36,272 nt of DNA from an uncultured Caldilineaceae bacterium. GTDB lineage: Bacteria > Chloroflexota > Anaerolineae > 4572-78 > J111. Positions 1 to 36,272 of this stretch are shown one piece after another. The translations under genes were made by a program, and so were the position numbers. The stretch is from positions 17,450-53,721 of the forward strand of contig CAZWZZ010000001.1 in the NCBI GenBank assembly GCA_964638395.1, written 5' to 3'. Every line of letters begins with the position of its first letter. Positions within the stretch are counted from its first letter, which is position 1. Under the pieces are notes generated by a model. That model saw only the letters and a program-made list of their open reading frames with translations. It ran no database searches and was not told where the DNA came from.

Positions 1-665
1 AATTCATCTTTTTCCACGTGGCTAAAGTGGCCGGTCTCAGCTTGCGACAGGCTCTCAAGCCGTACACGCAGGAACCGGCACAGTTCAAAATCAAGCGCCC
101 TCCCCGGCACAGAAACGGCCGGCTCAACCCGCTGTATGAAATGTGGGAGTCGGCGTTGACCCACGCTACCGCCGGGGACGCCCGAAAAGCGCTGAATGGG
201 ACGTTCGATCAGTTCTACAAATTTGCCTTTGTCCGTAATCCGTGGGAGTGGCAGGTGTCGATGTACCATTTTTTGCTGAGAGAGATTGGCAATCCCCGGT
301 ATGAACAGGTGAAAGCGATGTCCGGTTTTGAGGCGTATCTGGAGTGGGTCATCGCTGCCAAAAATCCTTACCCGAAAGGGGCCACCAAGCTCCAAAGCGA
401 GATGCTGACCGATGAGGCGGGCCGGATTCTGGTGGATTTCGTGGGCCGGTATGAAAATCTGACCGTTGATTTTGCGTATGTCTGCCGGGTCTTGAATATC
501 AAAGCGTCGTTGCCCCATCTCAACCAGACGAAGCATCGGGATTATCGCACTTATTACAATGCCCGCACCCGGCGCTTGGTAGCCGATTATTTCCGGGCCG
601 ACATCGAGTTGTTTGGATACAGATTTGAGGGCCTGGCCACCGGAGCAAACTATCATGTTAATTGA
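1..665 (+). CDS. Sulfotransferase (family-2-like), 5' end cut by the window edge
   Basis: Frame is open from nt 3: FIFFHVAKVAGLSL resembles the PAPS 5'-phosphosulfate-binding loop (FxHxPKxxGxS). RNPWEWQVSMYHF resembles the 3'-phosphate-binding RxPxxRxxS region. The GTG at 18 in the ORF track is probably internal. Confidence 0.6.
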   Translation, partial: FIFFHVAKVAGLSLRQALKPYTQEPAQFKIKRPPRHRNGRLNPLYEMWESALTHATAGDARKALNGTFDQFYKFAFVRNPWEWQVSMYHFLLREIGNPRYEQVKAMSGFEAYLEWVIAAKNPYPKGATKLQSEMLTDEAGRILVDFVGRYENLTVDFAYVCRVLNIKASLPHLNQTKHRDYRTYYNARTRRLVADYFRADIELFGYRFEGLATGANYHVN

Positions 666-2808
666 GTTGACTATCACCGGCGCCCTGGCTTATGCCGGTC
701 TAAAATCGTATCTCAATCATCAACGTAAACCAAAATTGGTACAGATCATCCAGCCACCCTCCAAACAAAAAGGGTGGATCGAGAAAACAGAACAGACATT
801 GGCCGGATTACTCCCGTTTCAAAATAAGCAGCGGCAACAGTTGCAGGTGATTTCTGAAGCCCCCCTCGAGGTCAGTGAGGCGGAACAGGTCATTAACCGG
901 GATCTGAAACTTTCGCTGGTCACGTTAGGTTTGACGACAGCCGGTTTCCTCTTCAACCCTTTGTTGACCTGGATCAGTGTCCCCGGCTTGATCTATCTCC
1001 AAATACCGTTCCTCAAAACCGGCTACCGCGAACTGATCCGGGAAAAACGGGTCGGGCAGGGCGTGCTTGATAGCACCATCACGGTTGTGTTGTTATGGTT
1101 ACGTTATTTTTGGCTAACAGCCTCATTTTTGACCTTGATGAACTTGAGCTTGAAGTTGATTTTGAAAACTCAAGACAAGTCACGCCAAAAATTGGTCAAC
1201 ATTTTGGGGGATATGCCTCAATTTGTATGGGTGCTGCGGGGTGAGGTCGAGGTTCAAATCCCGCTGGAAAAATTAACCGTTGGCGACGTGGTCGTGATTA
1301 ATCCGGGTGAAATGATCCCCATAGATGGGCGGGTGGCCGCGGGGGCCGGCAGCGTCAACCAACACCGCCTGACCGGGGAAGCCGGCCTGGTGGAAAAGGA
1401 GGTGGGCGACAGCGTCTTGGCCACAACGATTTTGTTGTCGGGCCGACTGTTCATCCGGGTCGAAAAGGCCGGTAGTGAAACCGTCGCGGCTCAAATCGGA
1501 CAGATTTTGAATCAAACCGCCGATTATAAAAGTACGCTGCAAACCCGGGGAGAAATGATTGCCGATAAGGGCGCGTTACCCACGCTGGCCCTGAGCGCCG
1601 TCACATTGCCCATACTGGGACCGGTGGGGGCGGCCACCATTTTACTGTCCTCATTTGGTTATAACATGCGTATCTTTGCGCCCATTAGCGTCCTCAACTT
1701 CCTACAGATAGCGGCTGACCATAGCATTTTGGTGAAGGATGGTCGGGCTTTGGAAACATTGCGGGCAGTCGATACCATCGTGTTCGACAAAACCGGAACC
1801 TTGACCGAAGAGCAGCCTTATGTGGCTGCTGTTCACGCCTGTAGCGCCTACAATGAAAAAATAATTTTACAATATGCCGCTTCCGCCGAATACCGGCAAA
1901 CCCACCCGATTGCTTTGGCTATTTTAGACAAAGCTGCCCGCGACCATCTTGATTTATTCCCCGTCACCGAGGCTAATTACGACGTGGGCTACGGCTTGAA
2001 AGTCAACGTTGCCGGTAAATTAGTCTGCCTCGGCAGCAAGCGCTTTCTGCAACGGGAAAATATGACGATTCCCGATAGCCTGCTCACTCGTCAAATGTAT
2101 TGTGATGAATGTGGGCATACCCTGGTCTATGTGGCGCTGGATCGTGTGGTCATTGGGGCGCTGGAACTGCATCCCACCATTCGCCCGGAGGTCAGGCAGG
2201 TGGTGCGTGAGTTGCAACGGCAGGGTCTAAACGTCTACATCATCTCCGGCGATCATGAAAAGCCCACCCAACATCTGGCCCACAAGTTGGGTATCTCCCA
2301 CTATTTTGCCGAGGTATTGCCGGACGATAAAGCCCGGCTGGTCAGAGAATTACAGGAGGTAGGCCGGACGGTTTGTTTTGTGGGCGATGGCATCAATGAC
2401 GCCATTGCCCTCAAACAGGCCAATGTTTCTGTCTCCTTGCGGGGTGCCGCCTCGGTGGCCATTGATACGGCTCAAGTGATTTTGATGAGCCAAAACTTGA
2501 GCCATTTGTTGACTCTCCTAAAGCTGGCCCAAAAACTGGATAAAAATATGACCACCAATTTATGGTTGACCCTTATCCCCGGCGTCGTATGTGTCGGCGG
2601 AGTCTACCTGGTGCATCTGGGCGTAGCCGCGGCGCAGATGTTATTTTATGGGGGGCTGGGAGCCGGCGTCGCCAATGGGATGATGCCCTTATTAGAACAT
2701 AAGTGGACAGGGGATCAGGATACGATCAATAATAAGCTGCTCTCAGGGATTTATGATGAAAAATATAGGGACAAGCGCATCTTGAACAACAACACTACAT
2801 CGGATTAG
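655..2808 (+). CDS. Divergent P1B-like P-type ATPase, paralogue 1 (intact, 717 aa from ATG 655)
   Basis: LTGEAGLVEK (TGE), DKTGTLT phosphorylation site, AEYRQTHPIA (P1B-type HP motif), ISGDHE, VLPDDK, GDGINDAIAL hinge. No CxxC/His-rich N-terminus. The segment aligned to the TM CPx motif reads SSFGYNMRIFAP. ATG 655 (MLIELTITGALAYAGLKSY) matches the paralogue N-termini and overlaps the upstream stop by 11 nt; the track start at 613 is less likely. Confidence 0.85.
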   Translation: MLIELTITGALAYAGLKSYLNHQRKPKLVQIIQPPSKQKGWIEKTEQTLAGLLPFQNKQRQQLQVISEAPLEVSEAEQVINRDLKLSLVTLGLTTAGFLFNPLLTWISVPGLIYLQIPFLKTGYRELIREKRVGQGVLDSTITVVLLWLRYFWLTASFLTLMNLSLKLILKTQDKSRQKLVNILGDMPQFVWVLRGEVEVQIPLEKLTVGDVVVINPGEMIPIDGRVAAGAGSVNQHRLTGEAGLVEKEVGDSVLATTILLSGRLFIRVEKAGSETVAAQIGQILNQTADYKSTLQTRGEMIADKGALPTLALSAVTLPILGPVGAATILLSSFGYNMRIFAPISVLNFLQIAADHSILVKDGRALETLRAVDTIVFDKTGTLTEEQPYVAAVHACSAYNEKIILQYAASAEYRQTHPIALAILDKAARDHLDLFPVTEANYDVGYGLKVNVAGKLVCLGSKRFLQRENMTIPDSLLTRQMYCDECGHTLVYVALDRVVIGALELHPTIRPEVRQVVRELQRQGLNVYIISGDHEKPTQHLAHKLGISHYFAEVLPDDKARLVRELQEVGRTVCFVGDGINDAIALKQANVSVSLRGAASVAIDTAQVILMSQNLSHLLTLLKLAQKLDKNMTTNLWLTLIPGVVCVGGVYLVHLGVAAAQMLFYGGLGAGVANGMMPLLEHKWTGDQDTINNKLLSGIYDEKYRDKRILNNNTTSD

Positions 2809-2884
2809 GAAAGGAGCGGATAGAAAAGAGAGAAAATCCGCTGTTTTCTAAATCCGTTGTAGTGCTTACGAAGGAGATGTTTTT

Positions 2885-4258
2885 ATGTGTTCAATTTCAG
2901 GTTTTATCATAACTAATCCCAGAGCAGACCGGCGGCAAATTGCTACGGTCTATCAAACGATTTTGGCCCGAGGCGCGGAACGGGGCAAAGATAGCGCCGG
3001 TATTTTGACCTTGAACGGGCAAGGTCGGGTCAAGCGGCACGTTGAAATCACGCCTCAGCGGTATGATTTTGTGCAATCGGTGGTCGCGGATGACTGTCAG
3101 GTCTTAATTGCCAACAATCGGGCCGAACCAACGACTGAGTTTGTCCGGCATAAAACAGACGCCGACGCTCAACCCTTTGGCAACGGGGTCGTCTTTATCA
3201 GCCACAATGGCACCATTGCCAACGACCACGATTTACGCCAACAATTCGACATTCAAGTTGAGACCTGCATCGACTCGGCCGTTTGCCCCGAAGTGATCTA
3301 TCAATTGGGCGTCCGGGATGGCCTGGATGCGCTCAAAGGTTCATTTGCCCTGGCCATTGTCGATAAACGCCACCCGCAAAAACTATGGTTGGCCCGCAAC
3401 TACAAACCTTTATTTCTACAAGCCCGGCCTGAACTGGGCGCGATCTTCTTTGCCTCCCAAGCCGACCATCTTAGCGCGTCGAACGGCCTCCTCAGCCAAC
3501 TCCGGCAGCCGGCGGTGGTCTCTATGCCGCCTTATACTCTGTTGGAGCTGGACGGTCAAACCGGCCACATCAAAGAAGAAGCCATTGTCCCCCGGATTCG
3601 CAACAAAAAAGCCCTGATTATTTGCAGCGGTGGGTTGGACAGCACCACCTCAGCCAAATGGGCCCAACTGGAAGGGTATGAGATCACCCTGTTGCATTTC
3701 CGGTATGGCTGTCGGGCCGAAACACGGGAAATGGACGCCATCCGTAACATTGCCGAGGCGCTGGGTTGCGAGTATCGCTTTGAAAGTTTGGATTGGCTCA
3801 AGCAGTTGGGCGGCTCATCATTAACCGACACTTCCAAGGAAATCACCCGTAATGAAGCCGGGGCCGAATTTGCCCATGAGTGGGTGCCGGCTCGTAATTT
3901 GATTATGACCTCCCTGGCGGCCGGCTTGTGTGACCGGTATGGGTATGACACCCTGATTTTAGGCTTAAACCTGGAAGAGGGGGGCGCTTTCCCTGATAAC
4001 ACGGTTGAGTTTTATCGCACGTTAGATCACGTGTTGGATATTGGCACAACGAGCCGCCCCCGCTTGCTCAGTCCCCTGGCCAATATGGTGAAACATGAGA
4101 TTGTTTCTCTGGCTGTAGAAATAGAAGCCCCTATTCACCTGTCGTGGTCCTGTTATCATGGCCGGCACTATCATTGTGGGCAATGTGGGCCGTGCTATAT
4201 GCGCCGGACCGCGTTTAAAATCATCAACCAGCCTGATCTTATTACGTATGAAAATTGA
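2885..4258 (+). CDS. gat-queC: Gat-QueC: class-II (Ntn) glutamine amidotransferase fused to a QueC-like PP-loop ATPase
   Basis: N-terminus MCSISG (catalytic Cys2) with AQPF...HNGTIANDHDL typical of class-II GATases. C-terminal half has the PP-loop ALIICSGGLDSTT and the QueC Zn cluster SCYHGRHYHCGQCGPCYMR. AAGGAG Shine-Dalgarno motif 7 nt upstream of the ATG. Confidence 0.85.
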   Translation: MCSISGFIITNPRADRRQIATVYQTILARGAERGKDSAGILTLNGQGRVKRHVEITPQRYDFVQSVVADDCQVLIANNRAEPTTEFVRHKTDADAQPFGNGVVFISHNGTIANDHDLRQQFDIQVETCIDSAVCPEVIYQLGVRDGLDALKGSFALAIVDKRHPQKLWLARNYKPLFLQARPELGAIFFASQADHLSASNGLLSQLRQPAVVSMPPYTLLELDGQTGHIKEEAIVPRIRNKKALIICSGGLDSTTSAKWAQLEGYEITLLHFRYGCRAETREMDAIRNIAEALGCEYRFESLDWLKQLGGSSLTDTSKEITRNEAGAEFAHEWVPARNLIMTSLAAGLCDRYGYDTLILGLNLEEGGAFPDNTVEFYRTLDHVLDIGTTSRPRLLSPLANMVKHEIVSLAVEIEAPIHLSWSCYHGRHYHCGQCGPCYMRRTAFKIINQPDLITYEN

Positions 4259-4269
4259 GGAGGCGTCGA

Positions 4270-4698
4270 ATGTATACGATTATCACCAAAATCAGTTATG
4301 AATATGCCCATCGTCTCATTCATCATCAAGGTAAATGTCGCCATGTGCATGGTCACAGCGGTGAGGCCACTATCGAACTGGCGGCCGAGTCGCTGAATGA
4401 CAACGGTTTTGTGATGGATTTCGGCGAGGTTAAAAGCCCCTTGAAAACGTGGCTCAATGAACATTGGGATCACGCCTACCTGGCCAATGAGCAGGACCCG
4501 TTGTTGCCGACTTTGCAGGCGCAGGGCATGAAAACCTTCATCTTTCCGGCTGAACCATCGGCGGAAGTGATGGCCAAATGTCTATTCGAGCAGGTCTCGA
4601 ATCTGGAGTTGCGGGCCGGAGTCAAGGTGGTGCGGGTGACGGTCCAAGAGACTTGTACCGGCTTGGCCGTGTACGAGCCAACAGGAGGTAGAAGTTAA
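4270..4698 (+). CDS. queD: 6-carboxy-5,6,7,8-tetrahydropterin synthase
   Basis: KCRHVHGHSGE matches the CxxxHGH motif of QueD/PTPS T-fold enzymes, and the ~140-aa size fits. GAGGAGG SD precedes ATG 4270; the track start at 4255 overlaps that SD and is unlikely. Confidence 0.85.
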   Translation: MYTIITKISYEYAHRLIHHQGKCRHVHGHSGEATIELAAESLNDNGFVMDFGEVKSPLKTWLNEHWDHAYLANEQDPLLPTLQAQGMKTFIFPAEPSAEVMAKCLFEQVSNLELRAGVKVVRVTVQETCTGLAVYEPTGGRS

Positions 4699-4701
4699 CC
4701 T

Positions 4702-5382
4702 ATGAAATATAGCGAAATCTTCTATACCCTACAAGGCGAAGGTAAATTGGTGGGCGTTCCGTCGGTCTTTTTTCGGACCAGCTATTGTAACCTGCGCTGC
4801 TGGTGGTGTGATACGCCTTATACCAGTTGGCAGCCCGAAAACAGGGACATCAGTGTGACCGACGCCTTTGCGGCGATTACCGAGTACCGGATCAAACATG
4901 TGGTCATTACCGGCGGGGAGCCGTTTATTCAGCCGGAGGCTTTAACCGAACTGTGTGACAAATTGGCCGACTATGGCTGCCACATAACCATCGAAACCAA
5001 TGCCACCATCTTTGCGCCGGTCAACGCGGATTTGATTTCGATGAGTCCCAAATTGGCCAACTCGACGCCTGAAAATGACCGGACTTGGACGGAACGGCAT
5101 GACCGGGAGCGCATTAAGGGAGATGTGATTTGTCAATTTTTGGATAGGTATGATTGTCAGGTCAAATTTGTGGTGGATAAGCCGGAGGATTTAGAAGAGA
5201 TCCAACAGTTGGTGAATGAGCTTAAGATCCCGCCTGAAACAGTGGTTTTGATGCCGCAAGGTCTTAAGCCGGAGGTTGTCAACCACAAAGAACAGTGGTT
5301 GGCTGAAATCTGTAAGGAGCAGGGATACCGCTACTCGCCGCGACTACATATCAATATTTGGGGGGATAAACGATGCACATGA
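4702..5382 (+). CDS. queE: 7-carboxy-7-deazaguanine synthase (radical SAM)
   Basis: EIFYTLQGEGKLVGVPSVFFRTSYCNLRCWWCDTPYT is the QueE N-terminal signature with its Cys cluster. Starts 4 nt after the queD stop. Confidence 0.85.
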   Translation: MKYSEIFYTLQGEGKLVGVPSVFFRTSYCNLRCWWCDTPYTSWQPENRDISVTDAFAAITEYRIKHVVITGGEPFIQPEALTELCDKLADYGCHITIETNATIFAPVNADLISMSPKLANSTPENDRTWTERHDRERIKGDVICQFLDRYDCQVKFVVDKPEDLEEIQQLVNELKIPPETVVLMPQGLKPEVVNHKEQWLAEICKEQGYRYSPRLHINIWGDKRCT

Positions 5383-5939
5383 AACCAAAACAATTTGATG
5401 GCGCCCTCATCGAGGAAGGCGTTAGCCTCATCTTAAAGGGCCTGGGCGAAGATTTGAACCGGGAAGGGTTACTCGACACCCCTAAACGGGTGGCCAAGAT
5501 GTATCGAGAAATATTTTGTGATAGTTCATTCAACGGTACGCAATTTTGCAATAGTGAGCAATACAACCAGATCGTTATGGTCCGCGATATTCCCTTTTAT
5601 TCGTTATGTGAACATCACATGTTGCCGTTTTTTGGCACAGCCACAGTTGGCTACATTCCCCAAAAAACGTACCTGGGGCTATCAAAATTAGCCCGGGTGG
5701 TTGATCTTTACAGCCGTCAACTGCAAGTACAGGAGCGCATGACGATGCAGATCGCCGATTGGTTGTGGGAACAGACGAACCCGGCCGGCGTTGGGGTTAT
5801 GGTCAAAGCCAGACATTTATGCATGGAGATGCGCGGCATTCAAAAGATTGGGAGTGAAACAGTCACTACCGCCACGTTGGGGGTATTTCGGACAGACAAG
5901 GAAATCGAAGATAGGTTTATGCGTTTCATAGGCGTATAG
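5373..5939 (+). CDS. folE: GTP cyclohydrolase I
   Basis: LLDTPKRVAKMY, SLCEHHMLPFFG, RQLQVQERMT and ARHLCMEMRG are classical FolE motifs. Overlaps the queE stop by 10 nt. Confidence 0.9.
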   Translation: MHMKPKQFDGALIEEGVSLILKGLGEDLNREGLLDTPKRVAKMYREIFCDSSFNGTQFCNSEQYNQIVMVRDIPFYSLCEHHMLPFFGTATVGYIPQKTYLGLSKLARVVDLYSRQLQVQERMTMQIADWLWEQTNPAGVGVMVKARHLCMEMRGIQKIGSETVTTATLGVFRTDKEIEDRFMRFIGV

Positions 5940-5953
5940 GTGAATGTTTCAAA

Positions 5954-7165
5954 ATGTTTCAACTCGAAATACAACCGCCCGCCGAAATGAATAGCTGGCT
6001 CGACTCTATCAGGGCCGACCTGGGCCACTGTGACCCCCTTGAGACCTTCCGTCGCCGCTGGCAGACGGCCCACGAGCGGTTTGGGCGAGACCCGGTCGGC
6101 GAGTTGGCCTACCGGGATGCCTGGCTCTATTTTCAGGAGAAGGTTCATCCTCTGGTGCGCCGCAAGCTGACGGCGGAGAGCGAAGGGCGTCAGGCCGCCC
6201 GGAAGATCGCGGCCATTTTTGAGCCGGATGCCCCGCCCCAACGGATCAACCGGCAGATGGTGGCTCACATGCGGCAACAGCGTTTAGAGCCAACAAGACC
6301 TGGCAGCTTTTTGAAACCGACCAGGTCGGACCGGCCTGATTTCGACCGGCCTATTTTTATCGTTTCCGCGCCGAGGGCGGGTAGCAGCCTGTTGTTTGAA
6401 ACGCTGGCCCGCTTTGCCGAGGTGTGGACGATTGGGCAGGAAAGCCACGACATCGAGGCCGACCTGCCGGCCCTCCATCCGGCCACCCACGCCTACGCCT
6501 CCAACCGCTTGACCGCCGCCGAGGCCACACCGGCGGTCAGGCAAGCGATGGGGGATTGGTTTGGCCGCCGCTTGCAGGATAGAGAGGGCCGGTTGTATCA
6601 GGCGCTCCCGGCGGAAAAACGGCCGGCGGCGGTTCGCTTTCTGGAAAAGACGCCCAAGAACGCCCTGCGGATCCCCTTCCTGAAAGCCATTTTCCCCGAT
6701 GCTCGCTTCATCTACTTATACCGGGAACCGCGCCAGAACATCAGCAGCATGTTGGAAGGCTGGCGATCCCGCCGCTTTGTGGCCTATCGAGGCCTCCCCG
6801 GCTGGCCCTACAAAGAGTGGAGTTTTCTATTGGTACCGGGCTGGGAGCAGTGGTTCGATAAACCGCTGGTGGAGATTGCGGCCTATCAATGGCAAATTAC
6901 CAACGAGACGATCCGGGCCGATTTGCAACCATTGCCGACGGATTGCTGGCATCGGGTCGATTATGAGGCGTTAATCAACCGCCCCGCCGAAACCATCAAA
7001 CGGATCAGTGATTTTGCAGCGTTTAGCTGGACGGCTGAGATCGCAGAGCGGCTGGCCCGGCCGTTGCCGGTGTCACACATGGCCGTCTCGCCTCCCGCGG
7101 CGGATAAGTGGCGGAAGTATGAGGCGGAGATCAAGTCCGTTCTGCCCGTGATAAACGTCCAATAG
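5954..7165 (+). CDS. Sulfotransferase (P-loop PAPS-binding type) with a ~130-aa N-terminal extension
   Basis: IFIVSAPRAGSSLLFETL (5'-PSB loop, PRxGS[ST]) and RFLEKTPKNALRIPFL are typical of bacterial Sulfotransfer_3-like enzymes. The first ~130 aa have no motif I recognise. Confidence 0.7.
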   Translation: MFQLEIQPPAEMNSWLDSIRADLGHCDPLETFRRRWQTAHERFGRDPVGELAYRDAWLYFQEKVHPLVRRKLTAESEGRQAARKIAAIFEPDAPPQRINRQMVAHMRQQRLEPTRPGSFLKPTRSDRPDFDRPIFIVSAPRAGSSLLFETLARFAEVWTIGQESHDIEADLPALHPATHAYASNRLTAAEATPAVRQAMGDWFGRRLQDREGRLYQALPAEKRPAAVRFLEKTPKNALRIPFLKAIFPDARFIYLYREPRQNISSMLEGWRSRRFVAYRGLPGWPYKEWSFLLVPGWEQWFDKPLVEIAAYQWQITNETIRADLQPLPTDCWHRVDYEALINRPAETIKRISDFAAFSWTAEIAERLARPLPVSHMAVSPPAADKWRKYEAEIKSVLPVINVQ

Positions 7166-7228
7166 GTAGCAAGGAGATCATAAAAATTATGGTAGCCATT
7201 GATAATTTTGCAACAACGGAGGTTTTAT

Positions 7229-10200
7229 ATGGACAAAGAATACGCCATAGCCCCAAAGCTTGATATTGACGGGGGCGCTTATGCTGAATTTTATGTGCTA
7301 CGAAAAAATGCCTCTACTATGACACAAGCCACCATTGAATGGTTTCATAATCATGTAGATGTTTGGTTGAGAGAGGTCACGCATGAAAATGAGAGCCACC
7401 TCCCGGCTATATTAAGCGTTGGCAGTGGGGAAGGCGACATAGATATCGAAATCATTAAGGCTATTCAGCCATACTTGGGTTCAAAAAAATTAAAATATGA
7501 TGCCCTTGAGCCTAATTTGCGCCATTATGAACGTTTCTTAGACAGGATAAATAGGATGCCGCTAGACGCATCCCTCAGTTTAGCCATCTATAATGTATAT
7601 TTTGATCAATTCAGCACCAATCAACAGTATGATGTCGTTTTGCTCATTCATGTCCTTTACTATTTTGATGATCCATATCAAGCCATCCGACAGGCTTTAA
7701 GATATACCAAACCAGGCGGACGAGTCGTTATTATTCACCAATCCTCTACGGGTATTCCTGAAATTCAACGTAAACATATGTATAAGCTAAAGAGCAACGT
7801 GGATGAGTTGTTTACCACCGATGATATCAAAAAATCACTTGATAATGGGGGTGAGCAATATCGTTTTTTTAACATTGATGCCCATTTAGAGGTCACGGAA
7901 TGTCTTAAACGGTCTGAAGTTGGGTTAAAAATAATGTCATTTTGTATGGAATGTGATTTGAGCCAAATTGATAAGTTAAGATTGAATCTTTTGGCTCAAT
8001 CTTTCTCTGACCTTGCGGTGAGTCGGGGCAATGGTAAGTCTTTTATTTATGAACCGCTCGGCGCGTTCATCGTTGATAATCCTAAAACAAAAAGATTGCC
8101 CCAGGATAGGGATTGTGTTGAAGATTATCGCCAACTAGCTCAAAAATTTGAATGGTCTAAAACATTTTTGGACAAAAAAAATTCAAATATCAGAGTCCTG
8201 GATGTGGGTTGTGGAACGGGGCGCTGGTTGCAGGCGTTCCTGATGTATGTGACCCCACAACTGCCCAATTTGGAGATACTGTACGATCTGGTAGACCCTT
8301 CCGAACAGGCTATGTCACAAGCTCTCGTTAAGATAGAGCATCCGCTAAAAATTGGTCACCAATATATAGATACTATTCAGCAAGCCAGGCTAGACCAAAG
8401 TCGTTATGATATTATTTGGTCGATGCATGCTTTCTATGCGATTCCCCGCCCTGACCTCCCTCACGTTTTAGGCAAAATATCTAACCACCTTAACGATCAG
8501 GGTCAGGCGTTTATCGCTCAAGCAACTAAAAAATCGTTTTATGTTCGATTTTACGATAAATTTCTTGAGACATTTCATTGCAACGAAGCTGGTTTTACGT
8601 CAGCAGAGGATATTGTGGCAGCCTTGAACATGCTTGGGCTGGAATATCAGGTGTACGCTATTTCTTATGATGAATGTATAGCTGAAGAGGACTTGATCGC
8701 CCTGGAACATTACATCATGAAAGAATCTGCCAGCAACTCTTTCAGATGGGAAGATGTCTCTGCCCAGGAAGCCAACAGAGAAGTCGGTCTACAAGATGTG
8801 CTGAATGATCCGAGTCTGGGGGCATACCTCCGTTCTTTTATAAAAGAGTCGATGTACTGTTTTACCCAAGAAATATGGCTCATATCGTTTGGGAAGAAAG
8901 AAAATGGGGCTAATCATTTTCATAACAATCATAAACAATCGTTTGATTACCTTGATAAAAATAAACAAAACAGTGTAGTTGACCCCTTGTTACCCGATGA
9001 GACGGAAATGCGTCAACTCGTTGACACAGCAATGAAATTTATCGTGCAGTGTCAGCTAGATACTGCTAAGTTTCCCCTCAATGGCTCTGGGTTTAAGTGG
9101 GTCCACACCGATGACTTCAATCGTGAGTATGAAGATATGCTTACGTTAGCCAAAACAGTTGAAGCGCCTCTACCTGAAGATGGCGAGCCTCATTTTGAAA
9201 AAATCTTGCACGATCTATTCTTTCGACTGACTCCCTACAGCACCAATGATAACAGCGGTGGATATCTGGCCTATGTGCCTGGTGGGGGGCTTTTTCATGC
9301 CGCTCTAGCCGACTTTATCTCCCTATCGCTCAACCGCTATGTGACAATGTTCATGGCCGCGCCGGGCTTGGCGGCCATTGAAGAGCAAGTTATCCGTTGG
9401 CTATGTGATATTGTGGGTTTTTCCAATGAGGCAGGGGGTGTCATTACCTCAGGCGGTTCTACAGCCACTTTTGTGGCTATCCATACCGCTCGGACTGACA
9501 AGCTATCCAACAAAGAATTGTTAAACGGGGTCGCCTATATGAGTGACCAGACTCACCTGTGCGTTGAGCAAGGACTGCATCTTTGTGGGTTTTCCAAACA
9601 GAATATACGTAAAATCCCCGTAGATAGTAACTTCCGTATCCGAACTGATCTCCTGGCACAAACCATTGAGCAAGATAGGGCGGCTGGCCTCCACCCCTTC
9701 TTGTTGGTTGCTAATGCGGGGACGGCCAATACCGGGGCCGTGGATAATTTACTACAAACTGCAAGAATTGCTAGAAACTATAACCTGTGGTTTCACGTTG
9801 ATGCTGCTTATGGTGGATTTTTTCTGTTGACCAAACAAGGGCAGACATTAATGAAGGGCATTGAGCAAGCTGACTCGCTTGTTCTTGATCCCCACAAATC
9901 TTTATTTTTGCCGTATGGCACAGGCGGGTTATTGGTCAACGACAAAACAAAACTGCTAAATGCCTTCACCTTTACCGGAAGTTATTTACCCCCTACTCAA
10001 AAACAGAAAGCAACTGATCCTCTGCTCGATGACATCATGAATCTTTCTCAAGAAGTAAGCAGAGATTTTAGAGGTTTTAGAATATGGTTGCCCTTAAAAA
10101 TGCTTGGCGTGAAGCCCTTCCGTGAGCAACTGGAAGAAAAGTTAAAACTGACTCGCTGGGTGACTGACCAGCTACAACAAATCCCCAATCTTCGGATTGT

Positions 10201-10480
10201 TGCGCCCCCACAACTTTCGGTGGTGACCTTTAAATTAGAGCCTACCGACTTTGATGTTTCTGACGAAGAACTGGATCAGCTTAATAAAAATTTCTTAGAT
10301 GCCATTAACCGGCGAGGGAATATTTTTCTTTCACCGTTTAAGTCCAAAGATAACGTCATCGGAGAATTTGCGCTACGCATGGCTATACTCTCCCATCGAA
10401 CAAAGCAGGAGCATCTCCGGCAAGGCGTCAGCGACATTCAATCAGCCGTAGAGGAAACATTATCGGGTTCGCAATGTTGA
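7229..10480 (+). CDS. Tri-domain protein: HNMT-like N-methyltransferase + class-I SAM methyltransferase + group-II PLP-dependent amino-acid decarboxylase
   Basis: Domain 1: ILSVGSGEGDIDIEII...LEPN...YDVVLLIHVLYYFDD (histamine-N-methyltransferase-like pattern). Domain 2: IRVLDVGCGTGRWL (motif I, nt ~8190-8230). Domain 3: HVDAAYGGF and LDPHKSLFLPYGTGG (PLP-Lys, nt ~9888) of DOPA/Tyr/His/DABA decarboxylases. ATG 7229 has an ACGGAGG SD; the track start at 7199 is TTG. Confidence 0.75.
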   Translation: MDKEYAIAPKLDIDGGAYAEFYVLRKNASTMTQATIEWFHNHVDVWLREVTHENESHLPAILSVGSGEGDIDIEIIKAIQPYLGSKKLKYDALEPNLRHYERFLDRINRMPLDASLSLAIYNVYFDQFSTNQQYDVVLLIHVLYYFDDPYQAIRQALRYTKPGGRVVIIHQSSTGIPEIQRKHMYKLKSNVDELFTTDDIKKSLDNGGEQYRFFNIDAHLEVTECLKRSEVGLKIMSFCMECDLSQIDKLRLNLLAQSFSDLAVSRGNGKSFIYEPLGAFIVDNPKTKRLPQDRDCVEDYRQLAQKFEWSKTFLDKKNSNIRVLDVGCGTGRWLQAFLMYVTPQLPNLEILYDLVDPSEQAMSQALVKIEHPLKIGHQYIDTIQQARLDQSRYDIIWSMHAFYAIPRPDLPHVLGKISNHLNDQGQAFIAQATKKSFYVRFYDKFLETFHCNEAGFTSAEDIVAALNMLGLEYQVYAISYDECIAEEDLIALEHYIMKESASNSFRWEDVSAQEANREVGLQDVLNDPSLGAYLRSFIKESMYCFTQEIWLISFGKKENGANHFHNNHKQSFDYLDKNKQNSVVDPLLPDETEMRQLVDTAMKFIVQCQLDTAKFPLNGSGFKWVHTDDFNREYEDMLTLAKTVEAPLPEDGEPHFEKILHDLFFRLTPYSTNDNSGGYLAYVPGGGLFHAALADFISLSLNRYVTMFMAAPGLAAIEEQVIRWLCDIVGFSNEAGGVITSGGSTATFVAIHTARTDKLSNKELLNGVAYMSDQTHLCVEQGLHLCGFSKQNIRKIPVDSNFRIRTDLLAQTIEQDRAAGLHPFLLVANAGTANTGAVDNLLQTARIARNYNLWFHVDAAYGGFFLLTKQGQTLMKGIEQADSLVLDPHKSLFLPYGTGGLLVNDKTKLLNAFTFTGSYLPPTQKQKATDPLLDDIMNLSQEVSRDFRGFRIWLPLKMLGVKPFREQLEEKLKLTRWVTDQLQQIPNLRIVAPPQLSVVTFKLEPTDFDVSDEELDQLNKNFLDAINRRGNIFLSPFKSKDNVIGEFALRMAILSHRTKQEHLRQGVSDIQSAVEETLSGSQC

Positions 10481-10504
10481 CTTTAATCGTTCGGGAATAA
10501 ATTT

Positions 10505-11871
10505 ATGGCTTTTACAGGCATTTTAGCGACCGGCGGCATCGTCTATGTTGGCCTAAAAACCTACCGGCGTCTGTCTAAAAAACAGAATTTATTATATCAG
10601 TCGTTAACAGAGGAAGAGGCTCAAACATCTCTGGCTACTTCTACCAGGCATACAATGGCCTCAGCAGAAATGAGTCAGGATCATGTAGACCCGCTTGCCC
10701 AACGGCGGGCAACCAACCATTACCTGGCGGCTTCTTCGGTTGGCCTGGGGTTGGCTCTGGTCGGGGCTGTTGGGTATCCTCTGGTCAGTCTGCTCAGCGT
10801 GCCGGTTTCGCTCTATGCGTATGGTGATATTTTGCGAGCCGGCTACCACGCTCTGTTCAAAGAACGACGTCTACGAGCCGCCGTGCTTGATTCTATCATC
10901 ACCTTTGGGTTAGTTATATCGGGCTACTACATCGCCACGGCTCTATCAAACTGCGTCTATTTCTTGGGAGTCCGGTTGTTGTTGCAAACTGAGGATGCCT
11001 CTCGCCAAAGCCTGACAAATTTATTTGGTGAACAACCACGCCTCGTCTGGCGACTCGTCGATGGCGCGGAAGTGGCCACCCCGTTTGAGGCGATTCAACG
11101 GGGCGATGTGGTCGTGGTTAATGCCGGGGAGATGATTCCGGTCGATGGCCGGATTGTGCAGGGTATCGCCTCGGTTGACCAGCAGAAATTGACGGGCGAA
11201 TCCCAACCCGTTGACAAAACGCCGGGAGACCACGTTTTGGCAGCGACGCTCGTTTTGGCCGGTCAACTCTATATCGAGGTGGAAAAGGCCGGGACGGAAA
11301 CCATTGCTGCTCAAATCGGCGAGATTTTAAGCCGCACCGCAGATTTCAAAGCAACCATCGAGGCCCGGAGCCAACAGATTGCTGACAAATCTGTTTTACC
11401 AACCCTTGGGGCCGGGCTGTTGGCCTTGTTGACCTTAAATCCCATTAAGGCCATAGCCACCATCTCCGCTAATTATTCGGAGATACTCCGCATCGCCGGG
11501 CCGTTGGGGATGTTGAATTTTCTGCACCTGGCGACCGAGAACGGTATCTTGGTTAAGGATGGTCGCTCCCTGGAACTACTCACCGAGATCGATACGGTGG
11601 TTTTTGACAAAACCGGGACATTGACGTTGGAGCAACCGTCGGTGGGCCAAATTCATTGCTGTGCTGACTTATCGGCCGATGAGGTGCTGGTCTATGCCGC
11701 CACCGCCGAATACCGGCAAACGCATCCCATCGCCAGGGCAATTCTACAGGCGGCGCCGGTGTGGCCAACGCCATGCTGCCTCGGCTAAACCGCCACCGGC
11801 TGCTGGCCGCGCCGGATAATTCTCAGCAAGTTTCACTTGTACCAAATAATGCGGAGAAAATCAAAATTTGA
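10505..11871 (+). pseudogene. P1B-like ATPase paralogue 2, internally deleted and frameshifted
   Basis: Collinear with paralogue 4 through TGES, DKTGTLT and AEYRQTHPIARAILQAA (nt ~11750). It then jumps out of frame to the last ~38 codons (AGVANAMLPRLNRHRLLAAPDNSQQVSLVPNNAEKIKI*, ending 11871). The hinge GDGINDA, ISGD and the C-terminal TMs are missing. The in-frame reading stops at 11788. Confidence 0.85.
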
Positions 11872-12042
11872 CCTCAACTCACACCAAAGAAATCGCCGTG
11901 ATTGGATTAGGCTGTCGATTTCCGGGTGGTGTGAAAGGGAGTTGCTAACTGTCGGAAAATTTCCGCTGTTGTGTACTACTGCTTATATATCAGGAAGAAA
12001 ACAAAATGAATGATGCAGTCCGCTTAGAAGATAATAAAATAA
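11794..12042 (+). repeat. 249-bp direct repeat, copy A (identical to 20201..20449)
   Basis: Base-by-base comparison of the two stretches shows no mismatch. The ~35 bp upstream are similar but not identical. Identity ends abruptly at 12042/20449. Confidence 0.95.
11868..11948 (+). pseudogene. Remnant of a type-I polyketide ketosynthase 5' end (copy A)
   Basis: TTG-initiated 26 codons (M)TSTHTKEIAVIGLGCRFPGGVKGSC*. EIAVIGLGCRFPGG matches the conserved N-terminal KS motif IAI[IV]G[ML][GS]CR[FL]PG[GA]. The TTG overlaps the ATPase stop (TTGA). Confidence 0.55.
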
Positions 12043-12830
12043 CCAGGCAACATTGGTGGACACGTGACGATTTACAATATAAAGATGGTCATCTCAACTT
12101 TGCCGGACAGGATATGGTGACGGTTGTCAACTCAACTGAAACGCCGGTCTATTTTTATAGTTCTGCCCGTGTTCAGCAGAATATCCAGCGCAAGTTAATG
12201 GCGATGGTCAAAGGGGATTTGCTTGAATGGGGGCCAGCTAATATTCAGTGTCGGGGGTTACAAGATGGCACGTTGAATCTGATATTACGGCATCGGTTTG
12301 AAATGGAGCTGGCCCAATATCAAACCAGCCCCGATTTACGGGTTAGCTTTCGGGAACAGATTGCCGAGCTACGGCAGGAGAACAACTCGTTGCGAGGTAA
12401 GTTGGCCCACGTAACGGGGAAGATGGCGGAGTACCAGCTGGCCAATGCGTTTCGCAGCCGGAAACGCTTTAAGCCGGTTGATTTTTTTGAATTTGCTTCT
12501 CCCTCTGAACCTGTCGAAACAAAACTGAATTTCCTTGATGTGCAGACACGGATTATCATCCAGCGGGCTGATGGTAAGCGGATGGAGTTAGATATCGTGG
12601 CCGAGTCGAGTGAGGGGCCGGTACTGCTGGTGGAAGTTCGCAAACGGCAGGTGAAATCGAATGGGAATGATGTGGCCGATTTTCAAGAAAAGGTGGCGGT
12701 TTATCAAACCTTGCATCCGGGTCGCATCGTGTTGGCGGGGTTTCTCTCCCTTGGTGGGTTTACTGAAGATGCCCGGCAGTTGTGTGAGCAGTCGGGTATT
12801 GGCTGGAGTGAAGAGTTGCGATATTTTTAA
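12006..12830 (+). CDS. Chimeric ORF: decarboxylase-like N-terminal ~65 aa joined to a PD-(D/E)xK nuclease-like (DUF234-like) C-terminal module
   Basis: ITRQHWWTRDDLQYKDGHLNFAGQDMVTVVNSTETPVYFYSSARVQQNIQRKL parallels ITLWWERSDLCYQENRLTFAGQDVAAIAQQSGIPTFLYNAHRVAHNLRRL of the next gene, but the PLP-binding barrel never follows. The C-terminus (ELDIVAESSEGPVLLVEVRKRQ...FLSLGGFTEDA) resembles the nuclease-fold tails of archaeal-type ATPases. Possibly non-functional. Confidence 0.45.
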   Translation: MNDAVRLEDNKITRQHWWTRDDLQYKDGHLNFAGQDMVTVVNSTETPVYFYSSARVQQNIQRKLMAMVKGDLLEWGPANIQCRGLQDGTLNLILRHRFEMELAQYQTSPDLRVSFREQIAELRQENNSLRGKLAHVTGKMAEYQLANAFRSRKRFKPVDFFEFASPSEPVETKLNFLDVQTRIIIQRADGKRMELDIVAESSEGPVLLVEVRKRQVKSNGNDVADFQEKVAVYQTLHPGRIVLAGFLSLGGFTEDARQLCEQSGIGWSEELRYF

Positions 12831-12867
12831 GTAGCTGAAACTACCGTTTTTGTTTAAGGAGATCAAT

Positions 12868-14592
12868 GTGATTGATTCACAAAGTTTTTATCCCATGCAG
12901 TACCATACTGCTTTGACTGATTACCCTCAAAAAGATGATTTTGAGTTGGCGAACATTGATGACAAATGTGGTTCAGGTATTGTTACTCGGCGGAGTTTCA
13001 AACAAGGGCAACTTGTAGCCCGAATCAGCGGTGACATTGTTTCTCAGGTAAAGTTACATACACTCCAGATTAGTCCGGCACAACATCTCTTTGACCCTTA
13101 TTTTAGTGGTTATTTACTTCATTCTTGTCGACCAAATGCCATTCTTGATATGCAGGCTTTAGAAATTTGGGCTTTACGAGATATTCAAGCTGGTGAATTG
13201 TTAACCATAGATTACACAATGACGGAAGATATACTATCGAGACAATTTTCCTGTTTGTGTGAATCGCCTCAATGTCGACTATGGATTACTGGTCGCAAAG
13301 AGATGATCAATGAAGCTGGTCGGCAATATCTTCAGATTAAGGATGAACCATTTAAGCCTCATCGTTTGCCCAACATAACGTTATGGTGGGAACGGTCTGA
13401 TTTATGTTATCAAGAAAACAGGCTGACCTTTGCTGGTCAGGATGTCGCCGCAATCGCCCAACAGAGTGGGATACCTACTTTTCTGTACAATGCTCACCGA
13501 GTAGCCCACAACTTGCGACGACTGACCGTGGCATTAGGGCAGGCAAACATTGTTCACAAAATATTTTATGCTATCAAAGCCAATCGGTTCATGCCGTTGT
13601 TGACCTATATTAAATCAACCCAATTGTGTGGTGTGGATGTTTGTTCGCCCCAGGAAATACAGTTGGCCTTGGCTTGTGGTTTTGAGGAGAAGGAGATTTC
13701 CTACACCGGTTGCTCCGTTTCTGACCAAGATATAGATATAATCTTGCGCTACCCAATGTTACTGATTAATTGTGATTCTTTAAGTATGATACGTCGAATT
13801 GGTGAACGGACTCCCGGACGGTCTATCGGTCTACGGATTAATCCGGCAATGGGCGTTGGCTATGGTGACAATGCATTGTTACAGTATAGTGGCTCTCAAA
13901 CCAGTAAATTTGGCATTTATCGAGAGCAGTTTGCAGAAGCATTGGCTTTGTGTCATCAATATGGTCTGCTTGTTGAGCGGATCCATTTTCATAGCGGTTG
14001 TGGATATCTCAATAATCAATTGGCGACTTGGGATAAAATCTTACACAATTGTCGCTGGTTTTTGGATCAAGTACCTAGTTTGAAAGCGATTAATATTGGC
14101 GGTGGTTTAGGTGTGCCCCATGTAAACAGTGACTCGCCACTCGACCTCTCAGCTTGGGTCGAGATTATTCAACGCAATTTTTCCTCCTACAAGGTTGAAA
14201 TTCAGGTCGAACCGGGCGATTACATCGTCAAAGATGCTGGAATGTTGGTTTTACAAATTAATATGGTGGAAAAGAAGCGAGACAAATGGTTTGTAGGGGT
14301 CAATGGTGGTTTTAATTTAGCCGTAGAACCGTTCTTTTATAACTTGCCTTGTGAACCAGCGGTCTGTGTTCTGGCAGATGACGCCGCTAAATCGCTTGCT
14401 CCGCAGAGTCTCAAGCCCGTAACAATTGCCGGGAATATCAACGAAGCATTGGATATTTGGTATGACAATTTCCCGCTCCCGCCTGTGAAAGAAGGCGATT
14501 ATCTGGCCTTTATTAACGCCGGAGGCTACGCTACTGCCATGAGTTCCAACCATTGTTTGCGAGGAACTTTCACAGAACAGTTGTTAGTTTAG
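12868..14592 (+). CDS. SET-domain methyltransferase fused to an Orn/DAP/Arg-family (fold-type III) PLP decarboxylase
   Basis: SET: CGSGIVTRRSFKQGQLVARISG, LLHSCRPNA (NHSCxPN), ELLTIDY, post-SET CLCESPQC. Decarboxylase: FYAIKANRF (PLP-Lys), HFHSGCGY, GGGLGVP, EPGDYIVKDAG, NAGGYATAMSSNHCLRG. GTG 12868 lies 6 nt after AAGGAG; ATG 12895 is an alternative start. Confidence 0.8.
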   Translation: MIDSQSFYPMQYHTALTDYPQKDDFELANIDDKCGSGIVTRRSFKQGQLVARISGDIVSQVKLHTLQISPAQHLFDPYFSGYLLHSCRPNAILDMQALEIWALRDIQAGELLTIDYTMTEDILSRQFSCLCESPQCRLWITGRKEMINEAGRQYLQIKDEPFKPHRLPNITLWWERSDLCYQENRLTFAGQDVAAIAQQSGIPTFLYNAHRVAHNLRRLTVALGQANIVHKIFYAIKANRFMPLLTYIKSTQLCGVDVCSPQEIQLALACGFEEKEISYTGCSVSDQDIDIILRYPMLLINCDSLSMIRRIGERTPGRSIGLRINPAMGVGYGDNALLQYSGSQTSKFGIYREQFAEALALCHQYGLLVERIHFHSGCGYLNNQLATWDKILHNCRWFLDQVPSLKAINIGGGLGVPHVNSDSPLDLSAWVEIIQRNFSSYKVEIQVEPGDYIVKDAGMLVLQINMVEKKRDKWFVGVNGGFNLAVEPFFYNLPCEPAVCVLADDAAKSLAPQSLKPVTIAGNINEALDIWYDNFPLPPVKEGDYLAFINAGGYATAMSSNHCLRGTFTEQLLV

Positions 14593-14638
14593 AGCGAAAC
14601 ACCTTATTATGAACCAACATTTTTGTTAGGGCAAGATT

Positions 14639-15023
14639 ATGTTAATAACTCTTTTAGCGGCTGGCGGTGCGGTTTATGTGGGCCTCAAAACCTACCACAC
14701 CCAGTCGAAAAAGCAGCCTTTATATCAGTCATTAGCAACAGACGATATCTTCTCTTGTTTCTTTTGACACGCAAATAAAGCCTGTCGTAGCGATGACAAA
14801 TGAGGATATGGCCTCACTTAAACAACGGCAAACTGTCAACCACTATTTAGCGGCCTCTTCGGCTGGTTTAGGAGTGGCGATTGTCGGTGCTATGGGCCAT
14901 CCTCTGATGAGTTTGCTGAGTGTACCGATTTCGGTATATGCTTATAGTGATATTTTACGAGCCGGTTATCAGGCGTTGTTTAAGGAACGGCGGTTGCGGG
15001 CTGCGGTTGTTGATTCGATGTAA
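14639..15023 (+). pseudogene. P1B-like ATPase paralogue 3: 5' fragment only, with frameshift
   Basis: 14639-14767 encodes MLITLLAAGGAVYVGLKTYHTQSKKQPLYQSL...*, matching the paralogue 2 N-terminus MAFTGILATGGIVYVGLKTYRRLSKKQNLLYQSL. In another frame, 14793-15023 encodes QTVNHYLAASSAGLGVAIVGAMGHPLMSLLSVPISVYAYSDILRAGYQALFKERRLRAAVVDSM*, which matches paralogue 2 and then stops. No actuator, P or N domain follows. Confidence 0.85.
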
Positions 15024-15257
15024 TACGCGAAGCATTTGGCTTTGTGCAAGTCAAATTAAATGTATAGAGGCTTTTTATACTTGTAACAAAGTTCGTTTTG
15101 GTCAGTTGGTCTGATTACCTAAGTAAAAAGCTCACCAACTTTTACATAAAAAGAAAATTTCGAGTTGTATGGTTGACGGTCTGTAAGGTCGGTTTTCCTG
15201 TTATCCGCACAGGTCGAAATTTTTGAATAGAAACCGAATTATCAAGGAGATATGTAA

Positions 15258-16526
15258 ATGCATGTAGAATCGACGGAACTGACGGTTCCAAAAGAAGAGT
15301 TGAACATTTCCACCCTCCATCATCGATTTATGGATAGTGATTATGTCCCTATTCGTTTTCTCTCAAGTACCCTGAATGAGTCAACGTGCTCTATTGAAGT
15401 AGATAGTATTTATCCAGAAAATTACACAAAATTAGATATAGACTCGATTTTCTCATTAAAAAAGAGGGGTGGTGAAAATACAGATGCTTTTACTGCCGTC
15501 CTCATTATTCCTACAGGGATTGATGCCCAAATAGGTGGACATTGCGGTGATGCTTCTGTCCTTGCTCGGTATATTGCCTCGGCGTGCGATACATTAATTA
15601 CACATCCAAATGTCGTTAACGCTGCAGACTTCAATGAATTAACAGACAATACGCTCTATGTTGAAGGTAGCACGATTACCCGCTTGCTTATGGGACAAAT
15701 CGGCTTAAAAAAAGTACGCGCTAATAGAATGTGCGTTATCATGGATACAAGTCCAGATCGCTATATTAATACAGAAATTGTGAATGCTGTCTCGACGGCT
15801 CGAATGACATTGGGGCTAGATTGTGATGTTTTAGAAATCCCGGATTTGGCTCGCTATACGACGCAGTATTCCAGTTCTGGAAGAGTCATTGGTCAGATTA
15901 CGAATCTGGAACATCTCTTTCACGCAATAGAGAAGGTACAAGACGATTATGACACATTTGCGCTAACATCGTTTATCAATGTCCCTGAAGGTCTAGAGAT
16001 TACCTATTTCAAAGATGACACTATTATTAATCCTTGGGGGGGCATCGAAGCCATGCTTACCCATGCCTGCGTTGAACATTTTAAGAAACCATTTGCACAT
16101 TCTCCGATGGGAACAGTAAAAGAAGTATATGACAAAATTAAAGAGGTAGGCATTATTGATCCCAGAAAAGCATCTGAAACCGCGTCCATCACCTATTTGA
16201 ATTGTATCTTAAAAGGGCTGTATCGAACTCCGAAAATTGTTTCGTATGAGGATGGACTCAATGTGTCTGATGTATCCTGTGTCATCATACCGGATCAGTG
16301 TGTCGGGTTACCGGTATTAGCCTGTATTGAGCAAGATATTCCGATTATTGCCGTGAAAAACACAAACATCATGCGAAATGATGTCACTCAACTTCCGTGT
16401 CCTCCCAGAAAGTTTTTTAGAGCGAATAACTATCTTGAGGCTGTTGGCATCATGAATTGTCTTAAAAGCGGTATCGCTATTGATACCATTCAACGCCCCA
16501 TACCTGCGACAACATATTTTACCTAG
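15258..16526 (+). CDS. Conserved hypothetical protein, DUF3326-like
   Basis: IIPTGIDAQIGGHCGDASVLARYIASACDTLITHPNVVNAA resembles the PTGIGAxIGGxAGDA...HPNV signature I associate with DUF3326 proteins (family name from memory). AAGGAG SD upstream. Confidence 0.4.
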   Translation: MHVESTELTVPKEELNISTLHHRFMDSDYVPIRFLSSTLNESTCSIEVDSIYPENYTKLDIDSIFSLKKRGGENTDAFTAVLIIPTGIDAQIGGHCGDASVLARYIASACDTLITHPNVVNAADFNELTDNTLYVEGSTITRLLMGQIGLKKVRANRMCVIMDTSPDRYINTEIVNAVSTARMTLGLDCDVLEIPDLARYTTQYSSSGRVIGQITNLEHLFHAIEKVQDDYDTFALTSFINVPEGLEITYFKDDTIINPWGGIEAMLTHACVEHFKKPFAHSPMGTVKEVYDKIKEVGIIDPRKASETASITYLNCILKGLYRTPKIVSYEDGLNVSDVSCVIIPDQCVGLPVLACIEQDIPIIAVKNTNIMRNDVTQLPCPPRKFFRANNYLEAVGIMNCLKSGIAIDTIQRPIPATTYFT

Positions 16527-16594
16527 TGATGTACAAGCTTTATAAGAGCTATTCATTAATCCATTAATTCCGTTCACCACCAAAGATAAAACAG

Positions 16595-16631
16595 GGAGTC
16601 GGGAATTAGAGGCAATCTGACTCCCGACTCC
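16595..16631 (+). other. Hairpin (10-bp stem GGAGTCGGGA / TCCCGACTCC, 17-nt loop) between two genes
   Basis: Perfect inverted repeat read directly from the sequence, with no downstream T-tract. Possibly an attenuator, an RNA-processing site or a weak terminator. Confidence 0.25.
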
Positions 16632-16665
16632 GATTTACAGAGAAGCAAGCTACTGGAATTGAGAT

Positions 16666-18156
16666 ATGGATCGAAAAATGAACAAACAAGACCAGATACC
16701 AATCTTAGAGAATTTGGTTCAATGTAGTAATTACGACGGCCTACAGTTTTATTTTCCCGGTCATAAGCAAGGTCGTTTTTTTTCAGACAAGCTAAAACAA
16801 ATCTTGGGTCAGCACACATTAGCCATCGATCTCCCTTCAATTGATGGAGAAACCGACAATACGTTTCATTCTGAGGGATGTATCAAGCTGGCCCAAGAAC
16901 TAACTGCCGAGTTGTACGGAGCGACTCACACTCGTTTTTTGGTTCATGGGGCCACAAGTGGAGTTATTACAGCCATTATGACGGCTGTTTCTCCCAACCA
17001 AGCCATCTTATTACCTCGTAATATTCATCGTTCCGTTGTATCAGGGCTAGTTCTTTCTGGATCCCGCCCAGTATACCTAATGCCCCAATCCCACCCTATG
17101 TCTATGTATAGTGCCTTATCTGTTTCGGTTGACCAAGTGAGGCAAGCATTTGAACAACATTCGGACCTGGGGGCAATGCTACTTACCCGACCAACCTACT
17201 ATGGTATTGCTAATAACAACATCAAAGAAATTGCTCAAATCTGCCACGACCATAATTGCCCTTTAATTGTTGACGAATCTCACGGGAGCCACCTTCAATT
17301 CTTACCAGAGGGCTATCCGACATCAGCACTGAAACTATTAGCTGATGTTGTCATTCAAAGCCCTCATAAAACACTCGGCTCCCTGAGTGGCACTGCCCAA
17401 CTTCATATTGGACACAATGCTTTAATTGATATAGACCGCTTGCAACTCATGCTGAATACCTTACAGAGTACTAGCCCCAACTATATTCTCCTGGCCTCCC
17501 TTGATGCAACTCGACACATGATGTGGCAACAAGGTCGCCACTTGTTTGCTAAAACAGTTAAACAGGTGGAAGCATTGCGAGACCAAATTGAGGCTATACA
17601 TGGGATGACATGTGCTCTCCTTGACCCAAGATTAGCCGAACAAGGGTATCAGGCTGATCCCTTGCGGTTGGTGGTCAACTTTAGTGAGATGAATCTGTCA
17701 GGGTTTACGGCCGCAGAAATTTTAGAAAAAGAATATGGGATCCGTTGGGAAATGCGTGATCACCATAACATTATCCTTGTACTTAGCCCTCAAGATGGTG
17801 TAGCAATGTATAAGCAATTGGTAGCGGCTTTACAGGCCTTGGCTAACAAATATTCTTCAACAGTCGAAACAAGTGCTCCTAAATATGATGTAATTGAAAC
17901 TATCCCCTTACCTATATTAGAACTTCTACCTAGAGAAGCCGTTTTTAGCCATAAAGCTGTGGTTCCCTTTAACCAAGCCCACGCTAAAATTTGTGGAGAG
18001 ATAGTGACTACTTACCCGCCAGGGATTCCAATTCTCTGTCCGGGCGAAGTAATATCAAAAGAGATTATTGAGTTTTGTCTATTTCTTAAAGCCCAACAAG
18101 CTGATATTTACGCTACGGATTCTTCACTAGAATCGTTTGTTGTTGTTGACCAATGA
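16666..18156 (+). CDS. Orn/Lys/Arg decarboxylase family (fold-type I PLP enzyme, SpeA/YaaO-like)
   Basis: FYFPGHKQG at the N-terminus and VIQSPHKTLGSLSGTA (S-x-HK PLP-lysine) are typical of the OKR_DC_1 major domain. The ~490-aa size fits. Confidence 0.75.
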   Translation: MDRKMNKQDQIPILENLVQCSNYDGLQFYFPGHKQGRFFSDKLKQILGQHTLAIDLPSIDGETDNTFHSEGCIKLAQELTAELYGATHTRFLVHGATSGVITAIMTAVSPNQAILLPRNIHRSVVSGLVLSGSRPVYLMPQSHPMSMYSALSVSVDQVRQAFEQHSDLGAMLLTRPTYYGIANNNIKEIAQICHDHNCPLIVDESHGSHLQFLPEGYPTSALKLLADVVIQSPHKTLGSLSGTAQLHIGHNALIDIDRLQLMLNTLQSTSPNYILLASLDATRHMMWQQGRHLFAKTVKQVEALRDQIEAIHGMTCALLDPRLAEQGYQADPLRLVVNFSEMNLSGFTAAEILEKEYGIRWEMRDHHNIILVLSPQDGVAMYKQLVAALQALANKYSSTVETSAPKYDVIETIPLPILELLPREAVFSHKAVVPFNQAHAKICGEIVTTYPPGIPILCPGEVISKEIIEFCLFLKAQQADIYATDSSLESFVVVDQ

Positions 18157-18169
18157 TGTAATAGGACAC

Positions 18170-20278
18170 ATGCCAGAAATGATCATTACAAAAATTCTTT
18201 TGATTGGTGGAGCCATTTACCTAAGCACAAAAACACACCTCTTTCACAAAAAAAATAATTTGGCGACTGTTTTAACGTCTCCTGATAAACCACAAACTCC
18301 CGTAAAACATACTGACACATTGACCACTTTGCTACCATCTCGATTTAGGGCATTATTAGAAAGTGATGAACAGACAGAAGAGGAGCAAATAGTCAACCAT
18401 TATCTTGTTGTTTCAGTTGCGGCAACAGGATTAGCGGCCCTGGGTGGTCTATTTTATGCTCCATTGTCGGTAGCTAGTTTGCCGTTGAGTATCTATACCT
18501 GTGTACCAATTTACCAAATTGCCTACCAAGCCTTGGTTAAAGAGGGGCGGCTCCGAGCAGAATTTGTCGATGCTATCGCGCTTACAGGAATATTTTTTAC
18601 GAGATATTACTTCGCTTTAGCTTTAGGCTCAGTCCTTTATTTTACGGGAAGTAAATTTATGTTGAGAACCGAGGATAACTCCCGTAAAAATCTGACCAAC
18701 CTATTTGGTGAGCAACCCCGTATGGTCTGGCGGGTCGTGGATGGGGTAGAGGTGGAAACGCCGTTTGAAGCCCTCAGACCGGGAGATGTTATTGTGGTCA
18801 ATGCCGGGGAGATGGTGCCGGTTGATGGTCGCATTGTGGAGGGGCATGGCTCACTCGATCAACATAAGCTGACCGGTGAATCCCAACCGGCGGAAAAGGG
18901 GCCGGCAGACCCAGTGTTTGCGGCTACCGTTCTGCTTGCCGGTCGGCTTTATATCCAAATCGAAAAGGCTGGCTCGGAAACGGTGGCGGCCCAAATTGGC
19001 GAGATATTGAATCGCACCACCGATTTCAAAAGCCTGATTGAAGCCCGTAGCCAGAAGTTGGCCGATCAGTTGGTTCTCCCGACTCTCGGTGTCGGTACTT
19101 TGGCCCTGTTAAGCCGGGGTCTGGTTGGTGGGGTGGCAGCCATCTCAGCCAACTTTTCCGACGTGTTCCGCGTCGTCGGCCCCTTGGGTATGCTGAACTT
19201 CCTGCAACTGGCAACCAAAGAGGGCATCTTGATCAAAGATGGCCGCTCGTTGGAACTGCTCAACCAAGTTGATACGGTGGTGTTCGACAAAACCGGCACC
19301 TTGACCCTAGAACAACTCCAAGTCAGCCAGATTCATGCTTGCGGCACCTTTTCCGAAGATGAACTGCTAACCTACGCTGCCACCGCCGAACATCGCCAAA
19401 GCCACCCCATCGCCAAAGCGATTCAACAGGCGGCCATCGAGCGCAACCTCACCTTGCCCCCACTCGATGAGGCCAGTTACGAAGTGGGTTACGGTCTGCG
19501 AGTGCGGATTGGGGCGCACCAGGTACGGGTCGGCAGTGCCAGATTTATGAATCTGGAGCAGATTACCTTACCGGAATCGATTCACCTGGCTCAAACCGAA
19601 GCCGCAGAAAACGGCCATTCGTTGGTCTACCTGGCCGTGGATGACGACTTAGCCGGGGCCATTGAACTCCAGCCGACCATCCGCCCGGAAGCCAAGCAGG
19701 TGATTGCCGACCTCAAGAAACGGGGCCTATCTCTCTATATCATCTCCGGCGACCACGAACAGCCGACCCGCACCCTGGCCGCCGCGTTGAGTATCGATCA
19801 CTATTTTGCCGAGGTTTTGCCGGAGGATAAGGCCAATTTAGTAGCGCAGTTGCAGCAAGCGGGGCGTTGTGTCTGTTTTGTGGGGGATGGCATCAACGAC
19901 TCGATAGCTCTGAAAAAAGCCAATGTTTCCATCTCGATTCGAGGCGCTTCGACCATCGCTACCGACACGGCCCAAATCGTTCTGATGAACCAGAGCTTGA
20001 GCCAACTCGACACGCTGTTTCAGATAGCCCACGACCTCGATACAAATATGAGGAGCAATCTGGTCATCACCTTTGGGCCGGGTCTGTTCTGTGTGGGCGG
20101 CGTTTTCTTTTTACATTTTGGCATCCTGAGCGCCGTCGCGCTTTACAACGTGTCTCTGGTCGCCGGCGTGACCAACGCCATGCTGCCCTGGCTACAGCGT
20201 CACCGGCTGCTGGCCGCGCCGGATAATTCTCAGCAAGTTTCACTTGTACCAAATAATGCGGAGAAAATCAAAATTTGA
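18170..20278 (+). CDS. Divergent P1B-like P-type ATPase, paralogue 4 (intact, 702 aa from ATG 18170)
   Basis: LTGESQPAEK, DKTGTLT, AEHRQSHPIA, ISGDHEQ, VLPEDK, GDGINDSIAL. The CPx position reads AISANFSDVFRVVGP. ATG 18170 (MPEMIITKILLIGGAIYLSTKTH) lies just after the upstream stop; the track start at 18137 is TTG inside the previous gene. Confidence 0.85.
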   Translation: MPEMIITKILLIGGAIYLSTKTHLFHKKNNLATVLTSPDKPQTPVKHTDTLTTLLPSRFRALLESDEQTEEEQIVNHYLVVSVAATGLAALGGLFYAPLSVASLPLSIYTCVPIYQIAYQALVKEGRLRAEFVDAIALTGIFFTRYYFALALGSVLYFTGSKFMLRTEDNSRKNLTNLFGEQPRMVWRVVDGVEVETPFEALRPGDVIVVNAGEMVPVDGRIVEGHGSLDQHKLTGESQPAEKGPADPVFAATVLLAGRLYIQIEKAGSETVAAQIGEILNRTTDFKSLIEARSQKLADQLVLPTLGVGTLALLSRGLVGGVAAISANFSDVFRVVGPLGMLNFLQLATKEGILIKDGRSLELLNQVDTVVFDKTGTLTLEQLQVSQIHACGTFSEDELLTYAATAEHRQSHPIAKAIQQAAIERNLTLPPLDEASYEVGYGLRVRIGAHQVRVGSARFMNLEQITLPESIHLAQTEAAENGHSLVYLAVDDDLAGAIELQPTIRPEAKQVIADLKKRGLSLYIISGDHEQPTRTLAAALSIDHYFAEVLPEDKANLVAQLQQAGRCVCFVGDGINDSIALKKANVSISIRGASTIATDTAQIVLMNQSLSQLDTLFQIAHDLDTNMRSNLVITFGPGLFCVGGVFFLHFGILSAVALYNVSLVAGVTNAMLPWLQRHRLLAAPDNSQQVSLVPNNAEKIKI

Positions 20279-20449
20279 CCTCAACTCACACCAAAGAAAT
20301 CGCCGTGATTGGATTAGGCTGTCGATTTCCGGGTGGTGTGAAAGGGAGTTGCTAACTGTCGGAAAATTTCCGCTGTTGTGTACTACTGCTTATATATCAG
20401 GAAGAAAACAAAATGAATGATGCAGTCCGCTTAGAAGATAATAAAATAA
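20201..20449 (+). repeat. 249-bp direct repeat, copy B (identical to 11794..12042)
   Basis: Covers the last 26 codons of ATPase paralogue 4, the KS remnant, an intergenic stretch and 12 codons of MNDAVRLEDNKI. Confidence 0.95.
20275..20355 (+). pseudogene. Remnant of a type-I polyketide ketosynthase 5' end (copy B)
   Basis: Same 81 nt as 11868..11948. TTG overlaps the ATPase TGA stop. (M)TSTHTKEIAVIGLGCRFPGGVKGSC*. Confidence 0.55.
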
Positions 20450-20458
20450 TTGTGATTT

Positions 20459-20540
20459 TGTCATTGCGAGCGTAGCGAAGCAATCCCCCCGTGCGGGCCG
20501 AAGATTGCTTCGTCGCCGATCACGGCTCTTCGCAATGACA
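20459..20540. mobile_element. MITE-like nested palindromic element
   Basis: Outer arms TGTCATTGCGA (20459-20469) / TCGCAATGACA (20530-20540). Inner arms CGAAGCAATC / GATTGCTTCG. Sits 10 nt past the point where repeat copy B diverges from copy A. Confidence 0.5.
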
Positions 20541-20742
20541 ATAACCGCGAAAAACTTAATTTACGCTGTATTAATGACCCGTCCTCAGCTAATTAGACGT
20601 TTTTTGGACGGTTAGATTTTATTAATAATACGGGTTGTTCTAAAAACAACTCATCTTGGGCTTTATGGAGTATTATGTTTGTCAATAATCAGTCAGGGGC
20701 AGCAAAAATACTTTTCTATGATCGTCACGGAAGCGATATATT

Positions 20743-22914
20743 ATGGCCTTTTTGTCTCTAAGCGTCATTGGCGGAGCCGCTTTGGCGGGTGCCGTCTTAA
20801 AATTTCAAAACAGAAAAAAATCATTACTGATCGAATGTTTGTCCGAAGAACGGTATAGCAAATCAGAAACCGGCTTACTCGGCGGACGACTGCCTAGCTC
20901 GATAGAGATAGATGATAAACTCCAACGATTTTTTCAGAAACGGATTGATCCGTTGTTTGGAGATAATCGTAAGGAGCAGCTTAAAACTCTAAGTGACAGC
21001 CAGCTATTAGAGATCAGTCAAACCGAAAAAGAGGTTAATCGCTTTTTCCCGTTATCTGTGGCGGCGTTGGGGCTAAGTGTGATGGGGGCGTTTCTCTTCA
21101 ATCCTTTGCTCATCGGAGCTTCAGCTATTGGTATCTTTTGTACCGTACAAATTTGTCAACAAGGCTACGAAGAATGGCGAACCGAAAAACGGCTTAAAAT
21201 CATCCACCTGACCGGTTTGTATTGTACCGGCGTGTGGTTAGGCGGTTTTTATGTGGCCGGTTCGTTAGCTATGGTCCTGCACACGATCAGCGAAAAACTG
21301 GTAATCATCACCCAAAATCGCTCTCGAAAAAGTTTCATTAATGTTTTTGGGCAACACCCTAAGTCGGTATGGGTCCTCTGTGATGGGGTTGAAGTTCAAA
21401 TACCGTTTGAGCGCTTAAAAAAAGGAGACATTTTAGTCCTGCATGCCGGTGAAACGATTCCCTCTGATGGAACAATCATTCAGGGGCAAGCCCTGGTTGA
21501 CCAACATAAGTTAACCGGCGAAGCCCAACCTGCCGAGAAAACAGTGGCCGACCCTGTCTTGGCCTCGACCGTCCTCCTGGCCGGAACGATTCAAGTTCGG
21601 GTCGAAAAAGCCGGGTCTGAAACAATCGCGGCTCAAATCGGCCAAATTCTCAACAATACCGCCGATTATCAAGCTGTGTTAGAAGCCGAAGCTTTGGAAA
21701 TCTGCAATAAGACTGTCTTACCTTCCCTGGCTTTAAGCATGTTAGTTTTCCCTGTGTTTGGCTTACAACGGGCCGTTGCCATTCTGGGCGCTAACTATGG
21801 GAGCAATTTATCTATTTTAGGCCCAATGAGTATGTTGAACTTCTTGAACATTGCTTCGGAAAAAGGGATTTTGATAAAAGACGGGCGCGTTTTAGAACGG
21901 TTAAAAACGATAGACACCGTTGTCTTTGACAAAACCGGAACCTTAACTGAAGAAAAATCGACCATTACCCAAATTTACAGTTACAGCGATATGAGTCCGC
22001 AGGAGATACTAACGTTGGCCGCCGCAGCCGAGTATAAGCAAACCCATCCGATTGCCAAAGCTATTCTTGAGGCGGCTGAGACAAATAACCTGGAGATTCC
22101 TCCGATTGATCAGGCCCATTACGAAATCGGCTATGGCATCAAAGTCCAATGTTTGGAACAACGGATTTGGGTGGGGAGCTATCGGTTTATGACCCTGGAA
22201 GGCTTAACCATACCGCCAGAGTTAGAAGCCCAACAAACGTTTTGTAAAACGCAAGGCCATCCACTGGTTCTGGTAGGAGTTGATGGCCAGGTGGTCGGTG
22301 CGATTGAATTGGAGCCGGCTATTCGGCCAGAAACTAAAGAGCTGGTGGCCAATCTTCGGGCACGTAATCTGTCGCTCTATATTATCTCGGGCGACCACGA
22401 AGAACCAACCCGTAATCTGGCTCAAACGCTTGGCCTGGATGGTTATTTTGCCAACACCTTGCCCCAACAAAAAGAGGAGTTAATCCAACAGTTGCAACAA
22501 ACGGGCCATAAAGTCTGTTTTGTCGGAGATGGGATCAATGACGCCTTAGCCTTAAAGCGGGCTGAGGTCTCTATCTCATTACGGGGCGCGACCAGCGCGG
22601 CCACCGATACGGCCCAAATTGTATTTATGGATGGCAGCCTGAAGCAATTGCCTGAATTATTTCACCTTGCTGAGTCCTTAAACCAAAATAATCGAACAAA
22701 TATTGCCACAATTGCGGCGGCCAGTGCCCTGTGTGGGGTCGGGATTCTATATTTTGGCTTCGGGATTACCTTTGCCGAGGTATTATTTTGCTCCAGTGTC
22801 GTGGTCGGCTTAGGGGTGACCACCAAGCCGCTACTTGACCATAGAAAGAGATTAGAAGCGGGTGACCAGACGCTTTATCTGGCTGAGAAGACATACCGGG
22901 AGTTAAAAATTTGA
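20743..22914 (+). CDS. Divergent P1B-like P-type ATPase, paralogue 5 (intact, 723 aa)
   Basis: LTGEAQPAEK, DKTGTLT, AEYKQTHPIA, ISGDHEE, TLPQQK, GDGINDALAL. The CPx position reads ILGANYGSNLSILGP. The N-terminal helix LSVIGGAALAGAVLKFQNRKK matches the family pattern. Confidence 0.85.
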   Translation: MAFLSLSVIGGAALAGAVLKFQNRKKSLLIECLSEERYSKSETGLLGGRLPSSIEIDDKLQRFFQKRIDPLFGDNRKEQLKTLSDSQLLEISQTEKEVNRFFPLSVAALGLSVMGAFLFNPLLIGASAIGIFCTVQICQQGYEEWRTEKRLKIIHLTGLYCTGVWLGGFYVAGSLAMVLHTISEKLVIITQNRSRKSFINVFGQHPKSVWVLCDGVEVQIPFERLKKGDILVLHAGETIPSDGTIIQGQALVDQHKLTGEAQPAEKTVADPVLASTVLLAGTIQVRVEKAGSETIAAQIGQILNNTADYQAVLEAEALEICNKTVLPSLALSMLVFPVFGLQRAVAILGANYGSNLSILGPMSMLNFLNIASEKGILIKDGRVLERLKTIDTVVFDKTGTLTEEKSTITQIYSYSDMSPQEILTLAAAAEYKQTHPIAKAILEAAETNNLEIPPIDQAHYEIGYGIKVQCLEQRIWVGSYRFMTLEGLTIPPELEAQQTFCKTQGHPLVLVGVDGQVVGAIELEPAIRPETKELVANLRARNLSLYIISGDHEEPTRNLAQTLGLDGYFANTLPQQKEELIQQLQQTGHKVCFVGDGINDALALKRAEVSISLRGATSAATDTAQIVFMDGSLKQLPELFHLAESLNQNNRTNIATIAAASALCGVGILYFGFGITFAEVLFCSSVVVGLGVTTKPLLDHRKRLEAGDQTLYLAEKTYRELKI

Positions 22915-24038
22915 CAGTACTCACGTCCAATCCCATCCGGGTTGACCAACAAAAAATCTATCGCGTCGCCCAGGCTCTGTTACAAGTTCCCACCCCGGAG
23001 AATAGCCAACCGTGGAAAATCATCATCGATGATAACCGGCTTAAGATTTTTCACTCCTCTGAACGGGCTAAACTGGCCACATTTCCTGATGATTTATCGG
23101 TCATGGGGCTGGGGATGTTGCTGGAAACGTTAGAGTTAGCTTGTAGTCAGGAGGCGTTGGCCGTCCATACAACCCTGTTCCTGGAAGATCGGTCTGATGC
23201 TTCTCCCTGGCTAAAGGCGGAACTCAACCCTGCCCAGACAACGCCCGACCCTTTGAGCCTGGCTATCTATCTACGCCACACCGACCGCCGTAAATATGTC
23301 GGGGGAACGCTCAACGATCCAGTCTTTCAAGAAGTTCATCGTCAGGCCGGGACCAATCAGGGGGCGAATATCTATTTTATCGACCGGTACCCTGACGAAT
23401 ATTTACAGCTCTTGAAAAACGCCGACCAGAAAGTAATGGAATGGGACGAGTTACGCCAGGATTTAATGCGTTGGACCCGCTTCACCGATAAACAGATCGC
23501 CGCCTCCAGAGACGGTATGTCCTGGCGAAGTTTTTTACGCGGGCCGGAAAACTGGGTCTATTATCTTCGTTCCCGAGTCTGGTGGGCTGCGACTCATTTC
23601 GATTGGTATCCAGATTGGTTATATCGTTTCGAGACAACCTTTTTCGATGACTCCTCAGAGTTATCCCCCATAAGTTATGACGATGGGGCCGGCATCGGTT
23701 GTATTACCACGGCCTCAGATGATAGTAAAGATTTAATAGCCGCGGGGCGGCTTTCTTTGAGGGTCTGGCTCTTATTTAATCTAACCGGTTATGGGTTTCA
23801 ACCCCTGACCAACCTGACCAGCACCATCTATCCCTTTCACCAGGGTCGATTGAAGATACCGTCCCACCTTATTCCTTTGGTGGCTAGCGGGTACGAAACA
23901 TTACAACAAGTCTTTGGCTTCTCTAACCAGGAACTCCCCATTTTTTGCTTCCGGGTTGGGGTCGCTATGGGGAAATATCCAAACAACGCCAGAGCTTTAC
24001 GACGTGATGATAGACACATCATCTACAAAAAATCGTGA
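22911..24038 (+). CDS. Nitroreductase-superfamily protein, Acg-like
   Basis: VPTPENSQPWKIIIDDNRLKIF resembles the APSxHNxQPW motif of nitroreductase/Acg-type FMN proteins. The ~375-aa size fits a double-domain Acg-like protein. The TTG start overlaps the ATPase stop (TTGA). Confidence 0.5.
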   Translation: MTVLTSNPIRVDQQKIYRVAQALLQVPTPENSQPWKIIIDDNRLKIFHSSERAKLATFPDDLSVMGLGMLLETLELACSQEALAVHTTLFLEDRSDASPWLKAELNPAQTTPDPLSLAIYLRHTDRRKYVGGTLNDPVFQEVHRQAGTNQGANIYFIDRYPDEYLQLLKNADQKVMEWDELRQDLMRWTRFTDKQIAASRDGMSWRSFLRGPENWVYYLRSRVWWAATHFDWYPDWLYRFETTFFDDSSELSPISYDDGAGIGCITTASDDSKDLIAAGRLSLRVWLLFNLTGYGFQPLTNLTSTIYPFHQGRLKIPSHLIPLVASGYETLQQVFGFSNQELPIFCFRVGVAMGKYPNNARALRRDDRHIIYKKS

Positions 24039-24900
24039 ATCGACGTTTCTGAACAGATATAGGAGAAGAAAAATCGTAGCCGCAAACAAACAACAGCTAA
24101 AATATGGTGCATTTTATATTCAGGACAACTTAGCTTGCTGGAATGGAGATCCGGACGTTCAGATAAAGCTAACCCAAAGCCCCTCAGTGAGCTGTCAATG
24201 GGAGGGGGTTTGGAACCCTTGTCACAGGCCATTACAAACAGAATATCGGGTTGCCATGAGTGGCCTTTGTATCTGGAGTAAATATGATTGTCTGTTACAG
24301 TTTAAGCCAAGAAGCAAAGGCAACCCGGGGGCCATACGCTCGTTGAGTAACCCGAAAGACCGGGCGGATTTGTTCAAACGATTGGAGAAAGGGTATGAAG
24401 TTGAACAGATTATTGTCGCCAATAATCCTTTCGGACTGTATCAGTCCAAATTAATTACCTGGCAAGCTGATACTGTACAACGATTTAAAATTAGCAAACT
24501 GTATTATACCCTGCCGATTGAAGAATATGCGGAGGTTATTAGGTTCTTTGAAAAATTTCTACCTCAACGGTTTGTCGAACAATTAGTTGAGATATTAAAT
24601 AGCCATCACGATCAATTAGAGGAAAAAATCCGTCGAGAAATGGAAGCCAACGTCTGCTTTGTCCATCCCCTCCGCTATGATAGTCAGTTGTCTGTCATAG
24701 AATCTTACACCTGGCCCTATCAAAATTTTGATGACATCGAGTTAGGCATCGAAGAGATGGAGGAAATACGGATTCCCTATCAGGTTCTACAAACCGGCTC
24801 AACCGTTCCGCCCATCTTGTTGGGGATGCTGGGGACACCCTGTCCTTATTATGTCCGCCGCAATCTGCACGAGGATGATTACATAAAAATTATTCCTTGA
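24007..24900 (+). CDS. Hypothetical protein (297 aa), no recognisable motif
   Basis: Long ORF in the same orientation. ATG 24007 overlaps the upstream gene by 32 nt, whereas the track start at 23914 would overlap by 125 nt. Confidence 0.5.
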   Translation: MIDTSSTKNRESTFLNRYRRRKIVAANKQQLKYGAFYIQDNLACWNGDPDVQIKLTQSPSVSCQWEGVWNPCHRPLQTEYRVAMSGLCIWSKYDCLLQFKPRSKGNPGAIRSLSNPKDRADLFKRLEKGYEVEQIIVANNPFGLYQSKLITWQADTVQRFKISKLYYTLPIEEYAEVIRFFEKFLPQRFVEQLVEILNSHHDQLEEKIRREMEANVCFVHPLRYDSQLSVIESYTWPYQNFDDIELGIEEMEEIRIPYQVLQTGSTVPPILLGMLGTPCPYYVRRNLHEDDYIKIIP

Positions 24901-24947
24901 GCCACTGTGTCAAACCGATTATGCATAATTCAGTAGACCGTAACCGC

Positions 24948-24996
24948 GCATCCTGGGTAAACTGAGGAACGAGGTTGTATCGAAGGGTGCTGCGCT
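24948..24996. repeat. Solo half-copy related to the left arm of the palindromic element at 32893-33007
   Basis: GCATCCTGGGTA...GTATCGAAGGGTGCTGC versus GCATCCCGAGTA...GTATCGAGGGGTGCGGC, with similar spacing (29 vs 33 nt). Confidence 0.35.
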
Positions 24997-25041
24997 CTAC
25001 CGATAATAGATTCTTAAATAATAATAAAACGGAACATAAAA

Positions 25042-28000
25042 ATGAAAAGACACAAATCATTAAGCCTGATCTTTATTCTAATCCTGCTGCTGGCCGGCTG
25101 CTTTAGCGTCTTGGATGGCGAGCCGGACACAGTCTCCAACGACGATCTGGAAGGTCAAATCTTGATTTGGCACACCTGGCAGGGCCAAGAACAAATCGCC
25201 CTGCGAGAACTGTTGGATGGCTTTATGGAACTTCACCCCAATGTGTCCATTGTGGAGGAGTTTTATGACATCGATGCCATCGGCGAAACCTATCGCTACC
25301 AGATCGAGGCCGGCTTGGGGCCGGATATTTTGATCGCCCCGGCCAGTTGGGCCCAGGATTTAGCCGATGAGCGGCTCATTCAAGATATTAGCAGTCGAGA
25401 GGATGTCGATCTCGACATCTACCTGACGGCGGCTCTGGATATGCTCCGCTACAACGACGCGGTGTATGGCTTGCCGCTGACCCTCAACACGCAGGTGTTG
25501 TATTACAACAAAAGCCTGTTGCGAACGACATCCACCGAGGGCGACTCCAACAACGAGGCGGTCATCGCCCTGATCCAGGAGCAACAGGCGACCATCACCC
25601 ACACCGAAACCTTGACTGCGCTCGACCAAATTGCGAGCCAGGTGGCGACGATCAGCGACACTCCCTCAGAAGAAGCGGTGGCTCCGGCGAGTACGCTGGA
25701 TGAGTTGTTGCAACAGGCCAGTCATGGGCACACGGTCGCTTTCCCCGCCGATTTTTACAACGCCTTCTGGGGGATTCAGACCTTTGGGGGGGAGCTGTTT
25801 GATGAGGAAGAGCGGGTCATTCTCAACCAGGGCGGCTTTGCCAATTGGCTCAATTGGCTGAAACAGGCGAACGAAAATCCCAACATCATCCTCAACCGCA
25901 ATCTGGATGAGCTAAACCTGCTCTTTACCACCGGTCGGGCCACCTACTACGTCGGCAGCACCCAGGAGTATCCGGCCCTGCAAGCGGCCCTCGGCCCGGA
26001 GAATGTGGGGGTGATCCGACTACCGGGGCGGCAGAATAAACCGGCCGGGCCGTTTCTGCAAGCCGAGGCGTTGATGTTCAACCAGGCCACCACGCCCAAC
26101 AGCGCCGATTTGTCCCTCCGCCTGGCCCAATATCTGACCAACGCCGAACAGCAGCGGAAGTTGGCCCTGGCCGTAGGCAAATTACCGACGAACAATCGGG
26201 TCGATATCGACCCTCGCGTCTCTGCAGTGGTGGCCGAATTTATCGCCCAGAGTAAAACCGCCGTCCCGGTCGAGTTGAAAGATATCGAAAAATTGACCGC
26301 TCTGATTGATCTGGGGGATGACGCTTACGCCCAGGCTCTGGAGGGTGAAGTCAGGGTCGGCGACGCCGCCACCACGCTGACCGAACAGGTGAATGAGCAA
26401 TACGATGTGGAAACGATGGTCACCCGCCAACGGGCGTGCGAGGCCGCCGGGACGATCACCCTGTGGAACCCCTGGCGGGAAGCGAATGAAGCGGCTCTGG
26501 AACAAATCATCGAAGCCTTCGGGCAACAGTGCCCCGAGGCCGCCATCACCGTCGAGAGCGTTGAAGCGGCCGAGTTACTGACCCGCTATCTGGAGAGCAT
26601 CGAACAGGACGAAGCGCCGGATGTCATCATTGGTACCAATTTCCACATCAACAACCTGGCCAGCCAAGAGGCGCTGTTGAACTTGAGTGAAGGACTCGAC
26701 CCCGATTTTTCTCAACGCCTTATCCCGTTGGTCGAAGAGGCGGTGTTGTATCAAGATAATCTGTATGGCGTGCCGCTTGCCATCGACCTGATGGCCATGT
26801 ATTACAACGTCGAATTGGTCGATACGCCGCCCGTGGTGCTGAATGATTTGGTACCGCTGGCCTCCGCTGAAAATCAGGTGGCCGTGCCAATCAACTTTCT
26901 GGATAGCTATTGGGGCATCGCCGCCTTTGGCGAGAGTGGCCAACAGCCTATCTTTGATGAGGAGGGGCGGTTGTTGTTGGGTGACTTGGGGCTGACCGAG
27001 TGGTTAGCCTGGCTCAAAGAGGCGCAAACCACGCCCGGTATGGTTCTCAGCGCCGATAAAACCGAGTTGCAGACCCTTTTCGTCGAGCAGCAGGCCGGTT
27101 TGTTAGTCGGAGATACGACCCAACTAAAAACCCTCCGCACCGAATTGGGCGCTGAACAGATTGGCGTCGTGCCGTTGCCCTCCGGTAGTCCCATCCTCGA
27201 GGTGGATACCCTGTTGCTCAGTCCCTTTAGTTCACCGGACCAACAGGCGGTGGCCCTGGAGTTGGCTCAATTTATGACCGATATTCAAAGCCAGGAGATA
27301 TTGCTAACCCAAACCGATAAAATCCCCATCAACATCAACGTCAGTACGGCTGATTATCCGGTGGTTGAAGGCTTTATCGAGCAGACAAATGGGGCCACCG
27401 TCCTGCCCAACGTTTCGGAGACCCAAGCTATGTTGGAGTGGGGCAACGTGGTCTATGAGCAGGTGCTTGATAACGACATTGCCCCGGCCGATGCGGTTCA
27501 AGATTTTGTCAACCTGGTGGATGCCACCAACGGCATCGCCATTACCGAAACCGTGGTCATCGAGGATTGCCCGGATGAGGGTGAAATTACCCTGTGGCAC
27601 AGTTGGAACGAACCTGAGCAACTGGCCTGGCAAACGGTCATCACCGATTTTGCTGAGGTTTGCCCCGGTATTCAAATCAATCCCGTCCTCATCCCCGAGG
27701 AAACCTTTACCGAACAGTTGACCCAAACCTTAGAAGCGGACAGCGAGATCGAGCCGCCCGATTTCTTCGTTGGTCCCCATACCAATTTGGAAGCCTATCA
27801 AGACGCCTCGCTCATTCGGGACATCAGCCCGCTGGTCGATAGCGACAAGCTGATCGACTTCCTACCCAGAGGCATCAGCGCCTTTTCGAGAGCGGGCGGG
27901 GAGGAACTGTACGGATTGCCTCAAACCATTTCTATGCCGGCCCTCTATTACAACCAAGATTTGGTGGAGGAACCGGCAGCGACCTTTGCCGGGTTGTTAG

Positions 28001-28683
28001 AGCAGGCAGAATCGGGCCTGAGCGTGGCCATGCCCATCGGCTTTTATGACCTTTTGTGGGGAGCCTCGGCCTTTGGCTGTGAGCCGTGTCTGGGCGGCAA
28101 TCTGTTCGATGACCAGGGCGAGTTGTTGTTGAACCCGGCCGCGTTGAGCGCCTGGCAAGATTGGTTGAACGACGTCGATGACTCGGAGCAGTTTATCTTC
28201 AGCGAGGATCAAGCCGCCTTGCAACAACGTTTTTTGGCGGGTGAGGTAGCCTATCTGGTGGCCAAGCCCGACTTTTTGAACGAGGCCCAGGAAGAATTGG
28301 GCACGGCCAACGTCGGGATCGTGCCTCTGCCGGTGGGGGCGGAAGAGGAACAGCCCGCCCGTCCCATTCTGGATGTTGATGGCTTTTACTTCTTCCAGGA
28401 GGCAACGGATGAGCAAACGATGTTGGCCCTTAAATTTGTCGAGTTTGCCACCACCGAAGCCCAGCAAACGTCGCTGATGCAAGCGGCCAACTTCATTCCC
28501 ACCCGCAACATCGCCCTGGTTACGGCGGATGACCCCCTGCTGAACACCTTCATCTCGGAAATTGATAACACCATCCTGCTGCCGACCCGGAACCAACGCT
28601 CGTTGATCGAAGAAAGTCCCGTCTATCGGACTTTTGATAACCTGACTGATGATTTAGCCGACGAAAGTACAAGCAATAATTAA
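25042..28683 (+). CDS. Lipoprotein with three tandem extracellular solute-binding (MalE-like) domains
   Basis: Signal peptide with lipobox LLLAGC. Three domain starts recur: ILIWHTWQGQEQIALRELLDGFMELHP (aa ~40), ITLWNPWREANEAALEQIIEAFGQQCP (aa ~470), ITLWHSWNEPEQLAWQTVITDFAEVCP (aa ~846). Each is followed by YGLP/YGVP...YYN motifs. Confidence 0.7.
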   Translation: MKRHKSLSLIFILILLLAGCFSVLDGEPDTVSNDDLEGQILIWHTWQGQEQIALRELLDGFMELHPNVSIVEEFYDIDAIGETYRYQIEAGLGPDILIAPASWAQDLADERLIQDISSREDVDLDIYLTAALDMLRYNDAVYGLPLTLNTQVLYYNKSLLRTTSTEGDSNNEAVIALIQEQQATITHTETLTALDQIASQVATISDTPSEEAVAPASTLDELLQQASHGHTVAFPADFYNAFWGIQTFGGELFDEEERVILNQGGFANWLNWLKQANENPNIILNRNLDELNLLFTTGRATYYVGSTQEYPALQAALGPENVGVIRLPGRQNKPAGPFLQAEALMFNQATTPNSADLSLRLAQYLTNAEQQRKLALAVGKLPTNNRVDIDPRVSAVVAEFIAQSKTAVPVELKDIEKLTALIDLGDDAYAQALEGEVRVGDAATTLTEQVNEQYDVETMVTRQRACEAAGTITLWNPWREANEAALEQIIEAFGQQCPEAAITVESVEAAELLTRYLESIEQDEAPDVIIGTNFHINNLASQEALLNLSEGLDPDFSQRLIPLVEEAVLYQDNLYGVPLAIDLMAMYYNVELVDTPPVVLNDLVPLASAENQVAVPINFLDSYWGIAAFGESGQQPIFDEEGRLLLGDLGLTEWLAWLKEAQTTPGMVLSADKTELQTLFVEQQAGLLVGDTTQLKTLRTELGAEQIGVVPLPSGSPILEVDTLLLSPFSSPDQQAVALELAQFMTDIQSQEILLTQTDKIPININVSTADYPVVEGFIEQTNGATVLPNVSETQAMLEWGNVVYEQVLDNDIAPADAVQDFVNLVDATNGIAITETVVIEDCPDEGEITLWHSWNEPEQLAWQTVITDFAEVCPGIQINPVLIPEETFTEQLTQTLEADSEIEPPDFFVGPHTNLEAYQDASLIRDISPLVDSDKLIDFLPRGISAFSRAGGEELYGLPQTISMPALYYNQDLVEEPAATFAGLLEQAESGLSVAMPIGFYDLLWGASAFGCEPCLGGNLFDDQGELLLNPAALSAWQDWLNDVDDSEQFIFSEDQAALQQRFLAGEVAYLVAKPDFLNEAQEELGTANVGIVPLPVGAEEEQPARPILDVDGFYFFQEATDEQTMLALKFVEFATTEAQQTSLMQAANFIPTRNIALVTADDPLLNTFISEIDNTILLPTRNQRSLIEESPVYRTFDNLTDDLADESTSNN

Positions 28684-28702
28684 CCTCAGTATTGAAGACG
28701 TT

Positions 28703-28759
28703 GGTAATTAGTAAATAGTAATTGGTAATTCAATGCCTAATAACCAATTACCAATTACT
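28703..28759. terminator. Hairpin/repeat element after the solute-binding gene
   Basis: Perfect 14-bp stem AGTAATTGGTAATT (28717-28730) / AATTACCAATTACT (28746-28759) with a 15-nt loop, plus an extra GGTAATT unit at 28703-28709. No T-tract, so terminator function is uncertain. Confidence 0.35.
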
Positions 28760-28830
28760 GCCTTTCACCGTGTGGGAGTTATTGATTTTCCATGCCTAAG
28801 CTCTAGTCTATCTTATATGAAAGAACTGCC

Positions 28831-30156
28831 ATGACTGAACAAAATCAAACTATTCTCGATTTTTTTACCGACCTATTCCGAAAGGTCCAAATCTCTTTAA
28901 GCCGGCCCGATGTTCAACGCCAGGTAATGATTATTGCCGCCGTTGTGCTGCTGGCCTGGGTGGGGACCCTCCTTTTGAATTTTGTCGTCACCCGCTGGAT
29001 TGCGCCCCGCATCGAGGCCTTCGCCGCTGATGACAACTCGCCGAAACGAGTTGCCAAACGCCTCATTCCAGGCTTGAGATTACTCATCTACCCCGTTTTA
29101 GCCATCCTCCTGACAAATATGGCCATCGCCACGATCCTGGGGCGCGGTCAGGTCGTGGGGTTGCTGCGCTTACTGGCCTTCATCCTGTGGGTCTTGTTCA
29201 TGTACCGGCTTGTGTTTGCGGTCCTCTACCTCTTCTTCCCTGAGCCGAGAGTCAGCGGGTTTCAAAGCCGTTTGTTTGGCCCGCTGTTTAGCCTCTTTGT
29301 CGGCTATTACGTCCTGAGTTTGTTTGTTAACATTCCCGCCTCGGCCAACATCGTCCTGGCCAACTTTTCTGAAAGCCCGGTGACGATTGGAGCCTTGTTC
29401 CTGGCCACCGTGGGCCTTTACTTCTGGTTCAACGGGATTTGGGGGGTGAACAACATTATCCTGGGGGCGGCCCATCGCTTCACCAACATCAACACAGGCC
29501 GCCTGGAGGCCGCCCTGGCCTTGATCGGTTACATCCTGATAGCGGTGGGAATTGTGATGGCTCTCAGCGCCTTAGGGGTGTCGGCGACCACCTTTGCCGC
29601 CATCACCGCCGGGCTGTCGGTCGGGGTCGGCTTTGCCCTCAAGGAGGTTTTGGGCAACTTCATCAGCGGGCTGTTGCTCTTATTTGAAGGTTCTATCCGG
29701 CCGGGCGACCAAATCGTCATTGATGGCTCGCGGGGAACTATTACCAAATTGAAGGTCAGTTCGACCCACGTCAAATTACGGGACAGCAAAGAAGTGATTG
29801 TTCCCAACCAAACGCTATTAGCCGATACTGTCACCACCTACACCGGCAGTGATAGCCTGTTACGGCTCGATCTACAGGTGCGGACCGACTACAGAAAATC
29901 TCCCACAGAAATTCTTGAACTTTTAATGGAGATCGCCGAGAGCTGCCCCCACATTTTGCCTGACAAAAAACCTAAAGTTCTCTTGCTCAATATCGATGAA
30001 ATGGGGATGGATTTTAGAATTAGGGTTTTTATTGATATCGATACAACCGGTCCCGGAACCGTGTACAACGATATTTATCTTAAAATCTGGGATGCGTTCG
30101 AGAAGCATGGCATTTCCTTCCCCGAACGGGAGGGCGTACCATACGGGGCGCGGTAG
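28831..30156 (+). CDS. Mechanosensitive ion channel, MscS family
   Basis: Multiple N-terminal TM helices followed by FALKEVLGNFISGLLLLFEGSIRPGDQIVIDGSRGTITKLKVSSTHVKLRDSKEVIVPNQTL, the MscS pore-helix/beta-domain signature. Confidence 0.8.
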   Translation: MTEQNQTILDFFTDLFRKVQISLSRPDVQRQVMIIAAVVLLAWVGTLLLNFVVTRWIAPRIEAFAADDNSPKRVAKRLIPGLRLLIYPVLAILLTNMAIATILGRGQVVGLLRLLAFILWVLFMYRLVFAVLYLFFPEPRVSGFQSRLFGPLFSLFVGYYVLSLFVNIPASANIVLANFSESPVTIGALFLATVGLYFWFNGIWGVNNIILGAAHRFTNINTGRLEAALALIGYILIAVGIVMALSALGVSATTFAAITAGLSVGVGFALKEVLGNFISGLLLLFEGSIRPGDQIVIDGSRGTITKLKVSSTHVKLRDSKEVIVPNQTLLADTVTTYTGSDSLLRLDLQVRTDYRKSPTEILELLMEIAESCPHILPDKKPKVLLLNIDEMGMDFRIRVFIDIDTTGPGTVYNDIYLKIWDAFEKHGISFPEREGVPYGAR

Positions 30157-30189
30157 ACAAAATAGGATGTCGCTGAAAAGAGGAGGAGT

Positions 30190-30987
30190 ATGACCCGATT
30201 AATTGCTATTGCCAATCAAAAAGGGGGAACCGGCAAAACCACCACCGCCATCAATCTGGCGGCCGGCCTGGCCCGCTACGGCCGGAAACGGGTGCTGTTG
30301 GCCGATTTGGACCCCCAGGCCAATACCAGCGCCGTTTTCTTCGGGACGACCTACGTGGCCGGACCTGACCCCGGTTCAACCGTATACGATATGTTACTAA
30401 AGGAGGCTGATGCCACGCAGGTGGTGCGCTCGGTTGAGTTAGCGGCCCATGACCGGCACGACCTACCGGCGGCTACCCTCGATATTTTGCCGGCCCACCT
30501 GACCCTGGCCACCGCCGAGCAGGATTTGGTCTCCATTTTTCAGCGAGAAAATCGACTGCGGCAAGCCTTACACCCGATCCGGGACACTTACGACGTGATG
30601 ATTATCGACTGCCCCCCCAGCTTGGGGTTGTTGACGATCAACGCTCTGATGGCCGCCACCGAGGTGCTGATTCCGATAGAACCGGGCGTTTTTCCACTGA
30701 TTGGGTTGGGGCTACTGCGCCAAACCATCGACAAGGTCGGCCAGGCCAATCCTGACCTGCGGCTGTTGGGGCTGCTGCCGGTGCGCCTCAACCGGACCAA
30801 CCTGGCTACCAGCACCGTCGAGGAGCTGACCGCGGCCTTTAGCGGTCTGGTGTTATCGGCCATCCCGGAGCGCGTGGTCATTGGCGAGGCCCACGCTCAG
30901 GGTCAGGATATTTTTCTGTACGCGCCCAACAGCGATGGGGCGGCCGCTTATATGACTTTAATGGAGGAGGTGTTACATCGTGGCTAA
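30190..30987 (+). CDS. ParA/Soj-like deviant Walker-A ATPase
   Basis: IAIANQKGGTGKTTTAINLAAGLA (KGGxGKT), DLDPQAN, IIDCPPSLG. Strong GGAGGA SD. Confidence 0.85.
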   Translation: MTRLIAIANQKGGTGKTTTAINLAAGLARYGRKRVLLADLDPQANTSAVFFGTTYVAGPDPGSTVYDMLLKEADATQVVRSVELAAHDRHDLPAATLDILPAHLTLATAEQDLVSIFQRENRLRQALHPIRDTYDVMIIDCPPSLGLLTINALMAATEVLIPIEPGVFPLIGLGLLRQTIDKVGQANPDLRLLGLLPVRLNRTNLATSTVEELTAAFSGLVLSAIPERVVIGEAHAQGQDIFLYAPNSDGAAAYMTLMEEVLHRG

Positions 30988-31831
30988 ATCAACCGACGGC
31001 AAGAAAAAACGCACCGCCGCAGCCCTGGCCGGGACGCTGTCGGCCTTTACCGAGGCTGAAACCGACGCACCGGAAGCAGAAACGGATGGGGAGTCGCCCC
31101 CTGAGCCGGCGGCAGACCAACCGGTTCCTAAAAAAGGGCGAGCTACGGCCAAAACTAAACCGGCGGCCAAGACGGCGGCCCGGAGCGAAGCGCCGCCTGA
31201 CCCGCCCCGCCCGGCAGACAGTTCGAGAATCGAGGGGTTGAAGGCCGGCCTGAGCCGCATTGCCCGGCGACAGGAAAGCGACGCTGATATTTCGGCTGAG
31301 ACTTTACGGACGTTGATCGAAAGTTGGTTGGCCGCCTGTCTCGAACAGGGGCCACCCTCGTCTGAGTGGGTCGCTCTGGTGCAAACATTCCCGGCCGGTC
31401 TGGAGACCTGGCCTGAGTCGGCGTTGCGGACCTTTTACCACCATTGGCGGCAATACTGTACCCGCATAGGCTTTGAATTAAGCTGGCTGGTCGAGGACGC
31501 GCTGAAAAATAGCCCGCTAAAACCGAAGTTACAGCGCCTGGCCCTGGATTATATTGCCGTTTACCAACGCGCCCAACCGGTTCGAGCGGAGATTCGTCTT
31601 TTCGAGCGTTACCTGGCCTGGCGACAAGATTTGGCCCAGCCCCGGTATCGCTCGCTCAACCAAACCCTGTTCGTCCGTTTGAGTTACAAAGAGGTGATCC
31701 CCCCGCCGCCGCCGGACATCTACATGGCCGCCACCGAGGCGCGGGAGGCGTACATCCGGCAGGCGTTGTTAAAAGCCGCCGACCGGGATCGAGCCACATT
31801 TTTAGCCACCCTGGCCGAGGCTGAAGCATAA
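30980..31831 (+). CDS. Hypothetical ParA-partner candidate with a basic, Ala/Pro-rich disordered N-terminus
   Basis: The GTG start overlaps the parA-like stop by 8 nt. N-terminus AKSTDGKKKRTAAALAG followed by ~80 low-complexity residues. The C-terminal ~170 aa are paralogous to 33053..33820. No ParB HTH motif recognised. Confidence 0.5.
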   Translation: MAKSTDGKKKRTAAALAGTLSAFTEAETDAPEAETDGESPPEPAADQPVPKKGRATAKTKPAAKTAARSEAPPDPPRPADSSRIEGLKAGLSRIARRQESDADISAETLRTLIESWLAACLEQGPPSSEWVALVQTFPAGLETWPESALRTFYHHWRQYCTRIGFELSWLVEDALKNSPLKPKLQRLALDYIAVYQRAQPVRAEIRLFERYLAWRQDLAQPRYRSLNQTLFVRLSYKEVIPPPPPDIYMAATEAREAYIRQALLKAADRDRATFLATLAEAEA

Positions 31832-31902
31832 CGATGTGCAACTCCTGGACGGTTCAGAATAAGTTGACACTTTTTTACCCGTCGGGTTGAGCAACGTCAC
31901 TC

Positions 31903-31975
31903 CGTAAAACGCAAAACGTGAAACTTAGGACGTTATTTTGTCAAAATCATTACGTTTTGCGCCTTACGTTTTACG
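31903..31975. repeat. Imperfect palindromic element
   Basis: CGTAAAACG-CAAAACGT (31903-31919) pairs with ACGTTTTGC (31952-31960) and CGTTTTACG (31967-31975). Confidence 0.35.
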
Positions 31976-32101
31976 CAGGCTGTGGCTCCAATGTCAAGCG
32001 AACATCTCAGGTTTCTGAATCACGCCGGTGAGAATGGACGTTTTTTGGACGTTTATAAGATACGTTGTGAGTATCATCAGATAGTTGATTCGAGGTTTAC
32101 C

Positions 32102-32866
32102 ATGCTCTTGATATTTGAAATCTTTCTGGTGGGCGGGGTTGTTTACACCGGGATCAAAACATTTAGAAAACAGACACAAGGCCGGGAGGCGTCTTGGCTG
32201 ACGGCCCGGGACGAGGCTGCCCCCACCCCGGAGTCGGTCGCTGTCCCGGATCAAATCAGTCTGGCCCAACTCGAACCGCAGATCAATCGAGATTTTACCA
32301 TCTCCTCGGTTTCTCTGGGTTTATCCATTACCGGCGGTCTGGTCTACCCGCCGTTGGGGGTGGCCAGCATCCCCCTGACGATTTATGGCGCTCTGCCCAC
32401 CTTCGAGAATGCTTACCAAGCCTTTTTTAGCCGCAGTCGCACCAAAATGGCTATGGTCAGTTCCATTGTCATCATTGGCACGTTGGCTGCCAACTACTAC
32501 TTTTTGGCCTCGCTGGTGCAGTGGAGCTACCATCTGAATCAAAAATTGCTGGTCGAGATGAATTACAACTACCGGCAACTCTTGCTCTATCTCTTTGGCC
32601 CGACCTCCCGCTCGATCTGGATTCTGGTCAACGAGGTCGAGGTCAAAATTCCCCGGAATGAGTTGGCCGTGGGCGATATCGTCGTGGTCAATGAGGGCGA
32701 GTTGATCCCGGTCGATGGGATTATTGTTGACGGCGTGGGCCTGATCGATATGTATATTTTGACGGGGCAATCTCGGCCCGTGGAAAAAAGTGGCGGCGAC
32801 AAGGTTTTCGCAGCCACCGACTTGTTATCGGGGCGAATTTGTGTCCGGGCCGAGAAGGTCAAGTAA
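32102..32866 (+). pseudogene. P1B-like ATPase paralogue 6: 5' third only (N-terminal TMs + actuator domain)
   Basis: MLLIFEIFLVGGVVYTGIKTFRKQ and PQINRDFTISSVS match the family N-terminus. GDIVVVNEGELIPVDG...LTGQSRPVEK matches the actuator domain. Ends at RAEKVK*, where the paralogues continue EKAGSET. No DKTGT region. A palindromic element starts ~30 nt downstream. Confidence 0.8.
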
Positions 32867-32892
32867 AGTATAGCAATGTCTAAGCACTGATA

Positions 32893-33007
32893 GCATCCCG
32901 AGTAGCGCGGAACGGCGTGGAGCGCGTATCGAGGGGTGCGGCTGATACAACGATTTGGATTTGCGCCGCACCCCTCGATACGGTTTCGCTACGCTCACCT
33001 ACTCGGG
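32893..33007. mobile_element. MITE-like long palindromic element
   Basis: Outer arms CCCGAGTAG (32897-32905) / CTACTCGGG (32999-33007). Perfect 17-bp inner arms GTATCGAGGGGTGCGGC (32926-32942) / GCCGCACCCCTCGATAC (32965-32981). 22-nt loop. Confidence 0.5.
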
Positions 33008-33052
33008 CTGCTACGAACTTAATGACATTGAAGTATAGAGGATTAGTGAGCG

Positions 33053-33820
33053 ATGATTACATTTGTTATTTTATTCATTGTGGCGATTATTGTCGCTGTG
33101 ATCGCCGAGATTGCCCTCTTCAAACAGCGACAGAGCGATAAAACGATCCTTGAGTGGCAAAAAGAGTATTCCCCTTTCTTTCAAGCCGTCGATGAGGTCA
33201 AGGAATTTGGCAGCAATCTGTTGGAAAAGCAGCAGCCGTCCGATCTGTCCGAGCCGTTCAAGGCGTGGGCGGCCAAAAATTTAGGGCCGGGGGATGAGGT
33301 CTTGAAAGCGTGGCTCATTGAGATGCCGGAGCCGGCCTTGAACGCCTTGATCCACAAACTGGCCGATTTTTGCACCGAGTTGAATCTCGATTTGCACTGG
33401 CTGGTCAGCGATCAAATCAAGCTAGAACCCAAATTGAAAGAGACGATGCACGAGGTGGTGGTGTCATACTGTTGGGCCTGCTGGAAAGCAGTCCAGGTTC
33501 AACCGGACATCGAGGTCTTCAGAACTTTTATGGCCGTTGTAAACGACCCCGCCGGCACAGGGCAGCAGGACATCAGCCAAAAGCTGTTGAACGACCTCAG
33601 AAAGCATAATTTAGCCCCCGAACCAAATCCCGATTGGTTTCTGGCCTCTGAAAAACAGCGGCGAGTTTACCTCAGCCAACTCATTCGTCAGGCGATTGAG
33701 CTGGATCAAACCAAATTTTACACGATTTTCCGGGGCGTTATTTCGACGAACGGCTCGACCGGCCCGCAGGTGGCCGAAACGCCGCCGCCCCCCTCTCAAC
33801 CAACGGAGGCCCCAAGGTAA
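33053..33820 (+). CDS. Membrane-anchored hypothetical protein, paralogue of the C-terminal domain of 30980..31831
   Basis: N-terminal TM helix MITFVILFIVAIIVAVIAEIALF. MPEPALNALIHKLADFCTELNLDLHWLVSDQIKLEPKLK parallels WPESALRTFYHHWRQYCTRIGFELSWLVEDALKNSPLKPKL. Similarity continues to the C-terminus. Confidence 0.5.
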   Translation: MITFVILFIVAIIVAVIAEIALFKQRQSDKTILEWQKEYSPFFQAVDEVKEFGSNLLEKQQPSDLSEPFKAWAAKNLGPGDEVLKAWLIEMPEPALNALIHKLADFCTELNLDLHWLVSDQIKLEPKLKETMHEVVVSYCWACWKAVQVQPDIEVFRTFMAVVNDPAGTGQQDISQKLLNDLRKHNLAPEPNPDWFLASEKQRRVYLSQLIRQAIELDQTKFYTIFRGVISTNGSTGPQVAETPPPPSQPTEAPR

Positions 33821-33835
33821 GGTCGCTCTATGAGC

Positions 33836-33904
33836 TTTTTTTTGTGGGGTAGCGACCGCATCCCAATGCGAGAGCGGGCACAAGGATGCCCTCACTACAA
33901 AAAA
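33836..33904. terminator. T-run/A-run flanked hairpin element (possible bidirectional terminator or REP-like repeat)
   Basis: T8 (33836-33843) ... GCATCC/GGATGC and GGGCA/TGCCC stems ... A6 (33899-33904). The flanks TTTTTTGTGG / CTACAAAAAA can also pair. Confidence 0.35.
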
Positions 33905-33930
33905 TCTCAGAGAACCGGTAAGGATAAGCT

Positions 33931-36201
33931 ATGTCTGACTTTTTAGAAACCAGTTATTACGGTAATCCGGGCAGCCAATGGTTGACGGTCTTGGGGTTTA
34001 TAGGGCTATCTATTATTGGGGGGCTAATCTTTTATTGGCTCTTCGGGCGAACCGTCCGCTTTTTGACCCAGAAAACTGAAACAAAACTGGATGACATCTT
34101 CGTTGATACTTTCGAGGAACCGCTGACCGTTCTGATTATCGGCTGGGGTGTTCTCTACAGCCTGTCTTTGCTGACCCTGACTCGACTGGCTACCTCCTGG
34201 ATCGAATGGGGCTTTGAAGTTTTTCAGGTCATTCTCCTGGCCTGGTTCATCCTGCGCTTTTATGGCGCGCTGCACAAAGCCTATGCGGTCTCCTTTATCG
34301 CTTCCCTGGTCAGCCGGGGGATTTTTGTGCTGATGCTTTTTGGGGCCGTTTTTATTCTGGTTCGATTGTGGATTGTTCAACCGACGTTTTGTTATCCCGA
34401 TTGTATGGGGATTAGCCTGACCGGTCTCAATATGAGCGGCCTTGAATTGAGGCAGGCCAATTTTGTTGAGGCTAATCTGCGCGGCAGCGATTTAAGTCGG
34501 GGCGATTTAAATCGAGCCGATCTGTCGGCGACCGATTTGACGGGCGTCACGTTTCGGGAAGCCAATTTGCAATACAGTAAATTTTTAGGGGCTAATCTAC
34601 AACAAACCGATTTACGAGAAACCAACCTCCACAACACGCAACTGAATGGGGCCGATCTCAGCCAGGCTGATCTAACCCGCACGAATTTGACCCGTGTCAG
34701 CCTAAATGGGACCGTCCTTGAGCGAGCCAAATTAATCGAAGTCGATTTGTCCGGGAAGAACCTGAGCGGCGTTGATTTGAGCCGGGCCGATCTGGCCGGG
34801 GCCAATCTGGATGGGGCCGATTTGAGCGGGGCCAGCCTGAGCGGCGCAGATTTGAGCGGCGCCTCCTTGAGACATGCTAATCTCAGCGGGGCCTGGTTGA
34901 ACCTGACCAATCTGACCGGGGTCGATTTGGTCGGGGCCAATCTGAATGGGGCCAGTTTGATCGGCAGCAACCTGGCCTCGGCCGACCTGACCCAGAGCAA
35001 GCTGGATGGGGCGACGTTAATCGGGGCCAATCTGAATGGGGCCAACCTCAAAACGGCCGATCTGACCGGCTTTCGCTTCTTTCAGGTCGAACTGCGTAGC
35101 ACCGATCTGCTGCTCGACCCGGTGCTGGAAGAGTTGAATCTCCTGCAAGTGGGCCAGGTGTTAAAAGATGGCAATTTGAGCGGTATCCAGTTCAACAATC
35201 AAACAATCTGGCCGCCTGATAAGATTGCGATCCTGGCCAACATACTGGGGCTGGACAAGGCCGCTTTCAAATCCGTGTCGGAGGTTGAGCAGGCGACGAC
35301 GACCGTTGCCGCTCCGAGCAGGATTTATCGCGGCCAAATCGTCCTGTCTCGGGTAGACCCCGCCCTGATTCGGGGTGATATTTACATCGCCGGCAGTGCG
35401 ACGGTCGTTCCTTTGACCCAGGTTATGATCACAGAGTTTGTCGAGCAAGGGTACACCGGTCAGTTTCAACTTAGTAACGTTGGTTCCGAGGCCGGCTTCC
35501 GGCTCTTCTGCCAGACGGGCGAGGCCGATATTGCTATCGCCAGCCGGCCCATCACGCTCGAGGAGACTGAAAGTTGTGTCCAGATTGATCGGGAGCCTAT
35601 CGAGTTTCAGGTCGGGGTTGATGCCCTGGTGGTGGTGGTCAACCCTTTGAATAACTTCATCGTCGATGCCTCTGTGGATGAGTTACAACAAATCTTTACC
35701 GCCCAGAACTGGTCTGATGTTAATTCCAATTGGCCCATCGCTCCCATCTCGCGGGTCGTGCTGGACGAAGACTCAGGAGCCTTCGGTTTGTTTACGGATG
35801 AAGTTTTTGATGGGGAGACCCAACCCCTTCTGGCCGCGCCCAATACCCAATTTGTTTCACTTGACGAGGAGGTGGTTCAGGGCGTTAGTCTGAACCCCAC
35901 GGCGGTTGGCTTTGTGACGGTCGCCGCCTATCAGGAAAATAGCGAGACGCTCAAATTGTTATCTGTGGACGGTATCGAGCCGACCCTGGCAACGGTGGGG
36001 GCGGGACAATATCCGCTGGCCCGGCCGCTGTTGATCTACTCGGCGGCCAGCGTTATCCGAGACAAATCCCAGGTAGGGGCATTCATTAATTTTTACCTGA
36101 CTAATACCAGCCGACTCATCGAGTCGGTCGGTTATTTTCCCTCCAGTCCGGGCGCCATCGACGAAGCCGAGCGGAATCTTTTAGAGGTGCTTGCGCCTTG
36201 A
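33931..36201 (+). CDS. Multi-pass membrane protein + pentapeptide-repeat domain + PstS-like periplasmic binding domain
   Basis: Four hydrophobic helices in aa 15-150. About 44 consecutive A(D/N)LxX pentapeptides. C-terminal GSEAGFRLFCQTGEADIAIASRPI...YPLARPLLIY resembles the PBP_like_2/PstS family. Confidence 0.7.
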   Translation: MSDFLETSYYGNPGSQWLTVLGFIGLSIIGGLIFYWLFGRTVRFLTQKTETKLDDIFVDTFEEPLTVLIIGWGVLYSLSLLTLTRLATSWIEWGFEVFQVILLAWFILRFYGALHKAYAVSFIASLVSRGIFVLMLFGAVFILVRLWIVQPTFCYPDCMGISLTGLNMSGLELRQANFVEANLRGSDLSRGDLNRADLSATDLTGVTFREANLQYSKFLGANLQQTDLRETNLHNTQLNGADLSQADLTRTNLTRVSLNGTVLERAKLIEVDLSGKNLSGVDLSRADLAGANLDGADLSGASLSGADLSGASLRHANLSGAWLNLTNLTGVDLVGANLNGASLIGSNLASADLTQSKLDGATLIGANLNGANLKTADLTGFRFFQVELRSTDLLLDPVLEELNLLQVGQVLKDGNLSGIQFNNQTIWPPDKIAILANILGLDKAAFKSVSEVEQATTTVAAPSRIYRGQIVLSRVDPALIRGDIYIAGSATVVPLTQVMITEFVEQGYTGQFQLSNVGSEAGFRLFCQTGEADIAIASRPITLEETESCVQIDREPIEFQVGVDALVVVVNPLNNFIVDASVDELQQIFTAQNWSDVNSNWPIAPISRVVLDEDSGAFGLFTDEVFDGETQPLLAAPNTQFVSLDEEVVQGVSLNPTAVGFVTVAAYQENSETLKLLSVDGIEPTLATVGAGQYPLARPLLIYSAASVIRDKSQVGAFINFYLTNTSRLIESVGYFPSSPGAIDEAERNLLEVLAP
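34417..35086 (+). repeat. Pentapeptide-repeat coding tract (inside CDS 33931..36201)
   Basis: Runs such as ANLRGSDLSRGDLNRADLSATDLTG and ADLAGANLDGADLSGASLSGADLSGASL. Also generates the spurious antisense ORF 34392..35051. Confidence 0.9.
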
Positions 36202-36272
36202 TGTGAGTTTGTGGCGTTACAGCAGTTCCCGATATGACCAGATTGGGCCAGTTTTAGCTAACTCTGGTTGTT

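Follow-up and report, generated by a model that had tools for sequence, protein, structure and literature searches.

A candidate mosaic of organic-cation modules and CPx-less P-type ATPases in a specialised-metabolism island of an uncultured Caldilineaceae bacterium

Pfam and NCBIfam annotation of the ORFs in a 36,272-nt stretch of the contig (the window) confirmed an island of tightly packed genes, all on the forward (+) strand. Intergenic gaps are mostly −20 to +76 nt, with three larger ones of 217, 665 and 464 nt, and the gene pairs ST2/ATPa, OKR-DC/ATPb and ATPc/Acg (see below) overlap, in line with the close same-strand spacing described in the original prediction. A single operon, and hence one pathway, would fit this tight co-directional packing equally well as an assembly of modules does. 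The island comprises at least 36 kb, i.e. window positions 1–28683 plus ~7 kb upstream, the window being the larger part; the earlier bounds of 1–24900 thus proved too narrow, as the island reaches a KS-AT-ACP-TE polyketide synthase (PKS) 3 kb upstream of the window and a triple solute-binding lipoprotein downstream. A sister strain is 99.6% identical, and the differences fall on 40 synonymous versus 11 non-synonymous sites, arguing that the ORFs are under purifying selection.

Four genes form a 7-deazaguanine cassette that begins 76 nt downstream of an ATPase gene and ends 14 nt upstream of a sulfotransferase gene, all on the same strand. Gat-QueC (2885–4258), in which 7-cyano-7-deazaguanine synthase is joined to a glutamine amidotransferase of class II, matches PF06508 (2e-58) and GATase_7, scores 168 against TIGR00364 (cutoff 150) and retains its catalytic motifs (Cys2, SGGLDS and the C-x8-C-x2-C-x2-C Zn cysteines). 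It is followed by QueD/6-carboxytetrahydropterin synthase (PTPS; 4255–4698, called start 4270; PF01242, 2.9e-29), which scores 78 bits in NCBIfam, under the cutoff of 89, and keeps the CxxxHGH motif as CRHVHGH. The radical-SAM 7-carboxy-7-deazaguanine synthase QueE (4702–5382) has QueE families as all of its top NCBIfam matches, each under cutoff, and an intact EIFYTLQGEG...CNLRCWWCDT signature, while the GTP cyclohydrolase I FolE (5373–5939; PF01227, 3e-67) scores 225 against NF006826 (cutoff 162). The gene set from GTP to the 7-deazaguanine base claimed originally is hence present, and FolE, QueD, QueE and Gat-QueC together would convert GTP into a free base, either preQ0 or the cationic base of archaeosine, which is the amidine of preQ0. 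Given that the catalytic Cys of the Gat domain is kept, ammonia is the expected nucleophile of the QueC chemistry.

Homologs of Gat-QueC are mostly archaeal or viral. Its closest relatives, however, are bacterial MAGs (67% and 60% identity), as compared to at most 45% for archaeal or viral proteins (55% across one partial segment). For the 60% homolog, the closest bacterial one with a readable context (locus L010), the neighbors are glycosyltransferases and a transporter of the vitamin-uptake family Vut_1 (PF02592), to which the preQ0 importer YhhQ also belongs, and no TGT/DpdA lies beside it. Likewise, neither the window nor the 7 kb upstream, where the original prediction had suggested looking for tgt/dpdA, encodes a transglycosylase (TGT/DpdA) or any Dpd, Qat or defence-system component.

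Two different PAPS-type sulfotransferases, as predicted, flank the first ATPase and the cassette. ST2 (Sulfotransfer_2, PF03567, 4.5e-10) occupies positions 1–665 (ORF 18–665), with its true start 22 nt upstream of the window; the full gene, called in L001, encodes 228 aa and overlaps ATPa by 11 nt. ST3 (Sulfotransfer_3, PF13469, 1.3e-24) spans 5954–7165. By inspection, both contain PAPS-binding motifs (HVAKVAG and RNPWE in ST2; SAPRAGSS, EKTPKN and REPRQN in ST3). Homologs of ST2 (56–60% identical) reside in ATPase/PKS loci (L067–L072), and a 64% ST3 homolog sits between an ATPase gene and a triple solute-binding gene in L065. The local counterpart of the latter (25042–28683) encodes a 1213-aa lipoprotein (lipobox LLAGC) with three tandem MalE/CUT1-like solute-binding domains; in L065 its 79% homolog directly follows ATPase-ST3, a compact arrangement without the inserts seen here. 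Along its whole length, the upstream PKS shares 55% identity with the PKS found in ATPase locus L074. ST2, ST3, this PKS and, probably, the extracytoplasmic triple solute-binding protein, which is located outside the bounds first proposed, make up a core also found in other genomes. The PKS thioesterase, or any of four proteins of unknown function, could join the building blocks made at the locus.

Three PLP decarboxylases of three folds, again as predicted, carry intact PLP lysines. The tri-domain protein MT-MT-DC (7199–10480, called start 7229) joins a histamine-N-methyltransferase-like domain and a second class I methyltransferase to a group II, aromatic-amino-acid-type decarboxylase with the motifs HVDAAY and DPHK (Lys900), and would make an N-methylated biogenic amine. 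The protein is rare (15 matches in a homolog search); in L217 a family ATPase precedes a 63% homolog by 17 nt, and more distant relatives (34% and 56%) have no ATPase nearby. SET-DC (12850–14592) fuses a SET domain to a DAP-decarboxylase-like (Orn/DAP/Arg-fold) enzyme. Both methyltransferase fusions foreseen in the original prediction thus exist, albeit the SET domain, taken there for an N-methyltransferase type, resembles the S-methyltransferase BurB (PDB 9l4t, 6e-47 across 149 aa). Two residues that contact SAM in BurB (PMC12542666) are altered here (R42C and H138L). The decarboxylase part is lysA-like (202 bits, under the cutoff of 298) and keeps the PLP lysine in YAIKAN. BurB makes S-methylmethionine (PMC12542666, PMC7496086), which in bacteria is decarboxylated by the DAP-decarboxylase-like enzymes BurI and SMMDC (PMC11464771). 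SET-DC therefore resembles a BurB/BurI system condensed into one protein and, by homology of its SET domain to BurB, is predicted to convert methionine via S-methylmethionine to 3-dimethylsulfoniopropylamine (DMSP-amine); equivalents of BurD and BurE are absent from the locus. SET-DC homologs come both fused and split, with split SET and decarboxylase genes 9 nt apart in L215/L216. Two family ATPases flank SET-DC in L075, L132 and L134, and a Novosphingobium homolog (52%) has none nearby. Finally, OKR-DC (16666–18156) is a short-form Orn/Lys/Arg (fold I) decarboxylase (OKR_DC_1, PF01276, 1.5e-61; PDB 2x3l, 6e-33) that keeps the SPHK motif, shares its last 20 nt with the beginning of ATPb and would yield a diamine or agmatine.

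The P-type ATPases are the organising feature of the locus, although the original prediction had listed these paralogs last. It holds four paralogs plus one fragment; the paralogs were rightly recognized, with the correction that one is internally deleted. ATPa (655–2808) is P1B-derived, retains TGEA, DKTGT, HP and GDGIND, lacks an N-terminal metal-binding domain and has an M4 helix (SSFGYNMRIFAP) without CPx. The likewise CPx-less, P1B-derived ATPb (18137–20278; M4, ANFSDVFRVVGP) and ATPc (20743–22914; M4, ANYGSNLSILGP; overlapping the Acg-like gene by 4 nt) lie downstream of OKR-DC. The truncated paralog ATPtr (10505–11788; 427 aa) starts 24 nt after MT-MT-DC and breaks off ~45 aa past DKTGT, leaving it without the N-domain, most of the P-domain and the last transmembrane helices; the two strains differ in it at 14 synonymous and 4 non-synonymous sites. 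A 289-nt direct repeat (11754–12042), 98% identical to 20161–20449 (the 3′ end of ATPb and 171 nt downstream), marks the recombination behind this truncation. A further family member at 31982–32866, also on the + strand, is a 294-aa N-terminal fragment that ends within the actuator (A) domain.

The ATPases keep all P-type catalytic motifs, but neither the CPx site nor the other metal ligands nor the metal-binding domain survive in them, with the CPC of M4 replaced by NFS, SFG, NYG or NYS. The same holds for the wider family: ATPb has more than 5000 matches, and 117 of its 120 top homologs contain DKTGT, all 117 without CPx in M4 and without an N-terminal CxxC. From these losses, we infer that the ATPases do not move heavy metals and instead translocate organic products, although the Glu/Asn conserved in M4 might just as well be a site for an inorganic hard cation. 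Among the ATPase-anchored loci, about 7 of 15 contain PKS or NRPS genes; in L074 an ATPase is followed by a SpeA-like arginine decarboxylase, and L073, L076, L078–L082 and L085 show no obvious biosynthetic neighbors. ATPase genes are common, and L132, L134 and L217 were retrieved with decarboxylase queries, such that adjacency in these loci speaks for linkage of those enzymes rather than of the ATPase family as a whole.

Of the remaining genes, the predicted DUF3326 protein (15258–16526) was recovered with PF11805 (1.4e-79); its single-sequence AlphaFold model was unusable (pLDDT 31). The expected Acg/Rv3131-like FMN-binding protein of the nitroreductase fold (22911–24038) matched NF047509 at 6e-31, under the cutoff. 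Next to it, positions 24040–24900 encode a ~286-aa protein of a rare family (69 representatives among 1.84 billion) with no Pfam family. The triad of ATPase, Acg-like and ~286-aa protein recurs in L075 (75% and 60% identity for the latter two). A 274-aa ORF (12006–12830), likewise without a Pfam family and matching NCBIfam DokD over residues 18–58 (E = 7e-4), is probably a chimeric remnant, its first ~60 residues resembling a fold-III decarboxylase N-terminus. No trace was found of the ketosynthase remnant proposed earlier: tblastn with the adjacent PKS gave nothing in the window, and Pfam nothing in 23914–24900 or 12006–12830.

The reading as a locus of uncharacterised specialised metabolism is supported, and a literature search retrieved no description of such a locus or system, in agreement with the novelty asserted originally. 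When homologous loci of other genomes were compared, the complete gene set was found only in this lineage, and in the loci examined the que cassette, decarboxylases and sulfotransferases were never co-located outside it. We give about even chances to the locus being a mosaic of modules for organic-cation synthesis, each paired with an ATPase of the one family. The mosaic origin is suggested by a bimodal GC3 (0.37–0.43 in the decarboxylase genes versus 0.56–0.74 in the que, sulfotransferase and ATPase genes), two truncated ATPase copies and the 289-nt scar.

The same genes could form one cluster with one hybrid product, i.e. deazaguanine, amine(s) and perhaps a polyketide chain, N/S-methylated and sulfated, with the ATPases as exporters or resistance factors, which, extended by the PKS, is the conjugate first imagined of a sulfated and/or methylated amine with a 7-deazaguanine carboxylate or amidine. 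The overlapping or almost abutting same-strand genes, the PKS thioesterase, a type of domain for which an amine is a conceivable acceptor, a ligase possibly hidden among the four unknown proteins, and L074, which unites the same PKS type, an ATPase and a decarboxylase, are compatible with this, as is the precedent of Burkholderia, in which polyketide assembly draws on DMSP as a building block (PMC7496086). Yet no condensation, ATP-grasp, amide-synthetase or other ligase domain was recognised, the intact Gat domain points to ammonia, other genomes carry the modules separately, each next to a same-family ATPase, the GC3 contrast is sharp, and one compound would hardly call for four or five paralogous pumps, which renders a single product rather unlikely. 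Decay at a recombination hotspot, with accidental juxtaposition and several non-functional genes, would account for the truncated ATPases, the chimeric ORF, the repeat scar, the mixed GC3 and the transposases in the related locus L134; it is highly improbable in view of the 40:11 substitution ratio, the integrity of every catalytic motif checked and the same pairings on unrelated contigs.

An osmotic or ionic stress island is unlikely, somewhat less probable than one hybrid product. On this reading, the sulfonium amine, the methylated amines and the sulfate esters would serve as compatible solutes akin to DMSP, betaines and choline-O-sulfate, the ATPases would pump a hard cation such as Na+ or K+, and MscS (encoded at 28831–30156) would let solutes out on down-shock. 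In its favor, the BurB/BurI scheme belongs to DMSP synthesis (PMC12542666), L132 has a gene for an OpuAC glycine-betaine-binding protein close to SET-DC, the split pair of L215 has membrane pyrophosphatases on either side, and the conserved acidic M4 residue resembles hard-cation sites. Elsewhere, however, family ATPases lie within PKS/NRPS clusters, a 7-deazaguanine base is no known osmolyte, the BurD/BurE-type genes to finish DMSP are missing, and an aromatic-type decarboxylase would be an odd source of compatible solutes. Finally, the que cassette might serve nucleic-acid modification (archaeosine or preQ0 in tRNA or DNA) with a transglycosylase encoded elsewhere, as a chance neighbor of unrelated metabolic genes. 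For every Gat-QueC characterised, the role lies in modifying tRNA or the DNA of phages (PMC6884629), and most homologs are archaeal or viral; the lack of TGT/DpdA and Dpd/Qat genes, the tight embedding of the cassette, its bacterial clade (60–67%) and the L010 context make this improbable.

Returning to the mosaic of cation modules, we infer the products, the ATPase substrates and a largely independent working of the modules, with no convergence on a single molecule. The family ATPases would export or sequester the organic cations made by the neighboring enzymes, and the island would have grown by accretion of small modules, each pairing the synthesis of a cation with a pump for it.

Annotation with Pfam and NCBIfam placed every substantial open reading frame (ORF) of the window on the forward strand, with intergenic distances mostly of -20 to +76 nt. 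The series begins with a Sulfotransfer_2 gene (ST2; 18-665, Pfam PF03567) overlapping the first P-type ATPase gene (ATPa; 655-2808), followed by a que cassette of Gat-QueC (2885-4258), QueD/PTPS (4255-4698), QueE (4702-5382) and FolE (5373-5939), a Sulfotransfer_3 gene (ST3; 5954-7165, Pfam PF13469) and the gene for a tri-domain protein, MT-MT-DC, that combines two methyltransferase domains with a group II PLP decarboxylase (7199-10480). A truncated ATPase gene (ATPtr; 10505-11788) starts 24 nt further on and precedes an ORF of 274 aa without assigned family (12006-12830), the SET-DC gene, which joins a SET domain to a fold-III decarboxylase (12850-14592), and a DUF3326 gene (15258-16526), for whose product the single-sequence AlphaFold model was unusable (pLDDT 31). 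Next come a fold-I Orn/Lys/Arg decarboxylase gene (OKR-DC; 16666-18156) overlapping the second full-length ATPase gene (ATPb; 18137-20278), a third such gene (ATPc; 20743-22914) overlapping that of an Acg-like FMN protein (22911-24038), and an ORF of 286 aa (~24040-24900) without assigned family, whose 619-aa relative carries no fused Acg domain in a Rosetta-stone test. Gat-QueC, QueD, QueE and the three decarboxylases retain their catalytic signatures, and so do the two sulfotransferases, in which inspection found the 5′-phosphosulfate and 3′-phosphate binding motifs and which are predicted to be PAPS-dependent. Family assignments, signatures and spacing thus bear out the gene content of the original prediction, except for a ketosynthase remnant, of which neither tblastn with the neighbouring polyketide synthase (PKS) nor Pfam found any trace in the window.

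An island is present at 1-24900, as had been proposed, but these limits are too narrow, since the locus continues upstream and probably also downstream. In the sister strain (assembly GCA_054920155.1), the 7 kb upstream of nt 1 carry, on the same strand, genes for an O-methyltransferase, a PKS and an NMT1-type ABC transporter. The PKS (KS-AT-ACP-TE, 1300 aa) ends 2.8 kb before nt 1, outside the window, and on the sister contig this type I PKS gene is contiguous with the tailoring genes. Downstream, a 1213-aa lipoprotein with the lipobox LLAGC (25042-28683) comprises three tandem MalE/CUT1-like solute-binding domains, an unusual architecture, and no ABC permease gene adjoins it. This lipoprotein probably belongs to the system, because a homologue of 79% identity directly follows an ATPase-ST3 pair in another genome (locus L065). 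We rule it out as a PotD-like polyamine binder, given its resemblance to MalE/CUT1 sugar binders. Farther on lie MscS and ParA-like ATPase genes, an N-terminal fragment of a P-type ATPase (294 aa; 31982-32866), a 255-aa ORF unrelated to ATPases with an N-terminal hydrophobic segment on inspection (33053-33820), and a pentapeptide/PBP_like_2 gene (33931-36201). The largest family returned by the repeat finder (34445-35079) consists of 15-nt periodic pentapeptide-repeat codons inside this last gene; these are ordinary coding repeats and no regulatory array. An Rfam scan of the window gave zero matches, and promoter and terminator counts between 10 and 29 kb equalled the shuffled expectation, so that operon boundaries are not definable from them.

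The ATPases are the organising feature of the island. The four copies, like the fragment, derive from P1B ATPases, with matches to CopA/ZntA structures (3j08, 3rfu, 4umv) at ~1e-57 and, for the three full-length copies, scores of 385-415 against a TIGR01525 cutoff of 346. The heavy-metal ATPases CopA and ZntA are thus their closest relatives in structure and sequence, and the catalytic core is common to both, the motifs TGE(S/A), DKTGT, HP and GDGIND being retained. In contrast to CopA and ZntA, however, the window ATPases lack the CPx motif in M4, where the CPC of CopA aligns to NFS, SFG, NYG or NYS; alignment inspection found neither of the copper ligand motifs YN (M5) and MxxSS (M6), and Pfam matched no HMA domain. 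An N-terminal HMA or CxxC domain is not universal in P1B. Further differences are a paralogue-specific M4 motif and the biosynthetic neighbours of the window family. Among scored candidates, this CPx-less family numbers 5,355 matches at E ≤ 1e-30, with labelled members from Beggiatoa, Thioploca, Thioflexithrix, Entotheonella, Chloroflexi and Caldilineaceae. DKTGT is present in 117 of the 120 top homologues, and in none of these 117 does the M4 window contain [CS]P[CHS] or the first 150 residues a CxxC. Their M4 consensus reads S-A-N-F/Y-S-E-V-x-R...P-L-G-M-L-N-F-L, with variation both among the window paralogues and among clades. The P5B ATPases ATP13A2/3, which are eukaryotic polyamine pumps, would be a precedent for P-type transport of organic polycations; the window ATPases are of a different lineage, scoring 97-114 bits for TIGR01657 (P5B) against a cutoff of 618, the generic P-type level, and the likeness is one of analogy.

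Across loci from other genomes found by homology searches, every module of the window recurs singly beside an ATPase of the CPx-less family. In L065, genes for a PKS (AT-DH-ACP-AONS) and two unassigned proteins precede the ATPase (66% identity), ST3 (64%) and the triple solute-binding lipoprotein. The loci L067/68/72 and L069-71 combine a PKS and methyltransferases with an ATPase gene overlapped by that of a PRMT5-like methyltransferase, the rest comprising an acyl-AMP ligase, an ACP, a HemN-like radical SAM protein, ST2 (56-60%), a sulfatase and a reductase. L074 encodes a KS-AT-ACP-TE PKS that matches the one upstream of the window from end to end at 55% identity, along with a sulfatase, a 2OG oxygenase, an ATPase and, 15 nt on, a SpeA-like arginine decarboxylase. 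The ATPase is followed by a radical SAM protein and preceded by an NRPS with TE domain and a beta-lactamase-fold protein in L083, while in L087 it follows PKS proteins with DH and KR-ACP-C domains. SET-DC (87%) stands in L075 within the order ATPase, Acg (75%), unassigned protein (60%), SET-DC, ATPase, methyltransferase; in L132 (84%; assembly GCA_054920075.1, from a sibling project) and L134 (82%) it has a family ATPase on either side. Finally, a tri-domain homologue of 63% identity begins 17 nt after a family ATPase in L217. Several ATPase-anchored loci have no biosynthetic neighbours, and no ATPase lies near a Novosphingobium SET-DC gene.

The chemistry predicted for SET-DC builds on its similarity to known methionine S-methyltransferases. 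Residues 13-161 of the SET domain match the sequence of the BurB structure 9l4t at 5.6e-47, with about half of the residues identical on inspection; the domain is no look-alike of lysine N-methyltransferases. BurB converts methionine to S-methylmethionine (SMM; PMC7496086, PMC12542666), and its partners BurI and SMMDC are DAP-decarboxylase-like (PMC11464771). Measured against the published BurB contacts (PMC12542666), H72, T73, H93 and R133 are kept; R70K, V130I and M132S fall on main-chain contacts, and the domain also differs at R42C, A44S and H138L, of which R42C and H138L are SAM contacts. The fused decarboxylase domain matches PF02784 and PF00278, carries the PLP lysine in YAIKAN and is lysA-like though under the lysA cutoff; by family it is assigned to the BurI/SMMDC type, BurI being known from its published description. 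In L215 and L216 the two activities are split, a 156-aa SET protein (49% identity) being encoded 9 nt ahead of the decarboxylase (61%). On the strength of the BurB match, the DAP-decarboxylase-like domain and this split pair, we predict that SET-DC converts methionine via SMM to DMSP-amine. The split pair (L215, 7522-9260; L216, 5175-6913) sits between membrane H+-pyrophosphatase genes on both sides, together with a soluble pyrophosphatase gene; an ion-pump context accompanies it as well. BurB/BurI of Burkholderia thailandensis and MSMT/SMMDC of Streptomyces mobaraensis likewise pair a SET-domain methionine S-methyltransferase with a DAP-decarboxylase-like enzyme, but in the window both are fused in one 580-aa protein, encoded beside CPx-less ATPases and not beside a thiotemplate assembly line. 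Equivalents of the DMSP-amine aminotransferase and aldehyde dehydrogenase (BurD/BurE) were not assigned in the window, L075, L132 or L134, and the pathway may end at the amine, or at a compound derived from it, instead of at DMSP.

In MT-MT-DC, the decarboxylase domain has its nearest matches among the decarboxylases of tryptophan, DOPA and tyrosine (4obu, 2e-67), and the first methyltransferase domain resembles histamine N-methyltransferase; together, these similarities suggest an N-methylated biogenic amine as product. Relatives at 34% and 56% identity occur in unrelated contexts with no ATPase nearby. The 34% relative (L006, 1365-7783) has on one side a Castor/Pollux-type RCK channel gene and on the other a gene whose product faintly matches the ligand-binding domain of ligand-gated channels, an arrangement that hints at a pairing of amine signal and receptor.

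The window encodes every enzyme for preQ0 and related 7-deazaguanine bases, i.e. GTP cyclohydrolase I, QueD, QueE and QueC, with the catalytic motifs preserved. Curated cutoffs are passed by FolE and the QueC domain; QueD and QueE fall below those of NCBIfam yet bear the family signatures. Gat-QueC has GATase_7 and QueC domains, with the nucleophilic Cys in its N-terminus MCSISG; two proteins from bacterial MAGs share 60-67% identity with it, archaeal and viral homologues 35-45% (55% in one partial segment). As in the window, the toyocamycin/sangivamycin, huimycin, dapiramicin and echiguanine clusters hold dedicated GTP-to-preQ0 genes inside a secondary-metabolism locus. Such 7-deazapurine clusters carry a phosphoribosyl- or glycosyltransferase; we know of none with Gat-QueC, PLP decarboxylases, sulfotransferases or P-type ATPases. 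One 60% Gat-QueC homologue, in a Bacteroidetes MAG (L010, 4257-13560), shares its strand with genes for four GT2 glycosyltransferases, a GH3 protein, an APH-type kinase, a PIG-L deacetylase and a Vut_1 protein (PF02592), and its locus contains no TGT gene. Vut_1 is the vitamin-uptake transporter family of the preQ0 importer YhhQ. The L010 locus may encode a pathway to glycosylated deazaguanines that draws on salvaged base.

Published Gat-QueC enzymes lead to archaeosine in tRNA or DNA, action on the free base having been left open (PMC6884629). The proteins of Crenarchaeota (archaeosine in tRNA) and phage 9g (dG+ in DNA) share with that of the window the two domains, the catalytic Cys2, the PP-loop and the Zn cysteines, and the phage protein is likewise accompanied by FolE, QueD and QueE. 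The window protein, in contrast, comes from a small bacterial clade and is encoded between pump and sulfotransferase genes with no transglycosylase nearby: TGT-family domains (arcTGT, TGT, DpdA) were found neither in the window ORFs nor in the 7 kb before nt 1, the region in which the original prediction had considered a tgt or dpdA gene. A role of the cassette in nucleic-acid modification is therefore unlikely, as the genomic context speaks against it. A reading as a defence or DNA-modification system is ruled out, PADLOC returning generic QueC and radical-SAM matches only. Conservation of Gat-QueC together with its window neighbours, which had also been considered, was not borne out: the genome-wide scan yielded zero Gat-QueC loci with other window genes in common.

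The locus shows signs of both maintenance and mosaic assembly. Over 14,258 shared nt, the window and its sister are 99.6% identical; the 52 differences comprise 40 synonymous, 11 non-synonymous and one intergenic change, which argues that the ORFs are maintained by selection. Clusters of the window proteins at 90% identity have 1-6 members each, and the lineage is sparsely sampled; the pentapeptide protein, DUF3326 and a Waterburya-labelled relative would fit a putative cyanobacterial source. GC3 is bimodal, with MT-MT-DC, SET-DC, DUF3326 and OKR-DC in a low class (0.37-0.43) and ST2, ATPa, the que genes, ST3, ATPtr, ATPb and the triple solute-binding lipoprotein in a high one (0.56-0.74), which suggests a lower-GC donor as source of the decarboxylase modules (7199-18156). 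ATPtr is internally deleted. It diverges from ATPb by ~28% as far as nt 11754, past which it is 98% identical to the final 118 nt of ATPb and 171 nt downstream; the resulting 289-nt direct repeat (11754-12042 and 20161-20449, 98% identity) links the broken end of ATPtr to duplicated sequence from the 3′ end of ATPb and beyond. Differences between the strains are also densest in ATPtr (18 in 1284 nt), and this density together with the repeat may result from gene conversion between the paralogous genes. The first ~60 residues of the adjacent 274-aa ORF resemble the N-terminus of fold-III Orn/Lys/DAP decarboxylases (NCBIfam DokD residues 18-58, E = 7e-4) and the remainder matches no family, so that this ORF looks like a chimeric leftover of rearrangement. 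The ATPase fragment at 31982-32866 is closest (50%) to a different clade, of the 'GPT' M4 type found in L086 and L112, and the compact ATPase-ST3-lipoprotein order of L065 is broken up in the window by other modules. Within the SET-DC/ATPase locus L134, fragments of IS1, ISL3 and DDE_Tnp_4 transposases (2281-4362 and 6980-7267) are consistent with mobility of SET-DC/ATPase modules.

These data are best fitted by a composite island, in which modules for cationic metabolites have accreted around a core of PKS, sulfotransferase and lipoprotein genes. The que module would supply preQ0 or the amidinium archaeosine base, SET-DC the sulfonium-ammonium compound DMSP-amine, MT-MT-DC an N-methylated arylalkylamine and OKR-DC a diamine or agmatine, each module having one CPx-less ATPase of its own. 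The original prediction had instead offered, as one speculative reading, a single conjugate of a sulfated and/or N-methylated amine or polyamine with a 7-deazaguanine carboxylate or amidine. Such a product would be in keeping with the tight packing of the genes, the TE domain of the PKS and the several ORFs without assigned function, but it has no positive support, and the mosaic signs (the GC3 classes, the ATPtr deletion, the chimeric ORF, the ATPase fragment and the interrupted L065 order), the intact Gat domain and the separate recurrence of modules elsewhere count against it.

For the pumps of this composite island, the loss of the metal site, the paralogue-specific M4 motifs and the conserved adjacency lead us to infer translocation of organic products; an inorganic hard cation is a possible substrate as well. 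As a tentative proposal, to which we give rather less than even credence, the CPx-less P1B branch might constitute widespread bacterial ATP-driven 'onium' pumps for ammonium, sulfonium and amidinium compounds and amphiphiles thereof, with the branch diversified by paralogy, each copy genetically coupled to the enzymes making its substrate, and the island amounting to four synthase-pump pairs. If this were true, the island would include a novel metabolite, the archaeosine base or preQ0 in free form, as well as a fusion enzyme for DMSP-amine synthesis.

All enzyme families in the window are already known. On this gene combination or ATPase subfamily, our search of a limited literature collection returned nothing relevant. 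The BurB/BurI fusion and a Gat-QueC cassette without transglycosylase both appear to be undescribed, as does, foremost, the recurrent coupling of a P1B branch devoid of its metal site to amine-forming and PKS genes. The Gat-QueC cassette points to a small-molecule role of archaeosine-type bases, and the SET-DC fusion would be a one-gene marker of SMM and DMSP-amine production, with a bearing on organosulfur cycling in organisms without known DMSP genes. A large, unstudied branch of P-type ATPases, represented by thousands of sequences from Beggiatoa/Thioploca, Entotheonella, Chloroflexi and cyanobacterial-like contigs, would acquire a role beyond metal transport that can be put to the test, and its CPx-less members would serve as a new genomic marker of specialised-metabolism loci.

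Follow-up and report, generated by a model that had tools for sequence, protein, structure and literature searches.

A distinct clade of P1B-fold P-type ATPases, embedded among specialised-metabolite genes, with predicted replacement of its metal ligands

SCA-type (P1B-6) ATPases are recognised by published motif definitions, which include the TM5-TM6 signature N-X18-HN-x-S/T (PMC13460109). CopA (P1B-1) and ZntA (P1B-2) are structurally solved heavy-metal pumps. To our knowledge, P1B-6-type ATPases, with the TM4 motif SCA, are uncharacterised except for the P1B-6-like CtpC of Mycobacterium tuberculosis. Other P-type ATPases, the P5B polyamine pumps (ATP13A2 family) and the P4 lipid flippases, have lost the site for inorganic ions and transport lipids or organic cations instead. 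Here, we analyse a 36,272-nt stretch of DNA from an uncultured Caldilineaceae bacterium (the window), in which one P-type ATPase is present as six loci. These sequences belong to a large, distinct clade of P1B-fold P-type ATPases, of which we found no description in the searchable literature.

A tblastn search of three long copies against the window recovered three intact and three decayed paralogues, as the initial annotation had proposed. With E-values of 0 to 3e-10, the six matches are not due to chance. Of the decayed copies, one has an internal deletion and the other two survive as 5' fragments:

655..2808, + strand: ATPase copy 1, intact, 717 aa; TM4 pocket SSFGYNMR
10505..11871, + strand: ATPase copy 2, pseudogene; TM4 SANYSEILR
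14639..15023, + strand: ATPase copy 3, 5' fragment, frameshift near 14767-14793
18170..20278, + strand: ATPase copy 4, intact, 702 aa; copy chosen for modelling
20743..22914, + strand: ATPase copy 5, intact, 723 aa; TM4 pocket GANYGSNLS; overlaps the next ORF by 4 nt
32102..32866, + strand: ATPase copy 6, 5' fragment of ~255 aa, ending in or after the A domain

Pairwise identity among the copies is 32-56%, which marks them as old paralogues and rules out recent local duplication. Copies 2 and 3 share 70% identity across 76 aa, and copy 4 is 67% identical to homologues outside the window, more than to any copy within it. Copy 1 scores 390 bits on TIGR01525 (cutoff 346) and is identical in protein sequence to its counterpart in a sister assembly (L006); across 2154 nt, the two genes differ at one position, which is synonymous. 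Copy 2 shows a raised density of differences from the same assembly (18 in 1284 nt). It is unbroken through the HP motif, then has an internal deletion of ~240 residues (~425-665) and a change of frame (pieces 10505-11755 and 11755-11868); its C-terminal 38 aa resemble those of copy 4, with 92% identity. The tblastn matches of the two 5' fragments span 14661-15020 (copy 3) and 32105-32857 (copy 6). Copy 3 retains the N-terminal helix, linker, and first TM pair, and copy 6 lies outside the biosynthetic block, flanked by two paralogous ORFs of unknown function.

The other features of the window are as follows:

18..665, + strand: Sulfotransfer_2-family sulfotransferase (Pfam PF03567, E 4.5e-10)
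2885..5939, + strand: 7-deazaguanine cassette (Pfam)
5954..7165, + strand: Sulfotransfer_3-family sulfotransferase (Pfam PF13469, E 1.3e-24)
7199..10480, + strand: tri-domain gene, methyltransferase-methyltransferase-group II PLP decarboxylase (Pfam PF00282, E 4e-62; two methyltransferase regions)
11754..12042, + strand: direct repeat copy a, 289 nt (repeat search; blastn concordant)
12850..14592, + strand: SET domain-Orn/DAP/Arg-type PLP decarboxylase fusion (Pfam PF02784, PF00278, PF00856)
15258..16526, + strand: DUF3326 protein (Pfam PF11805, E 1.4e-79)
16666..18156, + strand: Orn/Lys/Arg decarboxylase, fold-type I (Pfam PF01276, E 1.5e-61)
20161..20449, + strand: direct repeat copy b (repeat search; blastn concordant)
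22911..24038, + strand: FMN oxidoreductase-like protein, Acg family of the nitroreductase superfamily (NCBIfam NF047509, E 6e-31, below the curated cutoff)

The tight junctions between ATPase and tailoring genes that had been read from the sequence all stand. The first sulfotransferase overlaps the start of copy 1 with its 3' end, the tri-domain gene stops 24 nt 5' of copy 2, the Orn/Lys/Arg decarboxylase stops 13 nt 5' of copy 4, and copy 5 runs into the Acg-like gene. Copy 4 is followed by a 16-residue KS N-terminal remnant, EIAVIGLGCRFPGGV. The SET-decarboxylase fusion stops 46 nt 5' of copy 3, and decarboxylase genes adjoin ATPase copies at three places in the window. The direct repeats are 98% identical and spaced 8407 nt apart; copy a spans the ATPase 3' end, the KS remnant, and the start of ORF 12006, and copy b includes the remnant at ~20290-20337. 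The 7-deazaguanine cassette encodes a glutamine-amidotransferase-QueC fusion (TIGR00364, 168 bits; cutoff 150), a QueD-like PTPS, a QueE-like radical SAM enzyme, and GTP cyclohydrolase I. In the sister assembly, NRPS, O-methyltransferase, PKS, and ABC importer genes lie directly upstream of the region of the first sulfotransferase. The reported lack of a nearby metal regulator or chaperone also holds: Pfam searches of the window found no MerR, ArsR, CsoR, or chaperone genes.

We show that the clade retains the complete E1/E2 phosphorylation engine and an eight-helix P1B membrane domain. The window ATPases have the Pfam domains E1-E2_ATPase and Hydrolase. The catalytic motifs first noticed in the intact copies (TGE, DKTGTLT, HP, ISGDHE, and GDGIND) are invariant in an alignment of 116 sequences; in copy 4 they fall at TGE 235-237, D373 in DKTGT, H412-P413, S526-G527-D528, and G572 to D577 (GDGIND). 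The TM scaffold residues P304, P338, N343, P637, G644, N669, and P673 are invariant or almost so. The AlphaFold model of copy 4 (pLDDT 86.3, pTM 0.82) has eight TM helices, with TM4 unwound at residues 327-329, and its best Foldseek matches are CopA, ZntA, sCoaT, ATP7B, and HMA4. The N-terminal GGxxYxGxK helix, modelled with low confidence and followed by a basic cluster, had been described as family-specific; it is conserved in the close family but found in less than half of the wider clade. Similarly, neither an HMA domain nor CxxC nor a His-rich N-terminus was found in the window ATPases, as claimed, but three representative clusters of the wider clade carry an N-terminal HMA_2 domain.

Pocket positions were mapped by sequence alignment to CopA and ZntA. 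The CPC motif of CopA aligns with F329-S330-D331 of copy 4, whose remaining pocket residues are R334, P637-G638, Y659-N660, and S662. Copies 1, 2, 4, and 5 (SFGYN, ANYSE, ANFSD, and ANYGS) have neither Cys nor Pro at the CPC-equivalent position, in agreement with the initial annotation, but some members of the wider clade do carry a TM4 Pro. The equivalent of CPC is F-S-D/E or F-G-Y, with a conserved Arg one turn later. TM5 has P-G in place of Y-N of CopA and K of ZntA, and TM6 has Y-N-x-S in place of D of ZntA and M of CopA. In these alignments, all the thiophilic metal ligands of TM4-TM6 thus appear to have been replaced. Pocket residues vary strongly clade-wide, with an entropy of 2.3-3.7 bits at the CPC-equivalent positions compared with 0.45-0.85 bits in canonical pumps, and are conserved within subclades. 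Some motif types recur across phyla (NFSE, SFGY, and DFGTGIR), with NFSE shared by Chloroflexota, Beggiatoaceae, and relatives of Entotheonella. The TM4 motifs of the clade also include H-F-K, P-G-Y, F-G-Y, and T-T-T.

The clade is distributed among many phyla. Grouped at 50% identity, it contains at least 150 clusters with family-model scores of 736 bits or above, and members at genome loci score 698-1071 bits, whereas canonical P1B pumps reach at most 392 bits. In neighbour-joining trees, the clade is separated from canonical P1B pumps with bootstrap support of 100/100. Its nearest branch is the SCA-type (P1B-6-like) pumps, with 78% bootstrap for the family together with L024 and the SCA-type L026 and L034. 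The TM4 frame [DN]-[YF]-S-x-x-x-[KR] and the TM6 motif [HY]-N-x-[ST] are shared with that type. The interpretation in the initial annotation is thus supported in part: the clade has ties to known P1B logic.

A survey of homologous loci extends the association with tailoring enzymes to relatives in other phyla. We show that the pump genes are embedded among genes for specialised-metabolite enzymes. Translational coupling between the two is common, and some relatives are fusions of a pump with such an enzyme. Neighbours include PKS/NRPS, acyl-ligases, decarboxylases, sulfotransferases, methyltransferases, and halogenases. PKS, NRPS, or acyl-ligase plus carrier-protein genes occur within 10 kb at L001, L002, L003, L006/window, L013, L088, L089, L091, and L092; a decarboxylase adjoins the pump in L009, L016, and L091; and paired pump genes beside biosynthetic genes recur in L013 and L091. 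Fusion partners are a methyltransferase (P0220), an LPG_synthase_C aminoacyl-transferase (P0205), and a weak radical SAM match (P0141). Among 137 ORFs from 20 family loci, called by a simple longest-ORF rule, the commonest Pfams include AMP-binding (5), amine oxidase/DAO (4), Trp_halogenase (3), and arginine decarboxylase (2), and the 25 commonest families include no MerR, HMA, or Cu-oxidase. In contrast, 137 ORFs from canonical P1B control loci yielded MerR (4), redoxin (4), HMA (3), and Cu-oxidase (2). About one third of the surveyed loci have no clear biosynthetic neighbour (e.g., L010, L011, and L093). Furthermore, some clusters (L009, L090, and L092) encode ABC or MATE-like exporters beside the pump, whose export role is thus not strictly needed there.

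The reading that we tentatively favour is that the copies use ATP to export organic metabolites made by the clusters, which probably bear amines. The substrate proposal comes from genomic context: an exporter of organic substrates best fits the repeated association with tailoring genes in other phyla, and a retained ATP engine, absent metal-binding residues, and a natural-product gene setting together suggest that organic molecules, not metals, are pumped. In the E1 state, each pump would bind the organic product of adjacent tailoring enzymes on the cytoplasmic side; the product would be occluded when the Asp of DKTGT is phosphorylated, and released outside in E2P. For the N-[FY]-[SA]-[DE] type (copies 2 and 4), the substrate would most likely be an amine- or guanidine-bearing cation. 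Both copies lie immediately downstream of a PLP decarboxylase gene. The cation would be gripped by aromatic residues and the acidic residue of TM4. After release, the TM4 Arg may act as an internal counter-ion to that acidic residue, in the way that K693 pairs with D714 in ZntA. An island with several divergent copies would then have gathered several cassettes, each arriving with its own exporter.

The kinship with SCA-type pumps and the shared TM4 and TM6 motifs leave a real rival, which we judge less probable: a P1B-6-derived lineage, its sulfur ligands swapped for oxygen or nitrogen, that still exports a hard or borderline inorganic cation (Mn2+, Fe2+, Mg2+, Ca2+, or H+). Such export might serve to supply the metalloenzymes of the clusters or to protect them. 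Every characterised P1 ATPase known to us moves an inorganic cation. The HMA_2 domains and the above-cutoff score on TIGR01525, a heavy-metal ATPase model, are consistent with this, and polar residues (D/E, N, S, and Y) occupy the CopA/ZntA metal positions; the copy 4 pocket (N, S, D, Y, N, and S) could coordinate a hard divalent cation. However, pocket motifs as unlike as H-F-K and T-T-T, with their high entropy, are unexpected for a single-ion family, and the site has a conserved Arg one helical turn away. Frequent neighbours include no metal sensor or chaperone, unlike those of the controls, and three to six divergent copies per biosynthetic island are hard to reconcile with metal homeostasis. 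The same variability might instead indicate an unconstrained pocket in a non-transporting regulatory or scaffolding membrane protein, or one that is being lost, as three pseudogenes among six copies would also allow. This is very unlikely given the motifs kept within subclades across phyla, the near-invariant catalytic and scaffold residues, and the almost unchanged copy 1 of the sister assembly. It is somewhat less improbable that the pumps are flippases or extruders of amphipathic, lipid-like products (sulfated phenolic or acyl lipids, or aminoacylated lipids), with a P1B scaffold taking the part that P4 ATPases, or the flippase domain of MprF, play elsewhere. L001, L003, and L088 have the same cassette next to the pump (AMP-ligase, carrier protein, HemN-like radical SAM enzyme, an ORF of unknown function, and Sulfotransfer_2), LPG_synthase_TM and CDP-alcohol phosphatidyltransferase genes adjoin it in L091, one relative is fused to LPG_synthase_C, and small helix-core residues (G, S, A, and P-G) may form a wide groove. 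Lipid-like contexts are nevertheless a minority, and homologues of LPG_synthase_C also act on soluble natural-product intermediates.

Among known systems, CopA and ZntA are the best sequence and structure matches to the clade (AfCopA against the family profile, E 8e-96; Foldseek TM-scores 0.57-0.71). The A, P, and N domains are identical, including the P1B-type HP motif, as is the MA/MB plus M1-M6 topology. The clade copies differ in having F-S-D/E for CPC, P637/G638 for Y688/N689 of CopA and K693 of ZntA, and N660 for D714 of ZntA; in an extra N-terminal hydrophobic helix and basic cluster without HMA; and in scores below the cutoffs of TIGR01511 and TIGR01512. The FUPA ('functionally uncharacterised P-type ATPase') families of TCDB, with heavy-metal-type topology, are likewise bacterial type-I-topology P-type ATPases of unknown substrate. 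We presume that the clade may overlap one of them; FUPA30 to FUPA32 are named in no searchable paper. P5B and P4 pumps offer a functional analogy only: amine export and the acidic and aromatic pocket residues of the clade would parallel P5B, but homology is limited to the superfamily core (TIGR01657, 98-114 bits; cutoff 618), and P5B and P4 pumps are eukaryotic, with 10 or more TM helices. They also keep the TM4 Pro. The P1B-6 pumps, nearest in the tree, have the same eight-helix fold and those TM4 and TM6 elements in common with the clade. However, the clade lacks the defining SCA Cys and has P-G for the TM5 Asn of the P1B-6 signature; SCA-type proteins score 371-392 bits on the family model, against at least 698 for members; and the clade combines a hypervariable pocket with a gene setting that is biosynthetic rather than metal-related.

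Six ATPase loci were recovered in the window by tblastn, with the three long ATPase ORFs as queries. They lie in a run of + strand genes with uneven G+C content (0.41-0.58 in 2-kb windows), and two of them end in a shared direct repeat:

655-2808, + strand: copy 1, full-length ATPase locus
10505-11755, then 11755-11868 in another frame, + strand: copy 2, residues ~425-665 missing
14661-15020, + strand: copy 3, frameshifted 5' fragment
18170-20278, + strand: copy 4, full-length ATPase locus
20743-22914, + strand: copy 5, full-length ATPase locus
32105-32857, + strand: copy 6, 5' fragment ending inside the A domain
11754-12042 and 20161-20449, + strand: 289-nt direct repeat, units 98% identical and 8407 nt apart

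All six copies match E1-E2_ATPase in Pfam; in the long copies, a HAD Hydrolase domain is found as well. The coordinates, motif strings and gene junctions reported in the initial annotation proved correct by tblastn, Pfam and sequence checks, as did the KS remnant that follows copy 4 (EIAVIGLGCRFPGGV) and the ORF of the nitroreductase superfamily that follows copy 5.

Identity between copies in the window is 32-56%, and copy 4 is closer to proteins from elsewhere (67%), which rules out recent tandem duplication. These values indicate that the copies are old paralogues collected in one island, not a recent amplification. The 289-nt repeat connects the end of copy 2 with that of copy 4. In each unit, ~118 nt from the 3' end of a pump gene are found together with the N-terminal remnant of a KS domain and the opening codons of ORF 12006. 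The last 38 residues of copy 2 are 92% identical to copy 4. Because the repeat joins the ends of these two copies, it indicates that the internal deletion of copy 2 is a recombination scar between pump genes. Relative to a sister assembly of the region (L006), which is 99.6% identical to the window, copy 1 has one change in 2154 nt, a synonymous one. In the copy 2 remnant (10505-11788), 18 of 1284 nt differ, and 14 of these changes are synonymous in frame, which is in keeping with gene conversion between pump paralogues and not with random decay. Near-identical sequence also occurs in GCA_054920155.1 and in runs SRR33304590 and SRR33304591. The steps in G+C content, together with the pump fragments found at cassette borders, suggest that pump genes serve as recombination joints for the exchange of cassettes of different G+C.

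The window copies are P-type ATPases of the P1B class. They score 206-221 bits against the superfamily model TIGR01494 (HAD-IC; cutoff 62) and 385-416 bits against the generic heavy-metal subfamily model TIGR01525 (NCBIfam; cutoff 346). Membership of P1A (KdpB), P2, P3, P4, and P5 was rejected, as every score is far under the equivalog model cutoff (e.g., 119-131 bits against 528 for kdpB, and 98-114 against 618 for P-ATPase-V). An AlphaFold model of copy 4 (702 aa), built with 116 homologues as input, has a pLDDT of 86.3 and a pTM of 0.82, with low confidence for the first 55 residues. It contains an eight-helix MA/MB plus M1-M6 membrane domain, with M4 unwound at 327-329, and its top Foldseek matches are all P1B pumps (TM-scores 0.57-0.71). 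The eight-helix membrane domain and the small N domain with an HP motif, the features that define P1B, are thus both present by AlphaFold, Foldseek, and TIGR01525. The closest solved relatives are AfCopA, LpCopA, ZntA, HMA4, and sCoaT. In an alignment of the 116 homologues (copy 4 numbering), the HP motif (H412-P413) is invariant, and D373-K-T-G-T, T235-G-E, SGD, and G572-D-G-I-N-D are invariant or nearly so. The ATP-driven engine is therefore predicted to be intact.

The metal ligands of the transport site are replaced. Pocket positions were mapped via HMMER sequence alignments only, which place the CPC of CopA opposite F329-S330-D331 of copy 4, and the Gly after it (CPCALG) opposite R334. 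P637-G638 falls opposite Y688-N689 of LpCopA, with G638 aligned to K693 of ZntA, while D714 of ZntA falls opposite N660, part of Y659-N660-V-S662 in TM6. The first reading of the sequence had found neither a Cys motif in TM4 nor a metal-binding domain, and both observations hold: the window copies read F-S-D, F-G-Y, Y-S-E, or Y-G-S in the alignments, they have no HMA match, and their N-termini carry neither CxxC nor a His run. Across the 116 sequences, Cys is not among the frequent residues at the CPC-equivalent positions 329-331, and occurs only at flanking 327 (10/116) and 328 (8/116). Two metal-specific subgroups were rejected. For P1B-1 (Cu+/Ag+), whose ligands are Y-N in TM5 and M-x-x-S-S in TM6, the TM5 pair is replaced by P637-G638, and TIGR01511 (Cu) is under its cutoff (269-293 bits against 397). 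For P1B-2 (Zn2+/Cd2+/Pb2+), K693 is replaced by G638 and D714 by N660, and TIGR01512 (Cd/Zn) is again under its cutoff (286-303 bits against 313.5).

The altered pocket is itself variable. Among the 116 closest homologues, ~70% have N-F-[SA]-E and ~25% have [SG]-F-G-Y, with Arg at 334 in 104. Motifs are more diverse among 150 representatives of 50%-identity clusters, and include NFSE, SFGY, CIGDN, PFDDA, HFKYR, HPKNK, DFGTGIR, and YPGEG. Entropy at the four positions of the CPC region is 2.3-3.7 bits in the clade versus 0.45-0.85 in 61 canonical P1B pumps. Scaffold positions, by comparison, are fixed in the clade (P338, N343, P637, G644, N669, and P673). Because these positions are fixed and the same type of pocket motif is found again in distant phyla, the variation looks like specialisation, not decay.

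We scanned genomes by the shared GDGIND and KDGR motifs, which mostly returned canonical P1B pumps. Family members made up ~18 of 80 scanned loci, and the remaining loci were used as controls. A family HMM gives 698-1071 bits for members from these loci, 479 for an intermediate cyanobacterial protein (L024), and at most 392 for canonical P1B pumps. An exhaustive profile search returned at least 150 clusters at 50% identity, all scoring at least 736 bits, and the clade is larger than this. Members occur in Beggiatoaceae, Thiotrichaceae, Sedimenticolaceae, Methylococcales, and Entotheonella, as well as in Caldilineaceae and other Chloroflexota, Acidobacteriota, Planctomycetota, Acidimicrobiia, and Acetobacteraceae.

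The genes around the window pumps are biosynthetic. Directly upstream of the window, in the sister assembly, are an NRPS C-PCP module, an O-methyltransferase, a KS-AT-ACP-TE PKS, and an ABC importer. Within the window itself, pump genes are interspersed with a 7-deazaguanine cassette (Gat-QueC, QueD, QueE, and FolE), two sulfotransferases, a double methyltransferase-decarboxylase, a SET-decarboxylase, DUF3326, and an Orn/Lys/Arg decarboxylase. Three different PLP decarboxylases are present, one immediately 5' of each of copies 2, 3, and 4.

Several of these genes are unusual in their own right. At 2885-7165, continuing a cluster seen at 1-10011 of the sister locus, the glutamine-amidotransferase-QueC fusion, QueD, QueE, and GTP cyclohydrolase I lie between the two sulfotransferases, within the NRPS-PKS cluster. 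This gene set appears suited to making a 7-deazaguanine natural product that is modified and possibly sulfated. We know of no characterised cluster that combines a QueC fusion, QueD, QueE, and FolE with sulfotransferases and NRPS-PKS genes. The ORF at 12006-12830 is chimeric: its residues 17-74 resemble the N-terminal part of the Orn/DAP-type decarboxylase next to it (33% identity, E 5e-12), there is a weak DokD match, and no family matches the remainder. The ORF probably arose by rearrangement. The next ORF (12850-14592) has a SET domain at the N-terminus of an Orn/DAP/Arg-type PLP decarboxylase, an unusual architecture. Farther downstream, 25042-28683 encodes a 1213-aa lipoprotein-like protein with three tandem extracellular solute-binding domains (SBP_bac_8 and SBP_bac_1, three stretches each). 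The copy 6 fragment lies between two ORFs (30980-31831 and 33053-33820) that do not match Pfam and are paralogues of each other (29% identity over 131 aa, E 8e-19). The former is preceded by a ParA gene (30190-30987) whose only named relatives are from Anaerolineae, Anaerolineales, Promineifilaceae, and Chloroflexi MAGs (56-62% identity). On these ParA homologues, the host probably belongs to Chloroflexota (Anaerolineae); a cyanobacterial origin, which the pentapeptide-repeat and DUF3326 genes might suggest, is not supported. A 756-aa protein at 33931-36201 has N-terminal TM helices, a long pentapeptide-repeat region, and a C-terminal PBP_like_2 (phosphate-binding-protein-like) domain.

We find the same association in relatives. 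In a sample of ~30 loci, with ORFs called by a longest-ORF rule, pumps of the family share their location and orientation, in unrelated genomes, with core or tailoring genes of biosynthesis, as judged against the control set. A PKS lies within 10 kb of the pump at five loci (L002, L003, L088, L091, and L092). In a Caldilineaceae MAG (L013), the gene order is A-MT-PCP-TE gene, pump, methyltransferase, 2OG oxygenase, second pump. Elsewhere, the pump follows a CAR-like A-PCP-R gene, two amine oxidases, and a methyltransferase (L089), is followed by two halogenases (L090 and L092), or is accompanied by an arginine decarboxylase (L009 and L016, the latter also with a carbamoyltransferase). Two divergent pump paralogues sit a few kilobases apart beside NRPS/PKS genes both in the Caldilineaceae MAG (L013 10001-16087) and in the 4.6-Mb assembly GCA_964656735.1 (L091 6707-12049). 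Near the latter pair are LPG_synthase_TM, three Orn/DAP decarboxylase genes or fragments, and GTP cyclohydrolase II. Three loci share a pump-adjacent sulfotransferase cassette, consisting of an AMP-ligase, an ACP, a HemN-like radical SAM protein, an unknown ORF of ~280 aa, and Sulfotransfer_2:

L001 1249-5076: cassette in Beggiatoa leptomitoformis
L003 12093-16847: cassette in a metagenome contig
L088 12324-17888: cassette in a metagenome contig

Near this cassette is a chorismate pyruvate-lyase-like or aromatic ammonia-lyase gene. The product may be a sulfated phenolic acyl compound.

A Pfam census of 137 neighbour ORFs from 20 family loci, which left out six already-annotated housekeeping ORFs and five ORFs above 1300 aa (three of them PKS/NRPS), returned methyltransferases (6), AMP-binding proteins (5), FAD/amine oxidases (4), Trp_halogenase (3), further E1-E2 ATPases (3), and arginine decarboxylases (2). 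No metal-related family was among its 25 most frequent Pfam families. In contrast, 137 ORFs near canonical P1B pumps included MerR (4), HMA (3), multicopper oxidases (2), redoxins (4), and cbb3 cytochromes (2). When neighbour ORFs from 23 loci were clustered all against all, each family was confined to five loci or fewer. There is thus no conserved partner gene in this sample, and a conserved partner subunit was rejected. Some pumps are themselves fused at the C-terminus, to an aminoacyl-transferase of the LPG_synthase_C type (P0205), a methyltransferase (P0220), or a region with a weak radical SAM match (P0141). Three distant members of the clade (P0221, P0232, and P0247) have an N-terminal HMA_2 domain. 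The two of these that were checked (P0221 and P0232) have the DFGTGIR pocket, whose TM4 and TM6 motifs are most like those of the cyanobacterial intermediate and of P1B-6-like (SCA-type) pumps.

We tentatively propose, at a little under even chances, that these pumps are candidate exporters of organic products made by the adjacent enzymes. Where a pump of the N-[FY]-[SA]-[DE] type follows a decarboxylase, the likeliest substrate would be an amine or guanidine cation, held by acidic and aromatic pocket residues. Once the substrate has been released, R334 may act as an internal counter-ion, much as K693 pairs with D714 in ZntA. It is possible, at slightly lower odds, that an entire branch of the P1B family now serves for the ATP-driven export of organic specialised metabolites (amines, guanidines, and sulfated or lipid-like compounds). 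Its pocket would be re-tuned per cluster, and its gene would travel, recombine, and sometimes fuse with tailoring genes.

The main rival is a pump for a hard cation. Kinship with P1B-6, a pocket rich in O and N, and the HMA_2 domains of some members all speak for such a pump, which we consider less likely. The sulfated acyl/phenolic cassette near pumps, and the MprF-related fusion and neighbours, would suit a lipid or amphiphile flippase, an improbable role in our judgement. A role without transport is the least credible of these alternatives, given that the pocket is conserved within subclades and that changes follow a purifying pattern.

P-type ATPases are among the best-understood transporters, and those of bacteria are assumed to transport inorganic cations. 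Automatic annotation labels P1B pumps as heavy-metal exporters. The source-named homologues are all annotated as metal- or cation-transporting ATPases, mostly as "heavy metal translocating P-type ATPase" or "Cu2+-exporting ATPase". Export of organic metabolites, if true, would make this the first class of P-type ATPases in prokaryotes whose substrates are neither metals nor ions. It would widen the known substrate range of the P1 branch, and thousands of annotations would need correction. Such pumps would also offer a new exporter or self-resistance marker for natural-product genome mining, with a pocket sequence that might help to predict product class, and a compact bacterial system in which structural biologists could study the evolution of a P-type ion site towards small-molecule binding.

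Neither the protein family nor its fold is new. We found no description of a Cys-less, cluster-associated P1B clade in the searchable full-text literature, and the pocket, the clade, and its context are undescribed there. The clade lacks the defining TM4 motif of every named P1B subgroup, with P1B-5, P1B-6, and P1B-7 defined as in PMC13460109. In an unrooted neighbour-joining tree from simple distances (232 sequences, 556 columns), the clade forms its own branch in all 100 bootstraps. It lies outside P1B-6, from which the gap in family-HMM score (at least 698 bits against at most 392) also divides it, and joins SCA-type sequences only as a sister: the clade groups with the cyanobacterial intermediate in 59/100 bootstraps, and with that protein plus two SCA-type sequences (L026 and L034) in 78/100.

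The closest comparison is thus with P1B-6, whose signature between TM5 and TM6 is N-X18-H-N-x-(S/T) (PMC13460109). Of the SCA motif of P1B-6 in TM4, copies 2 and 4 keep S330, while the Cys is replaced by D/E, Y, or S in the window copies. Of the TM5-TM6 signature, copy 4 keeps N-x-S, but His has become Tyr (Y659-N660-V-S662), and the position of the TM5 Asn is occupied by P-G. The two groups share the same frame: SCA proteins read D-Y-S-C-A-L-K in TM4 and L-H-N-G-T-T in TM6, where the clade reads N-F-S-E-x-x-R and L-Y-N-x-S. The most fitting view is that the clade is sister to P1B-6, or derived from it, and has lost the Cys.

Follow-up and report, generated by a model that had tools for sequence, protein, structure and literature searches.

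A gat-queC-queD-queE-folE cassette beside a P1B-like ATPase and its possible role in making a free 7-deazaguanine base

The stretch of DNA analysed here (the window, 36,272 nucleotides in all) carries a compact set of 7-deazaguanine genes between sulfotransferase and transport genes. It raises the question of whether the base made by these genes is destined for tRNA or DNA, or whether it is a small molecule in its own right.

Four genes from GTP to a 7-deazaguanine base

The original prediction had described the cassette as queC-queD-queE-folE. Its QueD, QueE and FolE were assigned likewise in our analysis, but the first gene was gat-queC, an amidotransferase fusion that had been missed (Table 1). 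At 457 aa the protein is about twice as long as QueC. Residues 1 to about 215 form a class-II glutamine amidotransferase (PF13537, E 7e-16), whose N-terminus MCSISGF places Cys2 directly after the initiator Met, and residues ~239-446 form the QueC domain (PF06508, E 2e-58; TIGR00364, 168 bits against a cutoff of 150). Cys2, N108-G109, D130, the SGGLDS PP-loop and the four-Cys zinc site (C423/C431/C434/C437) were invariant in 29 clade members, and SGGLDS and the four Cys aligned with B. subtilis QueC (3bl5). The protein was 40-44% identical to Sulfolobales and Thaumarchaeota proteins at ~100% coverage, and 39% identical to phage Gat-QueC over the full length.

Table 1 Features of the cassette and its flanks, in window coordinates
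Feature	Position	Strand	Details
Sulfotransfer_2 sulfotransferase	18-665	+	PF03567 E 4.5e-10; 5' end cut by window edge
P1B-like P-type ATPase	655-2808	+	717 aa; PF00122, PF00702; TIGR01525 390 bits
Hairpin followed by UUUUCU	2808-2850	+	in 76-nt spacer between ATPase and gat-queC
gat-queC	2885-4258	+	457 aa; PF13537, PF13522, PF06508
queD, 6-carboxy-5,6,7,8-tetrahydropterin synthase	4270-4698	+	142 aa; PF01242
queE, 7-carboxy-7-deazaguanine synthase, radical SAM	4702-5382	+	226 aa; PF04055
folE, GTP cyclohydrolase I type 1	5373-5939	+	188 aa; PF01227
Sulfotransfer_3 sulfotransferase	5954-7165	+	403 aa; PF13469 E 1e-24
Methyltransferase-methyltransferase-PLP decarboxylase fusion	7199-10480	+	1093 aa; PF13489 x2, PF00282 E 4e-62
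Truncated ATPase paralogue	10505-11788	+	427 aa; PF00122 and first 41 positions of PF00702

QueD (PF01242, E 3e-29) carries the motif CxxxHGH as CRHVHGH, which aligned with its best PDB matches, E. coli QueD 4ntm/4ntk; its TIGR03367 score was 78 bits, under the cutoff of 89. For QueE, the top five NCBIfam matches were all QueE models (E 1e-27 to 7e-18, each under cutoff), the PDB matches were QueE structures only (6nhl, 5th5, 4njg), and the radical SAM motif C29xxxC33xxC36 is present. FolE matched PF01227 (E 3e-67) and NF006826 (225 bits against a cutoff of 162). A pterin pathway was rejected on the QueD-type motif of QueD and the presence of QueE. Judged by sequence, the four genes suffice to build a 7-deazaguanine base from GTP, and their catalytic motifs are intact. 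FolE would convert GTP to dihydroneopterin triphosphate, from which QueD would form 6-carboxytetrahydropterin (CPH4) and QueE 7-carboxy-7-deazaguanine (CDG). Gat-QueC would then carry CDG through the amide (ADG) to the nitrile (preQ0) with ATP and glutamine-derived ammonia and, by analogy with characterised Gat-QueC, onward to the amidine 7-formamidino-7-deazaguanine, the archaeosine base. The expected product thus shifts from preQ0 towards the amidine because of the fused glutamine amidotransferase. Gat-QueC of Crenarchaeota and phage 9g leads to archaeosine (G+) and not to preQ0. In phage 9g, where QueC is replaced by Gat-QueC, dG+ is formed instead of dPreQ0, and the phage enzyme is functional in a delta-queC host (PMC6884629).

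Reading of the junctions gave the same coordinates and spacing as predicted earlier, with an 11-nt gap between gat-queC and queD, a 3-nt gap between queD and queE and a 10-nt overlap of queE and folE; 14 nt separate folE from the downstream sulfotransferase. The mechanical start of the queD ORF is a TTG at 4255, and an ATG with a GGAGG ribosome-binding site stands at 4270. Shine-Dalgarno-like motifs lie 5' of Gat-QueC, QueD, QueE and the downstream sulfotransferase, and the FolE start is preceded by a G-run. Promoter and terminator scans gave matches at chance level only. The spacer upstream of gat-queC (2806-2887) folded with a minimum free energy of -22.2 kcal/mol (z -3.2; 0 of 200 shuffles equally stable), and its hairpin, for which no Rfam family match was found, may be a weak terminator or attenuator. 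Control by a preQ1 riboswitch is common in que operons; an Rfam scan of the whole window at gathering thresholds returned 0 matches.

Insertion enzymes and the bacterial Gat-QueC clade

The earlier claim that 36 kb hold no QueF, TGT or DpdA was borne out by Pfam, NCBIfam, PHROG and six-frame searches. Pfam found none of the three in any substantial plus-strand ORF of the window, and QueF and Tgt were also absent from the 10 kb upstream, where neither tgt nor dpdA, named earlier as evidence against a metabolite role, was detectable. Five unannotated ORFs gave no transglycosylase by Pfam at E up to 10 and no DpdA by NCBIfam (NF041059) or three PHROG DpdA families; one of them is an Acg-family FMN oxidoreductase. 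No match was obtained when phage DpdA was compared by tblastn with the window and the contig upstream, when E. coli Tgt and E. coli QueF were run by phmmer on all six-frame ORFs, or when a DpdA HMM built from 33 loci was run on the window. When all window proteins were aligned with a DpdA profile and Tgt by hhalign, probabilities stayed below 4%, which excludes DpdA1-like proteins only: the control pair of phage DpdA and E. coli Tgt was negative too, and a very divergent transglycosylase escapes sequence methods.

Bacterial tgt and queF genes usually lie apart from queCDE (in E. coli K-12, tgt adjoins queA and queF is at a different place), and their absence from 36 kb therefore says little by itself. 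The cassette might accordingly be a housekeeping source of preQ0 for tRNA queuosine, with QueF, Tgt, QueA and QueG encoded elsewhere and an amidotransferase that merely lets QueC use glutamine rather than free ammonia, as in asparagine synthetase B. The QueC domain above its TIGR00364 equivalog cutoff and the FolE scores above cutoffs fit such a role. We nevertheless regard it as unlikely. Phage 9g Gat-QueC gave G+ rather than preQ0 and restored no queuosine in an E. coli queC mutant, QueD and QueE stayed under every NCBIfam equivalog cutoff, and the preQ1 riboswitch is missing from the window. The relatives of the locus also speak against it, as follows.

In a survey of 137 Gat-QueC loci, the window protein fell in a bacterial clade (53-81% identity, 100/100 NJ bootstrap), within which it formed a subclade with the proteins of loci L094 (79% identity) and L006 (67%). 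Common to these three loci are only Gat-QueC, QueD, QueE, FolE and the same ATPase subfamily, the adjoining ATPase homologues being 61% (L094) and 45% (L006) identical to that of the window. This retained ATPase link, and the position of the cassette amid transport and tailoring genes, count against queuosine supply. So do the sister members of the clade, which have glycosyltransferases and a preQ0 importer and not queuosine genes: at seven loci glycosyltransferases stand in place of QueD, QueE and FolE, and at four of these (L010, L013, L015, L101) a YhhQ/Vut_1 preQ0-type importer is encoded 1-2 genes 3' of Gat-QueC (with 8-nt overlaps in L010). Because such an importer lies beside Gat-QueC, we argue that the enzyme takes the free base.

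The characterised Gat-QueC enzymes all serve the modification of tRNA (Crenarchaeota) or DNA (phage 9g), which favours a role in nucleic-acid modification (archaeosine-type G+ or preQ0 in DNA or RNA) by way of an unlinked or highly divergent transglycosylase. Pfam misses phage DpdA, so divergent transglycosylases can hide, and the archaeal loci of the survey likewise had no neighbouring transglycosylase; since archaeal Gat-QueC genes are unlinked from arcTGT as well, the lack of a neighbouring one is not decisive. However, DpdA was found at 0 of 9 distinct loci of the bacterial clade (within up to +/-10 kb, several contigs being shorter), whereas it is present at 31 phage-type loci (34-45% identity), and the DpdA searches of the unannotated ORFs with the NCBIfam, PHROG and purpose-built models were all negative. 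The window holds no phage genes and, by PADLOC, no Dpd or other defence-system components; PADLOC matched only Gat-QueC (its generic QueC model and, weakly, QatC), QueE (through radical-SAM similarity to pVip) and, marginally, one unannotated ORF (CARF). With NRPS/PKS, sulfotransferase, decarboxylase and transporter genes as neighbours, nucleic-acid modification seems to us distinctly unlikely.

The flanking array and the ATPase

The flanks named in the original prediction, an ATPase/sulfotransferase pair on one side and a second sulfotransferase on the other, were recovered by Pfam as Sulfotransfer_2, P-type ATPase and Sulfotransfer_3. Just upstream of the window lie an NRPS fragment, an O-methyltransferase and a KS-AT-ACP-TE polyketide synthase, so that the array reads NRPS, O-methyltransferase, PKS-TE, ABC transporter, sulfotransferase, ATPase, cassette, sulfotransferase, methyltransferase-decarboxylase. 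The genes are co-directional all the way from the NRPS fragment as far as the truncated ATPase, with gaps of at most 76 nt and several overlaps; the sole larger gap (108 nt) precedes the upstream sulfotransferase. The full gene of the latter encodes 228 aa on the source contig (L092:9325-10011) and overlaps the ATPase start by 11 nt, and 33 nt separate the downstream sulfotransferase from the methyltransferase-decarboxylase fusion. Neighbouring array genes differ sharply in GC3 (0.37 to 0.74; the downstream sulfotransferase 0.74 against 0.56-0.61 in the cassette), and the array is therefore a mosaic in which adjacency may overstate functional unity. The hairpin between ATPase and gat-queC likewise counts against one functional unit.

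The best PDB relative of the downstream sulfotransferase is the CurM polyketide sulfotransferase (E 9e-5), and neither sulfotransferase is kept in L094 or L006. A sulfated deazaguanine product was dropped on these grounds, the sulfotransferases not being conserved with the cassette and one resembling CurM. In roseomycin clusters, QueC homologues couple CDG to L-lysine (preprint 10.64898/2026.04.15.718813), and by this precedent the QueC domain could be an amide ligase, as in roseomycin A, that joins CDG to a decarboxylase-made amine to give a peptidyl or alkylamido deazapurine; three amino-acid decarboxylases are encoded downstream of the cassette. This we consider highly improbable, as the intact Cys2, oxyanion Asn-Gly and Asp of the fused amidotransferase point to ammonia as the nucleophile, the window protein is homologous to G+-forming Gat-QueC along its whole length, and the decarboxylases, which differ greatly in GC3, occur in neither L094 nor L006.

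The ATPase has the core motifs DKTGT, TGE and GDGINDA, but no N-terminal HMA metal-binding domain and no CPC (or SPC/CPH) motif. In the alignment with CopA (3j08), FGYNMRIFAPIS stands in place of the TM4 CPC region; all sampled members of the family have FGYxMRxxAP(I/L)S at this place. In three unrelated genomes the family directly follows SLOG/LOG-like and PurA-like genes, a pair that should likewise liberate a free modified purine base. Another ATPase, P0143, probably lies on the same 11.7-kb contig as a Gat-QueC fragment. The truncated paralogue ends just past the start of the P domain and is 44-56% identical to full-length paralogues. ATPase paralogues in the window sit beside amino-acid decarboxylases. 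This family without CPC has thousands of members and may move organic cations rather than metals.

A small-molecule role for the base is plausible because of the DpdA-less clade, the conserved neighbourhoods and the co-directional array, and the base is probably made as such rather than for nucleic acid. It would be inserted into neither tRNA nor DNA and would be a product or building block of the secondary-metabolite-like array, and the neighbouring CPC-less P1B-like ATPase would handle it at the membrane. We infer that the pathway ends at the amidine, that Gat-QueC acts on the free base and that the product is exported; any sulfation would be an inference as well. Taken as one claim, that the cassette makes a free 7-deazaguanine base as a small molecule that is handled at the membrane by the ATPase and is not inserted into nucleic acid, this has in our judgement about an even chance of being right. 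The use of the free base as a metabolite had been predicted before; the NRPS/PKS array and the DpdA-less clade support that direction, but the argument then given for it, the missing tgt and queF, is weak. A wider reading, which we rate as speculative and unlikely, is that the bacterial Gat-QueC branch makes free cationic archaeosine base (or a close derivative) for secretion or compartmentalisation, that a hitherto uncharacterised subfamily of P1B-like ATPases, having lost the metal-binding cysteines, pumps such bases and also serves SLOG/LOG-PurA-like modules in other phyla, and that the window paralogues export organic amines.

In this clade, where no transglycosylase adjoins Gat-QueC and where a preQ0-type importer or the entire de novo pathway is encoded, depending on the locus, it becomes testable whether the substrate of Gat-QueC is the free base or nucleic acid. 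Should the product prove to be archaeosine base, free or tailored, the secondary metabolism of deazapurines would extend beyond actinomycete nucleosides to Chloroflexota-like bacteria and to amidine chemistry.

Comparison with known deazapurine systems

The cassette shares the C-D-E order and the chemistry to CDG with the B. subtilis queCDEF operon, which supplies the precursor of tRNA queuosine, but has FolE in the place of QueF, an amidotransferase domain on QueC, no preQ1 riboswitch and flanks that are not housekeeping genes. Like the bacterial Dpd island for DNA modification and restriction (DpdA-K with preQ0 genes), it would be a dedicated copy of the preQ0 pathway outside tRNA metabolism, and it differs from that island in lacking DpdA, DpdB, DpdC and the helicase components.

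The toyocamycin/sangivamycin, tubercidin and huimycin clusters likewise combine a dedicated FolE/QueD/QueE(/QueC) set with no nucleic-acid insertion enzymes, and a 2026 preprint called 933 candidate clusters by the rule of a dedicated set without an insertion enzyme; that survey makes no mention of partner sulfotransferases or P-type ATPases. The analogy to toyocamycin drawn in the original prediction failed at the tailoring genes that define such clusters. Toyocamycin-type clusters have a phosphoribosyltransferase (PF00156), GMP reductase and adenylosuccinate lyase/synthetase, for none of which a Pfam match was found in the ORFs of the window or the 10 kb upstream. The cassette also differs from the actinomycete 7-deazapurine clusters in having no glycosyltransferase, in its Gat-QueC instead of QueC, and in its host, probably one of the Chloroflexota; homologues of ParA pointed to Chloroflexota/Anaerolineae.

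The Gat-QueC archaeosine pathway of Crenarchaeota and of phage 9g / Queuovirinae, which also includes arcTGT or DpdA, has the same fusion architecture (39-44% full-length identity) and the same accompanying FolE, QueD and QueE, which phage Quinobequin-P09 carries in one block as QueE-GatQueC-QueD-FolE. In phage loci DpdA follows directly (L096:9791-10729, phrog_887 E 9e-100), whereas none is detectable in the window. The window Gat-QueC belongs to a separate bacterial clade, and its neighbours are genes of transport and secondary metabolism rather than of replication.

Cassette genes and the Gat-QueC fusion

Almost the whole window is coding, on the plus strand. Reading of the sequence confirmed the coordinates of the four cassette genes, whose successive junctions are gaps of 11 and 3 nt and an overlap of 10 nt, with 14 nt between folE and the next gene. 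A G-run stands ahead of FolE, and Shine-Dalgarno-like motifs ahead of the other three cassette genes and the downstream sulfotransferase. The flanks also agreed with the original prediction: a Sulfotransfer_2 gene, truncated at the window edge, and a P-type ATPase lie on one side and a Sulfotransfer_3 gene on the other. Alignment with solved proteins located the SGGLDS PP-loop and Cys cluster in the QueC domain (3bl5), CxxxHGH in QueD (4ntm) and CxxxCxxC in QueE (6nhl, 5th5 and 4njg).

The first gene had been read as queC. It does contain a QueC domain, but it is not a plain QueC, an N-terminal fusion partner having been overlooked. The first ~215 residues form a class-II glutamine amidotransferase starting with Met-Cys. 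Across 29 aligned relatives the domain's Cys2, Asn-Gly oxyanion pair and Asp never vary, nor do the QueC PP-loop and four cysteines. By its sequence, the first cassette gene is a Gat-QueC fusion.

Features of the window (positions in nt)
Position	Strand	Feature	Assignment
655-2808		ATPase	P1B-like, full length
2808-2850		Hairpin	Directly 3' of ATPase stop
2885-4258	+	gat-queC	QueC (Pfam/NCBIfam); 457 residues
4270-4698	+	queD	QueD/PTPS (Pfam/NCBIfam)
4702-5382	+	queE	Radical-SAM QueE (Pfam/NCBIfam)
5373-5939	+	folE	FolE (Pfam/NCBIfam)
5954-7165		Sulfotransferase	Weakly CurM-like
7199-10480, 12850-14592, 15258-16526, 16666-18156		Amine-forming module	Methyltransferase-methyltransferase-PLP decarboxylase fusion (1093 aa), SET-domain-DAP/ornithine decarboxylase fusion, DUF3326 protein, Orn/Lys/Arg decarboxylase
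10505-11788		ATPase paralogue	Early stop, 427 aa
12006-12830		274-aa ORF 5' of SET-decarboxylase	N-terminus like decarboxylase start (NF052544, E 7e-4)
18137-20278		ATPase paralogue	Full length
20743-22914		ATPase paralogue	Full length
22911-24038		375-aa ORF	Acg-family FMN-binding oxidoreductase (NF047509, E 6e-31)
23914-24900		328-aa ORF	No family match
25042-28683		1213-aa protein	Three fused SBP_bac_8/SBP_bac_1 solute-binding domains
28831-30156		Channel	MscS-type
31982-32866		ATPase paralogue	Early stop, 294 aa
33931-36201		756-aa fusion	Transmembrane start, long pentapeptide-repeat region, PstS-like periplasmic binding domain (PBP_like_2)

Searches for QueF and transglycosylases

Pfam searches of the window ORFs of meaningful size returned no PF01702 or QueF match except the expected T-fold echo in FolE. 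Pfam also missed a genuine phage DpdA, and further DpdA searches were therefore made. Five unannotated window ORFs matched neither the NCBIfam DpdA nor three PHROG DpdA families (positive control with phage DpdA in PHROGs, E 9e-100), and an HMM of DpdA made from 33 loci gave no match in the window. Six-frame searches, of the kind proposed with the original prediction, likewise gave no match to the Tgt or QueF of E. coli or to phage DpdA. A transglycosylase search by hhalign was negative too; because its positive control failed, a very divergent transglycosylase could have escaped. Rfam detected no preQ1 riboswitch or other family in the window, and no defence-system components were found there.

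Two types of locus in a bacterial Gat-QueC clade

Genome and metagenome collections yielded 137 loci with full-length Gat-QueC. Homologues fell into three groups, with about 40 bacterial clusters (90% clusters at ≥49% identity) at 49-81% identity, archaeal proteins at 40-44% and phage proteins at ~39%. In a neighbour-joining tree the high-identity bacterial group formed a clade (100/100 bootstrap), within which the window protein, L094 and L006 made up a subclade. DpdA occurred in none of the nine distinct loci of this clade. It lay beside QueD, QueE and FolE in 31 loci of 34-45% identity, in a phage-like arrangement.

De novo-type loci of the clade, the window included, have their own QueD, QueE and FolE together with one P-type ATPase subfamily. 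The L094 ATPase (61% identical) stands on both sides of the cassette, and that of L006 (45%) 5 kb downstream. No further genes were common to the window, L094 and L006, their sulfotransferases, decarboxylases and methyltransferases being different.

Salvage-type loci lack QueD, QueE and FolE, and carry several GT2 glycosyltransferases, an APH-type kinase, UbiA and B12/radical-SAM enzymes. A YhhQ/Vut_1 preQ0-type transporter lies one or two genes 3' of Gat-QueC in four of seven such loci, and in L010 the Gat-QueC and transporter-region genes overlap by 8 nt. These loci apparently represent an undescribed deazaguanine salvage-and-glycosylation cluster. The common set, with three GT2 genes, was seen in L008/L009, L010/L011, L013, L015, L061, L073 and L101, from Ktedonobacteraceae, Anaerolineae, Bacteroidetes, Desulfuromonadaceae and Phycisphaerales; several salvage-type loci have a weak GT-A-like gene directly 3' of Gat-QueC plus the transporter. 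In L061 and L073 (10001-11417 in each), the loci from Desulfuromonadaceae and Phycisphaerales, the amidotransferase and QueC halves occupy separate ORFs, overlapping in L061, and the amidotransferase half (32% identity) is much more divergent than the QueC half (53-57%).

Genomic array, ATPase family and likely product

An identical Gat-QueC is encoded on JBUDQI010000009.1 (GCA_054920155.1) and one sister contig. Upstream, on the cassette strand, the array reads 5' to 3' NRPS condensation-PCP fragment, O-methyltransferase, KS-AT-ACP-TE polyketide synthase (PKS), NMT1/SsuA-like ABC transporter, sulfotransferase, ATPase and cassette; downstream follow the second sulfotransferase, the methyltransferase-methyltransferase-decarboxylase fusion and a truncated ATPase. 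The part from the NRPS fragment to the ABC transporter lies at 1-9216 of the source contig L092, 5' of the window, and its PKS has CurL-like features. Packing is tight and several genes overlap; all gaps are ≤76 nt apart from one of 108 nt, 5' of the upstream sulfotransferase. The GC3 of neighbouring genes runs from 0.37 to 0.74, which makes the array a mosaic; the cassette, at 0.56-0.61, is like the upstream ATPase (0.61). The stable hairpin between these two (z -3.2, U-rich tail, no Rfam family), 35 nt 5' of gat-queC, could act as a transcriptional divide. The named ParA homologues are all from Chloroflexota (Anaerolineae and relatives; 56-62% identity), which makes this the probable phylum of the host. 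The downstream sulfotransferase has its closest, though weak, likeness in the CurM polyketide sulfotransferase, so its role may lie with the PKS and not with the deazaguanine.

Elsewhere in the window, the amine-forming module has a low GC3 (0.37-0.43), unlike its neighbours. The early-stopping ATPase ORFs and the 274-aa ORF show signs of gene decay or rearrangement. The 328-aa ORF probably starts later than mechanically called, because it overlaps the preceding one by 125 nt.

The ATPase scores as heavy-metal P1B and retains the DKTGT, TGE and GDGINDA motifs. An HMA domain is lacking, and across the family FGYxMRxxAP(I/L)S stands in place of the TM4 CPC motif. With it included, the window holds five paralogues, three full and two truncated (32-56% identity), and the others adjoin decarboxylases. 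The family is large (3,875 matches at E <1e-30), reaching Parabeggiatoa, Methylococcales, Entotheonella, Magnetomorum and others. Three of four further homologues with readable contigs, in unrelated genomes, lie directly 3' of SLOG/LOG-like and PurA-like genes, and the fourth has tandem ATPases only; the loci with this link are L095, L179 and L180. From a SLOG/LOG-like and PurA-like pair one would expect synthesis and release of a modified purine base in free form, and the adjacency suggests a connection between the ATPase family and these bases.

Our best-supported reading is the inference that a free 7-deazaguanine base is the product of the cassette, within a secondary-metabolite-like operon in which the ATPase would serve as membrane partner. 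Given that the enzyme is a Gat-QueC, the base would probably be the amidine. The strongest hint that the clade acts on free bases comes from the importer-linked sister loci. The metabolite use originally proposed is thus borne out in part. The toyocamycin analogy found no support, the defining phosphoribosyltransferase and purine-salvage-like genes being absent from the window and the 10 kb upstream.

A 2026 preprint that mined ~2 million genomes lists 933 deazapurine cluster candidates, ~70% in Streptomyces, and says nothing of amidotransferase fusions, sulfotransferases or P-type ATPases. In literature searches Gat-QueC came up in archaeal and phage contexts only. Three interchangeable types of enzyme yield archaeosine in Archaea, Gat-QueC among them, and in phage DNA dPreQ0 becomes dG+ where Gat-QueC replaces QueC (PMC6884629); the characterised Gat-QueC enzymes all serve nucleic acids.

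Follow-up and report, generated by a model that had tools for sequence, protein, structure and literature searches.

The stretch of DNA analysed here (the window) is 36,272 nucleotides long and comes from an uncultured Caldilineaceae bacterium. It encodes a 1083-residue polypeptide in which two methyltransferase domains (MT1 and MT2) precede a group-II, PLP-dependent decarboxylase domain. The gene, its parts and the neighbours considered below are:

613..2808, + strand: intact paralogue, CPC-less P-type ATPase (context)
5954..7165, + strand: sulfotransferase (Sulfotransfer_3, Pfam), co-directional, 64 nt 5' of the fusion
7218..7222, + strand: ribosome-binding site GGAGG (sequence reading)
7229..10480, + strand: MT1–MT2–decarboxylase fusion, 1083 aa (ORF reading and Pfam; same domain order in full-length homologues)
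7229..8128, + strand: MT1, HNMT-fold SAM methyltransferase domain, aa 1–300 (best PDB match HNMT; Foldseek)
8129..8896, + strand: MT2, second HNMT-like SAM methyltransferase domain, aa about 301–556 (Pfam; best PDB match HNMT)
8897..9109, + strand: linker between MT2 and the decarboxylase, aa about 557–627, low-confidence and little conserved (pLDDT, alignment)
9110..10480, + strand: group-II PLP-dependent decarboxylase domain, aa 628–1083 (PF00282; PDB matches)
10505..11788, + strand: truncated CPC-less P1B-like P-type ATPase, 427 aa, 25 nt 3' of the fusion, ending soon after DKTGT
18137..20278, + strand: intact paralogue, CPC-less P-type ATPase (context), overlapping the end of an Orn/Lys/Arg decarboxylase gene
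20743..22914, + strand: intact paralogue, CPC-less P-type ATPase (context)

A TTG-initiated open frame spans 7199..10480 (+), and the ATG at 7229 gives the 1083-residue product. This start is supported because the GGAGG sits 6 nt 5' of the ATG; the database entries P0001, P0019 and P0020 all have 1083 residues, the length counted from ATG 7229. The earlier note had described one polypeptide at 7229–10480 and had raised a frameshift or an assembly join between domains as the alternative. The frame was found to be uninterrupted and the fusion needs neither explanation; P0019 and P0020, from two other assemblies, encode the same 1083 residues at 99.8% identity. That three separate genes were joined by frameshift or mis-assembly gains a little from Thioploca, where locus L004 carries the MT–MT pair and the decarboxylase as two overlapping ORFs in different frames, so that split forms exist. 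However, with the frame unbroken, the length identical in two other assemblies, and fused homologues in unrelated samples keeping the order MT1–MT2–decarboxylase at 34–64% identity, the chance of such an artefact is negligible and this reading is effectively refuted. The fusion is a real, rare single gene joining an amino-acid decarboxylase to two HNMT-like methyltransferase domains. Among 1.84 billion representative proteins, only a few clusters have this architecture, which the earlier note had called unusual.

The motifs and residues on which the domain assignments rest were located by sequence reading (methyltransferase motifs) or residue mapping (decarboxylase):

aa 61–72, nt 7409–7444, + strand: MT1 SAM motif I, ILSVGSGEGDID
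aa 93, + strand: MT1 LEPN motif, including Glu94
aa 141, nt 7649–7666, + strand: MT1 HVLYYF motif
aa 323–333, nt 8195–8227, + strand: MT2 motif I, VLDVGCGTGRW
nt 8291–8302, + strand: MT2 Asp356-Pro357 (VDPS), acidic residue after strand 2
nt 9248–9253, + strand: Asp674-Asn675, clade signature
nt 9332–9340, + strand: Asn702-Arg703-Tyr704 loop
aa 887–890, nt 9887–9898, + strand: PLP-binding Lys890 in DPHK
nt 9983–9985, + strand: catalytic-loop Tyr919

Pfam methyltransferase models match two separate stretches, about aa 45–182 and 309–437 (Methyltransf_23, 2.3e-25), the second, in MT2, being covered by Methyltransf_23/12/25. Human HNMT is the best PDB sequence match of MT1 (3.2e-10, aa 13–241 against HNMT 10–246) and also of MT2 (4.3e-4); the cores of the two domains share 23% identity. 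The AlphaFold2 model of aa 1–580 has a pLDDT of 81.9, and its top five Foldseek matches are all HNMT (target-normalised TM 0.82–0.86, rmsd 2.7–3.2 Å), with the two-subdomain fold of that enzyme present; other single-domain methyltransferases reach about 0.5–0.68. SAM motif I and the acidic residue after strand 2 are found in both domains and are invariant across the family. In 13 MT–MT sequences the invariant residues are G65, G67, G69, D70, D72, E94, H141, Y144 and Y145 of MT1, and C328, G329, G331, R332, W333, D356 and P357 of MT2. MT1 is thus a methyltransferase by Pfam, PDB match and Foldseek, and its motifs mirror those of HNMT, as had been proposed. MT2 had been called a generic class-I SAM methyltransferase; the class and the VLDVGCGTGRW motif stand, while "generic" does not, HNMT being its best match.

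HNMT binds its ligand through the polar residues Glu28, Gln143 and Asn283 (PMC9867436). The first two are replaced by Met31 and His141, both family-invariant, and the HMMER alignment to HNMT ends before Asn283. Histamine is not inferable as the substrate, because the likeness to HNMT is one of fold and SAM site and not of histamine contacts. Assignment as an HNMT orthologue (EC 2.1.1.8) was rejected: the fold is HNMT-like, but Glu28 and Gln143 are not kept. Nor does a predicted HNMT-type fold alone prove N-methylation over O- or S-methylation.

The linker that follows MT2 has a pLDDT below 50 at aa 559–580 (AlphaFold2) and falls in a gappy region of the homologue alignment. Beyond it, Pyridoxal_deC (PF00282) matches aa 645–1003 (4e-62; 210.6 bits against a cut-off of 27; profile positions 9–374 of 375), which, with DPHK at 887–890, agrees with the earlier assignment of the third domain. 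Its best PDB match is 4OBU (3e-68), the R. gnavus tryptophan decarboxylase, followed by DOPA, tyrosine and aromatic decarboxylases. Lys890, His776, Asp858 and Tyr919 align with Lys303, His192, Asp271 and Tyr332 of pig DOPA decarboxylase, giving the group-II catalytic residues (PLP Lys, stacking His, pyridine-N Asp and loop Tyr). The 154 clade members keep the PLP Lys, His and Asp with few or no exceptions, and the loop residue is Tyr in 141 and Cys in nine, Cys also being found in P0005. In the seven full-length and 13 MT–MT sequences compared, which go down to about 30% identity, the SAM motif residues and, in the decarboxylase, His776, Asp858, Lys890 and Arg945 are all invariant.

The substrate pocket departs from that of DOPA decarboxylase. 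Of the pocket residues of the pig enzyme (1JS3), Trp71 corresponds to Asp674, Phe80 to Val683, Thr82 to Gly685, Ile101' to Tyr704, Phe103' to Thr706 and Gly354 to Ser944. An AADC orthologue (EC 4.1.1.28-type pocket) was rejected, the aromatic pocket residues being replaced. The predicted pocket is polar (Asp674, Asn675, Arg703, Tyr704 and Ser944) instead of an aromatic box. The Asp-Asn pair, aligned with Trp71-His72 of the pig enzyme, is present in every decarboxylase linked to MT1–MT2 and in those of the split loci, in two of the five MT2–decarboxylase proteins examined and in a minority of stand-alone clade members; Thr-Ala takes its place in most other clade members. Against the decarboxylase domain, no NCBIfam equivalog model comes anywhere near its cut-off.

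Given that both methyltransferase domains match HNMT best, in sequence and in fold, the protein might be a histidine decarboxylase (HDC) and an HNMT in one chain, making histamine and methylating its ring and/or side-chain nitrogen to yield a methylhistamine signal. Ser944 aligns with Gly354 of DOPA decarboxylase, a position that in human HDC is the specificity-determining Ser354. Two relatives of the decarboxylase (P0065 and P0104) carry fused FGE-sulfatase domains, whose fold is also that of the histidine-thiolating EgtB and OvoA, and in the Steroidobacteraceae an ELIC/GLIC-like ligand-gated channel lies 3' of the gene. However, Ser or Thr occupies position 944 in 152 of the 154 clade sequences and is therefore not diagnostic; the match to the NCBIfam HDC model, at 63.6 bits, stays well short of the cut-off of 305, human HDC ranks only 16th–17th among the PDB matches, and Glu28 and Gln143 of HNMT have given way to invariant Met and His. 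We consider a histidine pathway improbable.

Homology and residue conservation show one cytosolic polypeptide with three predicted active sites. Our preferred reading, which we hold to be moderately probable, is an enzyme that decarboxylates an amino acid and then N-methylates the product, making a cationic amine that is perhaps handled by an ATPase. In the first step, the C-terminal PLP domain would make a primary amine by decarboxylating an L-amino acid; in the second, the two HNMT-fold SAM domains would methylate nitrogens of this amine, so that the product would carry two or three methyl groups and be strongly cationic. Methylation of the alpha-nitrogen would have to follow decarboxylation, because the external aldimine of a PLP decarboxylase forms only through a free alpha-amino group. 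In a third, more tentative step, the CPC-less P1B-like ATPase that goes with the enzyme in most lineages may handle the product by export, sequestration or charge balancing. The amino acid and the methylated atom are not readable from homology, because the contacts of HNMT and DOPA decarboxylase are not conserved.

The same modules are arranged in several ways. The order MT1–MT2–decarboxylase is found in the query, P0002, P0005, P0027, P0029, P0032 and L109, and MT2–decarboxylase in P0022, P0028, L001 and L061; P0024 is permuted to decarboxylase–MT2–MT1, P0042 has decarboxylase–MT2, and adjacent separate genes occur in Thioploca (L004), Parabeggiatoa (L003) and Thiomargarita (L002). Because the modules recur permuted, shortened and as neighbouring genes, functional coupling is favoured and an assembly artefact disfavoured. 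The predicted coupling of decarboxylation to amine methylation, which had been suggested from the window alone, is strongly backed by the four fusion orders, the adjacent genes and the invariant catalytic residues. Marine filamentous cyanobacteria and giant sulfur bacteria are the main hosts of the MT–MT family, with Okeania, a Trichodesmium MAG, Hydrocoleum, Moorea and Symploca among them. Marine cyanobacterial MT–MT genes without a decarboxylase lie in a cassette with a class I/II aminotransferase, an amine-forming PLP enzyme, together with a 2-hydroxyacid dehydrogenase and a class II aldolase. The fusions of L001 and L061 are followed by an NNMT/PNMT/INMT-family gene (4.7e-35; NNMT 3e-26), and that of L062 by an MTS-type methyltransferase gene.

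The methyltransferase domains might act on something other than the decarboxylase product: a side-chain atom before decarboxylation, or an unrelated O, S or C atom; or one of them might be a non-catalytic binding domain. Class-I methyltransferase folds are chemically versatile, with S-methyltransferases (TmtA, GtmA) and O-methyltransferases among the lower Foldseek matches, and MT1 is dispensable in some lineages (the MT2–decarboxylase and decarboxylase–MT2 forms). Both SAM sites are invariant, however, and the repeated independent fusions, the amine-forming PLP partners and the extra NNMT/PNMT-family N-methyltransferase point to amine N-methylation, making another target highly improbable.

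The most consistent neighbour is the CPC-less P1B-like ATPase, present at eight independent loci (the window, L060, L109, L002, L003, L004, L016 and L019). An intact orthologue directly adjoins the fused or split genes at L060, L109, L002, L003 and L004, and MT–MT at L016 and L019; the sources of L002, L003, L004, L016 and L019 are Thiotrichales-type sulfur bacteria, Caldilineaceae and Entotheonella. The three intact window copies match the subfamily profile TIGR01525 with 384–415 bits (cut-off 346). The Cys-Pro-Cys motif (xPC/CPx) before DKTGT is absent from the four window copies, which have SSFGYN, ANYGSN, ANYSEI and ANFSDV, and from eight ATPases of related loci (SGFGYN, SCFGYQ, SCIGDN, SCVGDN, SFGYS, SFGYQ, SYIGSD). 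Pfam finds E1-E2_ATPase and Hydrolase/HAD_2 only, with no N-terminal heavy-metal-associated (HMA) domain. The link between ATPase and enzyme is only positional, and the window copy beside the fusion is truncated. No such ATPase lies within 10 kb of the Steroidobacteraceae and Nostoc forms; the Steroidobacteraceae also have a Castor-like (Castor/Pollux-RCK) channel, and other lineages have a dCache sensor kinase and an NNMT/PNMT-like methyltransferase instead of the ATPase.

The island in the window contains Gat-QueC/QueD/QueE/FolE 7-deazapurine genes and two sulfotransferases; an MscS is also encoded in the window. The fusion has a GC content of 0.433 and a GC3 of 0.426, against 0.61 and 0.735 for the upstream sulfotransferase and 0.542 and 0.593 for the downstream ATPase fragment. 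The remark in the earlier note that the gene is AT-richer than its neighbours thus holds for the immediate ones, but the property is not unique, three further island genes (12850–18156) having a GC3 of 0.37–0.40. Co-directional spacing is tight: 15 nt separate FolE from the sulfotransferase, the fusion starts 64 nt further on, and the ATPase fragment comes 25 nt after the fusion. This spacing, and the NRPS pieces, amidinotransferases and carbamoyltransferases that the ATPase clade adjoins in metagenome loci, would suit a methylated amine that is an intermediate for a larger island-encoded metabolite. Against this, Que genes and relatives of the sulfotransferase lie near the fusion in no other related locus, a GC3 gap of 0.13–0.3 separates the fusion from its Que and sulfotransferase neighbours, and recent shuffling of the island, not one co-evolved operon, is suggested because the island contains gene remnants. 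A role as building-block supplier is very unlikely.

Osmotic or ionic balance, and not signalling or toxicity, would be served if an amino acid that is small and either polar or acidic, of the serine, homoserine, aspartate, glutamate or cysteate type, were turned into a quaternary ammonium compound, with products like choline, homocholine or beta-alanine betaine. Such an osmolyte or counter-ion synthase is consistent with the polar pocket predicted, with the marine cyanobacterial and giant sulfur-bacterial hosts of MT–MT, with ion-handling neighbours (the P-type ATPases, the Castor/Pollux-RCK channel and MscS) and with the sulfotransferase directly upstream in the window; the tandem domains also parallel the di-domain phosphoethanolamine N-methyltransferases of plants and nematodes, the next-best structural matches. 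Yet the fusion also occurs in Lake Mendota MAGs (per ME/Rohwer isolate labels) and a Nostoc, it has no BCCT- or ProU-type osmolyte transporter beside it, and the sulfotransferase, whose GC3 is far from that of the fusion, does not accompany it elsewhere. We regard this reading as possible, although unlikely. A link to the Trichodesmium homoserine methyltransferase Tery_2447 (named in PMC5864184) is possible.

Set beside known systems, the putative decarboxylating and N-methylating enzyme is closest in its methyltransferase part to HNMT (PDB 1JQD/1JQE/2AOT), with TM 0.82–0.86 over about 290 columns that include the HNMT substrate-binding subdomain. The two share SAM motif I (ILSxGxGxGxID), VEPS in HNMT against LEPN in the fusion, and a Tyr-Tyr pair beside the methyl-transfer site. 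Identity is only 18–19%, and HNMT is a single-domain animal enzyme, whereas the fusion has two such domains in tandem and a decarboxylase. The phosphoethanolamine N-methyltransferases (AtPMT1/2, 5WP4/5WP5; PMT-1/PMT-2 of H. contortus and C. elegans) also carry out successive N-methylations of one amine with tandem domains. The fusion shares the two consecutive class-I domains in one chain, and AtPMT1/2, the second-best structural group in Foldseek, align across both. They differ in domain placement (rmsd 18–21 Å), share 9–13% identity, have no decarboxylase domain and are absent from the sequence searches with MT1 and MT2. In the glycine-sarcosine/sarcosine-dimethylglycine N-methyltransferase fusion of halophiles, a tandem pair completes trimethylation; plant Met S-methyltransferase, of roughly 1,080 residues, joins a methyltransferase to a PLP-fold domain that is aminotransferase-like and not a group-II decarboxylase. 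Both serve as precedents of layout; a sequence relationship of either to the fusion surfaced in no search.

The decarboxylase domain shares its fold with aromatic and tryptophan decarboxylases (4OBU; pig 1JS3; plant TyDC/TDC 6EEI/6EEW; E-values 3e-68 to 4e-48), as well as the PLP-Lys in xPHK, the stacking His, the PLP-binding Asp, the catalytic-loop Tyr and a conserved Arg. It is unlike them in that the aromatic pocket of DOPA decarboxylase is replaced, members linked to MT1–MT2 having Asp-Asn, which most of the clade lacks. P1B ATPases (CopA, ZntA) are the best PDB matches of the ATPase neighbour, which keeps TGES, DKTGT and GDGIND. Its helix reads [FIY]-[GS]-[YDSE]-x-x-R-x-x-x-P-x-x-x-LNFL, with no CPC/xPC, and there is no HMA domain; metal ligands of M5/M6 were not found by eye. 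The clade also differs from P1B ATPases in its surroundings, adjoining genes of small-molecule biosynthesis and not of metal resistance.

The open reading frame of the fusion spans 7199..10480 on the forward strand, and the ATG at 7229, with GGAGG upstream at 7218-7222, yields a protein of 1083 amino acids. Three entries in databases, each from an independent assembly, have this same length and are 99.8-100% identical. Pfam places a Pyridoxal_deC domain at amino acids 645-1003 (4e-62; DC), and class-I methyltransferase models match two separate stretches, around amino acids 45-182 and 309-437 (MT1 and MT2). A reading frame so long and uninterrupted, carrying three strong domain matches, cannot be put down to chance.

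Human histamine N-methyltransferase (HNMT) is the best match to MT1 among all PDB sequences (3.2e-10, covering HNMT residues 10-246), and likewise the best PDB match to MT2 (4.3e-4). MT1 and MT2 share only 23% identity over the Rossmann core and are therefore an old pair, not the result of a recent duplication. An AlphaFold2 model of amino acids 1-580, with 13 sequences as input, has a pLDDT of 81.9. In a Foldseek search of the PDB with this model, HNMT takes all top five places (target-normalised TM 0.82-0.86), while other single-domain methyltransferases reach only about 0.5-0.68. The second group after HNMT consists of the di-domain phosphoethanolamine N-methyltransferases of plants and nematodes, both domains of which align with the MT pair, although the domain arrangement differs. 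For DC, the top PDB match is 4OBU (3e-68), the tryptophan decarboxylase of Ruminococcus gnavus, followed by DOPA, tyrosine and aromatic-amino-acid decarboxylases. Against NCBIfam equivalog models, including those for diaminobutyrate (DABA), aspartate, tyrosine, histidine and glutamate decarboxylases, the fusion scores far under every cut-off.

Each motif quoted in the earlier note is present where it had been placed. In alignments of seven full-length proteins (34-64% identity) and 13 sequences of the MT1-MT2 pair (MT-MT; 30-57% identity), the invariant residues are Gly65, Gly67, Gly69, Asp70, Asp72, Glu94, His141, Tyr144 and Tyr145 in MT1; Cys328, Gly329, Gly331, Arg332, Trp333, Asp356 and Pro357 in MT2; and His776, Asp858, Lys890 and Arg945 in DC, the first three of these corresponding to His192, Asp271 and Lys303 of pig DOPA decarboxylase. 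None of the three circumstances that the earlier note had named as counting against its reading applies: the fold of MT1 is that of a methyltransferase, there is no frameshift, and the PLP lysine and SAM motifs are kept in the orthologues. Tyr919 (window 9983-9985) aligns with Tyr332 in the catalytic loop of pig DOPA decarboxylase, the proton donor. Most members keep this Tyr; P0005 and 9 of the 154 sequences of the decarboxylase clade have Cys instead. Several methyltransferase-linked decarboxylases have Cys in this column, the sequences listed being P0005, P0023, P0024, P0033, P0035, P0048, P0055 and P0059. In plant relatives, a Tyr-to-Phe change turns decarboxylases into aldehyde synthases.

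The architecture had been called unusual, and a HMMER search of 1.84 billion representative proteins bears this out, with just a handful of methyltransferase-linked clusters against thousands of decarboxylase relatives. Domain mapping revealed several orders, and in giant sulfur bacteria the modules are encoded by separate adjoining genes.

Orders of the modules in fused proteins (by domain mapping) and in split loci
MT1-MT2-DC: the query, P0027, P0029, P0032 and metagenome locus L109
MT2-DC: P0022 and P0028
DC-MT2-MT1: P0024
DC-MT2: P0042
Parabeggiatoa (L003), separate genes: MT-MT, ATPase, DC
Thioploca (L004), separate genes: ATPase, MT-MT, DC, with two overlapping reading frames
Thiomargarita (L002), separate genes: similar arrangement

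That the modules were fused repeatedly and in different orders, and also exist as split genes, is a classical argument for their serving one pathway. Exact look-ups of the fusion protein and of one ATPase copy gave no record, and a megablast comparison of 25 kb with plasmids had no match; a tblastn search of plasmids returned stand-alone decarboxylases only and no methyltransferase-decarboxylase fusion. Members of the decarboxylase clade are also fused to FGE-sulfatase (EgtB/OvoA-type), adenylation, alpha/beta hydrolase or second decarboxylase domains (P0065, P0104, P0039, P0051, P0046 and P0025).

Many marine cyanobacteria have MT-MT with no decarboxylase beside it; there it belongs to a conserved cassette that also encodes a class I/II aminotransferase, a D-2-hydroxyacid dehydrogenase and a class II aldolase (around 10000-16000 in L008, L010, L012, L013, L014, L015, L021 and L056); a GNAT protein (five loci) and a CmcI-like methyltransferase (four loci) are less constant members. 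The fusion having a decarboxylase and the cassette an aminotransferase, the partner of MT-MT is in both settings a PLP enzyme that generates an amino group. The homoserine-betaine methyltransferase Tery_2447 of Trichodesmium was considered as a possible member of the MT-MT family; no protein of T. erythraeum IMS101 was found among the MT-MT cluster members. Downstream of some fusions lies a third methyltransferase, which belongs to the NNMT/PNMT/INMT family in Nostoc (L001) and metagenome contig L061 (4.7e-35; NNMT 3e-26, PNMT 4e-19, INMT 4e-18) and is of the MTS type in L062.

As judged from the alignments, the fusion carries three conserved catalytic sites and would work as a group-II decarboxylase does, with N-methyltransferases of HNMT fold joined to it. 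In the proposed reaction, DC would decarboxylate an L-amino acid to an amine, which the two SAM domains would then N-methylate. A group-II decarboxylase requires a free alpha-amino group for its Schiff base; methylation of the alpha-nitrogen thus has to follow decarboxylation, and only the side chain could be methylated beforehand. The polar ligand-binding residues of HNMT are Glu28, Gln143 and Asn283 (PMC9867436). In the fusion, Glu28 is replaced by Met31 and Gln143 by His141, Asn283 being outside the alignable part. The residues that form the aromatic pocket in DOPA decarboxylase are replaced as well, with Asp674 for Trp71, Val683 for Phe80, Gly685 for Thr82, Tyr704 for Ile101' and Thr706 for Phe103'. 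Asp674-Asn675 is found in all MT1-MT2-linked decarboxylases, in the decarboxylases of the split loci, in two of five MT2-DC proteins and in a minority of stand-alone members; elsewhere in the clade these positions are mostly Thr-Ala, and in Nostoc-type MT2-DC proteins Thr-Leu or Thr-Asn. We infer that a polar, Asp-containing pocket may speak against a plain aromatic substrate and could fit a basic, hydroxylated or imidazole side chain. An Asn-Arg-Tyr loop and Ser/Thr944 are common across the 154 clade members compared; the loop and Ser944, being general to the wider bacterial clade, were dropped as substrate clues.

All 24 substantial reading frames of the window are on the forward strand.

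Window features discussed here
18-665 (+), sulfotransferase, upstream of the 7-deazaguanine set, past an ATPase gene
613-2808 (+), ATPase copy
2885-5939 (+), Gat-QueC fusion, QueD, QueE and GTP cyclohydrolase I, a compact 7-deazaguanine gene set
5954-7165 (+), sulfotransferase, immediately downstream of that set
7229-10480 (+), MT1-MT2-DC fusion
10505-11788 (+), ATPase copy beside the fusion, truncated after DKTGT; gene remnant
12006-12830 (+), gene remnant
12850-14592 (+), fusion of a SET domain and an Orn/DAP/Arg-type (fold-III) decarboxylase (SET-DapDC)
18137-20278 (+), ATPase copy
20743-22914 (+), ATPase copy
23914-24900 (+), unannotated reading frame
31982-32866 (+), N-terminal ATPase fragment; gene remnant

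Four amine-metabolism genes between 7229 and 18156, encoding the fusion, SET-DapDC, a DUF3326 protein and an Orn/Lys/Arg decarboxylase, have a low GC3 (0.37-0.43). Nearly all remaining genes have values of 0.49-0.74, the unannotated reading frame (0.45) being the sole intermediate, and neighbouring genes differ by up to 0.3. Apart from the two incomplete ATPase genes, the reading frame 12006-12830 looks like a recombination remnant: it has no family match, and its residues 17-74 (58 residues) match the beginning of the DapDC-like decarboxylase domain of the next gene with 33% identity (5e-12). In a relative, L183 (MscS 69% identical), the triple-SBP, MscS and pentapeptide/PBP genes are adjacent, and the amine/ATPase island is absent within 10 kb upstream of them. 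The GC3 contrast, the remnants and the island-free relative place the fusion in a shuffled accessory region, which was probably acquired horizontally.

Compared with L183, window 25042-36201 has a ParA gene, two unknown reading frames and the ATPase fragment inserted between the MscS and pentapeptide genes; the window MscS is 47% identical to proteins of Ardenticatenaceae and "Chloroflexi bacterium TSY". SET-DapDC, 2.4 kb downstream, is a second, unrelated methyltransferase-decarboxylase fusion; it scores 202 bits with the lysA model, under its cut-off, and in metagenome locus L129 an 84%-identical fragment is directly followed by an ATPase gene of the CPC-less clade described below. In other loci, the Que and sulfotransferase genes do not accompany the fusion. 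No TGT/DpdA-type transglycosylase was matched by Pfam among the window reading frames scanned, and Rfam and tRNA scans of the window gave no matches. A defence system was rejected, because the PADLOC matches are only generic (methyltransferase, PLP-fold, QueC).

The only neighbour of the fusion to recur across phyla is a P-type ATPase.

Loci with the ATPase
Window: truncated copy, beside the fusion
L060: beside a 63%-identical fusion
L109, L002, L003 and L004: adjoining fused or split genes
Caldilineaceae L016 and Entotheonella L019: adjoining MT-MT

These ATPases exceed the NCBIfam threshold for the heavy-metal P1B subfamily, and CopA and ZntA are the best-matching structures. However, where metal pumps have a helix with Cys-Pro-Cys, they read [FIY]-[GS]-[YDSE]-x-x-R-x-x-x-P-x-x-x-LNFL, and Pfam detects no HMA domain in them. 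A DNA pattern for LNFL, 26 residues and FDKTGT is present in all four window copies and in at least 120 stretches of metagenomes. In the 80 loci compared, genes located up to 4 kb from the ATPase include the following.

Gene context of the ATPase (80 loci)
Opp/Dpp-type ABC importer parts
NRPS pieces
SxtG/AGAT-type amidinotransferases (six loci, 1.4e-137 to SxtG)
Group-II and Orn/Arg decarboxylases
Flavin amine oxidases; a carbamoyltransferase

By position, the ATPase clade goes with amine- and guanidine-metabolism enzymes rather than with metal-resistance genes, which motivates, short of proof, the idea that it handles organic cations. In L084 (321-8728), genes for a TrpA-like protein, an SxtG-like amidinotransferase (1.4e-137), an Orn/Arg decarboxylase, the ATPase and a carbamoyltransferase follow each other on one strand, resembling a guanidine-alkaloid set. 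About 1.5 kb from the ATPase, L090 (6000-9566) and L107 (3225-6791) encode a protein of 1188 amino acids, composed of a Peripla_BP_6/ANF-receptor domain, a pentameric-channel transmembrane region and an SBP_bac_1 domain; the 1213-residue triple-SBP protein of the window was considered as a homologue of it but is not homologous.

In Steroidobacteraceae, the fusion has a Castor/Pollux-RCK channel on one side and, on the other, a pentameric ligand-gated channel that is ELIC/GLIC-like (ELIC 9e-13), an arrangement that could be a ligand-and-receptor pair. In L006 (7903-14917; also L005, L009, L057 and L058, all metagenome-assembled genomes), the former channel gene is divergent and the latter co-directional with the fusion; ME/Rohwer isolate labels suggest an origin in Lake Mendota. 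In Nostoc and L061, a dCache_1 histidine kinase gene is located upstream, in divergent orientation. There (Nostoc sp. ChiQUE01b L001, 6980-13375; L061, 3114-9838), a shorter MT2-DC protein of 806-825 amino acids is encoded between this sensor kinase and the NNMT/PNMT/INMT-family methyltransferase.

One could join these observations by proposing that fusion and ATPase form a module that makes and pumps an organic cation, the P-type pumps of this bacterial clade having switched from metals to organic ammonium or guanidinium compounds, and that in pump-less lineages the same amine may bind as a ligand to the ELIC-like channel or the dCache sensor kinase encoded next to the fusion. We consider this combined proposal rather unlikely; if true, the amine and its channel or kinase would together make a transmitter-like signalling pair in bacteria. 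Chemically, the enzyme is probably conventional, and what is unusual is the architecture, its permutations and the membrane-protein partners.

A literature search (decarboxylase/N-methyltransferase fusions, HNMT in cyanobacteria, CPC-less P1B ATPases and FUPA families) did not find this family described, and the only names given to members in databases are "methyltransferase domain-containing protein" and "aromatic-L-amino-acid decarboxylase". Should the proposed chemistry hold, bacteria would have a compact route that turns an amino acid into a multiply methylated amine, a class including choline, hordenine, dimethyltryptamine and methylhistamines. Carriers are giant sulfur bacteria, the sponge symbiont Entotheonella, cyanobacteria that form marine mats and blooms, and Steroidobacteraceae of lakes, all ecologically prominent and difficult to culture. 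Substrate channelling between PLP and SAM sites has a clean test case in the permuted and split forms. Whether bacteria make and sense transmitter-like amines, and whether bacterial P-type ATPases pump organic cations, become concrete questions, for which the neighbours supply candidate partners: the P-type ATPase devoid of the metal site, the ELIC-like ligand-gated channel and the dCache sensor kinase.

Among known systems, the tandem-methyltransferase logic of the fusion recalls that of the phosphoethanolamine N-methyltransferases; by its substrate residues it is neither HNMT proper nor an aromatic-amino-acid decarboxylase. For the ATPase clade, were it to pump organic cations, the functional analogue would be the eukaryotic P5B polyamine pumps.

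Follow-up and report, generated by a model that had tools for sequence, protein, structure and literature searches.

The window analysed here, a 36,272-nt stretch of DNA from an uncultured Caldilineaceae bacterium, carries on its + strand, at 12868–14592, an intact gene that connects a SET domain through a short linker to a complete fold-III PLP decarboxylase, all in one polypeptide of 574 aa. The gene, whose predicted product is a Met S-methyltransferase/S-methylmethionine (SMM) decarboxylase (BurB-BurI), starts with GTG and stops with TAG. A Shine–Dalgarno sequence (AAGGAG, 12856–12861, + strand) lies 6 nt 5′ of the start codon, and the resulting N-terminus, MIDSQSFYP, matches those of homologues. 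ORF analysis finds the + strand frame open without interruption over 12850–14592, and a TTG at 12850 was considered as the start; it was dropped because the ribosome-binding site, the homologue N-termini, and an exact match to the 574-aa sequence in public collections (P0121) all back GTG 12868. Thus, an earlier sequence-only reading of this DNA had placed the gene exactly, and every motif it listed was found (HSCRPN, ELLTIDY, CLCESPQC, YAIKAN with Lys243, HFHSGCGY, GGGLGVP, and EPGDY). Residue numbers below count from the TTG, in a 580-aa scheme; those of the real protein are lower by 6.

As that reading held, the two parts form one genuine polypeptide. Pfam finds three domains above their gathering scores: SET (29.6 bits, cut-off 22.4), Orn_Arg_deC_N (95.1 bits), and Orn_DAP_Arg_deC (48.6 bits). 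The identical protein was recovered from one NCBI assembly and from an independent Logan read-set assembly, a 95%-identical protein is present in two further read sets, and the downstream gene order is unchanged across the NCBI assembly and all three read-set assemblies. Fused homologues of 41–95% identity are known from many other independent assemblies. An assembly chimera, against which the earlier reading had cautioned, is thereby ruled out; neither reads failing to span 13330–13400 nor frameshifts or stop codons in most close relatives were seen. In an AlphaFold model (pTM 0.63), two well-folded domains flank a linker (aa 162–178; 13333–13383, + strand) that differs in length between lineages and is modelled with low confidence at residues 164–174, and the inter-domain geometry of the model is not reliable. 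The gene had also been described as AT-rich relative to its flanks. Its GC content is indeed below that of the window (0.43 versus 0.50), but this is a property of a low-GC block running from ∼12 to 18.5 kb and is not specific to the gene. A scan for promoters and terminators returned nothing exceeding shuffled background.

The SET domain (aa 13–161; 12886–13332, + strand) has BurB as its nearest characterised relative. BurB is, by experiment, a specific L-Met S-methyltransferase that yields SMM (PMC7496086, PMC12542666). Residues 13–161 align without gaps to residues 15–163 of BurB (PDB 9l4t; 163.7 bits, E = 3e-47), and the SET half is 50% identical to BurB of the Eleftheria terrae bur cluster (E = 1e-58). 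By comparison, histone lysine methyltransferases (ASH1L, MLL, and others) match it at E = 7e-7 or weaker, a difference of ∼40 orders of magnitude in E-value. The BurB residues that act through their side chains (H72, H93, Y124, and R133) are invariant or conservatively replaced in all 15 fusion proteins compared. [quoted passage not shown] The Y124A mutant of BurB is inactive. The post-SET cysteine cluster, C135-x-C137-x4-C142 (13252–13275, +), together with Cys93 (13126–13128, +), is invariant in the fusion proteins and in BurB. The SET positions that do vary among the fusions are those touching Met through the main chain, and three SAM-contacting positions of BurB are changed here (R42 to Cys, A44 to Ser, and H138 to Leu). 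From its membership in the BurB family, we predict that the SET half S-methylates free L-Met to SMM. The sequence-only reading was most likely right that this domain acts on a free small molecule and not on a protein. It had not seen a SET enzyme for small molecules described, but BurB is one, and family membership predicts S-methylation of Met in place of the N-methylation of a diamino acid or polyamine that it had favored.

The decarboxylase domain (aa 179–580; 13384–14589, + strand) is LysA-like by fold only. The enzyme encoded at the burI position of the Eleftheria bur cluster (L170:38430-39641) shares 51% identity with it over 407 aa (E = 6e-149) and carries the same EPGD, LAVEP, and AGNINEALD motifs. 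A Foldseek search with the whole model returned LysA-type decarboxylases only, and the domain scores 202.5 bits against the lysA equivalog TIGR01048, under the cut-off of 297.9. Its PLP apparatus (K243, H379/H381, G417–419, E454, and Y560) is invariant among the 72 members of its clade; Lys243 (13576–13578, +) is the Schiff-base lysine, corresponding to E. coli LysA Lys54. [quoted passage not shown] Here, one of these sites, the EPGR arginine (Ec R271/Tm R249), is occupied by Asp457 (14218–14220, +), and the other (Ec R307/Tm R285) by Glu493 (14326–14328, +). Across the clade, the former position is D in 56 members, T in nine, E in four, and G, A, or N in one each, but never Arg; the latter is Glu in 71 of 72 members and Gly in the remaining one. 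The EPGDY motif, which had been read as a decarboxylase hallmark, therefore carries in its D the replacement of a DAP-binding Arg. The Cys-Glu-Ser motif of LysA is replaced by Asn531-Glu532-Ala533 (14440–14448, +), in which both Asn531 and Glu532 (Tm E315, which binds the distal cation) are present in 72 of 72 clade members. In effect, an acidic trio, D457/E493/E532, stands at the R/R/E sites of LysA, and the same residues are found in the Eleftheria BurI orthologue. With neither DAP-carboxylate arginine present, the enzyme is very unlikely to use DAP. The distal pocket has changed from carboxylate-binding to acidic, which fits a cationic dimethylsulfonium group.

A burI knockout accumulates SMM (PMC7496086). 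BurI is assigned as an SMM decarboxylase from such knockout and metabolite data and from homology to the reconstituted Streptomyces SMMDC, not from an assay of BurI. Two observations count against the reading of the domain as an SMM decarboxylase: LysA enzymes use a D-centre, whereas SMM is an L-amino acid, and the invariant change from Cys to Asn in the clade is without explanation.

Our analysis suggests, with good probability, that the gene encodes a bifunctional enzyme for the first two steps of the Met-methylation route to the marine sulfur compound DMSP. The SET domain would methylate free L-Met on its sulfur, with SAM as the donor, as its family membership suggests, and so give SMM. The PLP decarboxylase would then strip the alpha-carboxyl group of SMM to give DMSP-amine (3-dimethylsulfoniopropylamine) and CO2, a step that we infer from the orthologous BurI and the altered active site. 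That the two halves act consecutively, as the sequence-only reading supposed, is thus most likely right, with Met + SAM → SMM → DMSP-amine as the predicted series. The fusion originated when two neighbouring genes, burB followed by burI, were joined, and it probably protects SMM from being drawn off into competing reactions.

In 120 of 154 related loci, the BurB-like SET gene and the BurI-type decarboxylase gene are adjacent yet separate. Such pairs are often preceded by a SAM synthetase gene (MetK) and often followed by genes for a BurD-like aminotransferase (54% identity) and a BurE-like aldehyde dehydrogenase (52% identity); together, burB-, burI-, burD-, and burE-like genes would constitute a full DMSP pathway. 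Desulfosarcina variabilis and Desulfopila carry such a four-gene operon, and Novosphingobium mangrovi carries the fused form. In a genome scan, burI was not found within ±8 kb of burB in Burkholderia and Pandoraea loci because it sits ∼18 kb from burB, as a plasmid-borne bur cluster shows. There are seven all-fused clades. The decarboxylase nearest to each of them comes from a separate gene and not from another fused clade, so that fusion arose about seven times. Whereas burD-type and burE-type genes lie near 23 and 19, respectively, of 67 separate-gene relatives, they were found near none of the fused homologues (0 of 13 loci), nor up to 9 kb away from any fused gene whose flanks were long enough, nor anywhere in the 36-kb window. 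Because the fused form has no burD or burE nearby, either DMSP would need unlinked enzymes or DMSP-amine would itself be the end product or a precursor. For the same reason, the end product of the fused form may not be DMSP. In a third fused lineage (P0091-like), the neighbours are variable and housekeeping-like, with no consistent partner.

The surroundings of the gene in the window bear marks of recombination. Two copies of a 289-nt direct repeat, 98% identical, lie at 11754–12042 (+ strand) and 20161–20449, contain the 3′ end of an ATPase gene plus downstream DNA, and bracket an 8.4-kb low-GC segment that carries the fusion gene; the ATPase gene at 10505–11755 has suffered an internal deletion, marked by the first copy. 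Just 5′ of the fusion, at 12006–12830 (+), is a 274-aa ORF that opens with a ∼58-aa remnant of the N-terminus of a different fold-III decarboxylase, 33% identical to that of the decarboxylase in the fusion. The remainder of this ORF matches no family except for a weak nuclease-like hit, and the ORF was dropped as a conserved partner because it has no similarity to the ORFs 5′ of the fusion in a relative, L090. On the 3′ side, a 76-aa ORF (14793–15023, +) is the N-terminal remnant of a CPx-less P-type ATPase; relatives L002 and L090 have an intact CPx-less ATPase gene directly 3′ of the fusion. More generally, window-type copies of the fusion adjoin unusual P-type ATPases that lack the metal-binding motif. 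With the probable partner ATPase reduced to 76 aa and recombination scars in the region, the module may be in decay in the window, although the fusion gene itself is intact. A cyanobacterial origin was considered and withdrawn, since the best named homologues of the MscS gene and the ATPase, like the binning of L004, point to Chloroflexota, if weakly. A defence-island reading was also considered and dropped, since PADLOC gave no matches for the fusion, the ATPase, or the neighbours without known function.

DMSP-amine is an organic cation of the sulfonium type, structurally analogous to decarboxylated SAM, the aminopropyl donor. It is conceivable, if unlikely, that in this lineage the fused enzyme and the CPx-less P1B-like ATPase that lies 3′ of it in relatives constitute a stand-alone module that makes and pumps DMSP-amine as a final product and not as an entry to DMSP. 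The ATPase would then move DMSP-amine across the membrane, or DMSP-amine would be used as an aminopropyl donor. If true, P1B-type pumps would gain a new class of substrate, and the window would represent an island in which each of several paralogous ATPases has a different organic-cation-making cassette as its partner: the SET-decarboxylase, DUF3326 plus an OKR decarboxylase, and two methyltransferase domains fused to a PLP decarboxylase. The broader notion that the CPx-less ATPase family is generally paired with amine-producing enzymes was set aside, since its members in Beggiatoa and in the Chloroflexi TSY contexts lack such genes.

It is useful to contrast our preferred reaction with other explanations of the same gene. 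The domain content and the end product would be unchanged if the order were reversed, with the decarboxylase making MTPA (3-methylthiopropylamine) from L-Met and the SET domain then S-methylating MTPA to DMSP-amine. The enzyme would then represent, in fused form, the ill-defined "decarboxylation" route, in which no enzyme past the first step has been identified, and the substrates on which BurB was assayed (Met, MTHB, and MMPA) did not include MTPA. However, BurB contacts both the alpha-amino and the alpha-carboxyl groups of Met, and MTPA has no carboxyl to grip; the buildup of SMM in the burI knockout places methylation before decarboxylation in the homologous system; and the three acidic residues of the distal pocket favor a cationic sulfonium over the neutral thioether of Met. 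We therefore regard the reversed order as improbable. Still lower is the probability we give to the model of the sequence-only reading, in which the SET domain N-methylates a diamino acid or polyamine (meso-DAP/Lys, Orn/putrescine, or carboxyspermidine) made or used by the decarboxylase. SET domains classically methylate lysine epsilon-amines, the acidic pocket could in principle hold the ammonium group of Orn or Lys, a polyamine-type module of DUF3326 plus an OKR decarboxylase lies just 3′ of the fusion in the window, and a saccharopine-dehydrogenase-like gene adjoins the fused gene in three loci of another fused lineage. Yet in L002, L084, and L090 the fusion has no DUF3326/OKR pair beside it, and the conserved operon partners, MetK, BurD-like, and BurE-like, are methionine, SAM, and DMSP genes and not lysine or polyamine genes. 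The kinship of the SET half with BurB and the loss of both DAP-carboxylate arginines also speak against this model.

Least probable, and about equally so, are two further explanations. NCBI names the homologues "SET domain-containing protein-lysine N-methyltransferase" and "diaminopimelate decarboxylase," which together with the Pfam SET match would suit a protein-lysine methyltransferase acting on the attached decarboxylase or on another protein, with the decarboxylase as an ordinary LysA paralogue. But these names are automatic, BurB, characterised by both structure and biochemistry, uses free Met, and the decarboxylase misses the lysA equivalog cut-off and has neither DAP-binding arginine. 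Alternatively, the gene could be a decaying or nonfunctional relic in a recombination-scarred island, or an assembly chimera. The broken flanks (the truncated ATPase, the 76-aa ATPase remnant, and the 58-aa decarboxylase remnant), the bracketing repeat, and the IS elements that flank the fusion in L084 would all be at home in such an island. The gene itself tells otherwise: the ORF runs its full length behind a strong ribosome-binding site, no catalytic or cofactor residue has been lost, the same protein comes from independent assemblies, the domain junction lies >1.2 kb from the repeat, and all six window-type loci (83–100% identity in the decarboxylase half) retain the full-length fusion.

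The BurB and BurI enzymes are known; their fusion, its host, and its gene neighbourhood have not been described before. Surveys of DMSP producers depend on marker genes. Automatic labels of the kind quoted above conceal burB- and burI-type genes. Reviews up to mid-2026 report burB in Burkholderia thailandensis only and describe its taxonomic range as narrow (PMC9135737, PMC13360808), whereas we find burB-type genes, usually with burI, burD, and burE, in hundreds of species, including sulfate-reducing Desulfobacterota, cable bacteria, purple sulfur bacteria, and magnetotactic Rhodospirillales. Provided that the genes are active, anoxic sediments may yield more DMSP than is currently estimated. 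A single-polypeptide BurB-BurI would be a compact two-step tool from methionine to DMSP-amine, and, with the last two pathway genes missing from the fused form, the question arises of a role for DMSP-amine in its own right.

The closest known systems differ from the fusion chiefly in how their parts are arranged. BurB of Burkholderia thailandensis (PDB 9l4t/9l4v) has the same SAM-binding His pair, active-site Tyr, ribose-binding Arg, and post-SET Cys residues, while its R42, A44, and H138 are not kept. It is, however, a free-standing protein of 172 aa that forms a tetramer in solution and is encoded in an NRPS-PKS virulence-factor cluster, whereas here the SET domain is covalently joined to the next enzyme and no NRPS or PKS accompanies the gene. 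BurI/SMMDC is likewise a DAPDC-like fold-III PLP enzyme, and the C-terminal 400 aa of the fusion match the Eleftheria burI-position enzyme over its full length; but BurI comes from a separate gene, ∼18 kb from burB in bur clusters and directly beside it in most other bacteria, and here it is a C-terminal domain. LysA (E. coli 1KNW/1KO0, T. maritima 2YXX) matches best in structure, with the same fold and domain order and with the PLP lysine, HxH motif, GGG phosphate loop, EPG glutamate, and C-terminal Tyr all kept, yet its identity to the fusion decarboxylase is only 22–27%, its distal-carboxylate arginines are Asp and Glu here, and its Cys-Glu-Ser is Asn-Glu-Ala. MmtN and plant MMT catalyse the first reaction predicted for the fusion, Met to SMM, and their downstream pathway is alike (SMM decarboxylase, aminotransferase or oxidase, and aldehyde dehydrogenase), but they belong to the class-I Rossmann methyltransferases and show no resemblance to SET/BurB in sequence. 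Finally, DsyGD, a bifunctional DMSP synthase known from Gynuella and from some filamentous cyanobacteria, likewise fuses a methyltransferase to a decarboxylase for two consecutive DMSP steps, but it is unrelated in sequence and belongs to the transamination pathway, MTHB → DMSHB → DMSP (PMC11306096). DsyGD yields DMSP directly, whereas the BurB-BurI fusion would halt at DMSP-amine, two steps short.

The open reading frame at 12850-14592 (+) is single and uninterrupted. Its true start is GTG 12868, which follows an AAGGAG (12856-12861) by 6 nt and yields the N-terminus MIDSQSFYP, matching homologues; the 574-aa product is letter-identical to P0121, a protein in public collections. Residues are numbered here from TTG 12850 (580-aa numbering). 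Pfam finds a SET domain at residues 41-122 (29.6 bits; cut-off 22.4), together with Orn_Arg_deC_N (95.1 bits) and Orn_DAP_Arg_deC (48.6 bits). The SET–decarboxylase fusion proposed from sequence alone is thereby borne out, and all motifs quoted in its favor are present. One NCBI assembly and one independent Logan assembly, built from another read set, contain exactly this protein; two additional read sets yield a version with 95% identity, and many other assemblies carry fused homologues at 41-95% identity. Thus, the fusion is real and not a chimeric assembly. Identical and 95%-identical copies share the downstream order of a 76-aa ORF, DUF3326 and an OKR-type decarboxylase, and the longest Logan contig (L088) runs on past the latter into an ATPase gene. 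The best named homologues of the window's MscS gene (47% identical; Ardenticatenaceae, Chloroflexi TSY) and the sole named close relative of the fusion, on a 3.4-kb contig binned as Chloroflexaceae, tentatively point to a Chloroflexota lineage as the probable host.

In a search of all PDB sequences, residues 13-161 of the SET half aligned without gaps to 9l4t, "BurB" (E = 3e-47). BurB is a Burkholderia thailandensis SET enzyme that S-methylates free L-methionine to S-methylmethionine (SMM), as established genetically and in vitro (PMC7496086), and its structures have been solved with bound Met, SMM and SAM in a study that found the enzyme inactive on MTHB and MMPA (PMC12542666). With residues mapped as window residue = BurB − 2, the SAM-binding H72 and H93 of BurB are invariant in 15 of 15 fusion proteins, as is Y124, positioned between SAM and the substrate, whose Y124A mutant is dead. 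The ribose-binding R133 is R or K in all 15, and the four post-SET/SET cysteines are invariant; variation falls on Met main-chain contacts described in the BurB paper and on R42, A44 and H138. The SET half is also 50% identical to BurB of the Eleftheria terrae cluster. We therefore predict a BurB-type methionine S-methyltransferase.

The decarboxylase half finds its best structural and sequence matches in LysA enzymes at 22-27% identity, but its score of 202 bits falls short of the curated lysA cut-off (298). Its PLP machinery is the same as that of E. coli LysA in alignment (K243, H379/H381, G417-419, E454, Y560), but three substrate-side elements are replaced: the Arg of EPGR271 by Asp457, R307 by Glu493, and C342-E-S344 by Asn531-Glu532-Ala533. 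[quoted passage not shown] In 72 sequences from the SET-linked decarboxylase clade, the R271 position is never Arg (D in 56, T in 9, E in 4, and G, A and N in one each), the R307 position is Glu in 71, and the CES Cys is Asn in all 72, with the CES Glu retained throughout. These swaps change the distal pocket from +,+,− to −,−,−. DAP is thus a very unlikely substrate; such a pocket suits a side chain that is cationic and lacks a carboxylate, which we infer to be the dimethylsulfonium of SMM.

An authentic bur/mal-type cluster, located on an Eleftheria terrae plasmid, allows direct comparison. Its order is PKS burA, SET burB, TauD, aminotransferase burD, aldehyde dehydrogenase burE, a megasynthase, more genes, and a "diaminopimelate decarboxylase" at the burI position. 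This last enzyme is 51% identical to the decarboxylase half over 407 residues (E = 6e-149) and shares EPGD, LAVEP and AGNINEALD with it. Knockout of burI causes SMM to accumulate (PMC7496086), and BurI and SMMDC have been called DAPDC-like (PMC11464771). We predict that the decarboxylase half is an SMM decarboxylase of the BurI type rather than a diaminopimelate decarboxylase.

It is therefore quite likely, in our judgment, that the fusion protein takes Met through SMM to DMSP-amine: the SET domain would convert L-Met and SAM to SMM, and the PLP domain would convert SMM to DMSP-amine and CO2. The sequence-only reading was right to couple a small-molecule SET enzyme to a decarboxylase, as BurB and BurI homology indicates, but its chemistry and novelty do not hold. 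It had the SET domain methylating an amino group of a diamino acid or polyamine, where BurB homology predicts S-methylation of methionine by an already described family; it assigned the decarboxylase to DAP, ornithine or polyamine-precursor substrates, where the pocket residues and BurI-type homology predict SMM. Amine methylation accordingly keeps only one share of the small remaining probability. Another share goes to the reversed order, Met to MTPA to DMSP-amine, which ends in the same amine. A protein-lysine methyltransferase role would suit the SET fold, and it takes a further share, the best such enzymes (ASH1L, MLL) reaching only ~1e-6 in the same PDB search. The last share falls to a non-functional relic, for which the surroundings of the gene are pertinent.

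The fusion lies within a low-GC block (~12-18.5 kb; GC 0.40-0.45 against 0.50 for the window). A 289-nt direct repeat of 98% identity (11754-12042 and 20161-20449), comprising an ATPase 3′ end and 171 nt downstream, brackets the 8.4-kb low-GC segment that contains it. At the 11754 copy, codon ~433 of a truncated ATPase is joined to the final 38 codons of a second ATPase gene, with 92% identity there against 56% in the body; the junction is a recombination or deletion scar, and the repeat could be a place of short-read mis-joining. Just upstream of the fusion, a 274-aa ORF (12006-12830) shows 33% identity over its first ~58 aa to the start of the target decarboxylase domain, and so is a remnant of another fold-III decarboxylase; for its other ~200 residues the sole match is a weak one to UPF0102 (nuclease-like). 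It is kept in the identical assemblies and is not conserved in the related locus L090. Repeats, truncated ATPase join and remnant together mark the island as recombination-scarred, yet the gene for the fusion is both intact and conserved. An AlphaFold model of the Met-to-DMSP-amine candidate has a mean pLDDT of 78 and pTM of 0.63, with a low-confidence linker (~residues 162-178). Since fold-III decarboxylases work only as dimers, in which each active site borrows a CES-motif residue from the partner subunit (PMC8277567), and BurB in solution is a tetramer (PMC12542666), the protein would be expected to form an oligomer.

Searching species-representative genomes with a SET-domain profile gave 316 confirmed loci, and searching metagenomes with the fusion alignment gave 451. 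Among 154 decarboxylase-bearing loci, the BurB-like SET and decarboxylase are adjacent but separate in 120, fused in 29, and neither in 5. Separate genes in the genome set mostly run from SET to decarboxylase, with 42-140 nt between aligned parts, and are sometimes reversed. Their recurring neighbors are a class-III aminotransferase (54% identical to BurD), an aldehyde dehydrogenase (52% identical to BurE), SAM synthetase, a σ54 activator and homocysteine-synthesis genes; loci with both BurD-like and BurE-like genes are predicted to encode the full route from Met via SMM, DMSP-amine and DMSP-aldehyde to DMSP. In a distance tree of decarboxylase halves, each of seven all-fused clades is closer to a separate-gene relative than to other fused clades. 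Fusion has thus arisen repeatedly from neighboring genes, a classic sign that two activities work together.

Although burB has been placed "exclusively in Burkholderia thailandensis" or in a "narrow range of taxa" (PMC9135737, PMC13360808), BurB-type SET genes are far more widespread. They occur at loci L005-L083 and L091-L169 (e.g., L039:4413-12700, L024:8001-12572), in Desulfobacterota (Desulfosarcina, Desulfobacter, Desulfopila, Desulfobulbus, Desulfatibacillum and the cable bacterium Electrothrix), Thiorhodococcus, Magnetospirillum and other Rhodospirillales, Myxococcota and Pandoraea. Many of these loci hold a compact operon of MetK, burB, burI, burD and burE, whose carriers would be unrecognized candidate DMSP producers in anoxic habitats. 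BurB-type and BurI-type genes are currently labeled "protein-lysine N-methyltransferase" and "diaminopimelate decarboxylase." In seven Magnetospirillum/Phaeospirillum-type loci (L020, L026, L042, L046, L047, L053, L060), the gene after the BurB-like SET gene encodes another fold-III decarboxylase that is far more divergent (e.g., L042:8207-9664, 485 aa; ~21% identity to the window decarboxylase half in L060), and a second decarboxylase lineage may have been recruited beside burB.

Neighbors within 9 kb were counted at loci flanked on each side by at least 3 kb of sequence. A BurD-like aminotransferase accompanies 0 of 13 fused and 23 of 67 separate loci (Fisher p = 0.015, on loci that are not phylogenetically independent), a BurE-like aldehyde dehydrogenase 0/13 and 19/67, and MetK 0/13 and 14/67. 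With no burD or burE nearby, either unlinked enzymes finish the route, for which the burD and burE knockouts that still make product are a precedent (PMC7496086), or DMSP-amine itself is the product. Fused forms tend to sit beside transporters instead. In alphaproteobacterial carriers, a conserved ~820-aa membrane protein with weak MFS/TLC-like matches precedes the fused gene (L001:3723-7832, Novosphingobium mangrovi; L003:7106-9972, a Magnetospirillaceae MAG, with a cNMP-binding domain), as does a ~130-aa protein without family in both loci, and an MFS transporter adjoins the gene in L085.

In the window-type clade (the window, L002, L084 and L090), the fusion is embedded among P1B-like P-type ATPase genes. 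The order in L002 and L090 is fusion, ATPase, 265-aa class-I methyltransferase, and the 76-aa ORF of the window (14793-15023) is an N-terminal remnant of the ATPase found intact after the fusion there. The window holds six such ATPase genes or fragments (613-2808, 10505-11755, 14793-15023, 18137-20278, 20743-22914, 31982-32866), and relatives carry others (L002:7732-9783, 11902-14064; L084:4823-6979, 9803-11845; L090:4842-7046, 12047-14206). Window members are 32-56% identical to one another; their helix before DKTGT has NYS or GYN-type residues and no CPx/SPC/CPH metal motif, and they have no N-terminal CxxC domain. CPx is likewise absent in 116 of the 120 closest homologues (Beggiatoa, Thioploca, Entotheonella, Chloroflexi TSY, Caldilineaceae and others), all CPx-less ones being annotated "heavy metal translocating." A general pairing of CPx-less ATPases with amine-producing enzymes was considered and rejected, contexts elsewhere being variable.

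The stretch 2885-10480 opens with a complete 7-deazaguanine gene set, all in one direction: a glutamine amidotransferase fused to QueC (2885-4258), QueD/PTPS (4255-4698), a QueE-like radical SAM enzyme (4702-5382), and GTP cyclohydrolase I (5373-5939). Next come a sulfotransferase (5954-7165) and, ahead of the truncated ATPase, a 1093-aa protein (7199-10480) in which two class-I methyltransferase domains are joined to a group-II PLP decarboxylase. The last is the island's second methyltransferase–decarboxylase fusion, unrelated to the SET fusion. At 15258-18156, a DUF3326 protein (422 aa) and a 496-aa OKR_DC_1-type Orn/Lys/Arg decarboxylase precede an intact ATPase. According to a 2026 preprint, production of a polyamine derived from cadaverine requires the DUF3326 protein PavB and a decarboxylase-domain protein, so the window pair probably forms a polyamine-type module; its place next to the fusion is kept in the closest relatives alone (L086-L088) and not in L002, L084 or L090. 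Two unusual multidomain periplasmic-binding proteins lie further along, one of 1213 aa (25042-28683) with three solute-binding-protein domains and one of 756 aa (33931-36201) with HetL/Alr5209-type pentapeptide repeats and a PstS-family phosphate-binding domain.

The predicted chemistry is already known; the BurB–BurI fusion, of which we found no description as a single polypeptide in the searchable literature, and the wider burB-type distribution are new. Both run against current statements in the DMSP field and are directly testable. In the bur cluster and separate-gene relatives, BurB and BurI are separate proteins, whereas the window joins them in one polypeptide, in new taxa, without burD or burE and beside unusual ATPases.
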